A stretch of 46,103 nucleotides of DNA, from positions 1 through 46,103 of the forward strand of contig DAIENX010000016.1 in assembly GCA_027340875.1 (NCBI GenBank). The letters run 5' to 3'. The stretch is from Elusimicrobiota bacterium (GTDB lineage: Bacteria; Elusimicrobiota; Elusimicrobia; Elusimicrobiales; UBA9959). Below the pieces are notes generated by a model. It worked only from the letters and a program-made list of their open reading frames with translations. It made no database searches and was not told the origin of the DNA. Positions 1-46,103 of this stretch are shown here, piece by piece (positions within the stretch are counted from its first letter, which is position 1; each line of letters opens with the position of its first letter). The translations under genes and the position numbers were made by a program.

Positions 1-2
1 CC

Positions 3-953
3 CGGCCGGCGCGGACTTCCGAGAAGGTCGTTTCGTACAAGAGGTTCCCGCGCGGGACCTGGGCCAGGCAGGTGCAGTTCAACGAGGGGGTTTTCGCGGA
101 AAGGCCTTCCATGGGGGTGCACGAGTTCCTGGCCGGCCGCGAGGATATCCTGCCCCTGTTGCGGCGCGTCGGAGAGAAGAGCTTCCTGGAGGATTTCCTC
201 TACAGGGAGACTTCCCGCGGCCTCGAGGAGACCGCCGGCGCCCTGGGGCTGACCCTGGACGAGGCCGGCAGGATCATGGACTTCGTTAACGAGTTCCATC
301 TCAAGCGGGAGATAGAGGGCGGCGGCGCTCCCGCCGCTTTGCCGGACGCTCTCAAGGAGCGCGGAGCCGACACGCCGGTGGCCCAGATCTACGCGGAAGG
401 CGGGAACATAACCCTGTCCTACCTCTCCCTTTCTTCCGCCCGGGGCCGCTACGAGATAGATTATGCGCGGCTTAAGGCGCTGGAAAGGACGCTTCCGACG
501 GAAAGGAAAAAGCGTCTCCGCGGCTTGATAGGCAAGATGGAGCTGGCCAATATGCGCAAGGGCGTTCTCCACAATATCCTGCTGCAGCTGATAGACTGCC
601 AGCATAAATACCTGATCACCGAGGAGGAGGACGACATAAAGCCGGTCTCGCAGCGCGAGATAGCCCGTACGCTGGCGATAAATTCCGGGGTGTTGAACCG
701 CATCGTTTCGGGCAAATCCCTCGCGCTGGCGTCGGGGCGCGCGGTGCCGATGGGCTCGCTGTTCCTTTCCCGGAAGGACTGGATGAAGGCGGCGCTGGGC
801 AGGCTGCTGGCCGAGCGCGGCGGCGAGTCCCCCGCGGACGGGGAGCTGGCCGCTCTCCTGCGCGAAAGGACCGGCGTCCGGGTCTCCCGCCGCTCGGTGA
901 ACGATTACCGCAGGGAGATAGCCGGGAAACTGCCGGGGAAGAGGGTCCGCTGA
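3..953 (+). CDS. Divergent sigma-54 (RpoN)-like factor, 5' end truncated by window edge
   Basis: Frame is open from position 3. HTH-like segment IKPVSQREIARTLAINSGVLNRIVSGK resembles RpoN LKPLTLxDIAxxLxxHESTxSRxxxxK. C-terminal VSRRSVNDYR resembles the RpoN box ARRTVAKYR. Abuts a kinase and an NtrC-type regulator. Confidence 0.75.
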   Translation, partial: RPARTSEKVVSYKRFPRGTWARQVQFNEGVFAERPSMGVHEFLAGREDILPLLRRVGEKSFLEDFLYRETSRGLEETAGALGLTLDEAGRIMDFVNEFHLKREIEGGGAPAALPDALKERGADTPVAQIYAEGGNITLSYLSLSSARGRYEIDYARLKALERTLPTERKKRLRGLIGKMELANMRKGVLHNILLQLIDCQHKYLITEEEDDIKPVSQREIARTLAINSGVLNRIVSGKSLALASGRAVPMGSLFLSRKDWMKAALGRLLAERGGESPADGELAALLRERTGVRVSRRSVNDYRREIAGKLPGKRVR

Positions 954-954
954 T

Positions 955-2412
955 ATGGCCGACAAGACCTCAAGATGCAGCTCGCCGTACTGTTTCGACA
1001 GGCTCGGCGTGAGGATAATACTGAGCCTCGTCGCCTGCATAGCGCTCACCAGCGTCGCGGGGCTGTTCCGGGACCTGCGGCATAACAGGCGCTATATCCG
1101 CCACCGCGAGGGCGCCAAGGCCTCGTCGCAGGCGGCGGTGCTGCGCGCGTATCTCGAGCACGAGATGTTCGAGAGCGGCCATGACGGCACCAGGATAGCG
1201 CTGGAAGCCGTCAGGGGGCAGCCCAACCTGGAGGACCTGCTCATACTGGACTCCAAACGCAAGGTCGTGCGCGCGCTGGACAGGAAGATGGAGGGGCGCA
1301 CGGTGCCGTCCCCGTCCGCGGACGGCTGGGACGGAGAGTTCATCCGCATGGATTTCCCGATAAAGGCCAAGAAGGCCTGCTACCGCTGCCACGGCAGGGA
1401 CAAGCAGCTGCTCGGGTACTTCGAGTTCGTGGTCTCCACCGTGGAGGCCTACGCCGACCTGAAGCGCTGGCAGCTCTCGCACATCCTGGCGGAGAGCGTC
1501 TCCCTCGCCGTCATCTGCGTGCTGGTCATATTCATCATAGCGACCATGCTCAACCGCCCTTTGTCGGCCCTTTCGGCGGCCATGGCCAAGGCCGGCGGAG
1601 GGGATTACTCCGTGCGCGTTCCGGAGAACGTTTCCGGGGAGATGGGGGAGCTGGCCAGGCAGTTCAATTCCATGGCCGGGAAGCTGGAGGAGAACCGCGC
1701 GGAACTTGAGCGGCTTCACCGGGAGAGCATCTCGCACATGGACAGGCTGGTCTCGCTCGGCGAGCTGGCGGCCAGCCTGGCCCACGAGATACGCAACCCG
1801 CTCGCCGGCATCGCGGCCGCCATACAGGTGCTGCAGCGCGACCTGCCCGCGGAGGACCGCCGCTCCTTCGTCCTTACCGAGGTGCTCAGGCAGGTGGCCC
1901 GGCTGAACAAGACGGTGGACAATCTGCTGAGCTATGCCCGGCCGGCGGCGCCGGTGATGTCCAGCGTGTCCCTGCCCGAGACCGCGGCCCGCGTGCTGTC
2001 CATCGTGGAGCCGCAGCTCAGGAAGCAGAACGTCTCGCTGGAAACGGACTGGAGCGGTCCCGTCGGCGCGGTGACGGCCGACCAGGGGCAGATGGAGCAG
2101 ATACTGCTGAACCTGTGCCTCAATTCCCTGCAGGCGATGCCCGCGGGGGGCAGGCTGCGGGTGGGCGTGAGGCCTTCGGACGACGGCTCCGCCGCGGTCC
2201 TGGAGGTGTCCGACACCGGCGTCGGGATCCCGGCCGACAAGCTGTCCTCCATCTTCAAGCCTTTCTTCACCACCCGCGCCAAGGGCACCGGCCTCGGCCT
2301 GGCCATCGTGAAGAAGATAATAGAGTCCCACGGAGGAAGGATAGAGGTCTTCAGCGAGGAAGGCAAGGGCGCGCGTTTCATGGTGACCCTGCCTTCCGGG
2401 CCGGCGGCCTGA
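955..2412 (+). CDS. Membrane sensor histidine kinase with periplasmic c-type heme motif (CYRCH) and HAMP domain
   Basis: Two hydrophobic segments flank a periplasmic domain containing KACYRCHG; HAMP; H-box LAHEIRNPL; N-box NLCLNS; DTGVGI and KGTGLGL boxes. Confidence 0.92.
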   Translation: MADKTSRCSSPYCFDRLGVRIILSLVACIALTSVAGLFRDLRHNRRYIRHREGAKASSQAAVLRAYLEHEMFESGHDGTRIALEAVRGQPNLEDLLILDSKRKVVRALDRKMEGRTVPSPSADGWDGEFIRMDFPIKAKKACYRCHGRDKQLLGYFEFVVSTVEAYADLKRWQLSHILAESVSLAVICVLVIFIIATMLNRPLSALSAAMAKAGGGDYSVRVPENVSGEMGELARQFNSMAGKLEENRAELERLHRESISHMDRLVSLGELAASLAHEIRNPLAGIAAAIQVLQRDLPAEDRRSFVLTEVLRQVARLNKTVDNLLSYARPAAPVMSSVSLPETAARVLSIVEPQLRKQNVSLETDWSGPVGAVTADQGQMEQILLNLCLNSLQAMPAGGRLRVGVRPSDDGSAAVLEVSDTGVGIPADKLSSIFKPFFTTRAKGTGLGLAIVKKIIESHGGRIEVFSEEGKGARFMVTLPSGPAA

Positions 2413-2415
2413 GCC

Positions 2416-3795
2416 ATGAAAAAAAGAGTGCTTGTAGTCGACGACGAGGACCTTATCCGCTGGTCGCTCAAGGACGAGCTGACGCGGGAGGGGTATACCG
2501 TGCTGAGCGTGGGCACGGCGGCCGAGGCCATTGAGCAGCTTTCCCGGGGCGGCGTGGACGTCACCATCTCCGACATCAATCTGGGCGACGGCAGCGGCCT
2601 GGACATCCTCAGGTACGCCAGGGAGAACCTGCCGTCCATGCCGGTGGTGCTGATGACGGCCTACGGCGACGTGAACGGCGCTGTGGACGCGATGCGCAGC
2701 GGCGCGGCCCACTACATCTCCAAGCCCTTCGACCTGTCAGTGCTGCGCATGGAGCTGGAAAAGGTGTGCGAGACCAGCAGCCTCCGGGACCAGGTGCTCG
2801 ACACGCAGGAGCGGCGCCGGCGCCGCTACAACTTCGGCTCCATAATAACCGGCGACGAGGGCATGAAGCGCGTTATCTCCGAGGCGGTCATGATGGCGGC
2901 CAATCCTTCCGCCACCGTGCTGATACAGGGCGAAAGCGGCACCGGCAAGGACCTGATGGCGCGGGCGCTGCATTACGAAAGCCCGAGGGCGGGCAAGCCG
3001 TTCCTCGAGATAAGCTGCACGGCCATCCCGGAGAACCTGCTGGAGAGCGAGCTGTTCGGCTACGAGAAGGGGGCCTTCACGGACGCCAAAGGGCAGAAGA
3101 AGGGCTTCTTCGACACCGCCGACGGCGGCACCGTGTTCCTCAACGAGATAGGCCACATGCCGCTGACCCTGCAGGCCAAGCTGCTGCGGGTGATAGAGGA
3201 CAAGGTGTTCATGCGGCTGGGCGGCACCGAGGAGACCGCCTGCGACGTGCGCATCATAGCGGCCACCAACGAGGACCTGCAGGAGGCCGTCAGGAAGGGC
3301 GGCTTCAGGGGGGACCTGTATTTCAGGCTTAACGTCCTGTCCGTCAGCCTGCCGCCGCTCAGGGAGCGCAAGGGGGACATACTGCCCCTGGCCGGGCATT
3401 TCCTGGCCCGCTTCAGCGGGGAGATGCGCAAGGACGTCCCGGTCCTTTCGGAGGAGGCGCAGGCCGTGATGACGGCCTATCGCTGGCCCGGCAACATCAG
3501 GGAGCTGCGCAACGTGATGGAGCGGGTGATGATACTCGGCGCGGGCAGGGAGATAGCCGGCGTATGGATGCGGGAACAGATAGGAAAGACCTCCGGCCTG
3601 GGCGCCGCCCCGTCCGGAGAGGTCTGCTTCAGGCTGCCGCCGGAGGGGATCTCGCTGGAAGCTGTAGAGAAGGACTTCATCAGGCAGGCCCTGGAATCTG
3701 CCGGCGGCAACCAGGTGAAAGCGGCGCGCCTCCTGGGCATCAGCCGGGACGCCTTGCGCTACCGGCTGGAAAAGCACGGGCTGCGCTATTCCTGA
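2416..3795 (+). CDS. Sigma-54-dependent response regulator (NtrC/AtoC family: receiver, AAA+, Fis-type HTH)
   Basis: VLVVDDE receiver, GESGTGKD Walker A, ELFGYEKGAFTDA, WPGNIRELRN, C-terminal NQVKAARLLGISRDALRYRL. Confidence 0.95.
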   Translation: MKKRVLVVDDEDLIRWSLKDELTREGYTVLSVGTAAEAIEQLSRGGVDVTISDINLGDGSGLDILRYARENLPSMPVVLMTAYGDVNGAVDAMRSGAAHYISKPFDLSVLRMELEKVCETSSLRDQVLDTQERRRRRYNFGSIITGDEGMKRVISEAVMMAANPSATVLIQGESGTGKDLMARALHYESPRAGKPFLEISCTAIPENLLESELFGYEKGAFTDAKGQKKGFFDTADGGTVFLNEIGHMPLTLQAKLLRVIEDKVFMRLGGTEETACDVRIIAATNEDLQEAVRKGGFRGDLYFRLNVLSVSLPPLRERKGDILPLAGHFLARFSGEMRKDVPVLSEEAQAVMTAYRWPGNIRELRNVMERVMILGAGREIAGVWMREQIGKTSGLGAAPSGEVCFRLPPEGISLEAVEKDFIRQALESAGGNQVKAARLLGISRDALRYRLEKHGLRYS

Positions 3796-3814
3796 GCGCC
3801 GCGGGCCCGCGCGC

Positions 3815-3829
3815 TGGCAGGGTTGCTGC
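3815..3829 (+). promoter_or_regulatory. Sigma-54-like -24/-12 element TGGCAGGGTTGCTGC
   Basis: GG-N10-GC spacing; intergenic, just upstream of ATG 3875; same motif recurs at 7553, 12362 and 20874. Confidence 0.7.
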
Positions 3830-3874
3830 GCGCTTAATTTCGTATAGAATACCTGAATATAATCGGAGAGTGCT

Positions 3875-5188
3875 ATGCGTATCCAGCGTTATATCCCGAT
3901 CATGCTCCTGCTGTGCGCCGCCGCGCGCGGCCGGGCGGCCGCGGCGCCGGTTTCACCTGACGTTATAACCACTACGCCCGCCTGCGTGGAGTGCCATAAG
4001 AAGGTGGTCTCGTCCAAGTTCACGCACGGTCCGGTCGGAGTGAAAATGTGCAGGGTGTGCCACTCGGACGAGAAACCGGCACAGGACCCCGCGAAGCATC
4101 ATGTCTTCTCGTTCCCGAAGCCGCAGCCGGAACTGTGCCTGGAATGCCACGTGGACGTGCGCGAGAGCCTCAGGTCCGGCAAGATGACGCACGGCGCCAT
4201 CGAGGCCGGCGGCTGCACTTCCTGCCACGATCCGCACGGCTCCGGCCAGAAGTTCTTCCTGCGCGGGGAGAACATGGACGCGCTCTGTTCCAACTGCCAC
4301 GGGAAAAAGACCGGCGGCGCCGTGGTCCACCGGCCGGTGAAGGCCTCGTGCATGCTGTGCCACGAGCCGCACGCGTCCGGCGGCAGCCACCTTCTCAAGA
4401 CCGACACCCCGGAACTCTGCCTGGGCTGCCACCAGCAGGTGAAGACGGAGCTTTCCGGCAAGTACGTCCACGGCCCGGTGCAGACCGGCTGCCAGACCTG
4501 CCATGACCCGCACAGCGCGCCCAAGCCGTACCTGCTGAAGTCCGACGCGAAGAAGGAGCTCTGCCTGGGCTGCCACGCGGACATGGCCAAGGCGCTGAAG
4601 AACGCCAAGCGCCCGCACCCCGCCGTGGAATCGGCCGGCTGCATCGGCTGCCACAGCCCCCACGCGTCGGGGCAGCCGAAGATGCTGCTGAAGCCGATGA
4701 AGGAGCTCTGCCTGGGCTGCCACGCGGACAAGGCCGCGGAGCTGGGCAGCAAGTTCCTGCACGGCCCGGTGCGCCTGAACGAATGCCAGGGCTGCCATGA
4801 CCCGCACGGGGCGGACAACCCCAACATCCTCAAGGAATATTTCCCGGAGGACTTCTACAACTCGTACAAGGAAGGCCTGTACGCCCTGTGCTTCGAATGC
4901 CACGAGAAGAACATCGCCAGCGAACCCAGGACCGCCAAGCTGACCAACTTCCGCAACGGCGACGTGAACCTGCATTACGTCCACGTCCATTCCGAGAAGG
5001 GACGCAGCTGCAAAGCGTGCCACCAGGTGCACGGCGGCCGCCAGGAGAAGCACGTCCGGGAGAGCGTGCCGTTCGGCTCCTGGCCGCTGCCCATCGTGTA
5101 CAGGAAGACCGCCACCGGCGGCAGCTGCAACGTCGGCTGCCATAACCCCAAGTCCTACGACCGCGTGAAAGAGGTGGAGAACAAATGA
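3875..5188 (+). CDS. Exported multiheme cytochrome c (14 CxxCH plus one CX3CH; doubled-CxxCH repeat type)
   Basis: Signal peptide; repeated HGPV...CxxCHxPH...LCxxCH units; terminal CNVGCH. Confidence 0.93.
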   Translation: MRIQRYIPIMLLLCAAARGRAAAAPVSPDVITTTPACVECHKKVVSSKFTHGPVGVKMCRVCHSDEKPAQDPAKHHVFSFPKPQPELCLECHVDVRESLRSGKMTHGAIEAGGCTSCHDPHGSGQKFFLRGENMDALCSNCHGKKTGGAVVHRPVKASCMLCHEPHASGGSHLLKTDTPELCLGCHQQVKTELSGKYVHGPVQTGCQTCHDPHSAPKPYLLKSDAKKELCLGCHADMAKALKNAKRPHPAVESAGCIGCHSPHASGQPKMLLKPMKELCLGCHADKAAELGSKFLHGPVRLNECQGCHDPHGADNPNILKEYFPEDFYNSYKEGLYALCFECHEKNIASEPRTAKLTNFRNGDVNLHYVHVHSEKGRSCKACHQVHGGRQEKHVRESVPFGSWPLPIVYRKTATGGSCNVGCHNPKSYDRVKEVENK

Positions 5189-6153
5189 GATACATCGTAA
5201 GAGCGTTCGTCGTGCTGGCCTTCGGCCTGCCGTTCTGCGCGGGCGTCTCCCGCTGCGAAGCCAACCCGCTGCGGAACCTGGAACTGGGGGCCGCCGCTTT
5301 CCCGTTCTCCCTGCCGGACACGAACGGGAACGCGGTAAGCCTGGACAAGTTCAAGGGGCGGCCCGTGGTGGTCTGTTACTGGCGTGAAGGCCAGTTCTAC
5401 TCCAAAAAGATGCTCGAGGTCATGACGCGCGCGCAGGCCAAGTTCGGCGGCAAGGGCGTGGAGTTCCTCTCCATCACAAGGACCGCGGGCGCCGAAGCCC
5501 CAAAGGTGTCCACGATGCCTTTCCCGGTGCTGCTGGACGACCAGGAGAAGGTCTACGGGGATTACGGCCTGTTCATACTGCCTACCACGTTCGTGCTGGA
5601 CGGCGGGCACCGCCTCAAGGCTTATTTTTCCAGCTACCAGGAGGAGTCCGGACCGGAGCTGGACAAGATACTGTCGGAGATGCTCGGCCTAAAGGCGACG
5701 CCGGCGCCCGCCCCGCGCTACGCGGCGGTGCAGGGCATGGCTGACCCGGAGCTCAACCTCGCCCGCGAGCTGCTGAAGGAGGGCAAGGCTGCCGAGGCCC
5801 TGCCGCTGCTGGAGAAAGGGCTGCGCGGCGCGGCGTCAGGCGACGCCGCGGAGCTGAAGCTGCTGTCCGCCCAGGCGCTGATGCAGCTGTCGCGCCTGGA
5901 GGAGGCCAAAGCGAGGCTGGAGGGCTGCCTGAAGGACGATCCCGCCTCGCACGAGGCGCAGCTGCTGCTGGGCAGGACCCTTTTCCTGATGGGCCGCTAC
6001 GAGCCCGCGGAAGAGGCCCTCAAAAAGTCCATGGGCCTGAACCCGCATTCCGAAAAGGCGCATTATTACCTCGGGGAGCTGTATGAGAAGACAGGCCGCA
6101 AAGATCTGGCGCTGGCCGAATACCGCGCGGCGCTTGAGCGTATATACAGGTAG
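5185..6153 (+). CDS. Exported redoxin/thioredoxin-fold plus TPR protein lacking CxxC
   Basis: AFPFSLPDTNGNAVSLDKFKGRPVVV...FPVLLD...YG...LPTTFVLD redoxin pattern; C-terminal TPRs (AHYYLGELY). Start overlaps the upstream stop (ATGA). Confidence 0.8.
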   Translation: MRYIVRAFVVLAFGLPFCAGVSRCEANPLRNLELGAAAFPFSLPDTNGNAVSLDKFKGRPVVVCYWREGQFYSKKMLEVMTRAQAKFGGKGVEFLSITRTAGAEAPKVSTMPFPVLLDDQEKVYGDYGLFILPTTFVLDGGHRLKAYFSSYQEESGPELDKILSEMLGLKATPAPAPRYAAVQGMADPELNLARELLKEGKAAEALPLLEKGLRGAASGDAAELKLLSAQALMQLSRLEEAKARLEGCLKDDPASHEAQLLLGRTLFLMGRYEPAEEALKKSMGLNPHSEKAHYYLGELYEKTGRKDLALAEYRAALERIYR

Positions 6154-6664
6154 CGCCGCCGCGCTGCTGCTGGCCGGCTGCCTGGCGTCCGTCCGCCTGG
6201 CTTCCGTGCACGCGCCCTACGGGCGGCATAATTGCGAGGCCTGCCACGACGTGGGCGGCACGCTGGCCAGGGGGGTTTCGGCCTCTTCCTATTCGGACCG
6301 CGTGAAGGAAGAGGCCGCCGGCGGGGACTATTCCCTTTCGCCCGGCGAGGAAGTCCCCTCGCTTCTCCGCTACCGGGTGGACAGGCTTTGTTTCCAGTGC
6401 CACCGGGAGCTGGACCCGGCCTCTCCGGGCTACGAGGGGAAATGGCTGCACGGTCCGTTCCAGGCCGGCGTGTGCCTGGCCTGCCATCAACCGCACGAAT
6501 CCGCGAACCCCCGTCTTCTGGTGGCCTATCCGGTGGAGAAGCTCTGTTCCATGTGCCATTCCGGGTTCCACGGCAAGGAGGGGGCCTCCCGTTATCCCGG
6601 GAAGCCATGCCTGGCCTGCCATTCCCCGCATTCCCAGGAGAAAGCCGCCAGGACCCCGGACTGA
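6134..6664 (+). CDS. Pentaheme cytochrome c, probable lipoprotein
   Basis: Five CxxCH motifs; LLLAGC lipobox-like sequence. Start uncertain: TTG 6134 chosen, ORF track starts at 6083. Confidence 0.82.
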   Translation: MSVYTGSAAALLLAGCLASVRLASVHAPYGRHNCEACHDVGGTLARGVSASSYSDRVKEEAAGGDYSLSPGEEVPSLLRYRVDRLCFQCHRELDPASPGYEGKWLHGPFQAGVCLACHQPHESANPRLLVAYPVEKLCSMCHSGFHGKEGASRYPGKPCLACHSPHSQEKAARTPD

Positions 6665-6669
6665 GGGGG

Positions 6670-7434
6670 TTATTTCAGTTTTTTCAGGCTTTCCCGCACC
6701 TGTATGGTGAACGGATGCGCCGGTCCCAGCGCTTTTTCCGCCAGGGCCAGGGCCGTCTTGTACCGCGCGCGGGCCTCGGCCGGCCTGTCCAGGTCGCGGT
6801 AAAGGTCGCCCAGATTGCTCAGCGTGATGGCCATGTTGGGGTTGCCGTGGCCGAAGCTGCCGCCGCAGAGGTCTACGGCCCTCTTGAAAAGAGCCTCGGC
6901 GCGCGCGGGGTCCTTGCGCTGGTGGCAGACCTTCGCCAGGTTGTTCAGCGTGGCGACCACGTCGGAGATGTCGGCTCCGGGGGTCTTGTCGTAATAGGAG
7001 AGGGTGGTCTCGAAGGCTTTCTGGGCCGCCTCCAGCTTGCCTTCTTTCTGGTAAACGGCTCCCAGATTGTTCAGCGCGGTCATGGCCTGGGCCGAGGTCT
7101 CGCCGTAGGATTTCGCCGCCAGGGAGAACACCTCGCCGGCCAGCGGCTCGGCGGCGGAGAAATCGCCGCGGTCATAGTACAGCTTGGCGAGCAGGCCGAC
7201 GTTGCCGGCCAGCCGGATGTCTCCGGACCGGAAGATCTTCCTGGCCAGTTTCAGCGCTTTCCCGGCCTCCTGCACGGCCATCTCTCCCTGTCCATGCTTC
7301 GAATATACCGCGGCTTTATCCATGCTCTCCTGCCAGGCCGGCAGGTCCTTTTCGCTGTTCACGCAGGCGGAAAGCGCCAGGATGATGATAGCCGGGACTA
7401 GAGCGGCGCGGTAGCGGATGTTATAAGAGGGCAT
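6670..7434 (-). CDS. TPR-repeat lipoprotein (kinesin-light-chain-like TPRs)
   Basis: LALSAC lipobox; repeats ALNNLGAVY, TLNNLAKV, TLSNLGDLY; AAGGAG RBS upstream on the minus strand. Confidence 0.85.
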   Translation of the reverse strand: MPSYNIRYRAALVPAIIILALSACVNSEKDLPAWQESMDKAAVYSKHGQGEMAVQEAGKALKLARKIFRSGDIRLAGNVGLLAKLYYDRGDFSAAEPLAGEVFSLAAKSYGETSAQAMTALNNLGAVYQKEGKLEAAQKAFETTLSYYDKTPGADISDVVATLNNLAKVCHQRKDPARAEALFKRAVDLCGGSFGHGNPNMAITLSNLGDLYRDLDRPAEARARYKTALALAEKALGPAHPFTIQVRESLKKLK

Positions 7435-7552
7435 TCGTATCTCCTTAAGAGCTTGTTGCGTAGATCCAGAACCTGCGGCAATTGCGGCTTTTGGGCTGCG
7501 GCTTCGTCGCTTACGGCCCCGGCTTCGAGGCCGCCGATGGCCTGTTATCGCG

Positions 7553-7569
7553 TGGCAGCATTGCTGCCA
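7553..7569. promoter_or_regulatory. Palindromic TGGCAGCATTGCTGCCA, matching the -24/-12-like motif on both strands between divergent genes
   Basis: Reverse complement is TGGCAGCAATGCTGCCA; lies between starts at 7434 (-) and 7589 (+). Confidence 0.65.
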
Positions 7570-7588
7570 TGATAATAAATGACGCGTT

Positions 7589-7963
7589 ATGCTGTCTATA
7601 TTGATCGTGGACGATGAGCCGCTGATAAACTGGTCGCTGGGCCAGGTCTTCGAAGGCGCCGGCTACGCCGTGACCCTGGCCGAAAGCGGCGAGGAGGCCG
7701 AGGCGCTGGCCATGGCCGGCCGTTTCGACGTGGTATTGACGGACGTTAAGATGAAAGGCATGACCGGGTTCGAGCTCCTCCGGCGGCTGAAAGCGGGCCT
7801 TCCGGGGGTCAAGGTGGTCCTGATGACGGCTTTCTCCGGAGAGGCGGAAAAGGACGCCTCCTTACGGGAAGGCGCCGACGATTTCATACGCAAGCCTTTC
7901 AATGTGGCGGAGGTGGTCCAGCGGGTGCGGGCGCTGCTCGCAGGGGCGGAGTGCGCGTTTTAA
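7589..7963 (+). CDS. Single-domain response regulator (receiver)
   Basis: ILIVDDE, DVVLTDVKM, LMTAF and FIRKPF receiver motifs. Confidence 0.9.
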   Translation: MLSILIVDDEPLINWSLGQVFEGAGYAVTLAESGEEAEALAMAGRFDVVLTDVKMKGMTGFELLRRLKAGLPGVKVVLMTAFSGEAEKDASLREGADDFIRKPFNVAEVVQRVRALLAGAECAF

Positions 7964-8043
7964 CGCGATTTGCGTCAAATCGCGCATTGTTTGCTATGAT
8001 ATTACGGAAATTCCGTGCATCTGTGATCTGGAGCCGACCTTCC

Positions 8044-9033
8044 ATGCGCCATAGTATCAGAAAGAACCCGTGCGGCCCCCGCCGCCTGCTCCGCGCCGCT
8101 GCTGTCCTCTGCCCGCTGCTCTGTCTTGCCGCCCTTTCCTGGGCCGGGAAGAAGGACAACGCGCCCGACCCTTTTTACGCCAGGCACACGGCCGAGGCCG
8201 GAAAGTTCGCCGGTAAGGGGCACGTCCATACTCCGGTGGCGAAGAACGTCTGCAGCCCGTGCCACGCGTCGGCGGAAGACCCGAAGAAGCTCTCCGCCGA
8301 GGGCAATGAGCTGTGCTTCTCCTGCCACTCCGCGCTGAAGAAGGACCTTAAGAAGAAGAAGGTCCACGAGCCCTTCTCCGGCATGCCCTGCTCCACCTGC
8401 CACGACCCGCATTCCTCCGGAGAGGCCGCCAACCTCGTTTCCCCGGTCAGGGAGCTCTGCTCCATGTGCCATGACGTCTCAGCTACCGGTACGGCGGCCG
8501 CGCACGGCGGCGTCAGGACGATGAAGAAGGACTGCACGCTGTGCCATTCCCCGCACGCCTCCGACAACGGCAAGCTGCTGCTGGAGGGAAAAACGCATCC
8601 CTCTTTCGAAGCCGGCTCCTGCGGTACCTGCCACGCCGAGCCGGGCCCGGACGGCGAGGCGAAGCTTTCCGGTTCCGCGGGCAGCGCGTGCCTTATGTGC
8701 CACGGGGACCTGCAGGACGCCATGAAGGAGAAGTCGGCGCACCGGCCTTTCCTGTCCGGCGCCTGCGAGAAATGCCATTTTCCCCATGTAGGCAAGTTCC
8801 GGGCCTTCACGCTCTCGGAGCCAGAGCTGATGTGCCGCTCCTGCCACGCGGGCATCCAGGATAACGGCCACCCGGTGGTCGGACACCTTTCCCACGATCC
8901 CGGCAAAAAGAATCCCCTGGACAAGTCACGGCCGTTCGACTGCGTTTCCTGCCACAAGCCGCACGCTTCCGCTTTCGGAAAGCTGCTGGTGAAAGAGCCG
9001 GGGGAACTGTGCCTGGCCTGCCATGAGCAGTGA
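8044..9033 (+). CDS. Exported multiheme cytochrome c (11 CxxCH; doubled-CxxCH type)
   Basis: Eleven CxxCH motifs, signal peptide ending ALSWA. ATG 8044 preferred over GTG 7951. Confidence 0.92.
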   Translation: MRHSIRKNPCGPRRLLRAAAVLCPLLCLAALSWAGKKDNAPDPFYARHTAEAGKFAGKGHVHTPVAKNVCSPCHASAEDPKKLSAEGNELCFSCHSALKKDLKKKKVHEPFSGMPCSTCHDPHSSGEAANLVSPVRELCSMCHDVSATGTAAAHGGVRTMKKDCTLCHSPHASDNGKLLLEGKTHPSFEAGSCGTCHAEPGPDGEAKLSGSAGSACLMCHGDLQDAMKEKSAHRPFLSGACEKCHFPHVGKFRAFTLSEPELMCRSCHAGIQDNGHPVVGHLSHDPGKKNPLDKSRPFDCVSCHKPHASAFGKLLVKEPGELCLACHEQ

Positions 9034-9117
9034 GGAACTCCGGGGGGCGGGGAAAAGGCGCGAGCAATAGAGCGCTGATTTGCGGGTACAGCGGGGCTTA
9101 TCCTTAAAGGAGTTTTT

Positions 9118-10164
9118 ATGCGGTCCATCGTGCTGTCTTTGGCGGTTATGGGCGGTCTCTTCGCGGTGTACGGGACGCCGGCGGCGGCCGCCGCCGAAGC
9201 GAAAGAAATAGTCTTCCCGGCTCCGCCCGACGTGCCGCGCATAAAATATCTCAGAAGCCTCGCGCGGGAATCCGATATTTCCGGCCGGAAATCCGGCATG
9301 TGGGGCAAGTTCCTCAACGCCATCACCGGCAAGGAGGCGTCCAACATCTTCATGACCAGGCCGTACGACGTCTGCGCCGACACCGGCAGCGTCTACGTCT
9401 CGGACAGCGAGGGCGGGGCCGTGGTGGCGTTCAACCTGCAGAGCGGGAAAGCCTACAAGATCGGCGGCACGCTGGAGGGGAGGCTGGTCTCCCCGATGGG
9501 AGTGGCGCTGGATTCCTCGGGCAGGCTTTTCGTGGCGGATTCGGCCGGGGACACGATAAAGGTCTTTTCAGTGAACGGAGATTTTCTTTTTCGCTTCGGC
9601 CTTTCCGGCTCCGGGCCCGGGCAGTTGAAAAAGCCGCTGGACGTGACCTATGACCGCGGGCGCGACAGGATACTGGTGGCGGACAGCGGCAACGCGCGGA
9701 TACAGATTTTCGACACCGCCGGAAAGTTCATAGCCCAGATAGGGAGCCGCGGGACCGCCGACGGCCAGTTCTCCATTCCGGTCGGGGTGGCCGTGGCCCC
9801 GGACGGGCGGGTGATCGTCTCTGATACCATGCTCTGCCGGGTGCAGGAATTCTCACCTGACGGGAAGTTCCTCCTGAAGTTCGGCGAGCAGGGGGACAGC
9901 CTGGGCTACTTCGCCCGGCCCAAGGGAGTGGCCACGGACAGCGACGGGAACATCTACGTGGCGGACGCGCTTTTCAGCGCGATACAGATCTTCGATCCGA
10001 AGGGCGAGCTGCTGATGCATTTCGGGGCCGAGGGCGGCGAGCCCGGCGCTTTCCAGCTGCCCATCGGCGTCTACGTGGACGACCAGGACAAGGTCTATAT
10101 CGCCGATTCTTTCAACCAGCGCGTCCAGGTCTTCCAGTACCTGAAGCAGCCTAAAGCGCCTTAG
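9118..10164 (+). CDS. Exported NHL-repeat six-bladed beta-propeller (copy 1)
   Basis: Signal peptide, FPAPPDVPRI, repeated PxGVAxDxxGxIYVAD...RVQVF; AAAGGAG RBS. Confidence 0.92.
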   Translation: MRSIVLSLAVMGGLFAVYGTPAAAAAEAKEIVFPAPPDVPRIKYLRSLARESDISGRKSGMWGKFLNAITGKEASNIFMTRPYDVCADTGSVYVSDSEGGAVVAFNLQSGKAYKIGGTLEGRLVSPMGVALDSSGRLFVADSAGDTIKVFSVNGDFLFRFGLSGSGPGQLKKPLDVTYDRGRDRILVADSGNARIQIFDTAGKFIAQIGSRGTADGQFSIPVGVAVAPDGRVIVSDTMLCRVQEFSPDGKFLLKFGEQGDSLGYFARPKGVATDSDGNIYVADALFSAIQIFDPKGELLMHFGAEGGEPGAFQLPIGVYVDDQDKVYIADSFNQRVQVFQYLKQPKAP

Positions 10165-10274
10165 GACCGGCCGGGGCGCCGGAATATGACGCCGATCGCG
10201 GAGCCTGCGGTCCCTTGACAACGGCGCGGCCGCGGGGGTATACTTCGCTAAGAACGCGCCGTACCGGAGGAGCG

Positions 10275-10838
10275 GTGAAAACCAAGGTCATACTTCTTTT
10301 CATGTCGGTGACGCTGCTGCTGGCTTATTTCGCGCATAGACGCGGGAAGCCGGTGACGGTCCCTTCCGACCTGCGCGATTCCGTGATAACCGTTCATGGC
10401 TCTTCCGGGGTTCCCGGTTTGGCGCCGCAGTGCCTGTCCGGCGGCCTTCCGCACAGGGCCGCGGCCGCCGCCGCCTGGGACGGCGGCGGAGCGCTCGCCG
10501 CCGGCGTTCAGTCTTCCCCGATGGCGCAGGGAGTATATTCCTGCCTGTCCTGCCATGACGGCACGGTGGCGCCGGCGGATAAGTCGTATTCGGCCGCGCT
10601 CGGCTTTTCCGGCGGCGCGCCGGAGGGCGGCTCCGCCGGAAATCACCCGGTGGGCGTGGATTACGGGGAGGCCATGCGCGCCCGCCCAGGCGAGTACAAT
10701 GACCCGCATTCCAACCCGGATATCAGGCTTTCCGGGAACAAGGTCACGTGTCTTTCCTGCCATGCCAGCGAACTGACGGCCGGCCTGCAAATGCCCGGCG
10801 GCCAGACCGCTCTTTGTCTCTCCTGTCACAGGCTTTGA
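10275..10838 (+). CDS. Triheme OmcE-like cytochrome c with degenerate first heme site
   Basis: CLSCHDG...NHPVGVDY...VTCLSCH...LCLSCH spacing as in OmcE; first site reads CLSGGLPH. GTG start after GGAGGAG. Confidence 0.8.
   Translation: MKTKVILLFMSVTLLLAYFAHRRGKPVTVPSDLRDSVITVHGSSGVPGLAPQCLSGGLPHRAAAAAAWDGGGALAAGVQSSPMAQGVYSCLSCHDGTVAPADKSYSAALGFSGGAPEGGSAGNHPVGVDYGEAMRARPGEYNDPHSNPDIRLSGNKVTCLSCHASELTAGLQMPGGQTALCLSCHRL
10730..10838 (+). repeat. Direct repeat copy 1 (109 bp; 3' end of the triheme cytochrome gene)
   Basis: Aligns ungapped with 18158-18266, with 11 mismatches and a 59-bp identical core. Confidence 0.92.
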
Positions 10839-11186
10839 GCGCGCTTACCGCCTGCTCCGGCTTTTTGCCGGACCGGCCGGAAGATCGCGTGCCTTTTACC
10901 GGGCGTTCACTGATCGATGGATACGCTGAGGGCTTGTTTTCTGGCGTCCGCTTCATTGCCTGTTCCGCGGATCGCGGAGTCCGCCCGCGGCGGACGCCGC
11001 CCCTTGCCCGCATACCGCGTGTATGCCCGCTCATCGCGGCTTGTTCCCGGACAGCGCCGCTGAGCGCCACCCACAGCCGTCTCCGGCCTATGGCCGTGCC
11101 AGGAGCTATGCCCGTCGAACAGCCAAATCCGGGCCGCCATAAGTCATATTGCTTATGCGCGGGCCGGTTAATGAGGAAATACTGTT

Positions 11187-12248
11187 ATGCGTAATCCACC
11201 CGCCAGACCCGTCCAGCGTAGTTTATGGAGCGCGTTCGCCGCCAAATGCGCCATTGCCCTTTTCGCCGGCAGTTTGGCGGGGCCGATCGCCGCGCATGGC
11301 CAGGACATCGTCTTTCCGCCGGCTCCGGATGCTCCGCGCGTGCGCTATCTGTACAGCCTCAGCGGGCCGCAGGACATCAAGCCGAAAGTGTCCGGGTTCA
11401 GGGCTTTTCTGCTGAAGCTTGCCGGTAAAGGCCCGCGGTCCGGCCAGGCCATGGTGCGGCCTTACGGCGTGTACGCCGCCTCCGGCCGCGTCTTTGTAGC
11501 CGATACCGGCGGCATGGCCGTGGCGGTGTTCGACCGCGGCGCAAAACGGCTGACGAGGATCGGCGGTTCGCGGGAGGGCAGCCTTATCAATCCGATCGAT
11601 GTTGCAGCCGATGAGGCCGGCAATATCTACGTTACGGATTCCGGGCTGAATCTGGTCAAGGTTTACGGGCCGGACGGGAACTTCCTGAGGCAACTGGGCA
11701 CGGCTTCGGGACTGTCGCATCCCACGGGCATCGTTTACGACGCCGGCCGCAAACGGCTGATCGTCGCCGATACGGGGAACTCCCGCCTGGTCCTGTTCGA
11801 CGCGGGCGGGAAAATGTCGGGGACTATAGGCCGCCGGGGAACGGAAAAGGGGGACATGTCGGTGCCGATAAATCTGGCGCTGGACAGGGAAGGCGATATC
11901 TATGTCGTGGAGAACATGCTCAGCCGCGTCCAGATATATTCTCCGGAGGGGGTTTTTCTTTCGCAGTTCGGCAAAAACGGCGACCTGCCGGGCTATTTCG
12001 CCAGGCCAAGAGGCATAGCCCTTGACAGCGACGGCAATATTTATGTCGTTGACGCCTTGATGAATATGGTGCAGATTTTCGACCGGGAAGGGAAACTGCT
12101 GCTGTTCTTCGGAGGCGGCGGCGCGGAGCCGGGCACGTTCCAGCTGCCTGCCGGAATTTTCATAGATCCGGAGGACCGTATTTATGTGGTGGATTCCAAC
12201 AATAGGCGTGTCCAGGTTTTCCAGTATCTGAAGCCGCCTCCGAAATAG
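11187..12248 (+). CDS. Exported NHL-repeat beta-propeller (copy 2)
   Basis: IVFPPAPDAPRV, NHL repeats, ends RVQVFQYLKPPPK. Confidence 0.92.
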   Translation: MRNPPARPVQRSLWSAFAAKCAIALFAGSLAGPIAAHGQDIVFPPAPDAPRVRYLYSLSGPQDIKPKVSGFRAFLLKLAGKGPRSGQAMVRPYGVYAASGRVFVADTGGMAVAVFDRGAKRLTRIGGSREGSLINPIDVAADEAGNIYVTDSGLNLVKVYGPDGNFLRQLGTASGLSHPTGIVYDAGRKRLIVADTGNSRLVLFDAGGKMSGTIGRRGTEKGDMSVPINLALDREGDIYVVENMLSRVQIYSPEGVFLSQFGKNGDLPGYFARPRGIALDSDGNIYVVDALMNMVQIFDREGKLLLFFGGGGAEPGTFQLPAGIFIDPEDRIYVVDSNNRRVQVFQYLKPPPK

Positions 12249-12270
12249 GGCTTGCGGCAGAAAACCGTTT

Positions 12271-12286
12271 GTGCGGGATTTCCCCC
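12271..12286. promoter_or_regulatory. Candidate upstream activator site GTGCGGGATTTCCCCC
   Basis: 14/16 identical to GTGGGGGTTTTCCCCC at 20750; about 90 bp upstream of the -24/-12-like motif. Confidence 0.4.
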
Positions 12287-12361
12287 GGTCTGCGTGAAAT
12301 CACCCGGATTTGCGGCGGCCGGAACAGCGGTTTCCATTGGGAAAGGCGCGTTGCGGGGTGT

Positions 12362-12376
12362 TGGCAGAAACGCTGC
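12362..12376 (+). promoter_or_regulatory. Sigma-54-like -24/-12 element TGGCAGAAACGCTGC
   Basis: GG-N10-GC, upstream of the OmcE-like gene at 12466. Confidence 0.7.
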
Positions 12377-12465
12377 ACTAAGGATATATGGCGGGGCTTG
12401 ACATGTCAAGTGCCGCGGCCGCGGCGGGGAAAATGCGCGGGGGACAGAGGAAACGGGGAGGCGTT

Positions 12466-13101
12466 ATGAAGAAACATGAATCCGTGTGGGCGGGCATGCT
12501 TATAGCGTGTGCCCTTGTTCTGCCGGCGCGGCCGGCGCGCGCAGTGGTTGCGGGTTCCCTGCACGACTTCACCGCGGCCCCGTATTCGCTGCTCACCACC
12601 TGTTCGGGCTGCCACGTGCCGCACCAGACCAAGACGAATGTCCCGTTATGGGCGCACGCGACATCCACGTATACCTACACATTGTATAACCAGAACGCGG
12701 CGTATGTCGTGAAAAGCCCCGCCTTCACTTACGATGCGTCCCCGAGCGCCCTCACGGGCAGCAAATCGCTGTTATGCCTGGGCTGCCATGACGGTACGGT
12801 GGCGGTATCCGGCACGAACTATATCACGCAGGCCTCGGCCTCCTGGATACTTTATGACGCCGGAGCGAAGGTGGGCGGCCAGGCGAGCGCCAATCCGTCG
12901 GCCGGCCTGAAAGGCAGCCATCCTATCGGTGTCGTCTACCAGGCGGTGGCGGGGAAATATAATGATATCTCGCTCGACCCCGATGTGAAGCTGGACAGCA
13001 CCAAGGTCCAATGCACTTCGTGCCACAACCCGCACAACCTGTTCCCCAAGATGCTGGTGAAATCAGGCGCCGCGCTCTGCACCACCTGCCATATAAAGTA
13101 A
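12466..13101 (+). CDS. Tetraheme OmcE-family extracellular cytochrome c (copy 1)
   Basis: Signal peptide, then GSLHDF...CSGCHVPH...VPLW...YTLY...SLLCLGCHDG...HPIG...VQCTSCHNPH...LCTTCHIK. ATG follows GGGGAGG. Confidence 0.88.
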   Translation: MKKHESVWAGMLIACALVLPARPARAVVAGSLHDFTAAPYSLLTTCSGCHVPHQTKTNVPLWAHATSTYTYTLYNQNAAYVVKSPAFTYDASPSALTGSKSLLCLGCHDGTVAVSGTNYITQASASWILYDAGAKVGGQASANPSAGLKGSHPIGVVYQAVAGKYNDISLDPDVKLDSTKVQCTSCHNPHNLFPKMLVKSGAALCTTCHIK

Positions 13102-13173
13102 CGCGCGGCAGGAACGGCCCGCCGGGGTTTTTAAGCACGGGGGCCGCTGTTTCCGGGAATCCAGGATGATAAA

Positions 13174-14226
13174 ATGCGCTGGAAAACGGCCGGCATCAGT
13201 CTGAAAACGCTGAAGTTTCCAGCCATGCTGCTGGCTATAGCGTTCACGGCAGCCGCCGCGGCGTCCGTTGGCGGGCGTGTCTGGCCCCCGGCCCCGGATA
13301 AGGCGCGGATCCGGCTGATAGCCGTGCTTCCCGAAGCGGCGCAGGAGGACAATGCCGGGCCGCTTTTTCTGAAAATTTTACGCCGCCTGGCCGGCCTGAA
13401 GCCGGGCAAGCGCCGCGGTCCGGGGTTTGTGCGCCCCACAGGCGTGGCCGTGCGCGGCCGCGTCGTCTATGCCGCAGACCCGGGAGCCGGAGGCGTTGTC
13501 ATCTATGACACCGAAAAACGTTCCTGCAGCCTGATTCCGGCCAACCGCCGCAACCGCCTGCCTTCTCCGGTAGGAGTGGCGGCGGCTTCCGACGGGAGCA
13601 TATTCGTCAGCGATTCCCGGCTGCGGAAAGTTCTTCTGTTCGACGCCGGAGGCCGCGCCAGCGGCGAACTTAAACCCCCGCCGGGCGCTTTCATGCGGCC
13701 GGGTGGTCTGGCTCTGGACGAGGCCCGCGGCCGGCTGTGGGTGGCCGACGCTGCGGCGCATATGATCTACGCCTATTCTCTCGGCGGAGAATACCTGTTT
13801 TCCATCGGCGCGCGGGGCCAGGCGCCCGGCAGTTTCAATTATCCCACCTATCTCTGGGCCGATACGCGCACAGGAGCCCTGTGGGTCTGCGACTCCGGCA
13901 ACTTCCGCGTCCAGTCCCTTGACGCCGCCGGGCGGCCGACAGGGGCTCTGGGGCGCAACGGCAACTGCCCCGGTTATCTGGCGCGGCCGCGCGGCGTGGC
14001 CGCAGATTCCGAAGGCCACGTCTATGTGGCGGACGGCGCGATGTCCGCCGTGCAGATATTTGACGAGAGCGGGCGGTTATTGCTGTATTTCGGAGAGCGG
14101 GGCGGCCAACCGGGCGAGTTCTATCTGCCGGGGGGGGTGTTCATTGACGGCGACGACAGGATATATGTCGCCGATACCTATAACGCCAGGGTGCAGGTAT
14201 TCCAGTACCTGAAGGACGCGCCATGA
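13174..14226 (+). CDS. Exported NHL-repeat beta-propeller (copy 3)
   Basis: VWPPAPDKARI, NHL repeats, RVQVFQYLK; stop overlaps the next start. Start may be the downstream ATG (MLLAIAF). Confidence 0.92.
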   Translation: MRWKTAGISLKTLKFPAMLLAIAFTAAAAASVGGRVWPPAPDKARIRLIAVLPEAAQEDNAGPLFLKILRRLAGLKPGKRRGPGFVRPTGVAVRGRVVYAADPGAGGVVIYDTEKRSCSLIPANRRNRLPSPVGVAAASDGSIFVSDSRLRKVLLFDAGGRASGELKPPPGAFMRPGGLALDEARGRLWVADAAAHMIYAYSLGGEYLFSIGARGQAPGSFNYPTYLWADTRTGALWVCDSGNFRVQSLDAAGRPTGALGRNGNCPGYLARPRGVAADSEGHVYVADGAMSAVQIFDESGRLLLYFGERGGQPGEFYLPGGVFIDGDDRIYVADTYNARVQVFQYLKDAP

Positions 14227-16103
14227 AGAAAATGTCCGCCGCTGCCGCCTCCGCCGCGCCGGCCGCCATTTCGCTGCTTCTGGCCGGCGCGCTGTTCCCG
14301 CCTCCGGCGCGCGCGCTTGTCGTCGCCGGTTCTAAACACGATCTCTCTCCCGGTTCGGGCACGTCCCAGACCTGCATATTCTGCCACACGGCCCACCAGG
14401 CCAAGCGGAACGTCCCGCTGTGGAATCATTACGTGACCACCCAGACCTTCACCTTCTACTCCTCCAACCATCTCAACACCTACCTCGCCATCGCCGCCCC
14501 GACCATGGCCGACCTCCCCGGAACTCGCACGGAGCTGTGCCTGTCCTGCCATGACGGGATGACGGCCCTCGGAGGCCTCTACAATCTGGGCGGGGAAACC
14601 ATTTCAAAACCCCCGGCCGTTACGGGCCCCGCCAACCTGGGCACTAACCTCGCCGACGACCACCCGGTGCTTTACGACGTCAAGCCCGGCGCGGGTCCGC
14701 CCGGCTCGCCCGGCACCGACCCCGAGATACAACTGCCGCTTGCCGGCGACGCGGTCAAGGTCTACGGCGCCGCCAACAGGGTGGAGTGCACTTCCTGCCA
14801 TGACCCGCATGATAACCAGTTCGGCCATTTCCTGGTCAAATCCAACGCCAACGCGGCCATCTGCACGACATGTCACATAAAATCCGGCTTTTCCGCCTCC
14901 GCGCACGCGACTTCCGTCGTGGCCTATACTCCGCCAGGCGAAGCGGCGACCACCGTCGGCGAGTGGTCATGCCGGAACTGCCACCGTTCCCACGGGGCGT
15001 CCGCGACGCAGGCCTACATCCTGCGCGGAGCCGAGGAGGCCACCTGCTACCAGTGCCACGGCAATCCTCCCCTGGCCGGCGCCAGGAATATGCAGGCGCT
15101 CTTTCTCAAAGCCTCCAGACACCCGACGGAAACGGTCTCGGCCAGGCATAAGGACCCGGAGACGGACGGCTCCAATTTCACGTATTCGCCGCTCAACAAC
15201 AGGCATGCGGAATGCCAGGACTGCCATAATCCGCACCAGGCCAAGACCGGCACCCATACCGCGCCCGCCAATAACATCTCGAACGTACTGCTGGGCCAGT
15301 GGGGCGTGGAACCCTCTGACGGCGCGATCTGGACCGCGGCCATCGCCTATGTCCGCCAGGTCTTCGCTAACACGACAGGCTACAAGGAGTACCAACTCTG
15401 TCTCAAGTGCCACTCCTACTACGCCTTCGGCGCCATACCCGCTCCCAATATCACGGACCAGACCGTCGAGTTCAATATCAATAACAAGGCCGCTCATCCT
15501 GTCCGCGCGGGTCTCAGCGGCCAGACCGGGAGCGTTGCTCCGAAGGCTTTGACGGCCGGCCAGATGTCGGCGCCGTGGACGACCGCCGGCACCCAGACGA
15601 TGTACTGCTCGGACTGCCACGATTCTGACGTCGCTGCCGATCCCAAGGGTCCGCATGGCTCGGCCGGAACGTGGCTCAAGAAAGGCCCCAACGTCTACTG
15701 GCCCAGGGACGCCGCTCTGGCGCTGTATACGCTGGGCGCCAACAACACTACCGACGCGCATCTGGCGGGACTTTTCTGCCGCAACTGCCATCCTTTGAGA
15801 AGCGCGACAGCAAATACCTGGTACAACAACGCCCACCAGGAGCACAGTGGGGCGCAGGTAAGCAATGTCCCCTGCGTGGCCTGCCATGTGGTGGTCCCGC
15901 ACGGCTCGCGCCGCGGGCGGCTCATCGGCTACGCGGCTGAAAGCGCCCCCTACAACAACAACGGCGCGGGAACCCTTGAAAAACTCGTGCTGAGCGGCTT
16001 TAAGAAAGCGACGACCCCCGTAGGATACGTCACGGGAAACTGTTACTCCACCGTCGCGGGATGCAGTTCGGTGCATACGAACGCGGGTGGCTATGATCCC
16101 TGA
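14223..16103 (+). CDS. 11-heme cytochrome c with N-terminal OmcE-like tetraheme domain (copy 1)
   Basis: GSKHDLS...CIFCHTAH...VPLWN...CLSCHDG...NLGTNLADDHPV...VECTSCHDPHDN...CTTCH, then seven more CxxCH; ends CYSTVAGCSSVH...GGYDP. Confidence 0.92.
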   Translation: MKKMSAAAASAAPAAISLLLAGALFPPPARALVVAGSKHDLSPGSGTSQTCIFCHTAHQAKRNVPLWNHYVTTQTFTFYSSNHLNTYLAIAAPTMADLPGTRTELCLSCHDGMTALGGLYNLGGETISKPPAVTGPANLGTNLADDHPVLYDVKPGAGPPGSPGTDPEIQLPLAGDAVKVYGAANRVECTSCHDPHDNQFGHFLVKSNANAAICTTCHIKSGFSASAHATSVVAYTPPGEAATTVGEWSCRNCHRSHGASATQAYILRGAEEATCYQCHGNPPLAGARNMQALFLKASRHPTETVSARHKDPETDGSNFTYSPLNNRHAECQDCHNPHQAKTGTHTAPANNISNVLLGQWGVEPSDGAIWTAAIAYVRQVFANTTGYKEYQLCLKCHSYYAFGAIPAPNITDQTVEFNINNKAAHPVRAGLSGQTGSVAPKALTAGQMSAPWTTAGTQTMYCSDCHDSDVAADPKGPHGSAGTWLKKGPNVYWPRDAALALYTLGANNTTDAHLAGLFCRNCHPLRSATANTWYNNAHQEHSGAQVSNVPCVACHVVVPHGSRRGRLIGYAAESAPYNNNGAGTLEKLVLSGFKKATTPVGYVTGNCYSTVAGCSSVHTNAGGYDP

Positions 16104-16170
16104 ATCCCGCCGTTGCGCCGGGAGAAGGTGATGCCGGCCGGAATGGTTCCCGGGTTGGGAGGGCGAACTC

Positions 16171-17844
16171 ATGCGCCGCCATACCAGCTGTCTGCTCTGC
16201 GTTTTCTGGCTGCTGAAGGCGGCCGTACCCGCAGCGCGAGCGCAATCCCCGTACGCAGCGTCCGGCCGGCTCGGCTGGTCCTATGACGACGTCATGGTCC
16301 GGACCCCGGAGGGAAGCAGGCGCATCGCGATAGCCGGCCAGAAGTACAATCTGAACCTCCGGGGACCGTTCGGCCTGCCGGGGATCGGCGAAGGCTTCGC
16401 CACGCTCGACTATTCTGAAGGGAGGAACCTCTCGCAGGTCGTCGCAGGCGGGGGCGCCGCCCAGAAGCTGGTCGGGTATTCTATCGGCGGCAGCTTCCTC
16501 CCGCCGGAGGCGCGCGAATTCGTGTCGCTTGGCGGGACGTTCGCGCGGAATTCCGACCGCACGGCCTGGGGCGCGGGTCCGCCCAGGAATCTCACGGACA
16601 CGAGCTATGACGGCAATATCGGCCTGACGCTGCCCGGGCTGCCGAGCCTGCAGCTGAGCTGTCAGAACCTTCAGCGCCGCGACAGCGCCGAAGGCGCGCC
16701 GGCCAGCCAGGATATCATAACGTGGCGGGAGCGCGCGTCGTACGCCAAGGGCCCTCTGCGCTGGAATTACTTCCGCACCCGGCAGGATACAAGAGCCCTC
16801 GGTCCGGGAGTCCGGAGTTCCGGCAACGACGACCTTTCCACCGACCTGTCCCTGGACTATCCCGCTCTGCGCGTGCGCGGCCTGCGAAGCCTGGCCCTGC
16901 GCGCCTCGTTTACCCGCCAGGCGTTCGACAGCGCCGGGAACCGGAGGACGCAGCAGTCTATCGGCGAGAGCGGCTATCTCACCACGGCGCTTTCGCGCAG
17001 CGGACGGTTCGAGTCATATCTCGGCTACGGCGAGAGCTTTTCCCGCATCGCCGGGGAAAAAAGCCTGCGCTCCAGCCATAACCTGAGCCTGGTCAGCCAG
17101 TCGGTTTCGTCGCGCTGGAATGTGAACAACCAGGCCAAGTACTCCGCGGCCTCCGGCCCCGGCGTAAGCGGCCAGAGTCTCGACGAGAATTTCAACGCGG
17201 AGTCGCCGAGGTTCGGCAAATACTTCGTCTACTATCTGCAGAGCGCCGGCAGCGTCCGCTGGGGGGGATCCGGCGGAGGGACGGCCGGAGAATCGGCGTT
17301 GCAAAAACTCTCCTTCTATCCCCGCCCGGAACTGGATGTCTACTGCCAGCAGAGCTACTCGGGTTCGGGCGCCAGGCTTGGCCGGGCGCGCGAGGACAGC
17401 CTCGGCTGGGCCGCGGGCGTCAATTGGCGGCCCGGCAGCCTTCTGGAAACCGCCGCCGACTACAGTCGGCAACGCGGCCGCGGTCTTCTTACTGACCAGC
17501 TGACGTTAAGTTATAAAGCCTTTCCGCTGGACAGTATGACCATAGGATGCGGTTATTCCCTGCAGCGTACCCGGACTTACCGGCCGCTGCCGATGGAATC
17601 CGTGTACGGCACATTCAAAGCCGACCTTGGATATCGCCCGGCCGAGGGCCTCTCGCTGGACGCCAGCCTCCTGCGGCAACGGTTTGCCGGGGAGAATCCG
17701 GGCCGGCCAGGCGCCATGGATTATTCCCTGTCGGCGCTATACCAGCTGGGCGCAGTCGAAATGAGCGTTAAATACGAAAACCGCGCGATTTCAACGGTCA
17801 ACGAATACAGCCGTCTGGCAGCGGAGTTCAGCCGGAATTTTTAG
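16171..17844 (+). CDS. Putative outer-membrane beta-barrel protein (copy 1)
   Basis: Signal peptide, Ser/Gly/Tyr-rich alternating amphipathic strands, terminal Phe (LAAEFSRNF); follows a multiheme gene. Confidence 0.72.
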   Translation: MRRHTSCLLCVFWLLKAAVPAARAQSPYAASGRLGWSYDDVMVRTPEGSRRIAIAGQKYNLNLRGPFGLPGIGEGFATLDYSEGRNLSQVVAGGGAAQKLVGYSIGGSFLPPEAREFVSLGGTFARNSDRTAWGAGPPRNLTDTSYDGNIGLTLPGLPSLQLSCQNLQRRDSAEGAPASQDIITWRERASYAKGPLRWNYFRTRQDTRALGPGVRSSGNDDLSTDLSLDYPALRVRGLRSLALRASFTRQAFDSAGNRRTQQSIGESGYLTTALSRSGRFESYLGYGESFSRIAGEKSLRSSHNLSLVSQSVSSRWNVNNQAKYSAASGPGVSGQSLDENFNAESPRFGKYFVYYLQSAGSVRWGGSGGGTAGESALQKLSFYPRPELDVYCQQSYSGSGARLGRAREDSLGWAAGVNWRPGSLLETAADYSRQRGRGLLTDQLTLSYKAFPLDSMTIGCGYSLQRTRTYRPLPMESVYGTFKADLGYRPAEGLSLDASLLRQRFAGENPGRPGAMDYSLSALYQLGAVEMSVKYENRAISTVNEYSRLAAEFSRNF

Positions 17845-18157
17845 CCCCCATGTTCTATAAGCGCGCCGGCGCCGATTTGTGTTTTACCGCCTTCGGCGCG
17901 CTGTCCGGGTATGCCTGAAAAACCGGCGCCCCCTCTTCCAAGGCCATAAGCCTTTAACGAGGTGAAAACGCAAATATTAAAATTAGTATATTCATCATTT
18001 TACCGCCGGCTATTCTTTCGGCGATCCGTTCCCCTGAACAGTTCCCGTACCGCAGCTCTTCCTGAATTTGCCCGCGGTTCTATTACAACTTCACGGTCAG
18101 GCTTAAAATATGGATCTTGCCCGGGTCGCCTATCTTGCTGGCGAAAAGGCGTAGTTG

Positions 18158-18266
18158 TTCCGGCGACAAGGTGACCTGCCTTTCCTGCCATGCCAGCGAA
18201 CTGACGGCCGGCCTGCAAATGCCCGGCGGCCAGACCGCCCTCTGCCTCGCCTGCCACAGGCTGTGA
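18158..18266 (+). pseudogene. Orphan 3' remnant of the triheme OmcE-like gene (direct repeat copy 2)
   Basis: Encodes SGDKVTCLSCHASELTAGLQMPGGQTALCLACHRL-stop; no in-frame ATG back to the TGA at 18063; upstream DNA is unrelated to the intact copy. Confidence 0.85.
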
Positions 18267-18299
18267 GCTCGCCCCGCCGCCGGCCGCCCCTCCGGGCGG

Positions 18300-19577
18300 T
18301 CAGCGCTCCCCGCCCCGGTCCAGCCCGAACAAGGTCCTGACAGCGCTTATCTTCGCCAGCGTCTCCTCGTCCGTACCGTTCCCGCCGTTCTTGAGGCCGG
18401 TGATGGGAGCGTGCAGGATCCTGCCGAGGACCCGCCTGGTGACCACGTCCAGCAGCTCGCGGTCCCGCTCCCCGAAGCGGCCGGCGTGCTTCTCCACCTC
18501 GCTGCGGCGGATCTCCTCGAAGAGCTCCGTCAGCTCCCTGATCGTGGGACCGGCGGCGAGGGAGAGGTGCCAGCGGGTGAACGCGGCGAGCTCCTCCTCT
18601 ACGATAGTCCTCACCTTGGCGGCTTCGCGCGTCCGCTTGTCCAGGTTCTGGTCCACGATGCGCTGGAGGGCGTCGATATCGTGAAGGAAAACGTTGCCGA
18701 CCTCGTCCGCGAGCGGGTCGATATTGCGGGGGACCCCGATGTCGATAAGGAAGAGCGGGCCGCGGTCGCGCTCGCGTTCCCCCATGGCCCGGCGTACGTC
18801 CTCCGCCCTGAGAACGTAGTCCGGCGCGGAGACCGAGCTGATGACGATGTCGGCCCGGCGCAGGTGGGTGTGAAGGGCGTCGAAGTCCACCGCCGTGCCC
18901 CCCAGCTTCCCCGCGACCTCCTCCGCCTTGCCGCGCGTGCGGTTGGTTATCAGCAGGTCCCGGACGCCCCTGCCGGCGAGGTGCCTGCCGGTCAGTTCGC
19001 CCGTTTCCCCGGCCCCTATGAGAAGGACGCGTTTCTGGTCCAGGCGCTCGAAGATCTTAGCGGCCAGCTCGGCGGCGGCGAAGCTGACGGAGACGGCGCC
19101 CTCGCCTATCCCGGTCTCAGCGCGGCTGCGCTTCCCGACGTGGAACGCCGTCTGGAAGAGCCGGTTCAGGAGCAGCCCGCTGGTGGAAAGCTCCGCGGCG
19201 AGGGAGAAGGCGTCCTTCACCTGCCCCAGGATCTGCACGTCGCCCAGGACCATGGAGTCCAGGCCGGAGGCCAGCTCGAAGAGATGCTTCGCCGCCTCGC
19301 CGGAGCGGAGGGCGTAGAAATGCCCCGGGCGGGCCGCCTGCCGCGCCCCCTTGAAGTCCACCAGGAAATCCCGCAGCCGCTCCGGCCGCGGCTCGCCGGA
19401 CGGGGAGACGGCGTAGGCCTCGGTCCTGTTGCAGGTGGAGACCAGGACGCATTCGCTGAACGCGCCGCTGCGCAGCGCGGGCAGCGCCTCCCGGAGCTCC
19501 TCGCGCGAGAAGCAGAGCTTCTCGCGGACGTCTACGGGAGCGGTCCTGTGGTTGAGTCCGACGCAGAGAAGGTCCAT
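18300..19577 (-). CDS. hemA: Glutamyl-tRNA reductase
   Basis: GLNHRTAPVDVREK, STCNRTE, HLFELASGLDSMVLGDVQILGQVK, LIGAGETG, IDIGVPRNID. Confidence 0.97.
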   Translation of the reverse strand: MDLLCVGLNHRTAPVDVREKLCFSREELREALPALRSGAFSECVLVSTCNRTEAYAVSPSGEPRPERLRDFLVDFKGARQAARPGHFYALRSGEAAKHLFELASGLDSMVLGDVQILGQVKDAFSLAAELSTSGLLLNRLFQTAFHVGKRSRAETGIGEGAVSVSFAAAELAAKIFERLDQKRVLLIGAGETGELTGRHLAGRGVRDLLITNRTRGKAEEVAGKLGGTAVDFDALHTHLRRADIVISSVSAPDYVLRAEDVRRAMGERERDRGPLFLIDIGVPRNIDPLADEVGNVFLHDIDALQRIVDQNLDKRTREAAKVRTIVEEELAAFTRWHLSLAAGPTIRELTELFEEIRRSEVEKHAGRFGERDRELLDVVTRRVLGRILHAPITGLKNGGNGTDEETLAKISAVRTLFGLDRGGER

Positions 19578-19598
19578 GGTTTGGCCGGAGGAACGCGC

Positions 19599-20423
19599 TC
19601 AGCTGAAATTGTGGAAGCCGCGGAAAAAGAGATTTATGACGGTCATGGAGAGCAGGGCCAGGGCGAACCCCAGGATGGACAGGACGGCGAACTTCTTGCC
19701 GTACCAGCCCGCCGCCTCCCTCAGCCCGAGGCCGGCGCCGTACACCAGCCAGATGAGCGCGGTGCCGATGAGCTTCGGGTCCACGTAGGAATGCCCCGGG
19801 AACGCCCTGGCCAGCCACGCCATGCCGACCGCTATCGCCACGGTCAGGAAGAAAAAGCCCGTCGCCGTCGAGATGAAGCTCAGCCTTTCGAGTACCTCCA
19901 GGCTGGGCAGGCGCTCGTAGACGACGCCGAGCCGGCTGGACTTTATCTCGTGATAGAGCATCAGGTAGAGGAAGCCGTAGACGGCCGCGATCGCGAGCGC
20001 CGCGTAGCCGAGCAGCGCGCCGGAAACGTGTATCCCGAGAAGCCGGCTCTTCAGGACTGGATCCACGTCGGTCCTGTTCACGATCAGCAGCGAGGAGGCG
20101 AGCTGGAAGAGCAGCGGGAGACCGAGGATGAAACAGCCGGTGCCCTTCACCTTGGTCCAGTACTCCAGCAGGAAGTACGCGAGCGAAATGCTGAAGGCGA
20201 TGACCGAGAGTATCTCCGGAAGGCTGGTGATGGGCGGGTGTCCCAGAAAGACCGTCCGGGCGAGCAGATAAGTGAGATGGACGGAAAGCGCGGCGATAAG
20301 CAGCGGCGTCTTGGCGGTCTTCGCGACGGGGCTCGCGCTGAAGAACGCCCTGGCGTACGCCGCTACTGTTGCCAGGTAAAGGAGCGGCAGCAGAGCGTTC
20401 AACGCGGTTATTGCATGGTTCAT
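19599..20423 (-). CDS. Cytochrome c assembly family membrane protein, HemX/CcsA-like
   Basis: Multi-TM protein; IHV...LLGY, RLPSLEVLERL, DPK motifs; lacks the WGxxWxWD motif; directly upstream of hemA. ATG 20423 preferred over 20495. Confidence 0.82.
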   Translation of the reverse strand: MNHAITALNALLPLLYLATVAAYARAFFSASPVAKTAKTPLLIAALSVHLTYLLARTVFLGHPPITSLPEILSVIAFSISLAYFLLEYWTKVKGTGCFILGLPLLFQLASSLLIVNRTDVDPVLKSRLLGIHVSGALLGYAALAIAAVYGFLYLMLYHEIKSSRLGVVYERLPSLEVLERLSFISTATGFFFLTVAIAVGMAWLARAFPGHSYVDPKLIGTALIWLVYGAGLGLREAAGWYGKKFAVLSILGFALALLSMTVINLFFRGFHNFS

Positions 20424-20749
20424 TGCCGTGTGCCGTAACGAAAAAACATACTGACCGGCCGGTTCAAGTTTATGTAAATCGTGTGTCGAAGTCAAGGGAT
20501 AGGCCTGCCCCTGGATACGGGACCGGATGGGGGCTGCGCCGCGCGGCAGGGCGCTGTATCGGGAAGGACGGGGGGTCTTGGTCCTGGCGTCTCTGCCGGG
20601 AAATTTCCGCCTCCCTGCTATGGTATTTTCTGGAGAGTGTTTACATATTATAACGGGAAAGCCTCTTTATTAATGATTTATCTATATTATATATCAATGA
20701 AGGGGGTTGCGGGAAGCCAATTGTCATAATTTGGTCAAAAAACGCAGGG

Positions 20750-20765
20750 GTGGGGGTTTTCCCCC
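20750..20765. promoter_or_regulatory. Candidate upstream activator site GTGGGGGTTTTCCCCC
   Basis: Near-palindrome about 125 bp upstream of the -24/-12-like motif; similar to 12271-12286. Confidence 0.4.
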
Positions 20766-20873
20766 ATGGGCAGAGCCCCCGGTTTTCATCAAAGCGCGGC
20801 ATTCAGCTGGAAATAGGCTTGATGGACTTCAGATCTGCCGTTTCCCTATGAGAAATGCCGTCTTTGGCGGCTA

Positions 20874-20888
20874 TGGCAGGAATGCTGC
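20874..20888 (+). promoter_or_regulatory. Sigma-54-like -24/-12 element TGGCAGGAATGCTGC
   Basis: GG-N10-GC, upstream of the OmcE-like gene at 20969. Confidence 0.7.
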
Positions 20889-20968
20889 ACCAGTATTTGT
20901 GCAGTACCAGGCGGGTGTCTGGATTTTACAGGAAGAAAACAGCGAAAACGAAAATTATGGAGGAGATA

Positions 20969-21628
20969 ATGAAAAAGGCGAAAATCGCGGGTCTGCTGAT
21001 AGCGATCTGCGCGATAACCACCGGTGTACAGCCGCTTCATGCTGCCATTGCCGGTTCAAAGCACGACTTCCGCCAGACCGGCGGTGGTTTTCCGATAACC
21101 GGCGTCACCGAGATGTGCGTGACCTGCCATGTGCCGCACAGGCCTCTGGTCAATGTTCCCCTGTGGAATCACTCGATCAGCTCGTATACCTACACGCTCT
21201 ACAACCAGAACGCCGAGTACGCTTCCGGCAACAGCGCGGCTTACGACGCTTCCCCCAGCGGCCTGCAGAACTCCAAGTCCAGGCTGTGCATGTCCTGCCA
21301 TGACGGTTCCGTCGCCGTGGCCAGCTCGGTGAAGATACAGAGCGCTTCCAACAACTGGATCCTCTGGGACAACGGCGCGGCCGTGGCCAACGGCTCCGGC
21401 ACCGGCAACACCGGCATGAAGGGCTCCCACCCCGTGGCCGTCAACTACGCCACCGTGCAGACCGCCAACCCCACTGATTACGTGGCGGCCGCCAGCCTCG
21501 TGGACGTGAAACTCGACGCCGGCAAAGTGCAGTGCACCACCTGCCACAACCCGCACAACAAGTACAACAAGATGCTCGTGGCGGACAACGCCGGCAGCGC
21601 GCTGTGCCTTAAGTGCCACATAAAGTAA
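20969..21628 (+). CDS. Tetraheme OmcE-family extracellular cytochrome c (copy 2; candidate major filament subunit)
   Basis: AIAGSKHDF...CVTCHVPH...VPLWNH...SRLCMSCHDG...HPV...VQCTTCHNPH...AGSALCLKCHIK; strong GGAGGAG RBS; strongly C-ending codons. Confidence 0.9.
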   Translation: MKKAKIAGLLIAICAITTGVQPLHAAIAGSKHDFRQTGGGFPITGVTEMCVTCHVPHRPLVNVPLWNHSISSYTYTLYNQNAEYASGNSAAYDASPSGLQNSKSRLCMSCHDGSVAVASSVKIQSASNNWILWDNGAAVANGSGTGNTGMKGSHPVAVNYATVQTANPTDYVAAASLVDVKLDAGKVQCTTCHNPHNKYNKMLVADNAGSALCLKCHIK

Positions 21629-21663
21629 AGGGTATAGCGGGTCCCCTGAGGGCCTGACAGTAC

Positions 21664-21700
21664 ATAAGACGCCGGGCGCCACACACGCCCGGCGGCTTAT
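21664..21700 (+). terminator. Stem-loop after OmcE-like copy 2 (attenuator or mRNA stabiliser, weak U tract)
   Basis: ATAAGaCGCCGGGCG-ccacaca-CGCCCGGCGgCTTAT inverted repeat. Confidence 0.55.
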
Positions 21701-21788
21701 TGAAGGGGGCGATGTTTACGCGGGAGGACGAAAAGGTATAATTTATCCGGGTTTTTTCCGGCCGGATGTCCGGAGCCCGCTGATCAGG

Positions 21789-22811
21789 ATGAAAAAACTG
21801 CTGCTCTGTCTTCTTCTTGTCCCGCTTGCCATCGGCCCGGCCGCGGCCGGGGAGAAGCCGGTCTGGCCGGCTCCGCCGGACAAGCCGCGTATAGAGTATC
21901 TGGAAACCCTGACGGCCGGCAAGAGGGCGGACGGAAAGCGCGGGAAATTCGGGAAAATGCTGGATTTCCTGCTGGGCGTGGTGTCGGGCGGCCGCTCCGA
22001 GCAGGAGTTCTTGCGGCCTACCGGCATATGGGTCACCGAGAACGCGGTTTTCGTCGCGGATCCGGGCGTCGGCCGCGTCATGGTGCGCGACAAGGCTTCC
22101 GGGAAGTCCCGTTGGGTGCCGTCCGCCAGGCGGCACAGGATGCCGTTCCCGGTGGGCGTGGCGGTAGCGCCGGACGGCAGGCTTTTCGTAAGCGATCCGG
22201 AGCTGGGAGGGGTTTCGGTCTTTGATCCGGAAGGAAAGCCCCTTCCCGGGCTGGCGGCGCCTCCGCAGGGGTTCCAGCGCCCTACCGGCCTGGCCCTGGA
22301 CGCGAAGCTCTCGCGGCTCTACGTGTCCGACACCGGCACGCATTCCGTTTCCGCCTACGGCCTGGATGGCCGCTATCTTTTCACTTTCGGAGGCCGGGGC
22401 GGCGGCGCCGGGGAGCTGAACTACCCCACCTATCTCTGGGCCGACTCCGGCACCGGGAGGGTGCTGGTCTGTGATTCCGGGAATTTCCGGGTCAGGATAT
22501 TCGACCCGGAGGGCAAGCCCGCCGGAGGTTTCGGGGAGATGGGCGACAGGCCCGGGTATCTGGCCAGGCCCAGAGGCATAGCCGCCGATTCTGACGGCGA
22601 CGTCTATTCGGTCGACGGGGCGCTGGAGGCGGTGCAGATCTTCGACGAAAAGGGCCGGCTGCTGCTGTACTTCGGGGAGAGCGGCGGCGCGCCGGGTTAT
22701 TTCTCGATGCCGGGAGGGATATTCGTGGACGGACAGGACAGGATATACGTGGCGGATTCGTTCAACTCCCGGGTGCAGGTTTTCCAGTACCTCAAGGCGG
22801 ACGCACGATGA
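21789..22811 (+). CDS. Exported NHL-repeat beta-propeller (copy 4)
   Basis: VWPAPPDKPRI, NHL repeats, RVQVFQYLK; closest to copy 3 (shared NYPTYLWAD, CDSGNFRV). Confidence 0.92.
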   Translation: MKKLLLCLLLVPLAIGPAAAGEKPVWPAPPDKPRIEYLETLTAGKRADGKRGKFGKMLDFLLGVVSGGRSEQEFLRPTGIWVTENAVFVADPGVGRVMVRDKASGKSRWVPSARRHRMPFPVGVAVAPDGRLFVSDPELGGVSVFDPEGKPLPGLAAPPQGFQRPTGLALDAKLSRLYVSDTGTHSVSAYGLDGRYLFTFGGRGGGAGELNYPTYLWADSGTGRVLVCDSGNFRVRIFDPEGKPAGGFGEMGDRPGYLARPRGIAADSDGDVYSVDGALEAVQIFDEKGRLLLYFGESGGAPGYFSMPGGIFVDGQDRIYVADSFNSRVQVFQYLKADAR

Positions 22812-24715
22812 GCGCGCTTTCCAGGACCATACTTTTCCCGGCGGCCTTGCTGGCCTTCGCCGCGGCCCCGTGCCGCGCAGCCTCCATAGTGAACTCCAAG
22901 CACGACATGTCCTCGCTGTCGGCCACCACCGGGCCCAAGTCGCTCTCCACCAGCGAGCGCTGCGTTTTCTGCCATACTCCGCACAGGGCCGGCGTGAACG
23001 TGCCGCTCTGGAACCAGTCGGTCACCACCCAGACCTTCACTTTCTATTCCTCCAACTACGTCAACACCTACCTGGGCATGGCCGTCCCGACCATGGCGAA
23101 GCTGGCCGGCTCCCGCACCAAGCTCTGCCTCTCCTGCCACGACGGCATGACCGCGCCCGGCAGCGTGTTCAATCTGGGCGGGACCGGCGGCCGGCTGAAC
23201 ATGAGCGGTCCGCTGGGCTCCGCTTCCACCCTCGGCGTGAACCTGGCCGACGACCACCCGGTCCTTTACGGCGTAAACCCGGGCGCGGGTCCCCCGGTCC
23301 AGCCGGGGACCGACCCCGAGATACAGCTGCCGCCCGCCGGGGACAAGGTAAAGGTGTACGGCGCGGAGAACCTGGTGGAATGCACCTCCTGCCATAACCC
23401 GCACGATAACCAATACGGCCATTTCCTGGTCAAGTCCAACGCCAACGGCGCGCTCTGCACCACCTGCCATTACAAGACCGGCTTCTCCGCCAGCGCGCAT
23501 AAGCTGTCGGCCGTCTCCTATACTCCGCCCGGGGAGAGCCCCACCACCGTGGGCGAGTGGGCCTGCCGCGACTGCCACCGTTCGCACGGGGCGTCCTCGG
23601 TGCAGGCTTACCTGCTGAGCGGCGCGGAAGAGGCCACTTGTTACGCCTGCCACGGCAATCCGCCGCTTACCGGGGCCAGGAACCTGAAACTTACCGTAGG
23701 CAAAGCCTACAAGCACCCGGTTGAGACCGTCTCCGGCAGGCACAAGGACCCGGAGACGGATGGCGCCAATTTTACGTATTCGCCGCTCAACAACAGGCAT
23801 GCGGAATGCCAGGACTGCCATAATCCGCATCAGGCCAAGTCCGGCACGCATGTCGCCCCGACCAACGTCATTTCCAGCGTCCTGCTGGGCCAGTGGGGCG
23901 TGGAACCGGCCTACGGCACGGCCAGCTGGACGCAGCCCACCAGCTATTCCAGGAAGGTATTCGCCGACACGCTGAACTACAGGGAATACCAGCTCTGTCT
24001 CAAATGCCATTCCTCGTACGCGTTCGGGACTACGCCCCCGCCCGGAATAACGGACCAGTCGATAGAACTGAGCATAAATAACCGCGGCGCCCATCCGGTG
24101 ATACGGGGGCTTAACAGCCAGACCGGCAGCACCAGCCCCAAGCCGCTGGCGGCCAACCAGCTTTCCAGCCCCTGGTCCGCCGCGCGCGGAACGCAGACCA
24201 TGTACTGCTCGGACTGCCACGGCCCGGACAGCACAACGGATCCCAAGGGTCCGCACGGTTCCGCCGGAGAACACATCTTGTCCGGGCCGAACGTCTACTG
24301 GCCCAGGAAACCCGGGGGGGCGCTCTACACTCTGGACGACTTCCCCGGGGGGAACAACTCCGGCGCCAACACCTCGGCCGGCCTGTTCTGCCTGAACTGC
24401 CACCCGATGTACTCCGGAACCAGTTTCTTCAACAACGTCCACATGGAGCATAATCAGAAGAATCAGGGCGTTACTCATGCCTGCGTCGGCTGCCATCAGG
24501 TGATCCCGCACGGCTCAAAACGCTCCCGGCTTATAGGCTATGCCTCCGACCAGGCGCCTTACAACTATAACGGGACGGGGGCGTTCGATAAGCTGGTCCT
24601 GTCCGGGTTCAAGAAGGCGACCAGCCCTACCGGTTATGTGAAAACGAACTGCTACGCTCCTGTTTCCGGTTGCAGCAGCGAGCACGGGATCAACTCGGGC
24701 GGATATGATCCATGA
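22808..24715 (+). CDS. 11-heme cytochrome c with N-terminal OmcE-like tetraheme domain (copy 2)
   Basis: SIVNSKHDMSS...CVFCHTPH...VPLWN...CLSCHDG...NLADDHPV...VECTSCHNPHDN; 11 CxxCH; paralog of 14223-16103. Confidence 0.92.
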   Translation: MSALSRTILFPAALLAFAAAPCRAASIVNSKHDMSSLSATTGPKSLSTSERCVFCHTPHRAGVNVPLWNQSVTTQTFTFYSSNYVNTYLGMAVPTMAKLAGSRTKLCLSCHDGMTAPGSVFNLGGTGGRLNMSGPLGSASTLGVNLADDHPVLYGVNPGAGPPVQPGTDPEIQLPPAGDKVKVYGAENLVECTSCHNPHDNQYGHFLVKSNANGALCTTCHYKTGFSASAHKLSAVSYTPPGESPTTVGEWACRDCHRSHGASSVQAYLLSGAEEATCYACHGNPPLTGARNLKLTVGKAYKHPVETVSGRHKDPETDGANFTYSPLNNRHAECQDCHNPHQAKSGTHVAPTNVISSVLLGQWGVEPAYGTASWTQPTSYSRKVFADTLNYREYQLCLKCHSSYAFGTTPPPGITDQSIELSINNRGAHPVIRGLNSQTGSTSPKPLAANQLSSPWSAARGTQTMYCSDCHGPDSTTDPKGPHGSAGEHILSGPNVYWPRKPGGALYTLDDFPGGNNSGANTSAGLFCLNCHPMYSGTSFFNNVHMEHNQKNQGVTHACVGCHQVIPHGSKRSRLIGYASDQAPYNYNGTGAFDKLVLSGFKKATSPTGYVKTNCYAPVSGCSSEHGINSGGYDP

Positions 24716-26007
24716 GAAAGCTGCTGGTCTCGCCCCGCACGGCGCTGGCGCTGATGGGGGCGATAGCGGCGGCCTGCTGCGCGGCTTCCTTCGTGCCGCA
24801 GATAGCCGACAGCAGCCCGGCCGTTATCGGGGCTTGGAGGAGTGCCAGCCCGCTGACTTACCGGCTGGCCGGGGTCCTGCGGCTTGACAGGATATATACT
24901 TCTCCATGGTTCCTGCTGCTGGTAGCCGCGGCCGGCGTGGTGCTTGCCTATTCGGTCCGGCTGCAGTTCCGCGGCTGCCTTTCCGGCCTGGCCGGGAGCG
25001 GCGCGCCGGCGGTCCAGTTCCCGGGCCAGGGGCGCTTGTCCGCGGCGCTGTCAGCCAGAGGGTATTCCATGCTTCCGGCATCGGCAGGAGAGGCCCGTTT
25101 CGCGGCCAACAGGCCTGGTCGGTGGGGCTCGCCTGTCTTTCATCTCGGGCTGCTGCTGGTGATAGTCGCCGCCTTCCTGACGTTCGCGTTCCAGCAGAGA
25201 GGCTTCGTGCAGCTGATAGAGGGCGAGGTCTTCGACGGCGCCGCCGCCGATTTCCTTACCGTGAACAATGGGCCGCTGGCCGGCCGCTTTTTGGTGCCGT
25301 TCAGCCTGCGCATGAACAAACTGGAGCAGGCATACTGGGGGAACGGACAACCCAGGGATTTCGGCAGCCGGGTGGACTTCCTGGAGGAAAGCGGCAGGCC
25401 GGCGCCGGCTCTGATCTCGGTAAACAACCCCTTCCGCCGGCGCGGCGTGACGGTGTACCAGTCGCCCTATTACGGCTACAGCGTGTCGCTGGCGCTGAAA
25501 AGACCGGCCGGCGCGGAAACGCTGACGCATTTCCTGCTGGACAGGGCCGCCGTCCCTTCGAGGCCTGCGGTCGGTGGGGCGGATTTCCCCGGTACGGGCT
25601 ATCTTTTCTGGCTCGAATTCCTGCCGGACGCGGCCGGACGGTCGTTCTTCGTGAAGGACCCGGTACTGAAGGCCCGCGTGACGGAAGGCGGCCGCGTGGT
25701 CTTCGACGGCCCCGTTCCGATGGACGGCACGGTGCGGGTCGGAGCGGATTCCCTGCGCGTGGCGGCCGTACGCGGCTGGAGCGGGCTCGTGTTCGTCCGC
25801 GACAGGTGGCAGGGGCTGGCGTACGCGGGACTGGGGCTTTGCGTCCTGGGGGCCGCGCTGATGTTCCTGCTGCCGTATCGCGAGCTGGCCGTGGCGCTTC
25901 CGGACGCCGGCGAAGCTGTGGTCCGGGCGGTTTCGGGCAGGGAGATGGACCTGCTGCGTGAAGAGGCGCGCGACATAGAGGCTGAACTTAAAAAATGGAA
26001 GGAATGA
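24712..26007 (+). CDS. resB: Cytochrome c biogenesis protein ResB/CcsB-like (system II)
   Basis: IYTSPWF, FHLGLLLVIV, ISVNNPF...VYQ motifs, C-terminal TM; coupled to ccsA. Confidence 0.85.
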   Translation: MRKLLVSPRTALALMGAIAAACCAASFVPQIADSSPAVIGAWRSASPLTYRLAGVLRLDRIYTSPWFLLLVAAAGVVLAYSVRLQFRGCLSGLAGSGAPAVQFPGQGRLSAALSARGYSMLPASAGEARFAANRPGRWGSPVFHLGLLLVIVAAFLTFAFQQRGFVQLIEGEVFDGAAADFLTVNNGPLAGRFLVPFSLRMNKLEQAYWGNGQPRDFGSRVDFLEESGRPAPALISVNNPFRRRGVTVYQSPYYGYSVSLALKRPAGAETLTHFLLDRAAVPSRPAVGGADFPGTGYLFWLEFLPDAAGRSFFVKDPVLKARVTEGGRVVFDGPVPMDGTVRVGADSLRVAAVRGWSGLVFVRDRWQGLAYAGLGLCVLGAALMFLLPYRELAVALPDAGEAVVRAVSGREMDLLREEARDIEAELKKWKE

Positions 26008-26819
26008 CCCCTCTTAAGGCCGGGATACTGCTGCACTGGGCCGCGGTGACGCTCTATATACTCTCTACGGTGGCCTACGCGGCCGCAGCGACTTTTTCCC
26101 GTGAGAGCCTGCTGAAGAAGGGCTGGTGGCTGGCGCTGGCCGGACTTCTGCCGCACAGCGCCGCCCTGGCGCTGCGCTGGTACGCCACCGGGCACGGCCC
26201 GTACATGGCGAAATACGAGGTGTTCTCTTCCAACGCCTGGGTGGCCGTACTCATGTTCCTGGTATTCTCCAAAAAGATACCGCGCCTCAGGGCGGCCGGT
26301 TACGTGGTGCTGCCCGCTTCCTTCCTGATGATGACGGCAGGCTTGTTCACAAGCCCGGAGCTGCGTTTTCTGCCGCCGTCGCTCAGGAGCTTCTGGCTGG
26401 TGCTGCATACGGTGTTCGCCAAACTGGCCGTCGGAGGCATACTCATCGCGGTGGGGGCCTCCATCCTGTACCTGGTCAGGGAAAGGAAGGGCGGCGCGGA
26501 GGCGGCCTCCCTCCCGGCGCTGGACGACTATGCCGGCCGTTTCGCCGGCTTCGGCTTCATTTTCTGGACCATCATGACGGCCGCCGGCGCCATCTGGGCC
26601 AATGAGACCTGGGGCCGCTACTGGGGCTGGGACCCCATAGAGACCTGGTCCCTCATCACCTGGCTGCTTTTCGGCTCCTACCTGCACGGCCGCCGCTCCC
26701 TGGGCTGGCGCGGCGGGAAGGCCGCCTGGGTATTGCTCGGCTGCTTTGTCCTGTCGCTGGCCACGGTGTTCGTCATCCCGTTCGTCTTCGACACGCTCCA
26801 CGGGGAGTACTTCAGATGA
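26004..26819 (+). CDS. ccsA: Cytochrome c biogenesis protein CcsA/ResC (system II heme lyase)
   Basis: GAIWANETWGRYWGWDPIETWSLITW WWD motif, WLVLH, terminal LH. ATG 26004 overlaps the resB stop; 25995 is also possible. Confidence 0.93.
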   Translation: MTPLKAGILLHWAAVTLYILSTVAYAAAATFSRESLLKKGWWLALAGLLPHSAALALRWYATGHGPYMAKYEVFSSNAWVAVLMFLVFSKKIPRLRAAGYVVLPASFLMMTAGLFTSPELRFLPPSLRSFWLVLHTVFAKLAVGGILIAVGASILYLVRERKGGAEAASLPALDDYAGRFAGFGFIFWTIMTAAGAIWANETWGRYWGWDPIETWSLITWLLFGSYLHGRRSLGWRGGKAAWVLLGCFVLSLATVFVIPFVFDTLHGEYFR

Positions 26820-28327
26820 AGGCCAAGGTCCTGCTGATGACGCCGCCCTATCACTGCGGCGTGGTGGAAGCCGCCGGCACCTGGGTGCCGCTGGCGCTGG
26901 CGTCCGTGGCCGGCGGCCTCTCCCGCGCCGGCTACGAGGTGGAGATCTACGACGCGATGGCCAAGTACTCGGACTGGGCCGCTATCGAGGAGAAGCTCAG
27001 GTCCTCGAACCCCGACTTCGTGGGGACCACGGCCTTCACGGCCACGGTCAACGACGCCGTCAGGGCGCTGGCGCTGGCCAAGCGCGTCAAGCCGGGCGTG
27101 GTAACGTTGCTGGGCGGCATCCATCCCAACTTCCAGTGGAAGGAGCTCCTCGAGGCGGAGGATTCGCCGGTGGATTACGTGGTCAGGGGGGAGGGCGAGG
27201 TGACGGCGCCCCGCCTGCTGGACGCCATAACCTGCGGGGAGCCGCCGGAGCGCGTGCGGGGGATAGCGCTGCGCGACGCTTCCGGCAGGGCCTTCGCCAC
27301 GGCATCCAGGCCGCTGATAGAGGACCTCGACGCCCACCCGGCCGCGTGGGAGCTGCTCGACTGGAAGGACTACACTTTCTATCCCCGGCCCGGCTCCGTC
27401 TCGGGCCTGATCTCCTCGTCGCGCGGCTGCACCGAGGCCTGCTCCTTCTGCAGCCAGCAGAAGTTCTGGTCCCAGAGCTGGAGGGCGAAGTCCCCGGAGG
27501 CCTTCGTCGGCGAGATAGAGCTGCTGCGCAAGGAGTTCGGCGTCTCCATAGCGATGGTCGCCGACGAGACGCCCACCAAGGACCGCGCGCGCTGGCGCAG
27601 GATACTGGACCTGCTGATAGCCAGGAAGCTCGACTTCGAGCTGATGCTGGAGACCCGCGTGGACGATATCCTGCGCGACCGCGACTGGCTGGACGACTAC
27701 CGGCGGGCGGGCATAATGCACATTTACGTGGGGGTGGAATCCGGCTCGCAGGAGACGCTGGATACCTTCAAGAAGAACCTTAAGACGGAGCAGTCCAAAG
27801 AGGCCATAAAGCTGATAAACGAGGCCGGGATAATCAGCGAAACGGCCTTCGTGCTGGGCATGCCGGGGGAGACGCCGGAGTCCATACGGCGCACCACGGA
27901 CCTGGCCCTGGAGTACGGTCCCGACATGGCCTTCTTCATGGCCATAGCCCCGTGGCCGTATTCCGACATCTACAGGGAGCTCAAGCCCCTGGTGGAGACG
28001 GACGACTACTCGCTCTACAACCTGGTGCGCGCCGTGGTCAAGCCCAGGGCGATGACCCGCGCCGAGGTGGAGGCGGAGCTGGCCTCCGCCTTCAGGAAAT
28101 TCTACATGCACCGGCTCAAAGGGCTGGAGAAAATGCCGCCCTTCAAGCGGGAGTACATGCTTGCCGTGACCAGGCTGCTGGCCTCGCATTCCTATCTCAA
28201 GGAGCAGATGAAGGGGATGGGCGGCTCGGCCGGCATGCCGGAGGAAGTGCGGCGCGCTCTCGGCGCGGCCGGCGTCGCGCTCACGGAGGCGGCGCGGCCG
28301 GTCTCCGCGGATAAAAAACATGCGTGA
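26816..28327 (+). CDS. Cobalamin-binding radical SAM enzyme (BchE / class B methyltransferase-like)
   Basis: N-terminal B12-binding domain (PLALASVAG...LGGIHP...VVRGEGE), SSRGCTEACSFC CxxxCxxC, GVESGS. Confidence 0.9.
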   Translation: MKAKVLLMTPPYHCGVVEAAGTWVPLALASVAGGLSRAGYEVEIYDAMAKYSDWAAIEEKLRSSNPDFVGTTAFTATVNDAVRALALAKRVKPGVVTLLGGIHPNFQWKELLEAEDSPVDYVVRGEGEVTAPRLLDAITCGEPPERVRGIALRDASGRAFATASRPLIEDLDAHPAAWELLDWKDYTFYPRPGSVSGLISSSRGCTEACSFCSQQKFWSQSWRAKSPEAFVGEIELLRKEFGVSIAMVADETPTKDRARWRRILDLLIARKLDFELMLETRVDDILRDRDWLDDYRRAGIMHIYVGVESGSQETLDTFKKNLKTEQSKEAIKLINEAGIISETAFVLGMPGETPESIRRTTDLALEYGPDMAFFMAIAPWPYSDIYRELKPLVETDDYSLYNLVRAVVKPRAMTRAEVEAELASAFRKFYMHRLKGLEKMPPFKREYMLAVTRLLASHSYLKEQMKGMGGSAGMPEEVRRALGAAGVALTEAARPVSADKKHA

Positions 28328-30023
28328 GCCGCGTCCCGGCAGGCCGTGGCGCGCCTGCGCCCTGGCGGTCACCGCTTCATTGGCCGTCTGCGCCGCTTCC
28401 GCCAGCGGCGGGCAATACCATTATTCCGGCAAGCTGGACTGGAAGTTCGAGAGCGTGGCGGTGAAGACCCCCTCGGGGAAGACCTCCACCTCCATGGGCT
28501 CCCATGCCTATAGCCTGAACCTGGACGGGCCTCTGGGCTCGCCTCTCATCGGCACGGGGAACCTCGGGCTGACGTGGCAGGGGGGCAAGAGCCTCTCCAA
28601 CGTGGTGGCGGCCAGGAAGTCGTCGCAGGAGCTGACCGGATATAACTTCGGGGCCACGCTGCTGCCGCCGCCGCTGAGAAGGTTCGTCAATATCTCCCCC
28701 AACTTCAGCAGGAACGTCAATAAGACGTCCTGGGGCGACGGCGCGCTGCACAGCATAACGGACACCGCCTCCGGGGTCACGGCCGGGCTTACCCTGCCGA
28801 AACTCCCCGCCTATTCCGTCACCTACCAGAAGCTCAGGCGTACAGACGACAGCAGCTACGCCGCCGACCAGGAGACGGACATCATCGACGAGCGGGCGTT
28901 CTACACGAAGGACGTGCTGCGCGTGGAATATCAGCGCCGGCGGCAGCGGACGCGCGACCTGCTGGGTAATTCGCCGGAAAATTCGCAGGACACGGTGAAC
29001 TCCAACGTGGATCTGAACGACGCGGATTTCAACAAGCTGGGCCTGCGGTCGTATTTCCTGAGGGTATCTTACGCCGGCCAGACCAACCGCTCGGCCGGCA
29101 AGATCAGGCAAAGCGGCATCTCCACTATCCTGAACCTCACGTCCAAGACCGCGAGGACCGGCAAGATCGAGTCCTATCTGGGTTACACTCAGGGGCTGAA
29201 CAGGGACCTCATCTCCAAGGCGCAGACCTCCAACGCTGATATTGCCGTCTTCAGTTCCCTGCGCGGGTCCAGCGGGACCATAAACAACCAGCTGCGGTTC
29301 AGGGACGCTGACGGGCCAAACGGGACGGACCATTCGCTCAGCGACAACCTGAACTCCGACGTCACGTTCTTCAACGGTCTGGCCGGCCACCGGCTGCAGC
29401 TCGCGGAAACGCTCTCGTGGGGGGCGCAGGGCAGCCGGGGCACGGACCTGATAGAGCAGCGCATCTCGGTATATCCGGCGGCGAAGTACGATCTTTATTC
29501 CGACCAGCGCTATTCCGCCTCCCGCTCCGCCGCGGACGGGCCGCAGAGCCAGGGGCTGGGCTGGGGCGTGGGGGCGAACTGGCGGCCGGCGTTCTACGCG
29601 CGCGCCAACGCGAGCTATCAGAAGGACCTGAACTCCGACCTCGTGAAGGCGCAAAGGAGCGGCGCCGAGTCCGTGAGCCTGAAACTTTCGGCGGAGCCGG
29701 CGGCGGGGCTCTCCACCAGCCTGACCTACGCCCTTTATTCCAATCGCTCCGTGCAGGTCAGGTCGAGGAACGGCACGTTGTCGATAGAGTCCAGCTACTT
29801 CGTGACCCCGGCCATGGCGCTCAGCGGCAACCTGTACCGGACCGACGCGCGCCAGCGCTTCCGGCCGGACGGCGGGCGGACCAGGTCGGTTTCCCTGGAT
29901 TACAGCATGAGGATGACCTATAGCATAGGCCGCACCACGCTTTCCCTGCTGTACGAATCCAGGGAGGCATCGGTGTTCAACGCCTATTCCCGTTTCGGGG
30001 CTTTCCTGAGCCGCGCGCTATAG
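28320..30023 (+). CDS. Putative outer-membrane beta-barrel protein (copy 2)
   Basis: Paralog of 16171-17844 (SGKLDW/SGRLGW, YSLNLDGP/YNLNLRGP, GLTLP, ESYLGY, NWRP, YSR); amphipathic strands. Confidence 0.72.
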   Translation: MREPRPGRPWRACALAVTASLAVCAASASGGQYHYSGKLDWKFESVAVKTPSGKTSTSMGSHAYSLNLDGPLGSPLIGTGNLGLTWQGGKSLSNVVAARKSSQELTGYNFGATLLPPPLRRFVNISPNFSRNVNKTSWGDGALHSITDTASGVTAGLTLPKLPAYSVTYQKLRRTDDSSYAADQETDIIDERAFYTKDVLRVEYQRRRQRTRDLLGNSPENSQDTVNSNVDLNDADFNKLGLRSYFLRVSYAGQTNRSAGKIRQSGISTILNLTSKTARTGKIESYLGYTQGLNRDLISKAQTSNADIAVFSSLRGSSGTINNQLRFRDADGPNGTDHSLSDNLNSDVTFFNGLAGHRLQLAETLSWGAQGSRGTDLIEQRISVYPAAKYDLYSDQRYSASRSAADGPQSQGLGWGVGANWRPAFYARANASYQKDLNSDLVKAQRSGAESVSLKLSAEPAAGLSTSLTYALYSNRSVQVRSRNGTLSIESSYFVTPAMALSGNLYRTDARQRFRPDGGRTRSVSLDYSMRMTYSIGRTTLSLLYESREASVFNAYSRFGAFLSRAL

Positions 30024-30153
30024 TTGTTCCGGAAGTCCTGTGCCGGGTCCCCGGTCGCCGGGCCTTTGGGCCTATGCGGAGCCTGGGTCTTGCCCCCCTT
30101 GACTAGTCAAGCGACCCCTGCTATCCTATTGGCGTAGCGACCGGAGGAAATTT

Positions 30154-31554
30154 ATGAAAAAGATCCTTATCCCAGCCCTGTTAGCGGTCCTTGCGGCCGC
30201 GCCCGCCCTCGCCCAGTTCGACGGCACGGATCTGGGCGTTTCCAAAGCCGCCGAAGTCGCCGTGCCGGAAGCCGCGGACGCCAAGGCGCTTCCGGCGGCG
30301 AAGGCCGGCCTGAAAGAGTGGACCGTGATGGTGTACATAAACGGCAAGAACGACCTGGAGCTCGCCGGCCTCTACAACGTCAACCAGATGGAGCAGGTCG
30401 GGTCCAGCAGCAAGGTGAACATAGTTGTTGAAATGGGCCGCATGAACGGCCAGGCCCAGGGCGACGCGCACCAGGACGGCGACTGGACCGGATCGCGCCG
30501 CTATTACATAACGAAAGACAAGGACGAGGAACACATACATTCCATAAAAGCGGGGGATGCGGCGAGCGTGGATATGGGGGATTATAAGCGCGTCGTGGAC
30601 TTCGTGAAGTGGGCGAAGGATATGTTCCCCGCCAAGCGCTATATGCTTATACTGTGGAACCACGGCTCCGGGTTCATGGACCCCCGCAAGGAGCGGAAGG
30701 GTATTTCCTTCGACGATGAGACCGGCAACTACATACGCACCCCGCAGATCGGCCAGATCCTGAGGGAGGCCGGCAAAGTGGACGTGCTGGCGTTCGACGC
30801 CTGCCTGATGCAGTCGGCCGAGGTGGACTACGAGGTGAAGGACAACGTGGACGTCATCGTGGGCTCGGAGGAGACCGTCCCCGCGCTGGGCTATCCTTAC
30901 AGCCTGTTCCTGGGGGCGCTGGTCAAGAAGCCGGCCATGGACGCCGAGCAGCTGGGCGCGATAACCGTAGAGGCCTATAAGATGTTCTACGACAAGATGG
31001 GCAAGGCCGCGCAGCTCTCGGCCGTCCGCGCCTCCAAGCTGGAGGGCTTCGCGCAGCGCATGAAGGACTTCTCCGCCCTGGCCAAGGATTCCGACGCGGC
31101 CGCGCTGAAGGCCGCCCGCGACGGGGTGATCCGCTACGACGCGGTCGGTCCCTCCGACGCCAAGATGACCATCTCCTTCTACGGCGACGCGGCGCAGTTC
31201 GCCAAGCTGGCGGCCGATAACCTGAAGGAAAGCGATAAGTCCGCGGCCATAAAGCAGAAGGCCGAGGAGCTCGGCGCCTTCATAGACGGCGAGCTGGTGA
31301 TCTACAAGGGCGCCTCCGGCAAGAACCGCGCCGGGCACGAGATGTCGGAAAGCCGCGGCATCTCGGTCTACCTGCCGCCGGCGGAAGCCAGGATATCTCA
31401 GACCAGGCTGGAGGGGATATTCGAGGCGCCGTACACGGACTTCGCCTTCGACAAGGCTTCCGGCTGGCACGACTTCGTGACCATGCTCTATGACACGGCT
31501 ATCGCTCCGGCTCCGGTCGTCGCTCCCGTGACGGCCGCCGCCCCGGGGCAGTAG
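30154..31554 (+). CDS. Exported clostripain-family (C11) cysteine peptidase
   Basis: WTVMVYINGKNDLE, LILWNHGSG (catalytic His), FDACLM (catalytic Cys), IVGSEE. Confidence 0.9.
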   Translation: MKKILIPALLAVLAAAPALAQFDGTDLGVSKAAEVAVPEAADAKALPAAKAGLKEWTVMVYINGKNDLELAGLYNVNQMEQVGSSSKVNIVVEMGRMNGQAQGDAHQDGDWTGSRRYYITKDKDEEHIHSIKAGDAASVDMGDYKRVVDFVKWAKDMFPAKRYMLILWNHGSGFMDPRKERKGISFDDETGNYIRTPQIGQILREAGKVDVLAFDACLMQSAEVDYEVKDNVDVIVGSEETVPALGYPYSLFLGALVKKPAMDAEQLGAITVEAYKMFYDKMGKAAQLSAVRASKLEGFAQRMKDFSALAKDSDAAALKAARDGVIRYDAVGPSDAKMTISFYGDAAQFAKLAADNLKESDKSAAIKQKAEELGAFIDGELVIYKGASGKNRAGHEMSESRGISVYLPPAEARISQTRLEGIFEAPYTDFAFDKASGWHDFVTMLYDTAIAPAPVVAPVTAAAPGQ

Positions 31555-31572
31555 TCTTGCGCCTAACGACGG

Positions 31573-31607
31573 AAAAAGTACCCCGGCCCCGCCGGGGTAC
31601 TTTTTTT
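31573..31607. terminator. Rho-independent terminator
   Basis: AAAAAGTACCCCGGC-ccc-GCCGGGGTACTTTTTTT. Confidence 0.85.
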
Positions 31608-31749
31608 AGTCGGAGTTAAGGGGGCACAATACTCAATTCTTCGGAATCAGGTGATGTGTCTCCAGATCGCATATCGAGCGAAAGTCATAATTTGTTAGAA
31701 TTTATACGTAGTCCAATCCTGAACTGTCCGGTCTTGAGGTGCGCAACTG

Positions 31750-33282
31750 ATGGATCAGATCCTTATCCTGGATTTCGGCAGCCAGTACACCCAGCTTATC
31801 GCCCGCAGGCTTCGCAGCCTGCGGGTTTATTGCGAAATACTGCCGTACAGCGCCCCCGTGGAGGACATCCTCGCGAGGTCGCCGAAGGGCATAATCCTGT
31901 CCGGCGGGCCGTCGAGCGTCTACGACAAGGCCGCGCCCAAGCCCGACCCGGCCGTGTTCAACCTGGGCGTGCCGGTGCTGGGCGTCTGTTACGGCATGCA
32001 GCTGCTCGCGCACGAGTACGGCGGCAGGGTGGAGAAGGCCTCCTCCCGCGAGTACGGCTTCAGCAAATTGAAGGTCTTGAAAGGCTCCCGTCTCTTCAAG
32101 GGCATAGGTAAAGAGGTCAACGTCTGGATGAGCCACGGCGACGAGGTGAAGAGAGTCCCGCCGGGCTACCACGTGACCGCGCGGGCCGACGGCTCGGACA
32201 TCACCGCGATGGAGAACCCGGAGCGCGGCCACTACGCGCTGCAGTTCCACCCCGAGGTGCACCATACCGGGAGCGGGACGAAGATGCTGGAGAACTTCGC
32301 GCGCGGCGTCTGCGGCTACAGGGACCGCTGGTCCCCTGCTTCTTTCCTTAAGGACAGCATAGCCGAAATAAAGCGCCAGGCCGGCGGCAGCGCCGTGATC
32401 TGCGGCCTGTCCGGCGGCGTGGACTCTTCCGTCGCGGCGGTGCTCGCGCATAGGGCTATAGGCAATAAATTGAAGTGCATCTTCGTCGACACCGGCGTGC
32501 TGCGCCACGGCGACCGCGAGCGCATGACGGACGTTTTCAAGAAGAAGTTCGGCTACAGCCTCAAGATAGTGGACGCCTCGGCTCTGTTCCTCGGGCGGCT
32601 CAAGGGCGTGACCTCCCCGGAGAAGAAGCGCAAGATAATCGGACATACCTTCATAGAGGTGTTCGACCGCGAGGCGAAGAAGGTCAAGGGCGCTAAATTC
32701 CTGCTGCAGGGTACCTTGTACCCCGACGTGATAGAATCCGTGTCCGTCAAAGGCCCCTCTGCCGTCATCAAGAGCCACCACAACGTGGGCGGCCTGCCCG
32801 CGAAGATGAAGATGGGGCTGATAGAGCCGCTGCGCTATTTCTTCAAGGACGAGGTGCGCGAACTCGGCCGCAGCCTGAGGATCCCCGAAGGCGTGCTGAT
32901 GCTGCACCCGTTCCCGGGGCCGGGCCTCTCGATACGCGTGCTCGGCGAAGTGACGCCGGACAGGCTGAAGCTGCTGCGCGAGGCCGACAGGGTGATGCGC
33001 GAGGAGATACAGAAGGCCGGCTGGTACGATAAAATATGGCAGGCCTTCTGCGTGCTGCTACCGGTGCGTTCCGTCGGCGTGATGGGCGACGAGCGCTCCT
33101 ACGAATACACGATAGCGATACGCTGCGTGAGCTCCGTGGACGGCATGACGGCCGACTGGAGCCGCCTGCCGCACGACCTGCTGCAGAAGGTCTCGTCGCG
33201 GATAGTCGGCGAGGTGCGCGGCGTCAACCGCGTGGTCTACGACGTCACCTCCAAGCCGCCCGCGACGATCGAGTGGGAATGA
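31750..33282 (+). CDS. guaA: GMP synthase (glutamine-hydrolysing)
   Basis: ILILDFGSQYTQLIARR, GVCYGMQ, QFHPEV, LSGGVDSS, KPPATIEWE. Confidence 0.98.
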   Translation: MDQILILDFGSQYTQLIARRLRSLRVYCEILPYSAPVEDILARSPKGIILSGGPSSVYDKAAPKPDPAVFNLGVPVLGVCYGMQLLAHEYGGRVEKASSREYGFSKLKVLKGSRLFKGIGKEVNVWMSHGDEVKRVPPGYHVTARADGSDITAMENPERGHYALQFHPEVHHTGSGTKMLENFARGVCGYRDRWSPASFLKDSIAEIKRQAGGSAVICGLSGGVDSSVAAVLAHRAIGNKLKCIFVDTGVLRHGDRERMTDVFKKKFGYSLKIVDASALFLGRLKGVTSPEKKRKIIGHTFIEVFDREAKKVKGAKFLLQGTLYPDVIESVSVKGPSAVIKSHHNVGGLPAKMKMGLIEPLRYFFKDEVRELGRSLRIPEGVLMLHPFPGPGLSIRVLGEVTPDRLKLLREADRVMREEIQKAGWYDKIWQAFCVLLPVRSVGVMGDERSYEYTIAIRCVSSVDGMTADWSRLPHDLLQKVSSRIVGEVRGVNRVVYDVTSKPPATIEWE

Positions 33283-33303
33283 AAGCGCGTGCGGGACATG
33301 GCG

Positions 33304-33422
33304 CCCCGGATATGTATTCGGAGTGCCTTCGCGGAGGCCCGAGCTTGCATAAGCGCGAGGGCCGAGTGAGGAGGGGCGGCCACGGTGTGGCCGACCCCGT
33401 GCCGACGAATACATATCCGGGG
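33304..33422. repeat. 119-bp element bounded by perfect 17-bp inverted repeats, with internal hairpins
   Basis: CCCCGGATATGTATTCG (33304-33320) pairs with CGAATACATATCCGGGG (33406-33422). Confidence 0.8.
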
Positions 33423-33471
33423 TGACATCGTTATGGGATGTGCCTGGCGCAGGAAATAAACTGGAGGACAG

Positions 33472-34932
<1,461 letters not shown>

Positions 34933-34940
34933 ACCCTTCG

Positions 34941-34981
34941 GCGCGGGCCGCCGGCGTTCCCGCGCCGGCGTCTCTTTTTTT
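34941..34981 (+). terminator. Probable rho-independent terminator after guaB
   Basis: GC-rich hairpin (CGCCGGCG arms) followed by a T run. Confidence 0.6.
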
Positions 34982-35039
34982 GCCGTAGCCGCGCGGAACC
35001 GGCGGGTGTTGTGCTATAGTATATCCTTCAGGGGGAAGC

Positions 35040-35462
35040 ATGCCGAAGATACTGCTGGTGGAAGATGATAAATCGCTCCTGGTGCTGCTGAAGCACTGCC
35101 TGGAGACCGAAGGTTACATGGTGGTCACCGCCGAGACCGGAGACGCGGCCATGAACTGGATAAAGGAATCGCGTTTCGACCTGGTCCTGCTGGACCTGAT
35201 GCTGCCGGATATGAACGGGGCCCAGATCTGCGCGTCCATAAAGGAGAGCCCGAGGACCAGGTCCATCCCGGTCATAATTCTGACCGGCAATACCTCCAAC
35301 GAGGCGAGAATAAGGACAGGGCTCGAGGCGAACTCCGATCTCTTCCTCAACAAGCCGATAGACCCGGCCGACCTCAGGAAGGCGGTCAAGACCATTATCG
35401 AGGCGGCGGAGAGGAAGAAGCTGCTGCTGCGCCGCTCTATCAAGGACAGGCTGGGGGAATAG
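35040..35462 (+). CDS. Single-domain response regulator (receiver)
   Basis: ILLVEDD, DLVLLDLMLPDMNG, ILTG, NKP. Confidence 0.9.
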   Translation: MPKILLVEDDKSLLVLLKHCLETEGYMVVTAETGDAAMNWIKESRFDLVLLDLMLPDMNGAQICASIKESPRTRSIPVIILTGNTSNEARIRTGLEANSDLFLNKPIDPADLRKAVKTIIEAAERKKLLLRRSIKDRLGE

Positions 35463-35473
35463 CCGACAGGCCG

Positions 35474-35508
35474 AAAAAAGAGGACCGCCGGCCGGCGGTC
35501 CTCTTTTT
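35474..35508. terminator. Bidirectional terminator between convergent genes
   Basis: AAAAAAGAGGACCGCCG-gc-CGGCGGTCCTCTTTTT. Confidence 0.85.
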
Positions 35509-35523
35509 CTATGTCCGGGTGAA

Positions 35524-36306
35524 CTATCTCCCTTTGAACTGCGGCCTGCGTTTTTCGAGGAAGGCGCTGATGCCCTCCTCGTAGTCGCCGCTGTTGTAGA
35601 CCTTCCGCCTCAGCGCCTGGATGCGCTCGAAGGACTCCGGGCTGATCGGGTGCGCCTCCGAGAGGATGCGGAACTGCTCCTTGACCACAGAGACCGCCAG
35701 CGGGGAGTTGGCGGCTATGCTCTTGGCGAGGTTTAAGGTGAAGTCCTCTATCTCGCGGGAGCTGATCAGGTGGTTCAGGATGCCGAAGTGGTAGGCGCGC
35801 TCGGCTTTCACCGGCTCCGCGGTGAAGAACATCTCCTTGGCGATGTTGGAGCCTACGCGGTTGATGAAGTGCATGATGCCGGAGGCGTTGTACGGCAGGC
35901 CCATCTTCACCGGCGTGATGGCGAAGGAGGCCGTTTCGTCGCCCACCGCCAGGTCGCAGGTGACGGCCAGGTCGGTGGCGCCGCCCCAGACGCTGCCCTG
36001 TATCATGGCTATGACCGGGCCGGGGAAGGCCTGTATCGCGCGGAAGGCCGTTTCCATCGGGCTGTCGTAGGCCAGCGGGTCGTGGTGCACCTTCGGCAGC
36101 TGCGTGATGTCGTGGCCGGCGGACCAGACCCGGGCCCCGGGCTCGGCCCGCAGGATGATCACGTTCACCTTCTTCTTCCTGAAATCCTCCAGGGCGGCGG
36201 TCAGCTGCTTGCACAGCTCCAGGCTCAGCGCGTTGCGCCTCGCCGGGTTATTGAGCGTCATAACGCCGATGCCTTCCTTGATGTCCCTGAGAATAAGCTG
36301 TTCCAT
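35524..36306 (-). CDS. scpB: Methylmalonyl-CoA decarboxylase (crotonase fold)
   Basis: VWSAGHDI...DPLAYDSP, GSVWGGA, LPYNASG and FERIQALRRKVY match the ScpB/YgfG pattern. Confidence 0.88.
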   Translation of the reverse strand: MEQLILRDIKEGIGVMTLNNPARRNALSLELCKQLTAALEDFRKKKVNVIILRAEPGARVWSAGHDITQLPKVHHDPLAYDSPMETAFRAIQAFPGPVIAMIQGSVWGGATDLAVTCDLAVGDETASFAITPVKMGLPYNASGIMHFINRVGSNIAKEMFFTAEPVKAERAYHFGILNHLISSREIEDFTLNLAKSIAANSPLAVSVVKEQFRILSEAHPISPESFERIQALRRKVYNSGDYEEGISAFLEKRRPQFKGR

Positions 36307-36370
36307 CCGTCCTCCGGGCGGGGGCGCCTCAAGCGGCGCCGCGGGCCGGGTCTAATTGTATAATTTTAGA

Positions 36371-37648
36371 ATGACGATATTCCTGCTGTTCCTGTCCCTG
36401 TTGGCCGCGCCATCGGCCGCCTCCGCCGGATCCGCCGACCCCGGGCGGGCGGCGGAAAAGGCCGCCGTGTTGGTGGCGGACAGTCCCGCCGGGGCGGAGG
36501 AGCTGTTCACGGCCGAGTTCTTCAGGCATATCTCGCTGGACAGGCTGAACGCGCTGTTCCACGATCTCTACGCCGGGCAGGGACCGGTGAAGACCGTGGT
36601 GCTGTCCAGCTCCGGGCCGTATTCCGGGCATTATTTTTTCGATACGGAGCAGGGCTGGCGCATACCGGCCGCGGTCTCGGTGGACCCGCAGAGCGGCAGG
36701 ATAAGCGGCCTCTTCTTCGGCAATCCCTACCGGCTGGACGCGAAACTGGCCGACGTCGGGAAGGAGCTTTCGGCCCTGCCTGGGCGCAAGGGGCTGCTGG
36801 TCGAGCGCCTGGGGAAGGCTCCTGAGACGCTGGAATCCCTGTCTCCGGACGAGGAGTCCGCCGTGGGCTCGGCGTTCAAACTCTACGTGCTGGCGGCCGC
36901 GGTAAAGGCGGGGCTGCCCTGGGAAAGGGTGGTAAAGCTCAGGGGCGTGGACAGGTCCCTGCCCACGGGCCGCCTGCAGGAATGGCCGGCAGGCTCGCCG
37001 CTTACCGTGCACACGCTGGCGACTATGATGATCTCGGAGAGCGACAACACCGCCTCCGACGCGCTGATCTCGGAGGTGGGGCGGGAGACCATAGAGAGGA
37101 GCCTGCCGGCCCTCGGGCATTCGGCCCCGGAGAGGCTGCGTCCCTTCCTGAAGACCTCCGAGATGTTCAGGCTCAAGTCCGACACCGCGGCCGCGCTGAA
37201 GTACATGAACCTTTCCAAGGGCGACAAATACGCCTACCTGCGGTCTATGTCCCAGGAGCTTCCCAGGGCCGAGCGGCTGAACCAGTCCCCTTTCGGCATA
37301 GACAAGATAGAATGGTTCGCTTCCCCGGCCGACCTCTGCCGCCTGATGGGCTGGTTCGCGGAGCGCGGCGGGGAAGCGCTCGGCATACTGGCGGTCAACC
37401 CCGGCCTGAAAGAAGCCTCCGAAGGCTTCGTCTACGCCGGCTACAAGGGCGGCTCCGAGCCAGGTGTGCTCTCCATGACCTGGCTGCTGAGGGACAAGGG
37501 AGGCGAATGGCTTTGCCTTTCCTCCTCCTGGAACGACCCGGCGCATAACCTGGACGAGGACAGGTTCTTCGGCCTTATGGGCTCTGCCCTGCGCGCGCTG
37601 GCGACCAGACCGGCGGCGGAGAGGCCCGGGGGGTCGGTGGGCCCTTGA
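36371..37648 (+). CDS. Exported serine hydrolase, class A beta-lactamase-like fold
   Basis: SxxK (GSAFKLY), SDN, KGG(SEPG) motifs; signal peptide. Confidence 0.85.
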   Translation: MTIFLLFLSLLAAPSAASAGSADPGRAAEKAAVLVADSPAGAEELFTAEFFRHISLDRLNALFHDLYAGQGPVKTVVLSSSGPYSGHYFFDTEQGWRIPAAVSVDPQSGRISGLFFGNPYRLDAKLADVGKELSALPGRKGLLVERLGKAPETLESLSPDEESAVGSAFKLYVLAAAVKAGLPWERVVKLRGVDRSLPTGRLQEWPAGSPLTVHTLATMMISESDNTASDALISEVGRETIERSLPALGHSAPERLRPFLKTSEMFRLKSDTAAALKYMNLSKGDKYAYLRSMSQELPRAERLNQSPFGIDKIEWFASPADLCRLMGWFAERGGEALGILAVNPGLKEASEGFVYAGYKGGSEPGVLSMTWLLRDKGGEWLCLSSSWNDPAHNLDEDRFFGLMGSALRALATRPAAERPGGSVGP

Positions 37649-37712
37649 CAAAAATCAACCCGCTTATTACACTTTAAAGGGAACGTGTACGCGGCACCTT
37701 AAGGATACGATT

Positions 37713-39560
37713 ATGACCAGACTACTACTTTCGGCGGTTCTCGCGGCGCTGGCCGCTGCTCCCTCGTTCGCCCTTTCCGCCGCCGACGAGGCCACTATAA
37801 CGAAATGCGCCGATAACATAGATCCGGACAAGAAGCAGCTCTCTCCGGAGACGGCCGACAACTGCATCAAGGCCCTGAACGACGGGGAGCCTCCGCTGAT
37901 AACCAGATATTCGCACGTGGATTCGGAGGCCGCCGGTATATTGATAGCCCGCAACAACGCGCTGATAGACCTCAAGCGCATAGTGGTGAAGCAGGAGCGG
38001 TACCAGGGAGCCACGGCCCTCGCCCGCGTGATGGAGAAGCCGAACTGCACCCTCTGCGACATGGGCCTTGGGCCCAAGCCGGAGACCGCTTTCGACTGGG
38101 TAGGCAAGTACGCTTCCGACCGCCTGGAGGAAACCGAAAGCACCGTGCGCACCTGGGACGCGCTGGGGTCTATCCGCACCGGTTCGCTCGCCTCTCCGGA
38201 CTACAGCATGAACAAGGACGCCTGGAACGGCCAGAACATACTCGAACGTTATTCGAAGTTGTCCGACTGGGCCAGGAAGGAGACGGACAAGCTGGTGGCC
38301 ATCTCTGCGGACCCCGCCGCGGCCTCAAAGCTCAAGATGGACGACCTGGTCAAGGTGCTGAAGGAGGACCTGATCTTCGGTACCGACGCTCCCTACAGGG
38401 CCAAACTGGACGCGCTGTCCAAGACCGTCAAGGAGAGCGCAGGCAAGCCGATCGCCCCTACCACCGCCGACAAGAAGGGCAAGGACCTCAATACGGCCAG
38501 CGACAGGCTGGCCGCGCTGAGCCCGGACAATCACGGGGAATACCTGGCGCGGACCTTCGACAATTCCTCGGCCGCGCGGCCGGGCGCCTTTACCGAAGGG
38601 GCGGGCGGCAAGACCGCGGCCGGTACCGGCGGCGTGAAGCCGATAGCCCCGGTAGAAATGACGGCCGACCAGGAAAAGGCCCTCGCGGCGGCGATGATCA
38701 GCGTTGATAAGAAAGGCAACCCCACCGGCTACCTGGTCGACGTGATGAACGAGACGGAGGCGGGCAAGAGGACCGTGGCTTTCTACAAGGACCCTAAATA
38801 CGTCCCGGCCGGCAGCAACAAGCTGAACTTCGGCTTCAAGCGCGAGGAGGGCGTGTTCGGGTACTGGAACCCTTCCGAACGGAACATCGTGGTGAACAGC
38901 GAGGTGGCCGAGGAGTTCGCGGCCAAGCGCGGCATGACCGTGGAGCAGCTGATGAAGGATAAGGCCGGAATGCGCGACCTCGCGCTCTACATCTCCCCCA
39001 CGTTCGTGCACGAGGCCGAGCACCAGAACCAGACCGCCCGCGCGATAGCGGCCGGCATAGACTACGTGAAGTTCTCCAACGGCAACAGTACCGATCCGTA
39101 TACACGCGCCAAGGAGAACCTCTCCAACAAATGGTCCGCCGAGCACATGATAGAGTACTGCTCCAAGCACGGCGGCGCCGGCTGCTTCCGGAACTTCCAC
39201 GAGATGCACTCCGACAACGCCGAGAAGTTCATGCAGGGCGGCATGGCGGCCCTCGACACGCTCAAGGCCCCGCTGTATCCGCGCATCGACAGCATGGAGG
39301 GCGGCGCGGCGCGCGAATTCAAGAGCGCCCAGTTCTACGCTTCCGAACTGAAGCTGCTGCAGGAGAAGGCCCGCGTCAGGCCCGGAGAGATGACGCCGCA
39401 GGAGTTCAAAGACTTCTCGGACTATACCAAGCTGATGAACACCCGCTTCAAGTGGTACACGATGATGTACCGCGAGAGCGTGGACAACGAGGCAGAGGCG
39501 CTGGCCTTCCGTAAGAAGTACGGCAGCTCGGGGCTCGGACTGTCCGTGCCTGCGCTGTAA
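37713..39560 (+). CDS. Secreted hypothetical protein with HExxH motif (possible zinc metalloprotease)
   Basis: Signal peptide, AAGGA RBS, host-like codon usage, FVHEAEHQ. Confidence 0.7.
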   Translation: MTRLLLSAVLAALAAAPSFALSAADEATITKCADNIDPDKKQLSPETADNCIKALNDGEPPLITRYSHVDSEAAGILIARNNALIDLKRIVVKQERYQGATALARVMEKPNCTLCDMGLGPKPETAFDWVGKYASDRLEETESTVRTWDALGSIRTGSLASPDYSMNKDAWNGQNILERYSKLSDWARKETDKLVAISADPAAASKLKMDDLVKVLKEDLIFGTDAPYRAKLDALSKTVKESAGKPIAPTTADKKGKDLNTASDRLAALSPDNHGEYLARTFDNSSAARPGAFTEGAGGKTAAGTGGVKPIAPVEMTADQEKALAAAMISVDKKGNPTGYLVDVMNETEAGKRTVAFYKDPKYVPAGSNKLNFGFKREEGVFGYWNPSERNIVVNSEVAEEFAAKRGMTVEQLMKDKAGMRDLALYISPTFVHEAEHQNQTARAIAAGIDYVKFSNGNSTDPYTRAKENLSNKWSAEHMIEYCSKHGGAGCFRNFHEMHSDNAEKFMQGGMAALDTLKAPLYPRIDSMEGGAAREFKSAQFYASELKLLQEKARVRPGEMTPQEFKDFSDYTKLMNTRFKWYTMMYRESVDNEAEALAFRKKYGSSGLGLSVPAL

Positions 39561-39597
39561 AACTCCGAGATAGCTTCTATTGAGGAAGGTTCAGGCC

Positions 39598-40170
39598 ATG
39601 AGAAAGCATCTATTGTACGTTTCGCTGCTGCTCGCGGCGTGCCCGGCCCTGGCCGTGGCCCCGGCGGGACAGACATATACCGAGGGGAAGTACTTCACGT
39701 TCAAGGTGCCGGACGGCTGGGTGAAGAAAGAGGAAGGGCTCGGCCTTTCCGACTCGGAGAAGAAGGTTTTCGGCACGGACTTCTTCGGCCCGTATTCCGG
39801 AGAGCTGGGCGTCAGGCTGGGCGTTCACTATTACGCCCCGGGCAACCCGGTGCAGCCCACCGCCGAGAAGTTCATAAAGCTGCATGCCGCGCCGGCCATC
39901 GGCGTCAACCTGGACGGCAAGGTCTACGGCAAGGTCAAGGCGGGCAAGGCCGGCAACTACTACGCCAAGGTCTTCGAGCGCAAGACCTACGAGTACAAGC
40001 CGGAGAACGCGCTGCACCCGAAGAAGATACATATCTACGAGAAGTTCTACGTGGTGCCGGTGAAGAACGGCTTTTTCGTCCTGAACTACTACGCCCCGAT
40101 GGACCTGGCGCGGGCCAATCTGAAGTCGTTCGAGACGGCCGTCTCCTCGTTCAGGCCGCTGATGCGGTGA
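39598..40170 (+). CDS. Secreted hypothetical protein (possibly PsbP/Mog1-like fold)
   Basis: Signal peptide; YFTFKVPDGW at the start and FETAVSSFRP at the end are typical of this fold. Confidence 0.65.
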   Translation: MRKHLLYVSLLLAACPALAVAPAGQTYTEGKYFTFKVPDGWVKKEEGLGLSDSEKKVFGTDFFGPYSGELGVRLGVHYYAPGNPVQPTAEKFIKLHAAPAIGVNLDGKVYGKVKAGKAGNYYAKVFERKTYEYKPENALHPKKIHIYEKFYVVPVKNGFFVLNYYAPMDLARANLKSFETAVSSFRPLMR

Positions 40171-40191
40171 GCCCGAGCGCGGCCGTGCCAG

Positions 40192-40224
40192 GAAGGGCCC
40201 CGGGAGACCGGGGCCCTTCTTTTT
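40192..40224 (+). terminator. Rho-independent terminator
   Basis: GAAGGGCCCCGG-gaga-CCGGGGCCCTTC-TTTTT. Confidence 0.85.
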
Positions 40225-40247
40225 CCGCAGTGTAGTATAATCCTTGT

Positions 40248-41705
40248 ATGCCGATGAAGAACGACGCGCCGGAGCAGGGCTCGCTGAAGTCGCCGCAGGA
40301 GCCGGCGCTCCGGGCGCTTTACAGGAAGACCTTCGGGTTAGAGCCCGAGACGTTCGAGCCGCTCAGGGCCGACGCCTCGGCGCGCCGGCTTTTCCGCCTC
40401 GGCGACGGAAAAAGGACCGCCGTGGGCGTGTTCGGTCCGGACAAGGCGGAGAACCGCGCCTTCCTCTCTTTCTCCGGCCAGTTCCGCGCCGCCGGCCTGC
40501 CGGTGCCGGAGATCTACGCCGAGGACCAGGCCCAGGGCGTGTACCTGGAGGAGGACCTCGGCTCCACCACCCTGTTCGAGTATCTGACCGCCGAGCGCAA
40601 GGGTCCGGAACTGCCGCAGCAGGTCATGGCCGCCTACCTGAAGGTCCTGGACTGGCTGCCGAAGTTCCAGGCGCAGGTGAAGGCCGGCATGGACCTCAAG
40701 CACTGCTACCCGCGCGCCGCCTTCGACCGGCAGTCGGTGATGTGGGACCTGAACTACTTCAAGTACTATTTCCTGAAGCTGGCGAAGATCCCGTTCAACG
40801 AGGACAGGCTCGAGGCCGATTTCTCCCGCTTCGCCGACCTGCTGCTCGAGGCCCCGTCGGATCATTTCCTCTACCGCGACTTCCAGTCCCGCAACATCAT
40901 GCTGAGGGGCGGAGAGCCCTGGTTCATCGACTACCAGGGCGGCCGCCGCGGCGCCGCGCAGTACGACCTGGCCTCGCTGCTCTACGACGCCAAGGCCGAC
41001 CTGCAGCCGGAGGAGAGGGACGCGCTGTGCCGGGCCTACCTGAAGTCCTCGGGACAGAGCGCCGACGGGTTCATGCGCTACTATTACGCTTTCGTCTATG
41101 TGCGCATCATGCAGGCCATGGGCGCCTACGGTCTGCGCGGCTTCTACGAGCGGAAGACCCATTTCCTCGCCAGCGTGCCTTACGCGGTGCGCAACATAGA
41201 GTGGCTGCTGCGCAACGCCGAGCTGCCGGTGAAGCTGCCGGAGCTGACGGCCTGCTTCAAGCGCATAGCCGCCTCCTCCTACCTGCGCCAGTTCGGCAAG
41301 TCCAGGCTGGGCCTGACCGTGCGCGTGATGAGCTTCTCGTTCAAGAACGGCGTGCCGCTCGACGACCGCGGCCACGGCGGCGGCTTCGTGTTCGACTGCC
41401 GCGCGCTCCCGAACCCAGGCCGCTACGAGCGGTACGCCCAGCTGACCGGCAGGGACAAGCCGGTGTCCGATTTCCTCAAAGGGGAGCAGGAAGTGGAACG
41501 CTTCCTGCAGGGCGTCTTCGCTATAACCGGCCAGAGCGTGGAGAACTACCTCACCCGCAACTTCACCTCCCTGTCCGTGGCCTTCGGCTGCACCGGCGGG
41601 CAGCACCGCTCGGTCTACTGCGCCGAGGCGCTGGCCGCCCACCTGAGGAAGAAGTACGGCGCGCGGGTGGAACTGACCCACCGCGAGCTGGGGCCGGCGA
41701 AATGA
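40248..41705 (+). CDS. AmgK-like APH-fold sugar kinase fused to a RapZ C-terminal-like domain
   Basis: ADASARRLFR, EEDLG, YRDFQSRNIM, IDYQG; C-terminal SFSFK...FDCRALPNP...FGCTGGQHRSV. Confidence 0.88.
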   Translation: MPMKNDAPEQGSLKSPQEPALRALYRKTFGLEPETFEPLRADASARRLFRLGDGKRTAVGVFGPDKAENRAFLSFSGQFRAAGLPVPEIYAEDQAQGVYLEEDLGSTTLFEYLTAERKGPELPQQVMAAYLKVLDWLPKFQAQVKAGMDLKHCYPRAAFDRQSVMWDLNYFKYYFLKLAKIPFNEDRLEADFSRFADLLLEAPSDHFLYRDFQSRNIMLRGGEPWFIDYQGGRRGAAQYDLASLLYDAKADLQPEERDALCRAYLKSSGQSADGFMRYYYAFVYVRIMQAMGAYGLRGFYERKTHFLASVPYAVRNIEWLLRNAELPVKLPELTACFKRIAASSYLRQFGKSRLGLTVRVMSFSFKNGVPLDDRGHGGGFVFDCRALPNPGRYERYAQLTGRDKPVSDFLKGEQEVERFLQGVFAITGQSVENYLTRNFTSLSVAFGCTGGQHRSVYCAEALAAHLRKKYGARVELTHRELGPAK

Positions 41706-42421
41706 AGGCGATGGTCTTCGCGGCCGGCCTGGGCACCAGGCTGCGCCCGCTCACCGACACCCTCCCCAAAGCCCTCGTCGACGTGAACGGCCGCCCCATG
41801 CTCTGGCATGTGCTAGGGCGGCTGGCCGAAGCCGGGATCACCGAGGCAGTGATCAACACGCATCATTTCCACGAGAAGATCGCGGAGTTCCTCGCGGCCG
41901 GCGGCTCGCGCGGCCTCAGGGTAACGCTTTCCCGCGAGGAGGAGTTCCCGCTGGAGACCGGCGGCGGGCTGAAGAAGGCCGTCGCGTTCCTTTCGGGCGG
42001 CGGGCCCTTCCTGGCCTGCAACGCGGACGTCTGGAGCGAGCTGGACCTGAAGGCGCTGCTGGCGGCGCACGCCGCCTCCGGCGCTCTGGCCACGCTGGCC
42101 GTGCGGGACAGGCCCTCGAAGCGCCGGCTGCTGTTCGACGGCGGCCTGGCCCTGAAGGGCCGGGAGGGGGAGACCGGCGCCGCCGGCCTCCGTCCGCTGG
42201 CCTTCAGCGGCATCCAGGCGCTCTCCCCGGAGATCTTCGGCAGGATGACGGAGGAGGGCGTCTTCTCCATCGCCTCGGTCTACCTGCGGATGGCCGCTGC
42301 CGGAGAGAGGATAAACGGCTTCCTGGACGAGTCGCCGTTCTGGAGCGATATCGGCGACCTGGAACGTCTGGAGAGCGTGCGCCTGCGCGCCTCGTTGATA
42401 TCCGTCAATAAAAATATATAA
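41702..42421 (+). CDS. MurU-like sugar-1-phosphate nucleotidyltransferase
   Basis: MKAMVFAAGLGTRLRPLTDTLPKAL, LETGGGL, WSDIG; ATG overlaps the upstream stop. Confidence 0.9.
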   Translation: MKAMVFAAGLGTRLRPLTDTLPKALVDVNGRPMLWHVLGRLAEAGITEAVINTHHFHEKIAEFLAAGGSRGLRVTLSREEEFPLETGGGLKKAVAFLSGGGPFLACNADVWSELDLKALLAAHAASGALATLAVRDRPSKRRLLFDGGLALKGREGETGAAGLRPLAFSGIQALSPEIFGRMTEEGVFSIASVYLRMAAAGERINGFLDESPFWSDIGDLERLESVRLRASLISVNKNI

Positions 42422-42430
42422 TACGCTGGT

Positions 42431-43465
42431 ATGACATCATTGCTGACCGCGGTGCTGTTGGCGGCCTCTCCCGCCTTTTCGGCTCCCCAGCCTTCCTCCT
42501 GTTTCGATACGGCCGCGCCTTGCGCGGCCTCCGTTCCCGCGCTCTCCGCGCCGACCCTGCCGGAGCCGAAAGCCGCCGGCAGGCCGGTGGTCATATCCAT
42601 CGTCGGCATAGACTTCACGGAGCTCGGCTTCGGCAAGCTCGAGCTATCCTACCTGAAGAAGCTGCTCCATTTCTTCAAGCCCGGGGCCAGGCTGGACGAG
42701 TCCGAGTTCCAGTCCCGCATCTCCAGCGTCGGACAGGACCTGGAGATGGCGGAGTACTACAAGGACGCCGCCGCGGCGCAGGCCGGCAGGTACCCCGACA
42801 ACTACCTGGATTCCCGGCTGGCGGATGTGCTGCCTGCGGACAAGTACGAGATAGTCCCGGTGCGCTGGTCCCGCGATCCCGACGAGAGCGAACAGGCACT
42901 GCCGCTGGTGGAGGCCGAGATCAGGAGCACCTTCGCCAAGGCCAGCTCGGAGGGCCGCCCCGTCTACCTGGTGGCCCACAGCTGGGGGACGATGCTCGCC
43001 CATACCGCGCTGAACCGCATGGCCGTCTCCGACCCGCAGGTGCGCATAGACAAGCTGATCACGCTGGGCTCGCCGCTGGTACCGTCCACCTGGTGGATGA
43101 AGATCTTCACCGACCACGAGGTGGGCATCGGCCACCTGCAGAGCTTCGTCTCCAAGCCCGCCAACGTCGGCTACTGGGTCAACCTCTGGGCCGGCAACGA
43201 CTATTTCTCCAACGAGATAAAGGCCGCTGACGCAAATATTCGCGAGGACGGCTTCACCGAGGACCTCGTCAAAAGGGTAAAGGCCGCTGCGCAGCAGGAC
43301 CATTCCCTGCAGGAAAAGGCGCTGCGCGACCTGTTCTTCCTCAAAAGCCTGAAAAGCTGGCATTTCGCCTATATCTTCGATTATCAGGTGTACCTGAAGA
43401 CTTTGAAGGAAGGCCACGACAAGGTGATTTTCGCCCCTGTCATCTCGGAGGAGCTGGGCAAGTAG
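42431..43465 (+). CDS. Exported alpha/beta-hydrolase-like protein
   Basis: VYLVAHSWG nucleophile elbow, LITLGSP; signal peptide. Confidence 0.75.
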   Translation: MTSLLTAVLLAASPAFSAPQPSSCFDTAAPCAASVPALSAPTLPEPKAAGRPVVISIVGIDFTELGFGKLELSYLKKLLHFFKPGARLDESEFQSRISSVGQDLEMAEYYKDAAAAQAGRYPDNYLDSRLADVLPADKYEIVPVRWSRDPDESEQALPLVEAEIRSTFAKASSEGRPVYLVAHSWGTMLAHTALNRMAVSDPQVRIDKLITLGSPLVPSTWWMKIFTDHEVGIGHLQSFVSKPANVGYWVNLWAGNDYFSNEIKAADANIREDGFTEDLVKRVKAAAQQDHSLQEKALRDLFFLKSLKSWHFAYIFDYQVYLKTLKEGHDKVIFAPVISEELGK

Positions 43466-43470
43466 GCCGT

Positions 43471-43938
43471 ATGATAGTCGCGCACCTGAAGCACGCCGAC
43501 AGGCAGTCTCCGGGGGCCGCCGGGCTCTCGAAGGCCTTCGCCTTCCTGCGGCGGCCGGACCTGGCGGGGCTGGGGGACGGCCGGTACCCTATCGAAGGCG
43601 ACAGGGTGTACGCGCTGGTGCAGCGCTATGCTACCGCCGGTCAGGGCGCCGAGCCGCGCTTCGAGGCGCACCGCGATTTCATAGACGTGCAGTACGTCCT
43701 CTCCGGCTCGGAAGTGATAGGCTGGGCGCCGCTTTCCGCCGTGGAGGTGTCCGAGCCGTACGACGCCGAGAAGGACGTCTGCTTCGGCCGGGCGCGCGGC
43801 TGGACTCCGGTCAGGCTGGGTCCCGGCGAACTGGCGGTGCTCTACCCCGAGGACGCCCACGCCCCGCGGCTGGCCGACGGAGCTCCGGGGCCCGTGGCGA
43901 AAGTGGTGGTCAAGGTCAGCGTGGCGGACGGCATATGA
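43471..43938 (+). CDS. YhcH/YjgK/YiaL family protein
   Basis: FEAHRDFIDVQY...G.E, YDAEKD, YPEDAHAP, KVVVKV. Confidence 0.9.
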   Translation: MIVAHLKHADRQSPGAAGLSKAFAFLRRPDLAGLGDGRYPIEGDRVYALVQRYATAGQGAEPRFEAHRDFIDVQYVLSGSEVIGWAPLSAVEVSEPYDAEKDVCFGRARGWTPVRLGPGELAVLYPEDAHAPRLADGAPGPVAKVVVKVSVADGI

Positions 43939-44318
43939 CTTTCAAAGAACTGGTGCGGTCGGCTATCTGCGGCGAGATGGAGGACATCTCGGCCTGCGTT
44001 ACGGACGGGGAGGCCTTCCCCGCGGCGGCCGCCTTCTACGGCGGTCTTGCCGACGAGAAACGGGAGCGCCTCAAGGAGCTCGGGCGCATCTTCCGGGAGG
44101 GCACCGGCTTCCGCCAGCGCCGCATAGAGGCTTCCAGGTCGCTGGAGGCCTCGCTGCGCGCGCGCGCGGCCAGGGCGTCCGAGGCGGCCTCGGTCTACGC
44201 CGCGCTGGTCAGGCAGATGAACAAGCCGGAATATAAAGAGGCGCTGAAGGCTTTCGGGGACAGGGAGCTGATAATACTGGGCGAGGTGCGGGCTTTCCAG
44301 GCGGGGCTGAAAAAATAG
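43935..44318 (+). CDS. Hypothetical helical protein, possibly ferritin/rubrerythrin-like
   Basis: Overlaps the upstream stop; AICGE...LADEK...YAAL pattern is only weakly ferritin-like. Confidence 0.55.
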   Translation: MTFKELVRSAICGEMEDISACVTDGEAFPAAAAFYGGLADEKRERLKELGRIFREGTGFRQRRIEASRSLEASLRARAARASEAASVYAALVRQMNKPEYKEALKAFGDRELIILGEVRAFQAGLKK

Positions 44319-44344
44319 GCAGGGCGAGCCCCGCGGCAGGCCGG

Positions 44345-46060
44345 TCAGCGCGACCGGCCTTTTTTTATTTCCTCCGTCCTGGCCAGGTTGTCCGCCGCGC
44401 TCCGCAGGCCGGGGTCTATGCCGAGGGCTTTCCTGAAAAGCTTTTCCGCCCCGTCGAGGTCCCCGCGGCCCGCCAGCAGTACGCCGTAGTCGTTGAGGGC
44501 CTCGGTGTCGGCCGGGTCGTCCGCCAGGACGCGCCGGTAAAGCCCCTCGGCCTCTTCCGCGCGGCCCATCGCCGCCTCCGAGCGGGCCAGCACCAGCAGC
44601 GCCGGCGCGTAGCCGGGATGCAGGCGGAGCAGGTCCATCAGGGCCGCGGCCGCTTCCTTGTCCCGGCCGGAGCCGCGCAGCACCGAGTAGCGGTTGAACA
44701 GGGCCTCTTCGTCACCGGGCTTAAGCGCCAGCTCCGCGTCCAGCGCCTTCAGCGCTCCCGCCTCGTCGCCGTCCTTCCAGCGCGCCAGCGCCAGCCCGCC
44801 CAGGTAGGACGGCTCGCCCGGCGCCTCGGCGGCTATGCGCTCCAGCAGCAGCCTGCTCTTCTGGAAGCGCCCCCTCAGGTAATACTCGCGCGCCAGGTTG
44901 TAGAGCATCGGCTTCGAAGTGGAGGTCAGCGCCGCGTTCTCGTAGATCTTCAGGTCGGTGCCGCGCTTCGGGATATTGAGCGCGGAGGCCAGCGCGAAGA
45001 CCGCGGCGGCCGCGGCCAGGGCGCGCCGGCCGGCAGCTTTTTGCGCCAGCTTGTCCGAGGCCCAGAGGAACAGCCCGGCGTTGGACAGGTAGACCCAGTG
45101 GTCCAGCATCAGGTCGTTGGCGGCCAGCAGCGGGAACTTCGGGGCCAGGTTCAGCAGGTACCAGCCGGCGCACAGAACGGAGGCGCGGCTTCCCTTCTTC
45201 AGGATCAGCAGCGCGGCGGCGGCCAGCGCCGGCAGGGCCGTCCAGTTGAGCGCGGCCAGCTGCGGCTGCATGCGGTGAGAGTGCATGTCGAAAGGCAGCG
45301 CCGCCTCCTTCAGGTAGACCAGCAGCGCCTGGGGCACCTTCAGGAACAGTCCCGCCGCCACCGGGCCGGCGCCGCGCGAGAACAGGCCCATGCCGAGCGC
45401 TTCGTGGCGCAGCAGCAGGTAGACCGGGACGAAGGCCAGGAAAGGGATCAGCTTGCGGTACTCGGCGCGCGGCCGGCGCAGGTACCACAGGCAGAGGGCG
45501 GCCAGCGCGGGGGTTATCACGCCGTTCTCCTTGAAGCCGCAGGCGGCCAGGAAAAGCAGGAAGGACCAGGCGGCGCGGCCGCGCAGGAACAGCGGCAGCG
45601 AGGCGGCCATGCAGGCCCCCGAGGCCAGCTCCGCGCGCCCGGCTATGACGAGCATCTGCTCCACGGCCGCGGGGTGCGCCGCCAGCAGTACAGCCGCCCA
45701 GAGGGAGGCGCCCCTGCCGAAGCCCAGCTGTAGCGCCAGGAAGAAGAACAGCACGGCCGCCGCGGCGTGGAAGGCGAAATTGGTCAGGTGATAGCCGAAC
45801 GGCCTCAGCCCCCACAGCGAGAAATCGGCCATGTTGCTGACGGTCTGCAGCGGCCTGTAATAGTTGAGCCCCTGATCGAAGGGGTCGCCCCTGAAAGCGC
45901 GGGCCAGGTTGGCGGCGCTCATTGAGATATGCGGGTTACCCTCTATCATGCGGTGGTCGTCCCACAGGAAGCCCACCCGCAGGGTCAGGCCGAAGGCCAG
46001 CAGCGCCGCGAGCAGGATGCCCGCCGCGGCCGCGGATCTTTTGCCGGGGTCGTTCAGCAC
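44345..46060 (-). CDS. TMTC-like GT-C membrane glycosyltransferase with C-terminal TPRs
   Basis: FLWDD, YYRPL, GYHLTN, HPAAVE...GRAEL, FKE motifs; many TM helices; TPR tail. Confidence 0.85.
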   Translation of the reverse strand: MLNDPGKRSAAAAGILLAALLAFGLTLRVGFLWDDHRMIEGNPHISMSAANLARAFRGDPFDQGLNYYRPLQTVSNMADFSLWGLRPFGYHLTNFAFHAAAAVLFFFLALQLGFGRGASLWAAVLLAAHPAAVEQMLVIAGRAELASGACMAASLPLFLRGRAAWSFLLFLAACGFKENGVITPALAALCLWYLRRPRAEYRKLIPFLAFVPVYLLLRHEALGMGLFSRGAGPVAAGLFLKVPQALLVYLKEAALPFDMHSHRMQPQLAALNWTALPALAAAALLILKKGSRASVLCAGWYLLNLAPKFPLLAANDLMLDHWVYLSNAGLFLWASDKLAQKAAGRRALAAAAAVFALASALNIPKRGTDLKIYENAALTSTSKPMLYNLAREYYLRGRFQKSRLLLERIAAEAPGEPSYLGGLALARWKDGDEAGALKALDAELALKPGDEEALFNRYSVLRGSGRDKEAAAALMDLLRLHPGYAPALLVLARSEAAMGRAEEAEGLYRRVLADDPADTEALNDYGVLLAGRGDLDGAEKLFRKALGIDPGLRSAADNLARTEEIKKGRSR

Positions 46061-46103
46061 GAGGAGATTATAGCAAGTAATCCGGGCGCTGCCGCCCCGG
46101 AAA

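Follow-up and report, generated by a model that had tools for sequence, protein, structure and literature searches.

Does the gene block at positions 3-30023 of the window (the whole 46,103-nucleotide stretch analysed here) encode extracellular cytochrome filaments of the OmcE type in an Elusimicrobiota bacterium? An earlier note had read it as a self-contained filament-building island with eight multihaem cytochromes, five of them sharing the OmcE motif order, four NHL propellers, two beta-barrels, hemA, resB/ccsA and a regulatory trio. CxxCH counts located all eight cytochromes; the four propellers (at 9118, 11187, 13174 and 21789; Pfam NHL, E 1e-27 to 1e-36), both barrels, hemA, resB and ccsA were likewise recovered, and the motif order was complete in four of the five proteins, the one at 10215-10838 being degenerate. 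The core of the island is duplicated: two modules would each supply a secreted tetrahaem subunit together with an NHL propeller, a 28-strand barrel and an 11-haem cytochrome that is OmcE-like over its first ~200 residues.

12466..13101, + strand: OmcE-family tetrahaem subunit candidate, module A (9YUQ 4.5e-12, 7TFS 6.5e-09)
13174..14226, + strand: NHL propeller 3
14223..16103, + strand: 11-haem cytochrome (11 CxxCH), residues 27-220 OmcE-like (7TFS 3.6e-29)
16171..17844, + strand: outer-membrane beta-barrel A, 28-strand (model pLDDT 88.9, 28 long strands)
20969..21628, + strand: OmcE-family tetrahaem subunit candidate, module B (7TFS 2.8e-16, 9YUQ 1e-14)
21789..22811, + strand: NHL propeller 4
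22808..24715, + strand: 11-haem cytochrome (11 CxxCH) with OmcE-like N-terminal domain, 65-66% paralogue of 14223-16103
28320..30023, + strand: barrel B, 34% paralogue of barrel A

Each tetrahaem protein contains four CxxCH motifs (12388/12466-13101 and 20855/20969-21628; the starts 12466 and 20969 chosen in the earlier note correspond to database entries 211 and 219 aa long) and, in a PDB sequence search, aligned over its full length with the solved OmcE filaments 7TFS and 9YUQ. The four CxxCH and four further histidines are invariant among the aligned homologues (n=37 and n=24), and in the module B protein the conserved CxxCH and His ligands line up with those of 7TFS. The N-terminal domain of the 11-haem protein matched OmcE filaments more strongly than the tetrahaems do, and the sole significant PDB fold match of a model of this part was 7TFS (Foldseek, 1.3e-4). 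The relatedness to OmcE is real by sequence and, for this N-terminal part, by fold; the tetrahaems and the N-terminal domains of both 11-haem proteins are true homologues of OmcE filaments that retain every haem ligand. In a rapid tree (with SH-aLRT support only), the island tetrahaems clustered with the 11-haem N-terminal domains, apart from most short OmcE-like proteins, with weak support (80-90); they form a diverged subfamily.

Homology and conserved ligands suggest that the tetrahaems may form filaments. The genes upstream of the modules bear on a different reading, in which the barrels and the MtrA-like and 11-haem cytochromes are Mtr/Pcc-type wires and the OmcE-like proteins monomeric surface or periplasmic shuttles. 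This region encodes putative MtrA/DmsE-like cytochromes, a pentahaem lipoprotein, a thiol-disulfide oxidoreductase, two propellers and a three-haem variant.

3875..5188, + strand: MtrA/DmsE-like periplasmic cytochrome (14 CxxCH and one CX4CH)
5185..6153, + strand: AhpC/TSA (ResA-like) thiol-disulfide oxidoreductase fused to TPR
6083..6664, + strand: pentahaem cytochrome (5 CxxCH), LLAGC lipobox (by eye)
6670..7434, - strand: TPR protein, LSAC lipobox (by eye)
7951..9033, + strand: 11-haem MtrA-like cytochrome (11 CxxCH)
9118..10164, + strand: NHL propeller 1
10215..10838, + strand: three-haem OmcE-like variant (3 CxxCH), N-terminal hydrophobic anchor
11187..12248, + strand: NHL propeller 2
18158..18272, + strand: between the modules, a leftover duplicate of the 3' end of gene 10215-10838 (94% over 35 aa)

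Two of these cytochromes, which have paired CxxCH motifs, matched MtrA of the Shewanella MtrCAB complex (PDB 6R2Q chain A), 3875-5188 at 1.1e-16 (TIGR03508 162.7 bits, under the cut-off of 192) and 7951-9033 at 1.1e-11, and the top PDB TM-score of the barrel A model was to MtrB, as expected for a porin-cytochrome conduit. This score was only 0.44 (TMq), however, and the model has 28 strands, whereas MtrB has 26. In the Atlas, barrel A gave TM 0.55 to MtrB/PioB-type clusters and 0.84-0.86 to Thermodesulfobacteriota and Nitrospirota hypotheticals; neither barrel matched PF11854 in a Pfam search, and the island encodes no MtrC/OmcA-type surface decahaem (TIGR03507 42.6 bits vs a cut-off of 209). 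A conduit without filaments would also accord with polymerisation being argued from homology and ligands in a diverged subfamily. The arm histidine and the seven other ligands are nevertheless invariant, just as they are in both solved filaments, and one haem of OmcE-type subunits is described in PMC13712944 as needing a His from the next subunit. We consider the filament-free conduit unlikely.

A further reading places the system in the periplasm, with a respiratory or detoxifying role and no part in extracellular electron transfer: many multihaem cytochromes are periplasmic reductases, the roles of NHL propellers vary, and parts of the 11-haem proteins gave weak NrfH/NrfB-like scores. Those scores, however, lie far under the cut-offs and reflect haem motifs only, while two outer-membrane barrels (A modelled with 28 strands, B its paralogue) and the homology to extracellular filaments point outward, making such a system highly improbable.

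The degenerate 10215-10838 protein has lost the N-terminal (arm) His, the first CxxCH (haem-1 site), PLW and the distal His after the third CxxCH. A congener, G353, encodes a 40% identical counterpart with identical losses. The remnant at 18158-18272 cross-matched another congener, G023, at 89.6% in DNA. The open reading frames 6232-7401 and 18411-20438 (both + strand) were rejected as spurious, having no family match and overlapping supported genes.

The island also carries genes for haem supply and cytochrome maturation. Of these, hemA and a CcsB-like gene stand between the modules, whereas module B additionally includes ResB, CcsA and a radical SAM enzyme of the BchE-like type, encoded after its 11-haem gene and ahead of its barrel.

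18300..19577, - strand: hemA, glutamyl-tRNA reductase (TIGR01035 417.7 bits vs cut-off 209.55)
19599..20495, - strand: CcsB/CcsA-like protein (PF01578 97 bits; TIGR03144 123.7 bits, below cut-off)
24712..26007, + strand: ResB, System II cytochrome c maturation (PF05140 119.7 bits)
25995..26819, + strand: CcsA/CcsB (PF01578 125 bits; TIGR03144 165.7 bits)
26816..28327, + strand: BchE-like B12-binding radical SAM enzyme (TIGR02026 384.6 bits, below cut-off 481)

BchE-like homologues hold the same position in three other loci (L093, G353 and L036). Judging from gene content, the island's own System II genes would mature haem and apocytochromes. The description of the island as self-contained was overstated: hemC, hemB, hemE and hemH are located on contig C14, a second ResB/CcsA pair on contig C29, and two CbcL-like proteins with an NrfD/FeS module on C13/C29. 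The latter are likely the quinol-oxidising modules, of which, as the earlier note had observed, none lies in the window.

These components leave room for the same hardware serving electron uptake, from Fe(II) or reduced minerals or from a partner cell. The gene content is compatible with either direction, and MtrA/MtrB-like parts run both ways in known systems (MtoAB/PioAB). The runs containing the island are labelled mine drainage and sediment metagenome, which would suit uptake, though they are flagged as possible assembly sources and are therefore not independent. Set against this, the CbcL-like quinol-oxidase homologues on C13 are grouped in PMC6295460 alongside CbcL (reduction) as well as MtoC/MtrH (oxidation). 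We regard uptake as possible but on the doubtful side.

Transcription of the island may be under dedicated control, as suggested by a set of regulators and promoter-like motifs.

3..953, + strand: sigma-54-like protein, C-terminal 316 of ~401 aa (PF04552 33.9 bits)
955..2412, + strand: HAMP-HisKA-HATPase sensor kinase
2416..3795, + strand: NtrC-type sigma-54-dependent response regulator (Sigma54_activat 220.7 bits, REC, HTH_8)
3815..3829, + strand: sigma-54-type motif TGGCAG-N4-GCTGC (GG-N10-GC), before the 14-haem gene
7553..7569, no strand assigned: palindromic copy of the motif, flanked by the divergently oriented TPR and REC genes
7589..7963, + strand: stand-alone receiver domain
12362..12376, + strand: sigma-54-type promoter motif before module A
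20874..20888, + strand: sigma-54-type promoter motif before module B

The kinase and the NtrC-type activator of the proposed trio stood, but the 'sigma factor' matches the sigma-54 DNA-binding domain only: family profiles detected neither core-binding nor activator-interacting regions, and TIGR02395 gave 40 bits vs a cut-off of 277. Its N-terminus is encoded on contig C65, the full 401-aa form occurs in G023, and its relatives in congeners are 27-34% paralogues only. Exact TGGCAG-N4-GCTGC copies occupy the four intergenic regions upstream of the four + strand gene runs. At <=1 mismatch, 10 matches were found vs 2.14 expected (0/100 shuffles reach 10), and five of the six exact copies in the 2.8-Mb genome lie on the island's contig. 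The four motifs are predicted to be island-specific sigma-54-type promoters, which the kinase/NtrC pair and the sigma-54-like protein would turn on.

The tentative assignment to an Elusimicrobiota host was borne out, GuaB encoded on the same contig being 78-89% identical to that of congeners. The island occupies a conserved site, C11-guaA, which lacks any insert in 3/3 congeners examined, in keeping with a discrete accessory block, and a comparable cluster occurs in 2/32 other congeners. One, G023, has 28 kb in common with the island with 3 mismatches, while the flanks diverge by ~10% and barrel B is the sole island gene that strongly differs; the other, G353, carries a diverged version. Since the source genome is a MAG (contamination 5.5%), the window begins at the very point where identity to G023 rises to 100%, and run X3 contains two strains together, the island could belong to another organism and have been joined erroneously to Elusimicrobiota DNA. 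Several observations argue against such an artefact besides the GuaB identity and the version in G353, a third congener. In G023 the island is embedded in a contig of 78 kb, and the core genes flanking it on either side match G000 contigs at 84-92%. Contig C65 overlaps positions 1-141 of the window by 141 identical bases and holds the 5' part of the sigma-54-like gene in diverged form, contigs from a different assembler recover both arrangements in pieces, and the GC content of the island (59-67%) compares with 63.6% for the whole genome. An artefact is very improbable; the island is a discrete, recently exchanged accessory block of an Elusimicrobiota lineage.

Novelty is lower than first assumed, as this cluster type was already described: PMC13712944 (Petersen et al. 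2026) gives the omcE cluster as OmcE with a pair each of multihaem cytochromes and beta-propeller proteins, and a large barrel. The island shares full-length tetrahaem homology, propellers, a barrel and extra cytochromes with the omcE cluster of Desulfuromonadia (7TFS from G. sulfurreducens; 9YUQ from D. soudanensis WTL bundles), next to which, according to PMC13712944, resB/ccsB are likewise encoded. It differs in having two complete modules and the three-haem variant, in its additional hemA and its trio of sigma-54-like protein, kinase and NtrC-type regulator with four promoter motifs to match, in lacking glycosylation genes, and in the C-terminal tail of the 11-haem protein (C-X6-C-X3-H in 14223-16103, CX3CH in Desulfuromonadia). 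Moreover, ResB, CcsA and the BchE-like enzyme lie inside module B, and Elusimicrobiota are outside the five phyla listed in PMC13712944. A Geobacter-genus locus, L017 (OmcE-like, NHL, 5-haem, NHL, 11-haem and 13-haem genes), holds counterparts of five island families at 30-40%, among them a 13-haem protein 39% identical to 3875-5188 and a 5-haem lipoprotein 30% identical to 6083-6664; its propellers carry a lipobox, whereas reading by eye found none in the four island propellers. A like arrangement is seen in the sister clusters L093 and L095 (metagenome) and congener G353 (26-74% protein identity), which share the gene order MtrA-like 11-haem, NHL, tetrahaem, NHL, 11-haem, (ResB)-CcsA-BchE-like (in L093 and G353) and barrel, as well as a C-X6/7-C variant in the 11-haem tail. 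L093 has 70.7% GC and flanking genes ~30% identical to those of the island's host. The promoter motif is absent from these three clusters and was not found in related clusters of other lineages, and no regulatory trio was visible on their examined DNA.

More widely, 71 loci contain 64 short and 60 long OmcE-domain ORFs, an NHL gene accompanies the OmcE-like gene in 70/72 genome loci, and OmcE-like domains occur in 17/401 Elusimicrobiota genomes drawn and under record titles of a dozen or more phyla. Sequence relatives of the barrel were undetectable in 71 of the 72 OmcE-like genome loci; from its position and fold class, the island barrel would be the equivalent of the Geobacter barrel. The OmcS nanowire of G. 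sulfurreducens and its osc (omcS companion) operon follow the same logic, a filament cytochrome encoded together with factors proposed for folding, secretion and morphology, and a porin-like route through the outer membrane (Shen et al. 2025, as cited in PMC13194489 and PMC13712944). OmcS is a hexahaem described in PMC9473688 as having no sequence similarity to OmcE, and no island protein searched against PDB sequences matched OmcS structures.

Taken together, we find it rather probable that the island is an accessory OmcE-type extracellular cytochrome ('nanowire') cluster with two paralogous export modules. Electrons would leave the quinol pool through the CbcL-like or NrfD-type modules on other contigs of the genome, be carried over the periplasm by the MtrA-like cytochromes and cross the outer membrane at the barrel via the 11-haem protein. 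By homology with Geobacter and Desulfuromonas OmcE, the tetrahaem subunits would polymerise head to tail outside the cell, the N-terminal His of one serving as ligand to a haem of its neighbour. PMC11077965 describes the physiological role of cytochrome filaments as disputed. The island is an enlarged, duplicated and recently exchanged counterpart of the Geobacter OmcE filament cluster; therefore, this Elusimicrobiota lineage probably wires itself electrically to targets outside the cell.

The window is a complete contig (C86) of a metagenome-assembled genome (2.8 Mb in 112 contigs, 92% complete, 5.5% contamination, 63.6% GC), and it contains all the OmcE-like genes of that genome. Nearly all its genes lie on the plus strand. 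The gene order, assigned from Pfam, NCBIfam and haem-motif counts, is as follows:

Truncated by the contig start: sigma-54-like protein, first gene of the island
Next: HAMP kinase, then NtrC-type activator
3875-5188: cytochrome with 14 CxxCH and one CX4CH
Next: ResA-like redoxin fused to TPR
Next: pentahaem protein with a lipobox
Next, minus strand: TPR lipoprotein
Next: receiver domain, then MtrA-like 11-haem cytochrome
Next: NHL protein, three-haem OmcE-like protein (10215-10838), NHL protein
Module A: tetrahaem OmcE-like protein (12466-13101), NHL protein, 11-haem protein (14223-16103), 557-aa barrel (16171-17844)
Between the modules, minus strand: hemA and a CcsB-like gene
Module B: tetrahaem OmcE-like protein (20969-21628), NHL protein, 11-haem protein (22808-24715), ResB, CcsA, BchE-like B12 radical SAM protein (26816-28327), 567-aa barrel (28320-30023)
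Downstream of the island: C11 peptidase (30154-31554), guaA, guaB and other housekeeping genes

The inventory of parts drawn up in the earlier note was thus correct, except that, of the five OmcE-like proteins to which it attributed the full motif order, four have it and the 10215-10838 product is a degenerate, three-haem form. ResB (PF05140, 119.7 bits) and CcsA (PF01578, 125.1 bits) are encoded by adjacent genes and constitute a System II pair. The two modules are paralogous, with identities of 47-48% for the tetrahaems, 54% for the NHL proteins, 65-66% for the 11-haem proteins and 34% for the barrels. The 3' end of the three-haem gene (10730-10844) recurs as a 115-bp copy at 18158-18272, in the interval from barrel A to the hemA end; this repeat is the scar of an old duplication or insertion. 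The CX4CH of the 3875-5188 product (CNVGCH, residue 418, near the C-terminus) is a possible fifteenth haem site.

Sequence comparison assigns the two tetrahaem proteins to the OmcE family. Both contain four CxxCH and, as judged by eye, a signal peptide. In a PDB sequence search, the 20969-21628 product matched over its full length the G. sulfurreducens OmcE filament (7TFS, E 2.8e-16) and the D. soudanensis OmcE bundle described in PMC13712944 (9YUQ, E 1e-14), and the 12466-13101 product matched the same two structures with E values of 6.5e-09 and 4.5e-12, respectively. The short tetrahaem protein of a Geobacter-genus locus gave a comparable score against 7TFS (E 9.8e-16). The CxxCH motifs and four further His residues align with those of 7TFS, making bis-His ligation possible for all haems, and the four CxxCH together with H32, H57, H154 and H196 are invariant in both of our alignments of tetrahaem homologues (A1, 37 sequences; A3, 24 sequences). 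Database relatives of the tetrahaems are 45-82% identical to them. The OmcE reading put forward in the earlier note is therefore supported, as the matches to solved filaments are significant and full-length and the ligands are kept. In OmcE filaments, one haem-ligand His is supplied by the neighbouring subunit (PMC13712944). By analogy, the His of the N-terminal arm would be the inter-subunit donor in the island proteins, and we infer from their sequences that they would form filaments.

This kind of cluster is already known and widespread. In the smallest omcE clusters, OmcE is accompanied by a large barrel and by two proteins each of the multihaem cytochrome and beta-propeller lipoprotein kinds (Petersen et al. 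2026, mBio, PMC13712944), and that paper places such OmcE homologues in five phyla, which do not include Elusimicrobiota. Likewise, the island associates its OmcE homologues with four NHL genes, two barrels and, compared with the minimum of two, six further multihaem cytochromes, three families of which have counterparts in the Geobacter-genus locus L017; its propellers differ from the lipoproteins described in PMC13712944 in that they have no lipobox, as judged by eye. L017 consists of an OmcE-like gene, an NHL gene, a 5-haem lipoprotein gene, a gap without any query match, an NHL gene, an 11-haem gene and a 13-haem gene, whose products are 30-40% identical to the island proteins. Five island protein families therefore have counterparts in this locus; no barrel counterpart is detectable there.

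The same association recurs in other genomes, the record titles of the OmcE-like genome loci naming a dozen or more phyla. An NHL gene accompanies the OmcE-like gene in 70 of 72 genome loci, and 71 loci contain 64 short OmcE-domain ORFs (58 with four CxxCH and six with five) and 60 long ones (55 with 11 CxxCH). The short ORFs with five CxxCH belong to L021, L037, L053, L068, L072 and L079; a five-haem OmcE-like family is mentioned in Petersen et al. 2026 (PMC13712944). When metagenome loci are included (these were retrieved with alignment A3 as the query, a single-protein query having matched none), an ORF has an NHL protein as its best island match in 138 of 151 loci and an 11-haem protein in 130 of 151. 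The nearest clusters elsewhere, at about 50% identity, are the metagenome loci L093 and L095, which have the order MtrA-like cytochrome, NHL, tetrahaem, NHL, 11-haem, barrel, with CcsA and a BchE-like gene preceding the barrel in L093. The latter locus has a GC content of 70.7%, and its flanking genes are about 30% identical to those of the host. Our literature search found no publication linking Elusimicrobiota with OmcE.

The strongest OmcE match of the island is found in an 11-haem protein, residues 27-220 of which match 7TFS with an E value of 3.6e-29; the 11-haem protein of a Geobacter-genus locus behaves similarly (E 7.1e-29). AlphaFold2 modelled the island's 11-haem protein poorly (pLDDT 59), with 7TFS as the sole significant PDB fold match and an otherwise uninformative fold search. 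Across 48 members of the family, all 11 CxxCH are kept, and the invariant His residues beyond them number at least 11. A CX3CH motif, possibly a twelfth haem site, is present in 51 of 67 C-terminal tails (loci L010-L097). Several Pseudomonadota 11-haem proteins end with long poly-Gly runs.

A different tail, C-X6/7-C followed two or three residues on by a His, characterizes both 11-haem proteins of the window and those of the congener G353, L093 and L095. This variant tail and a BchE-like enzyme occur together in the window, G353 and L093; L095, within the stretch of DNA examined, has the variant tail without the enzyme, and in L036 the enzyme is encoded together with an 11-haem ORF, the one classified, whose tail is normal. 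We call the enzyme BchE-like because its score for the BchE equivalog TIGR02026 (384.6 bits for 26816-28327) is below the cut-off of 481.35. Its gene recurs immediately 3' of CcsA, at 50-69% identity, in unrelated uncultured bacteria with OmcE-type clusters (window 26816-28327; L093 17439-19313; L036 19339-20478; L178 10141-11601). Since Wolinella possesses System II lyases that are specialized for unusual haem motifs, a special maturation role for the variant tail is plausible: this subfamily may use a dedicated ResB/CcsA pair, together with the BchE-like enzyme, to mature the C-X6-C..H tail of its 11-haem protein.

Four features are missing from the three-haem protein and equally from its homologue in G353: the arm His, haem site 1, the PLW motif and the His that follows the third CxxCH. 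Both proteins have a hydrophobic segment at the N-terminus. That the gene is a pseudogene can be rejected, as the G353 copy, at 40% identity, retains the same three sites. A unit of this type could receive a His from its neighbour and could not donate one; given this and the missing haem site, the anchored three-haem variant could serve to nucleate or terminate filaments. The 11-haem protein accompanies the short subunit in many phyla, and its N-terminal part is a complete OmcE module with the donor His arm; it could therefore co-polymerize with the tetrahaem protein as a first, barrel-plugging unit linking the filament to the periplasmic cytochromes. That OmcE-type wires are three-part machines with an overlooked base is an idea that we regard as rather improbable.

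The product of 16171-17844 (barrel A) has no Pfam or NCBIfam match, and a search of 1.84 billion representative proteins retrieved only 35 relatives. Its model, based on an alignment of 21 relatives, displays 28 long strands (pLDDT 88.9). Foldseek retrieved generic large barrels only, with MtrB of the Shewanella Mtr complex (6R2Q chain B) as the best match (TM 0.44); in the Atlas structural search, the barrel superimposed with TM 0.84-0.86 onto unnamed clusters that are commonest in Thermodesulfobacteriota and Nitrospirota, compared with 0.55 for the MtrB/PioB-type cluster, and PF11854 matches neither barrel. Two periplasmic-type cytochromes of the island match MtrA (6R2Q chain A, E 1.1e-16 and 1.1e-11), with TIGR03508 scores below the cut-off. 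The island has no surface decahaem of the MtrC/OmcA family, a single protein matching TIGR03507 with 42.6 bits, where the cut-off is 209.3.

As already noticed from the sequence, the window has no quinol-oxidizing membrane component. Candidates are found in a second cytochrome locus of the same genome, split between two contigs (L089, L090):

C13, 1-13200: two CbcL-like proteins, in each of which a cytochrome b561-type domain is joined to a c domain with 11 haems; a 13-haem NapC/NirT-like protein; an MtrA-like decahaem; a c554-like tetrahaem; two proteins without annotation (491 and 651 aa)
C29, 1-7400: NrfD, an FeS protein, a tetrahaem and a second (native) ResB/CcsA pair

This locus also encodes TatC. 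A CbcL-like gene is present in four of 25 genomes of the genus, including this one. The hemC, hemB, hemE and hemH genes are on contig C14, and the island hemA is the only full-length copy found in the genome. To call the island self-contained was thus an overstatement: it is well equipped, but the quinol-oxidizing candidates and hemC/B/E/H lie elsewhere. We also considered that the island brought cytochrome c maturation to a lineage lacking it, and rejected this since ResB-like genes are present in 20 of 24 congeners and a second pair is found on C29.

The term sigma factor likewise went too far for the first gene of the island. Its product (401 aa in the congener G023) is matched by the RpoN DNA-binding domain only (PF04552, 33 bits), hence the name sigma-54-like; the activator-interacting and core-binding domains of RpoN are not matched, and the score for the RpoN equivalog TIGR02395 is 40.2 bits against a cut-off of 277. 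Sigma54_CBD (PF04963) has no match anywhere in the genome (92% complete). Paralogues of the protein in congeners are 27-34% identical to it, and a paralogous sigma-54-like/kinase/NtrC-type trio at C9:32405-35872 of the host genome is 31-36% identical to the island trio.

The canonical sigma-54 (-24/-12) consensus TGGCAC-N5-TTGC, with two mismatches allowed, is not enriched (33 matches versus 46.5 expected). A variant, TGGCAG-N4-GCTGC, which has GG-N10-GC spacing, occurs exactly at 3815, 7553 (palindromic), 12362 and 20874; these four copies are intergenic, on the plus strand, and each ends 21-89 nt upstream of one of four plus-strand gene runs. With at most one mismatch, it has 10 matches versus 2.14 expected, a number reached in none of 100 shuffles; this enrichment is partly post hoc, as the variant was read off the matches of the consensus scan. 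The fairer control is therefore the genome-wide count: six exact copies, five of which are on the window contig. The motif is absent from the related clusters examined. The positions of the copies at 12362 and 20874 also account for the true starts of the tetrahaem genes being 12466 and 20969.

The tentative Elusimicrobiota placement of the host was borne out by GuaB, encoded on the same contig, which is 78-89% identical to full-length congener copies and 56-58% identical to those of the rest of the order; its named database matches, down to 77% identity, are all Elusimicrobia, Elusimicrobiota or Elusimicrobiales. A tetrahaem query gave a strong match in one of 24 congeners (G023), a marginal match of 38 residues in another (G006, E 6.5e-4) and none in 16 other genomes of the order. 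A phylum-wide draw added G353, which has a rearranged version of the island (30-74% protein identity), so that the cluster is present in two of 32 distinct congeners. Across the phylum, OmcE-like domains were found in 17 of 401 genomes, most of which belong to two other families (4/10 and 9/47).

In three island-less congeners, a 368-aa gene, the C11 peptidase gene, guaA and guaB follow each other without interruption. The island occupies the C11/guaA interval in G023 and the 368-aa gene/C11 interval in the host, where contig C65 carries the left flank (368-aa gene side) and overlaps window 1-141 exactly. Paralogous matches to the C11 (clostripain-family) peptidase, at least 13 in number, are spread over 11 other contigs of the host genome. 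The Pfam matches in the island include no integrase or transposase, and no repeats were seen on reading the junction sequences by eye.

In the alignment of window 1-30007 with G023 (C154, 15367-45375), 1-28000 has three mismatches, compared with 84-92% identity in the flanks and 329 differences over 28001-30007 (barrel B). Barrel B is either outside the exchanged segment or fast-evolving. We read this pattern as an island that was already present in both lineages, since its two ends diverged, and whose core would have been swapped very recently between co-occurring populations. Among contigs built from public runs by another assembler, one run yields barrel B in both variants and two others yield the island-guaA joint of the G023 type, and all six runs with the whole of window 12300-17900 are labelled mine drainage or sediment metagenome, a hint about habitat; these contigs and labels are not independent evidence, because the runs are flagged as possible assembly sources. 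No RNA run with the island was found among the public sequencing runs searched.

A 2018 survey table lists two CbcL homologues in Elusimicrobia (PMC6295460), and the literature searched holds no further link of Elusimicrobiota to extracellular electron transfer. If our reading is true, Elusimicrobiota would join the bacteria that may build cytochrome wires. The system behaves as a transferable block, 28 kb being nearly letter-for-letter identical in co-occurring lineages whose flanking genes are about 10% different. The OmcE-headed 11-haem protein, the three-haem variant and the putative four-promoter sigma-54-type regulon would provide handles on how filaments are started, anchored and regulated.

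Follow-up and report, generated by a model that had tools for sequence, protein, structure and literature searches.

Ahead of several operons in an Elusimicrobiota genome stands the same short element, TGGCAG-N4-GCTGC, and close by lie genes for a sigma-54-like protein, a sensor kinase and an NtrC-type activator. This arrangement raises the question of what the element does and which factor reads it. We analysed the window, a stretch of 46,103 nucleotides that is the entire contig C86 of assembly G000, together with the rest of that assembly and related genomes. A pattern scan found five exact copies in the window, at four loci, recovering every site of the first-pass annotation, which had placed them at 3815, 7553 (both strands), 12362 and 20874. 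The annotation had expected less than one copy by chance; 100 dinucleotide-preserving shuffles gave a mean of 0.05 copies, and none reached 5. Across the whole assembly (2,805,542 bases, 112 contigs) there are six exact copies, five of them in the window. The sixth copy (C42:18697-18711) is coding, within a 479-codon open frame on the opposite strand; as proposed, the motif is private to contig C86. Copies with one or two mismatches showed no excess over chance (42 versus 29.9 ± 5.5 expected), and the canonical TGGCAC-N5-TTGC occurs once in the 2.8 Mb genome.

A functionless repeat, arising by chance or driven by codons, might be expected from the occurrence of the same 15-mer elsewhere in the genus, with at least one copy in 41 of 43 genomes; most have 0-7 scattered copies, above a reversed-pattern control, which suggests a coding-sequence background. 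Against this, besides the excess over the shuffled mean, all five window copies fall within non-coding DNA, which by an ORF-based count makes up about 9% of the first 35 kb. Their spacers differ (GGTT, CATT/CAAT, AAAC and GAAT) and the flanking sequences are dissimilar among loci. We regard a repeat without function as extremely improbable.

The intergenic gaps holding the motif span 3796-3874, 7435-7588 (divergent), 12249-12465 and 20496-20956, and at all four loci the motif is oriented as the downstream operon. Counted from the final C of each motif copy, the likely start codon lies 46 nt away at P1, 22 nt at P2, ~90 nt at P3 and ~70-81 nt at P4; for P2', on the minus strand, the distance is 121 nt. 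Longest ORFs open at 12388 and 20855, which places site 20874 inside one of them. Signal peptides begin at ATG 12466 (MKKHESVW...) and at 20957 or 20969 (MKKAKIAG...), and sites 12362 and 20874 are therefore upstream of the likely starts. The description of every copy as intergenic and shortly upstream of a start codon stood when likely starts were used (22 to ~121 nt) but failed for 20874 when the longest ORF was taken.

Table 1. Features of the window, with positions counted from its first nucleotide.
Feature	Position	Strand	Sequence	Description
Sigma-A, C-terminal 316 aa	3..953	+		Pfam Sigma54_DBD; N-terminus on contig C65
Sensor histidine kinase	955..2412	+		HAMP-HisKA-HATPase
NtrC-type enhancer-binding protein	2416..3795	+		REC, AAA+ sigma-54 interaction domain, HTH_8
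Candidate promoter P1	3815..3829	+	TGGCAGGGTTGCTGC	Exact motif match; 20 nt past activator stop codon
Unit 1	3875..6153	+		Multihaem cytochrome (437 aa), AhpC/TSA-TPR protein (322 aa)
TPR protein (254 aa)	6670..7434	-		Divergent from unit 2
Candidate promoter P2	7553..7567	+	TGGCAGCATTGCTGC	Exact motif match; part of palindrome 7553-7569
Mirror copy P2'	7555..7569	-	TGGCAGCAATGCTGC	Exact motif match; faces TPR gene
Unit 2	7589..12248	+		Receiver-only response regulator, multihaem cytochrome (360 aa), NHL propeller, small cytochrome (207 aa), NHL propeller
Candidate promoter P3	12362..12376	+	TGGCAGAAACGCTGC	Exact motif match; predicted +1 near 12388
Unit 3	12466..17844	+		Small cytochrome, NHL propeller, 626-aa multihaem cytochrome, 557-aa secreted protein without Pfam family
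Candidate promoter P4	20874..20888	+	TGGCAGGAATGCTGC	Exact motif match; predicted +1 near 20900
Unit 4	20957..30023	+		Small cytochrome, NHL propeller, 635-aa cytochrome, ResB, CcsA-type assembly protein, B12-radical SAM enzyme, 567-aa protein

The GG-N10-GC spacing of sigma-54 promoters is correct in all five copies, as annotated. Like the canonical RpoN promoters of E. coli, Klebsiella and Aquifex, the sites have GG and GC doublets 10 nt apart, a TGGCA core at -24 and a TGC core at -12; they share with canonical RpoN systems a position just upstream of an operon and an adjoining two-component kinase and AAA+ activator. They depart from the extended consensus TGGCACG-N4-TTGCW in every copy: G replaces C at -21, C replaces T at -15, and -16 is always G. 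The label non-canonical thus applies to these three positions but not to the invariant doublets and their spacing. A C at -15 is also present in individual characterised promoters, Klebsiella nifH for example, and a one-base change is not unusual; the unusual feature is the consistency of the -15 C across a regulon. The base at -11 varies (G, C, C, A and A in the five copies), and an A/T-rich stretch lies 3' of the motif at about -8 to +3. We conclude that the five copies at four loci are probably enhancer-dependent -24/-12 promoters of a self-contained regulatory cassette, predicted to be read by sigma-A, the compact sigma-54-like factor encoded at the start of the window.

The symmetry of the motif, GCAG-N5-CTGC, had been noted earlier as a possible dimeric regulator site. 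The motif would then be an operator, bound for example by the HTH_8 domain of the activator, and transcription would start from another promoter. The dyad itself fits such a site, as does the sequence at 7553-7569, a perfect 17-bp palindrome in which the motif is readable on both strands; on the minus strand, a sigma-70-like pair (TAGACA-18-TATCAT, 7598..7569) abuts the palindrome at P2'. However, the 5' TGG is present in all five copies while its mirror, a 3' CCA, occurs only in the palindrome, the orientation always follows the gene, and the plus strand at the four operon heads showed no sigma-70-like hexamer pair. The plus-strand sites also lie 22-90 nt before the start codon, unlike the usual sites of NtrC-family activators, which are normally at least 70 nt upstream. 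Canonical sigma-54 promoters themselves contain a GCA/TGC partial dyad. The operator explanation is weakened by these features, and we consider it quite unlikely.

Under the promoter explanation, transcription is expected to begin ~12 nt past the motif. At P1 the predicted +1 is near 3841, and a Shine-Dalgarno sequence, GGAGAG, precedes ATG 3875. At P2 the predicted +1 is near 7579, ~10 nt before ATG 7589, which would make the transcript nearly leaderless.

The P2 leader of only ~10 nt and the GCAG-N5-CTGC dyad with the 7553 palindrome count against the promoter explanation. By eye, an overlapping sigma-70 promoter is possible at P1 (TTGCTG-16-TAGAAT); at P2-P4 such promoters were rejected, with A/T-rich hexamers only 4-10 nt past the motif, too close. 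Also on the opposing side, no clear enhancer (upstream activator) site was found at the four loci, and no exact 9-12-mer was common to three upstream regions. With up to one mismatch, 74 8-mers were present in all four upstream regions versus 17.5 in mononucleotide shuffles, a weak control. The hexamer TTGCGG, picked after looking, occurs five times in ~1.2 kb of upstream DNA, compared to 0.6 per kb genome-wide. Rfam gave no family match within the window. Logan contigs from three DNA runs in two studies matched the window, as long pieces with 0-1 differences in runs X1 and X5 and as short pieces only in run X7, and showed no variant at the four motif sites among the matches listed. Runs X1 and X5 may be the source of the window DNA, and the matches provide no independent footprint. 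No RNA run was found that contains window positions 3600-13500.

Sigma-A in full length (P0001) is 401 aa as called and ~366 aa from its likely start. It matches Sigma54_DBD (PF04552) at 33.9 bits, above the cut-off of 22.8. Compared to canonical RpoN it is short, and its Pfam and TIGR02395 matches are confined to the DNA-binding region; the TIGR02395 score is 41 bits for sigma-A and 57-58 bits for its paralog on contig C9, below the cut-off of 277. The RpoN box reads SRRSVNDYR in sigma-A, where the E. coli and Aquifex chains aligned with it read ARRTVAKYR, and its core, RR..V..YR, is kept in both sigma-A and the C9 paralog. The wider family is large: at E <= 1e-3 it comprises 614 cluster representatives, 107 of them reaching E <= 1e-30, and the 150 best listed are mostly 340-390 aa. 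Its profile matches the DNA-binding region of sigma-54 with values of 1e-17 to 2e-25, and all 46 family sequences compared have the arginine that aligns with E. coli R383. We found no publications on this compact sigma-54 family in the literature searched on Elusimicrobia and on sigma-54 paralog promoter specificity. An AF2 model of sigma-A (pLDDT 83.5) was searched with Foldseek, and the best 30 matches were all sigma-54 chains (best E 2e-8). VIA aligned model residues 45-393 on E. coli sigma-54 residues 11-467 (Z 13.6, rmsd 6.3, 224 residues aligned). The predicted fold thus matches sigma-54 chains along its length.

The remainder of the protein bears on whether it is a sigma factor at all. 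It could instead be another kind of transcription factor, with the DNA-binding module of sigma-54 only, that acts on polymerase carrying a different sigma. In keeping with this, Pfam detected neither the core-binding domain (PF04963; no match in G000, the 41 genomes searched or 46 family members) nor the AID/region I (PF00309; no match at E <= 1, and none in 46 of 46 family members), and a model of the first 170 aa by themselves (pLDDT 72.9) gave no sigma-54 match, the best hits being unrelated chains (Z 5.3). In the whole-protein alignment, a conserved N-terminal helix (L..R.KL) lines up with E. coli sigma-54 from residue 11. Against a non-sigma role, that alignment runs from residue 45 of the model and residue 11 of E. 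coli sigma-54, so the match extends beyond the DNA-binding domain. In every case the gene is linked to that of an AAA+ activator, and sigma-54 region I is the only target known for such activators. The 41 genomes searched, all 25 drawn from the genus among them, yielded no CBD-bearing sigma-54 on which these activators could act. A role without sigma function is very unlikely in our judgement.

The genome's inventory of sigma-54 components is small. Only two proteins match Sigma54_DBD, the window factor and the C9 paralog, and canonical RpoN was not detectable in the genome (no CBD, no AID and no TIGR02395 match at cut-off). Two Sigma54_activat matches exceed 200 bits (about 220 each) and two others score ~30 bits. 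Each Sigma54_DBD protein pairs with one full-scoring activator in a sigma-kinase-activator operon. The window activator scores 220.7 bits for Sigma54_activat, 86.4 for REC and 57 for HTH_8. Its sigma-contact loop differs from that of canonical NtrC-family activators, with GAFTDA in place of GAFTGA, F and T being kept; GAFTGA is present in 15/15 activators linked to paralog group B and 18/19 linked to group C. The loop is reported to be essential, with F and T as the most critical residues (PMC3162934), and on this ground the change to GAFTDA may mark an impaired activator and not a co-adapted one.

Three sigma paralog groups emerged from comparison within the genus, with a distinct -24/-12 dialect for each: TGGCAG-N4-GCTGC for group A, TGGCAAAGTCGTTGC for group B and TGGCAY-N4-ATTGC for group C. 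The promoter of the C9 cassette, the second compact sigma-54 system of this genome, is TGGCAAGATCGTTGC. At group B loci TGGCAA-N4-(G/A)TTGC lies 3' of the activator gene in 15 of 17 cases, and the remaining two loci are too short to hold it. The group C element lies ~100 nt ahead of its own gene at 15 of 22 loci; four others have a one-base -12 variant and the three least similar loci are without the element. C-type sites number 7-10 per genome in three group C carriers and zero in G000, where no group C copy was found. Recognition-helix residues are NSGVLNR in group A, NPATVSR in B and DASVLNR in C. Paralog group and promoter dialect occur together.

For dialect A this association is seen in one strain. 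Sigma-A relatives (E <= 1e-60) are present in two of 43 genus genomes, G000 and G023, and among the matches listed for these 43 genomes clustered intergenic A-type sites occur only in the same two. The co-occurrence check proposed in the first-pass annotation thus came out in favour of its reading, but the G023 island is 99.99% identical to that of G000 over 24.6 kb, from the same strain, and the pair counts as a single observation. The G023 copy was the only sigma-A orthologue in the genome collection, and no independent orthologue was found on metagenome contigs (alignment of P0001, P0002 and P0005). P0002, from a 14-kb Logan contig, is 64% identical over 97% of the query; a P0005 search of 401 genomes of the phylum gave three loci, none A-type. 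Genome G043 has 17 A-type 15-mers, of which 11 are identical on different contigs and therefore represent a repeated element. In G024, four identical copies on the minus strand, spaced 156-441 bp, lie within the stretch 3' of its group B promoter. None of six A-type matches with A/T-containing spacers was near a homologue of the window cytochromes.

The sites could also be true -24/-12 promoters read by the C9 paralog or by both factors, the dialect being drift without specificity. The conserved RR..V..YR core and R383-aligned arginine in both paralogs, together with GG/GC doublets and spacing common to both dialects, are compatible with shared reading, and in another genome, L081, a TGGCAG -24 element adjoins a factor with a different RpoN box. 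However, the B-type promoter hardly varies among 15 loci and has other bases at -21 and -15, recognition-helix residues are group-specific, and clustered A-type sites occur only alongside sigma-A among the matches listed. Reading by the C9 factor, alone or together with sigma-A, is unlikely, and we infer that paralog A rather than B reads the A-type sites. The proposal that these are promoters of the island's own sigma-54 paralog gains support from the genome scan, the co-occurrence and the dialects of groups B and C. A residue-to-base code, which would relate RpoN box residues ND, NL and AQ to G, A and T at -21 in the three groups, was contradicted by L081, and a simple code of this kind is unsupported.

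With sigma-A as the reader, the cassette would operate as follows. The sensor kinase would phosphorylate the NtrC-type activator, whose AAA+ ring would remodel RNA polymerase bearing sigma-A, a factor that presumably binds core polymerase. The sigma-A holoenzyme would rest closed on the sites, with its RpoN-box domain at the -24 GG and its HTH at the -12 GC, and opening would allow transcription to begin ~12 nt past the last C. Four operons, predicted to depend on the activator, would be switched on together (multihaem cytochromes, NHL propellers, porin-like proteins and cytochrome c maturation genes), and the divergent TPR gene would perhaps be co-activated. The dialect separating this regulon from the C9 cassette would consist of G at -21, G at -16 and C at -15.

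Sigma-54 is usually single and highly conserved, and its promoter consensus is nearly constant across bacteria. RpoN1 and RpoN2 promoters of Rhodobacter sphaeroides are reported to differ at -11 and those of Bradyrhizobium japonicum at -12 (PMC3162934); these species likewise have several sigma-54 paralogs per genome, with promoter sets differing by few bases. Their paralogs are full-length RpoN and their promoters differ at one position, whereas here the factors are compact, three positions separate the dialects, no canonical RpoN was found, and every factor has a kinase, an activator and promoters of its own in physical linkage. We tentatively suggest, as a possibility somewhat short of an even chance, that the genus has no canonical sigma-54 and runs up to three compact, mutually orthogonal, portable blocks of factor, kinase, activator and private dialect. 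The window block would be an accessory island (2 of 43 genomes) that brings multihaem-cytochrome/porin operons with their own insulated transcription, and the loop and promoter changes would be co-adapted with the factor rather than defects. If so, enhancer-dependent transcription can be multiplied and insulated in one cell, and ready-made orthogonal, tightly off/on promoter-factor-activator triples would be at hand for synthetic biology. Such factors would also define a minimal sigma-54, since their core-binding domain is unrecognisable at the sequence level.

The source organism comes from mine-drainage and sediment metagenomes, and these findings point to coordinated, signal-dependent control of an apparent extracellular electron-transfer apparatus. 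The extent of unit 4 is predicted from the tight spacing of its genes. Unit 4 is a paralogue of unit 3: their small cytochromes are 48% identical, and the 567-aa and 557-aa proteins are 34% identical.

Exact pattern search of the window located TGGCAG-N4-GCTGC (dialect A) at 3815, 7553, 12362 and 20874 (+ strand) and at 7569..7555 (minus strand), reproducing the positions reported in the first-pass annotation. Five copies were present vs 0.05 expected, in line with its estimate of well under one chance hit, and 0 of 100 shuffles got to 5. The whole-genome scan that it had proposed covered an assembly of 2.8 Mb (112 contigs, 63.6% G+C, 92% complete), in which the window makes up contig C86 in full, and returned six copies: five were in the window, and the sixth was inside an open frame of 479 codons read from the opposite strand. 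When 1-2 mismatches were allowed, the motif showed no surplus over chance. The canonical TGGCAC-N5-TTGC occurred once in the whole genome. With these counts, a chance repeat is an explanation that we give almost no weight.

Every + strand copy was oriented toward the operon behind it. The placement originally described, intergenic and shortly before a start codon, held at all four loci, with the gene starts behind sites 3 and 4 needing correction: the signal peptide of the small cytochrome behind P3 is read from 12466, and that of the small cytochrome behind P4 from 20957 or 20969, in neither case from the ATG with which the longest ORF opens. The five copies had unrelated flanks and a variable spacer, and an A/T-rich stretch followed each. 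In the divergent gap, the site forms a perfect palindrome of 17 bp, and a full motif therefore faces each of the two divergent genes. Such symmetry could also belong to the operator of a dimeric regulator; considered together with the orientation of the + strand copies, this reading appears improbable. At the four heads, the + strand had no sigma-70-like hexamer pair in a consensus scan. On the minus strand, the scan detected TAGACA-18-TATCAT at 7598..7569, directed toward the TPR gene. Because this element ends at the exact start of the palindromic 15-mer, the TPR gene may be served by two promoters that overlap and differ in class.

Motif loci in the window, with the transcription units behind them
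Locus	Intergenic gap	Motif strand	Unit behind the putative promoter
P1	3796-3874	+	Unit 1: 437-aa multihaem cytochrome, AhpC/TSA-TPR protein
P2/P2'	7435-7588 (divergent)	+ and -	Unit 2 (behind P2): receiver-only response regulator, cytochromes, two NHL propellers
P3	12249-12465	+	Unit 3: small cytochrome, NHL propeller, ~630-aa multihaem cytochrome, ~560-aa secreted protein
P4	20496-20956	+	Unit 4: as unit 3, plus ResB, CcsA-type cytochrome c assembly protein, B12-radical SAM enzyme

The word TTGCGG occurred five times on the + strand (7482, 12252, 12310, 12351 and 20707), ahead of three of the putative promoters. P3 had three of the five copies within 100 nt on its 5' side; across the genome, counting both strands, the word has a background of 0.6 per kb. 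TTGCGG is a possible candidate for the activator site, as a word picked after looking.

ORF 3-953, which encodes the compact sigma-54-like factor sigma-A, is truncated where the contig stops. Its complete product in the protein collection (P0001) is 401 aa as called, with its N-terminus encoded at the end of contig C65; the start is likely MSHIRNT, giving ~366 aa. Pfam and NCBIfam recognised the sigma-54 DNA-binding domain alone. The family comprised 614 representatives at E <= 1e-3, the best 150 of which were mostly 340-390 aa. Sigma54_DBD was matched in 46/46 sampled members, and CBD and AID were absent from the top families of this sample. The AF2 model built on a 46-sequence alignment reached pLDDT 83.5, and the best 30 Foldseek matches listed were all sigma-54 chains. 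With VIA, residues 45-393 of this model were superposed on residues 11-467 of E. coli sigma-54 (Z 13.6, rmsd 6.3, 224 residues aligned). The N-terminal 170 residues, a possible reduced core-binding domain, were modelled separately and gave pLDDT 72.9 and no match above Z 5.3. A DNA-binding protein other than a sigma factor would suit the single recognised domain and the weak N-terminal matches; given the predicted fold, which resembles sigma-54 chains, we judge it very unlikely that the 3-953 product is such a protein.

In the genome of the window (G000, 92% complete), no match to CBD or AID was found and none to TIGR02395 at the cut-off, and Sigma54_DBD was matched twice, on the window's contig (C86) and on C9. 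CBD was matched in 0 of 41 genomes searched, including all 25 genus genomes of that draw. Only two activators in the genome scored fully, at ~220 bits each, and each was downstream of one sigma-like gene and a kinase gene. The cassette on C9 is followed by its putative promoter, TGGCAAGATCGTTGC (G000:C9:36132; L029 6133), and then by a gene for a very large repetitive secreted protein. The ORF behind TGGCAAGATCGTTGC exceeds 895 aa, consists of near-identical repeats and runs off the contig; homologous repeats in another genome of the genus (G024) contain, on the opposite strand, four copies of one A-like 15-mer.

Similarity to the window's sigma-A and to the C9 protein placed the sigma-like genes of the genus in paralog groups A, B and C, and each group had its own -24/-12 variant. 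In group B, 15/17 loci had TGGCAA-N4-(G/A)TTGC downstream of the activator gene, the other two ending too early to contain it; measured from where the sigma match begins, the site was 3.6-3.9 kb away in 13 loci, 5.0 kb away in L041 and 9.8 kb away in L035. In group C, 15 of the 22 loci retrieved had TGGCAY-N4-ATTGC, usually with TCT next, ~100 nt upstream of the sigma gene; four more had a one-base -12 variant, and the three least similar loci had no site. Three genomes possessing a group C factor had 10, 8 and 7 C-type sites; G000, in which no group C copy was found, had 0. Four C-type sites (C11, C52 and C174) were present in G023, where no group C factor was found and whose assembly is listed with 7% contamination; the near-identical G000 has none. 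The suggested check for co-occurrence of motif and paralog bore out the association: a group A factor (E <= 1e-60) was found in 2/43 genus genomes, and clustered A-type sites were in the same two. Over 24.6 kb, the two islands share 99.99% identity, and the co-occurrence therefore counts as one observation.

Residues of the recognition helix and RpoN box were group-specific, and those of E. coli and Aquifex sigma-54 were unlike those of groups A, B and C. A simple residue-to-base code was contradicted by L081, a locus from another family. In PMC3162934, paralog-specific promoters of R. sphaeroides and B. japonicum are described as differing at one position. With two compact factors in the genome, the sites could be read by the C9 paralog or by both factors, which we consider unlikely; from linkage, the dialect difference and the single co-occurrence, we infer that they belong to paralog A rather than B.

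No intact A-type site was found ahead of the sigma-A operon. Directly 5' of the likely sigma-A ATG in G023 (C154; L027 15180-15222) were TTGGCAGGGGTTGCGGC and TTGGCATAATAACACG: the former is a GG-N8-GC element whose spacing falls short by two bases, the latter a -24 half of C type unaccompanied by a -12 half. The G000 counterpart of this region is the end of C65. Both elements may be decayed autoregulatory promoters.

The sigma-contact loop of the window's activator (2416-3795), around residues 215-230 of the translation, reads GAFTDA; GAFTGA was found in 15/15 group B and 18/19 group C activators of the genus. PMC3162934 treats the loop F and T as most critical, and both are retained. The G-to-D change may be a co-adaptation or a defect. 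Overall, the five sites are probably promoters of the enhancer-dependent type that control a private regulon. In this scheme, the kinase would activate the activator, which in turn would open the closed complex of polymerase and compact factor at the motif sites. A literature search on sigma-54/RpoN in Elusimicrobia/Elusimicrobiota, judged by titles and abstract openings, found no published account of such factors. Elusimicrobium minutum is reported in PMC3162934 to lack sigma-54 and its activators.

Units 3 (12.4-17.8 kb) and 4 (20.9-30.0 kb) shared stretches of 76-85% nucleotide identity at a constant offset of ~8.6 kb. Their first genes were 48% identical, and the 15-mer alone was retained in their promoter regions. 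Judged from these alignments, the two units are diverged duplicates. The ~560-aa secreted proteins (16171-17844 and 28320-30023), each encoded by the terminal gene of one duplicated unit, had no Pfam family and were 34% identical to each other; they may partner the cytochromes as outer-membrane porins.

Positions 10730-10844 and 18158-18272 form a direct repeat of 115 nt with 90% identity. The repeat codes for the paired CXXCH motifs at the C-terminus of the 207-aa cytochrome (10215-10838), and the second copy points to a small cytochrome gene, or the remnant of one, that was left uncalled and ends near 18275, with sigma-70-like sites ahead of it at 17954 and 18082. The clostripain-family peptidase gene at 30154-31554 has an 86% identical paralogue in G023 (L027 13519-14982), directly upstream of the sigma-A gene, so that copies of this gene flank the island on both sides.
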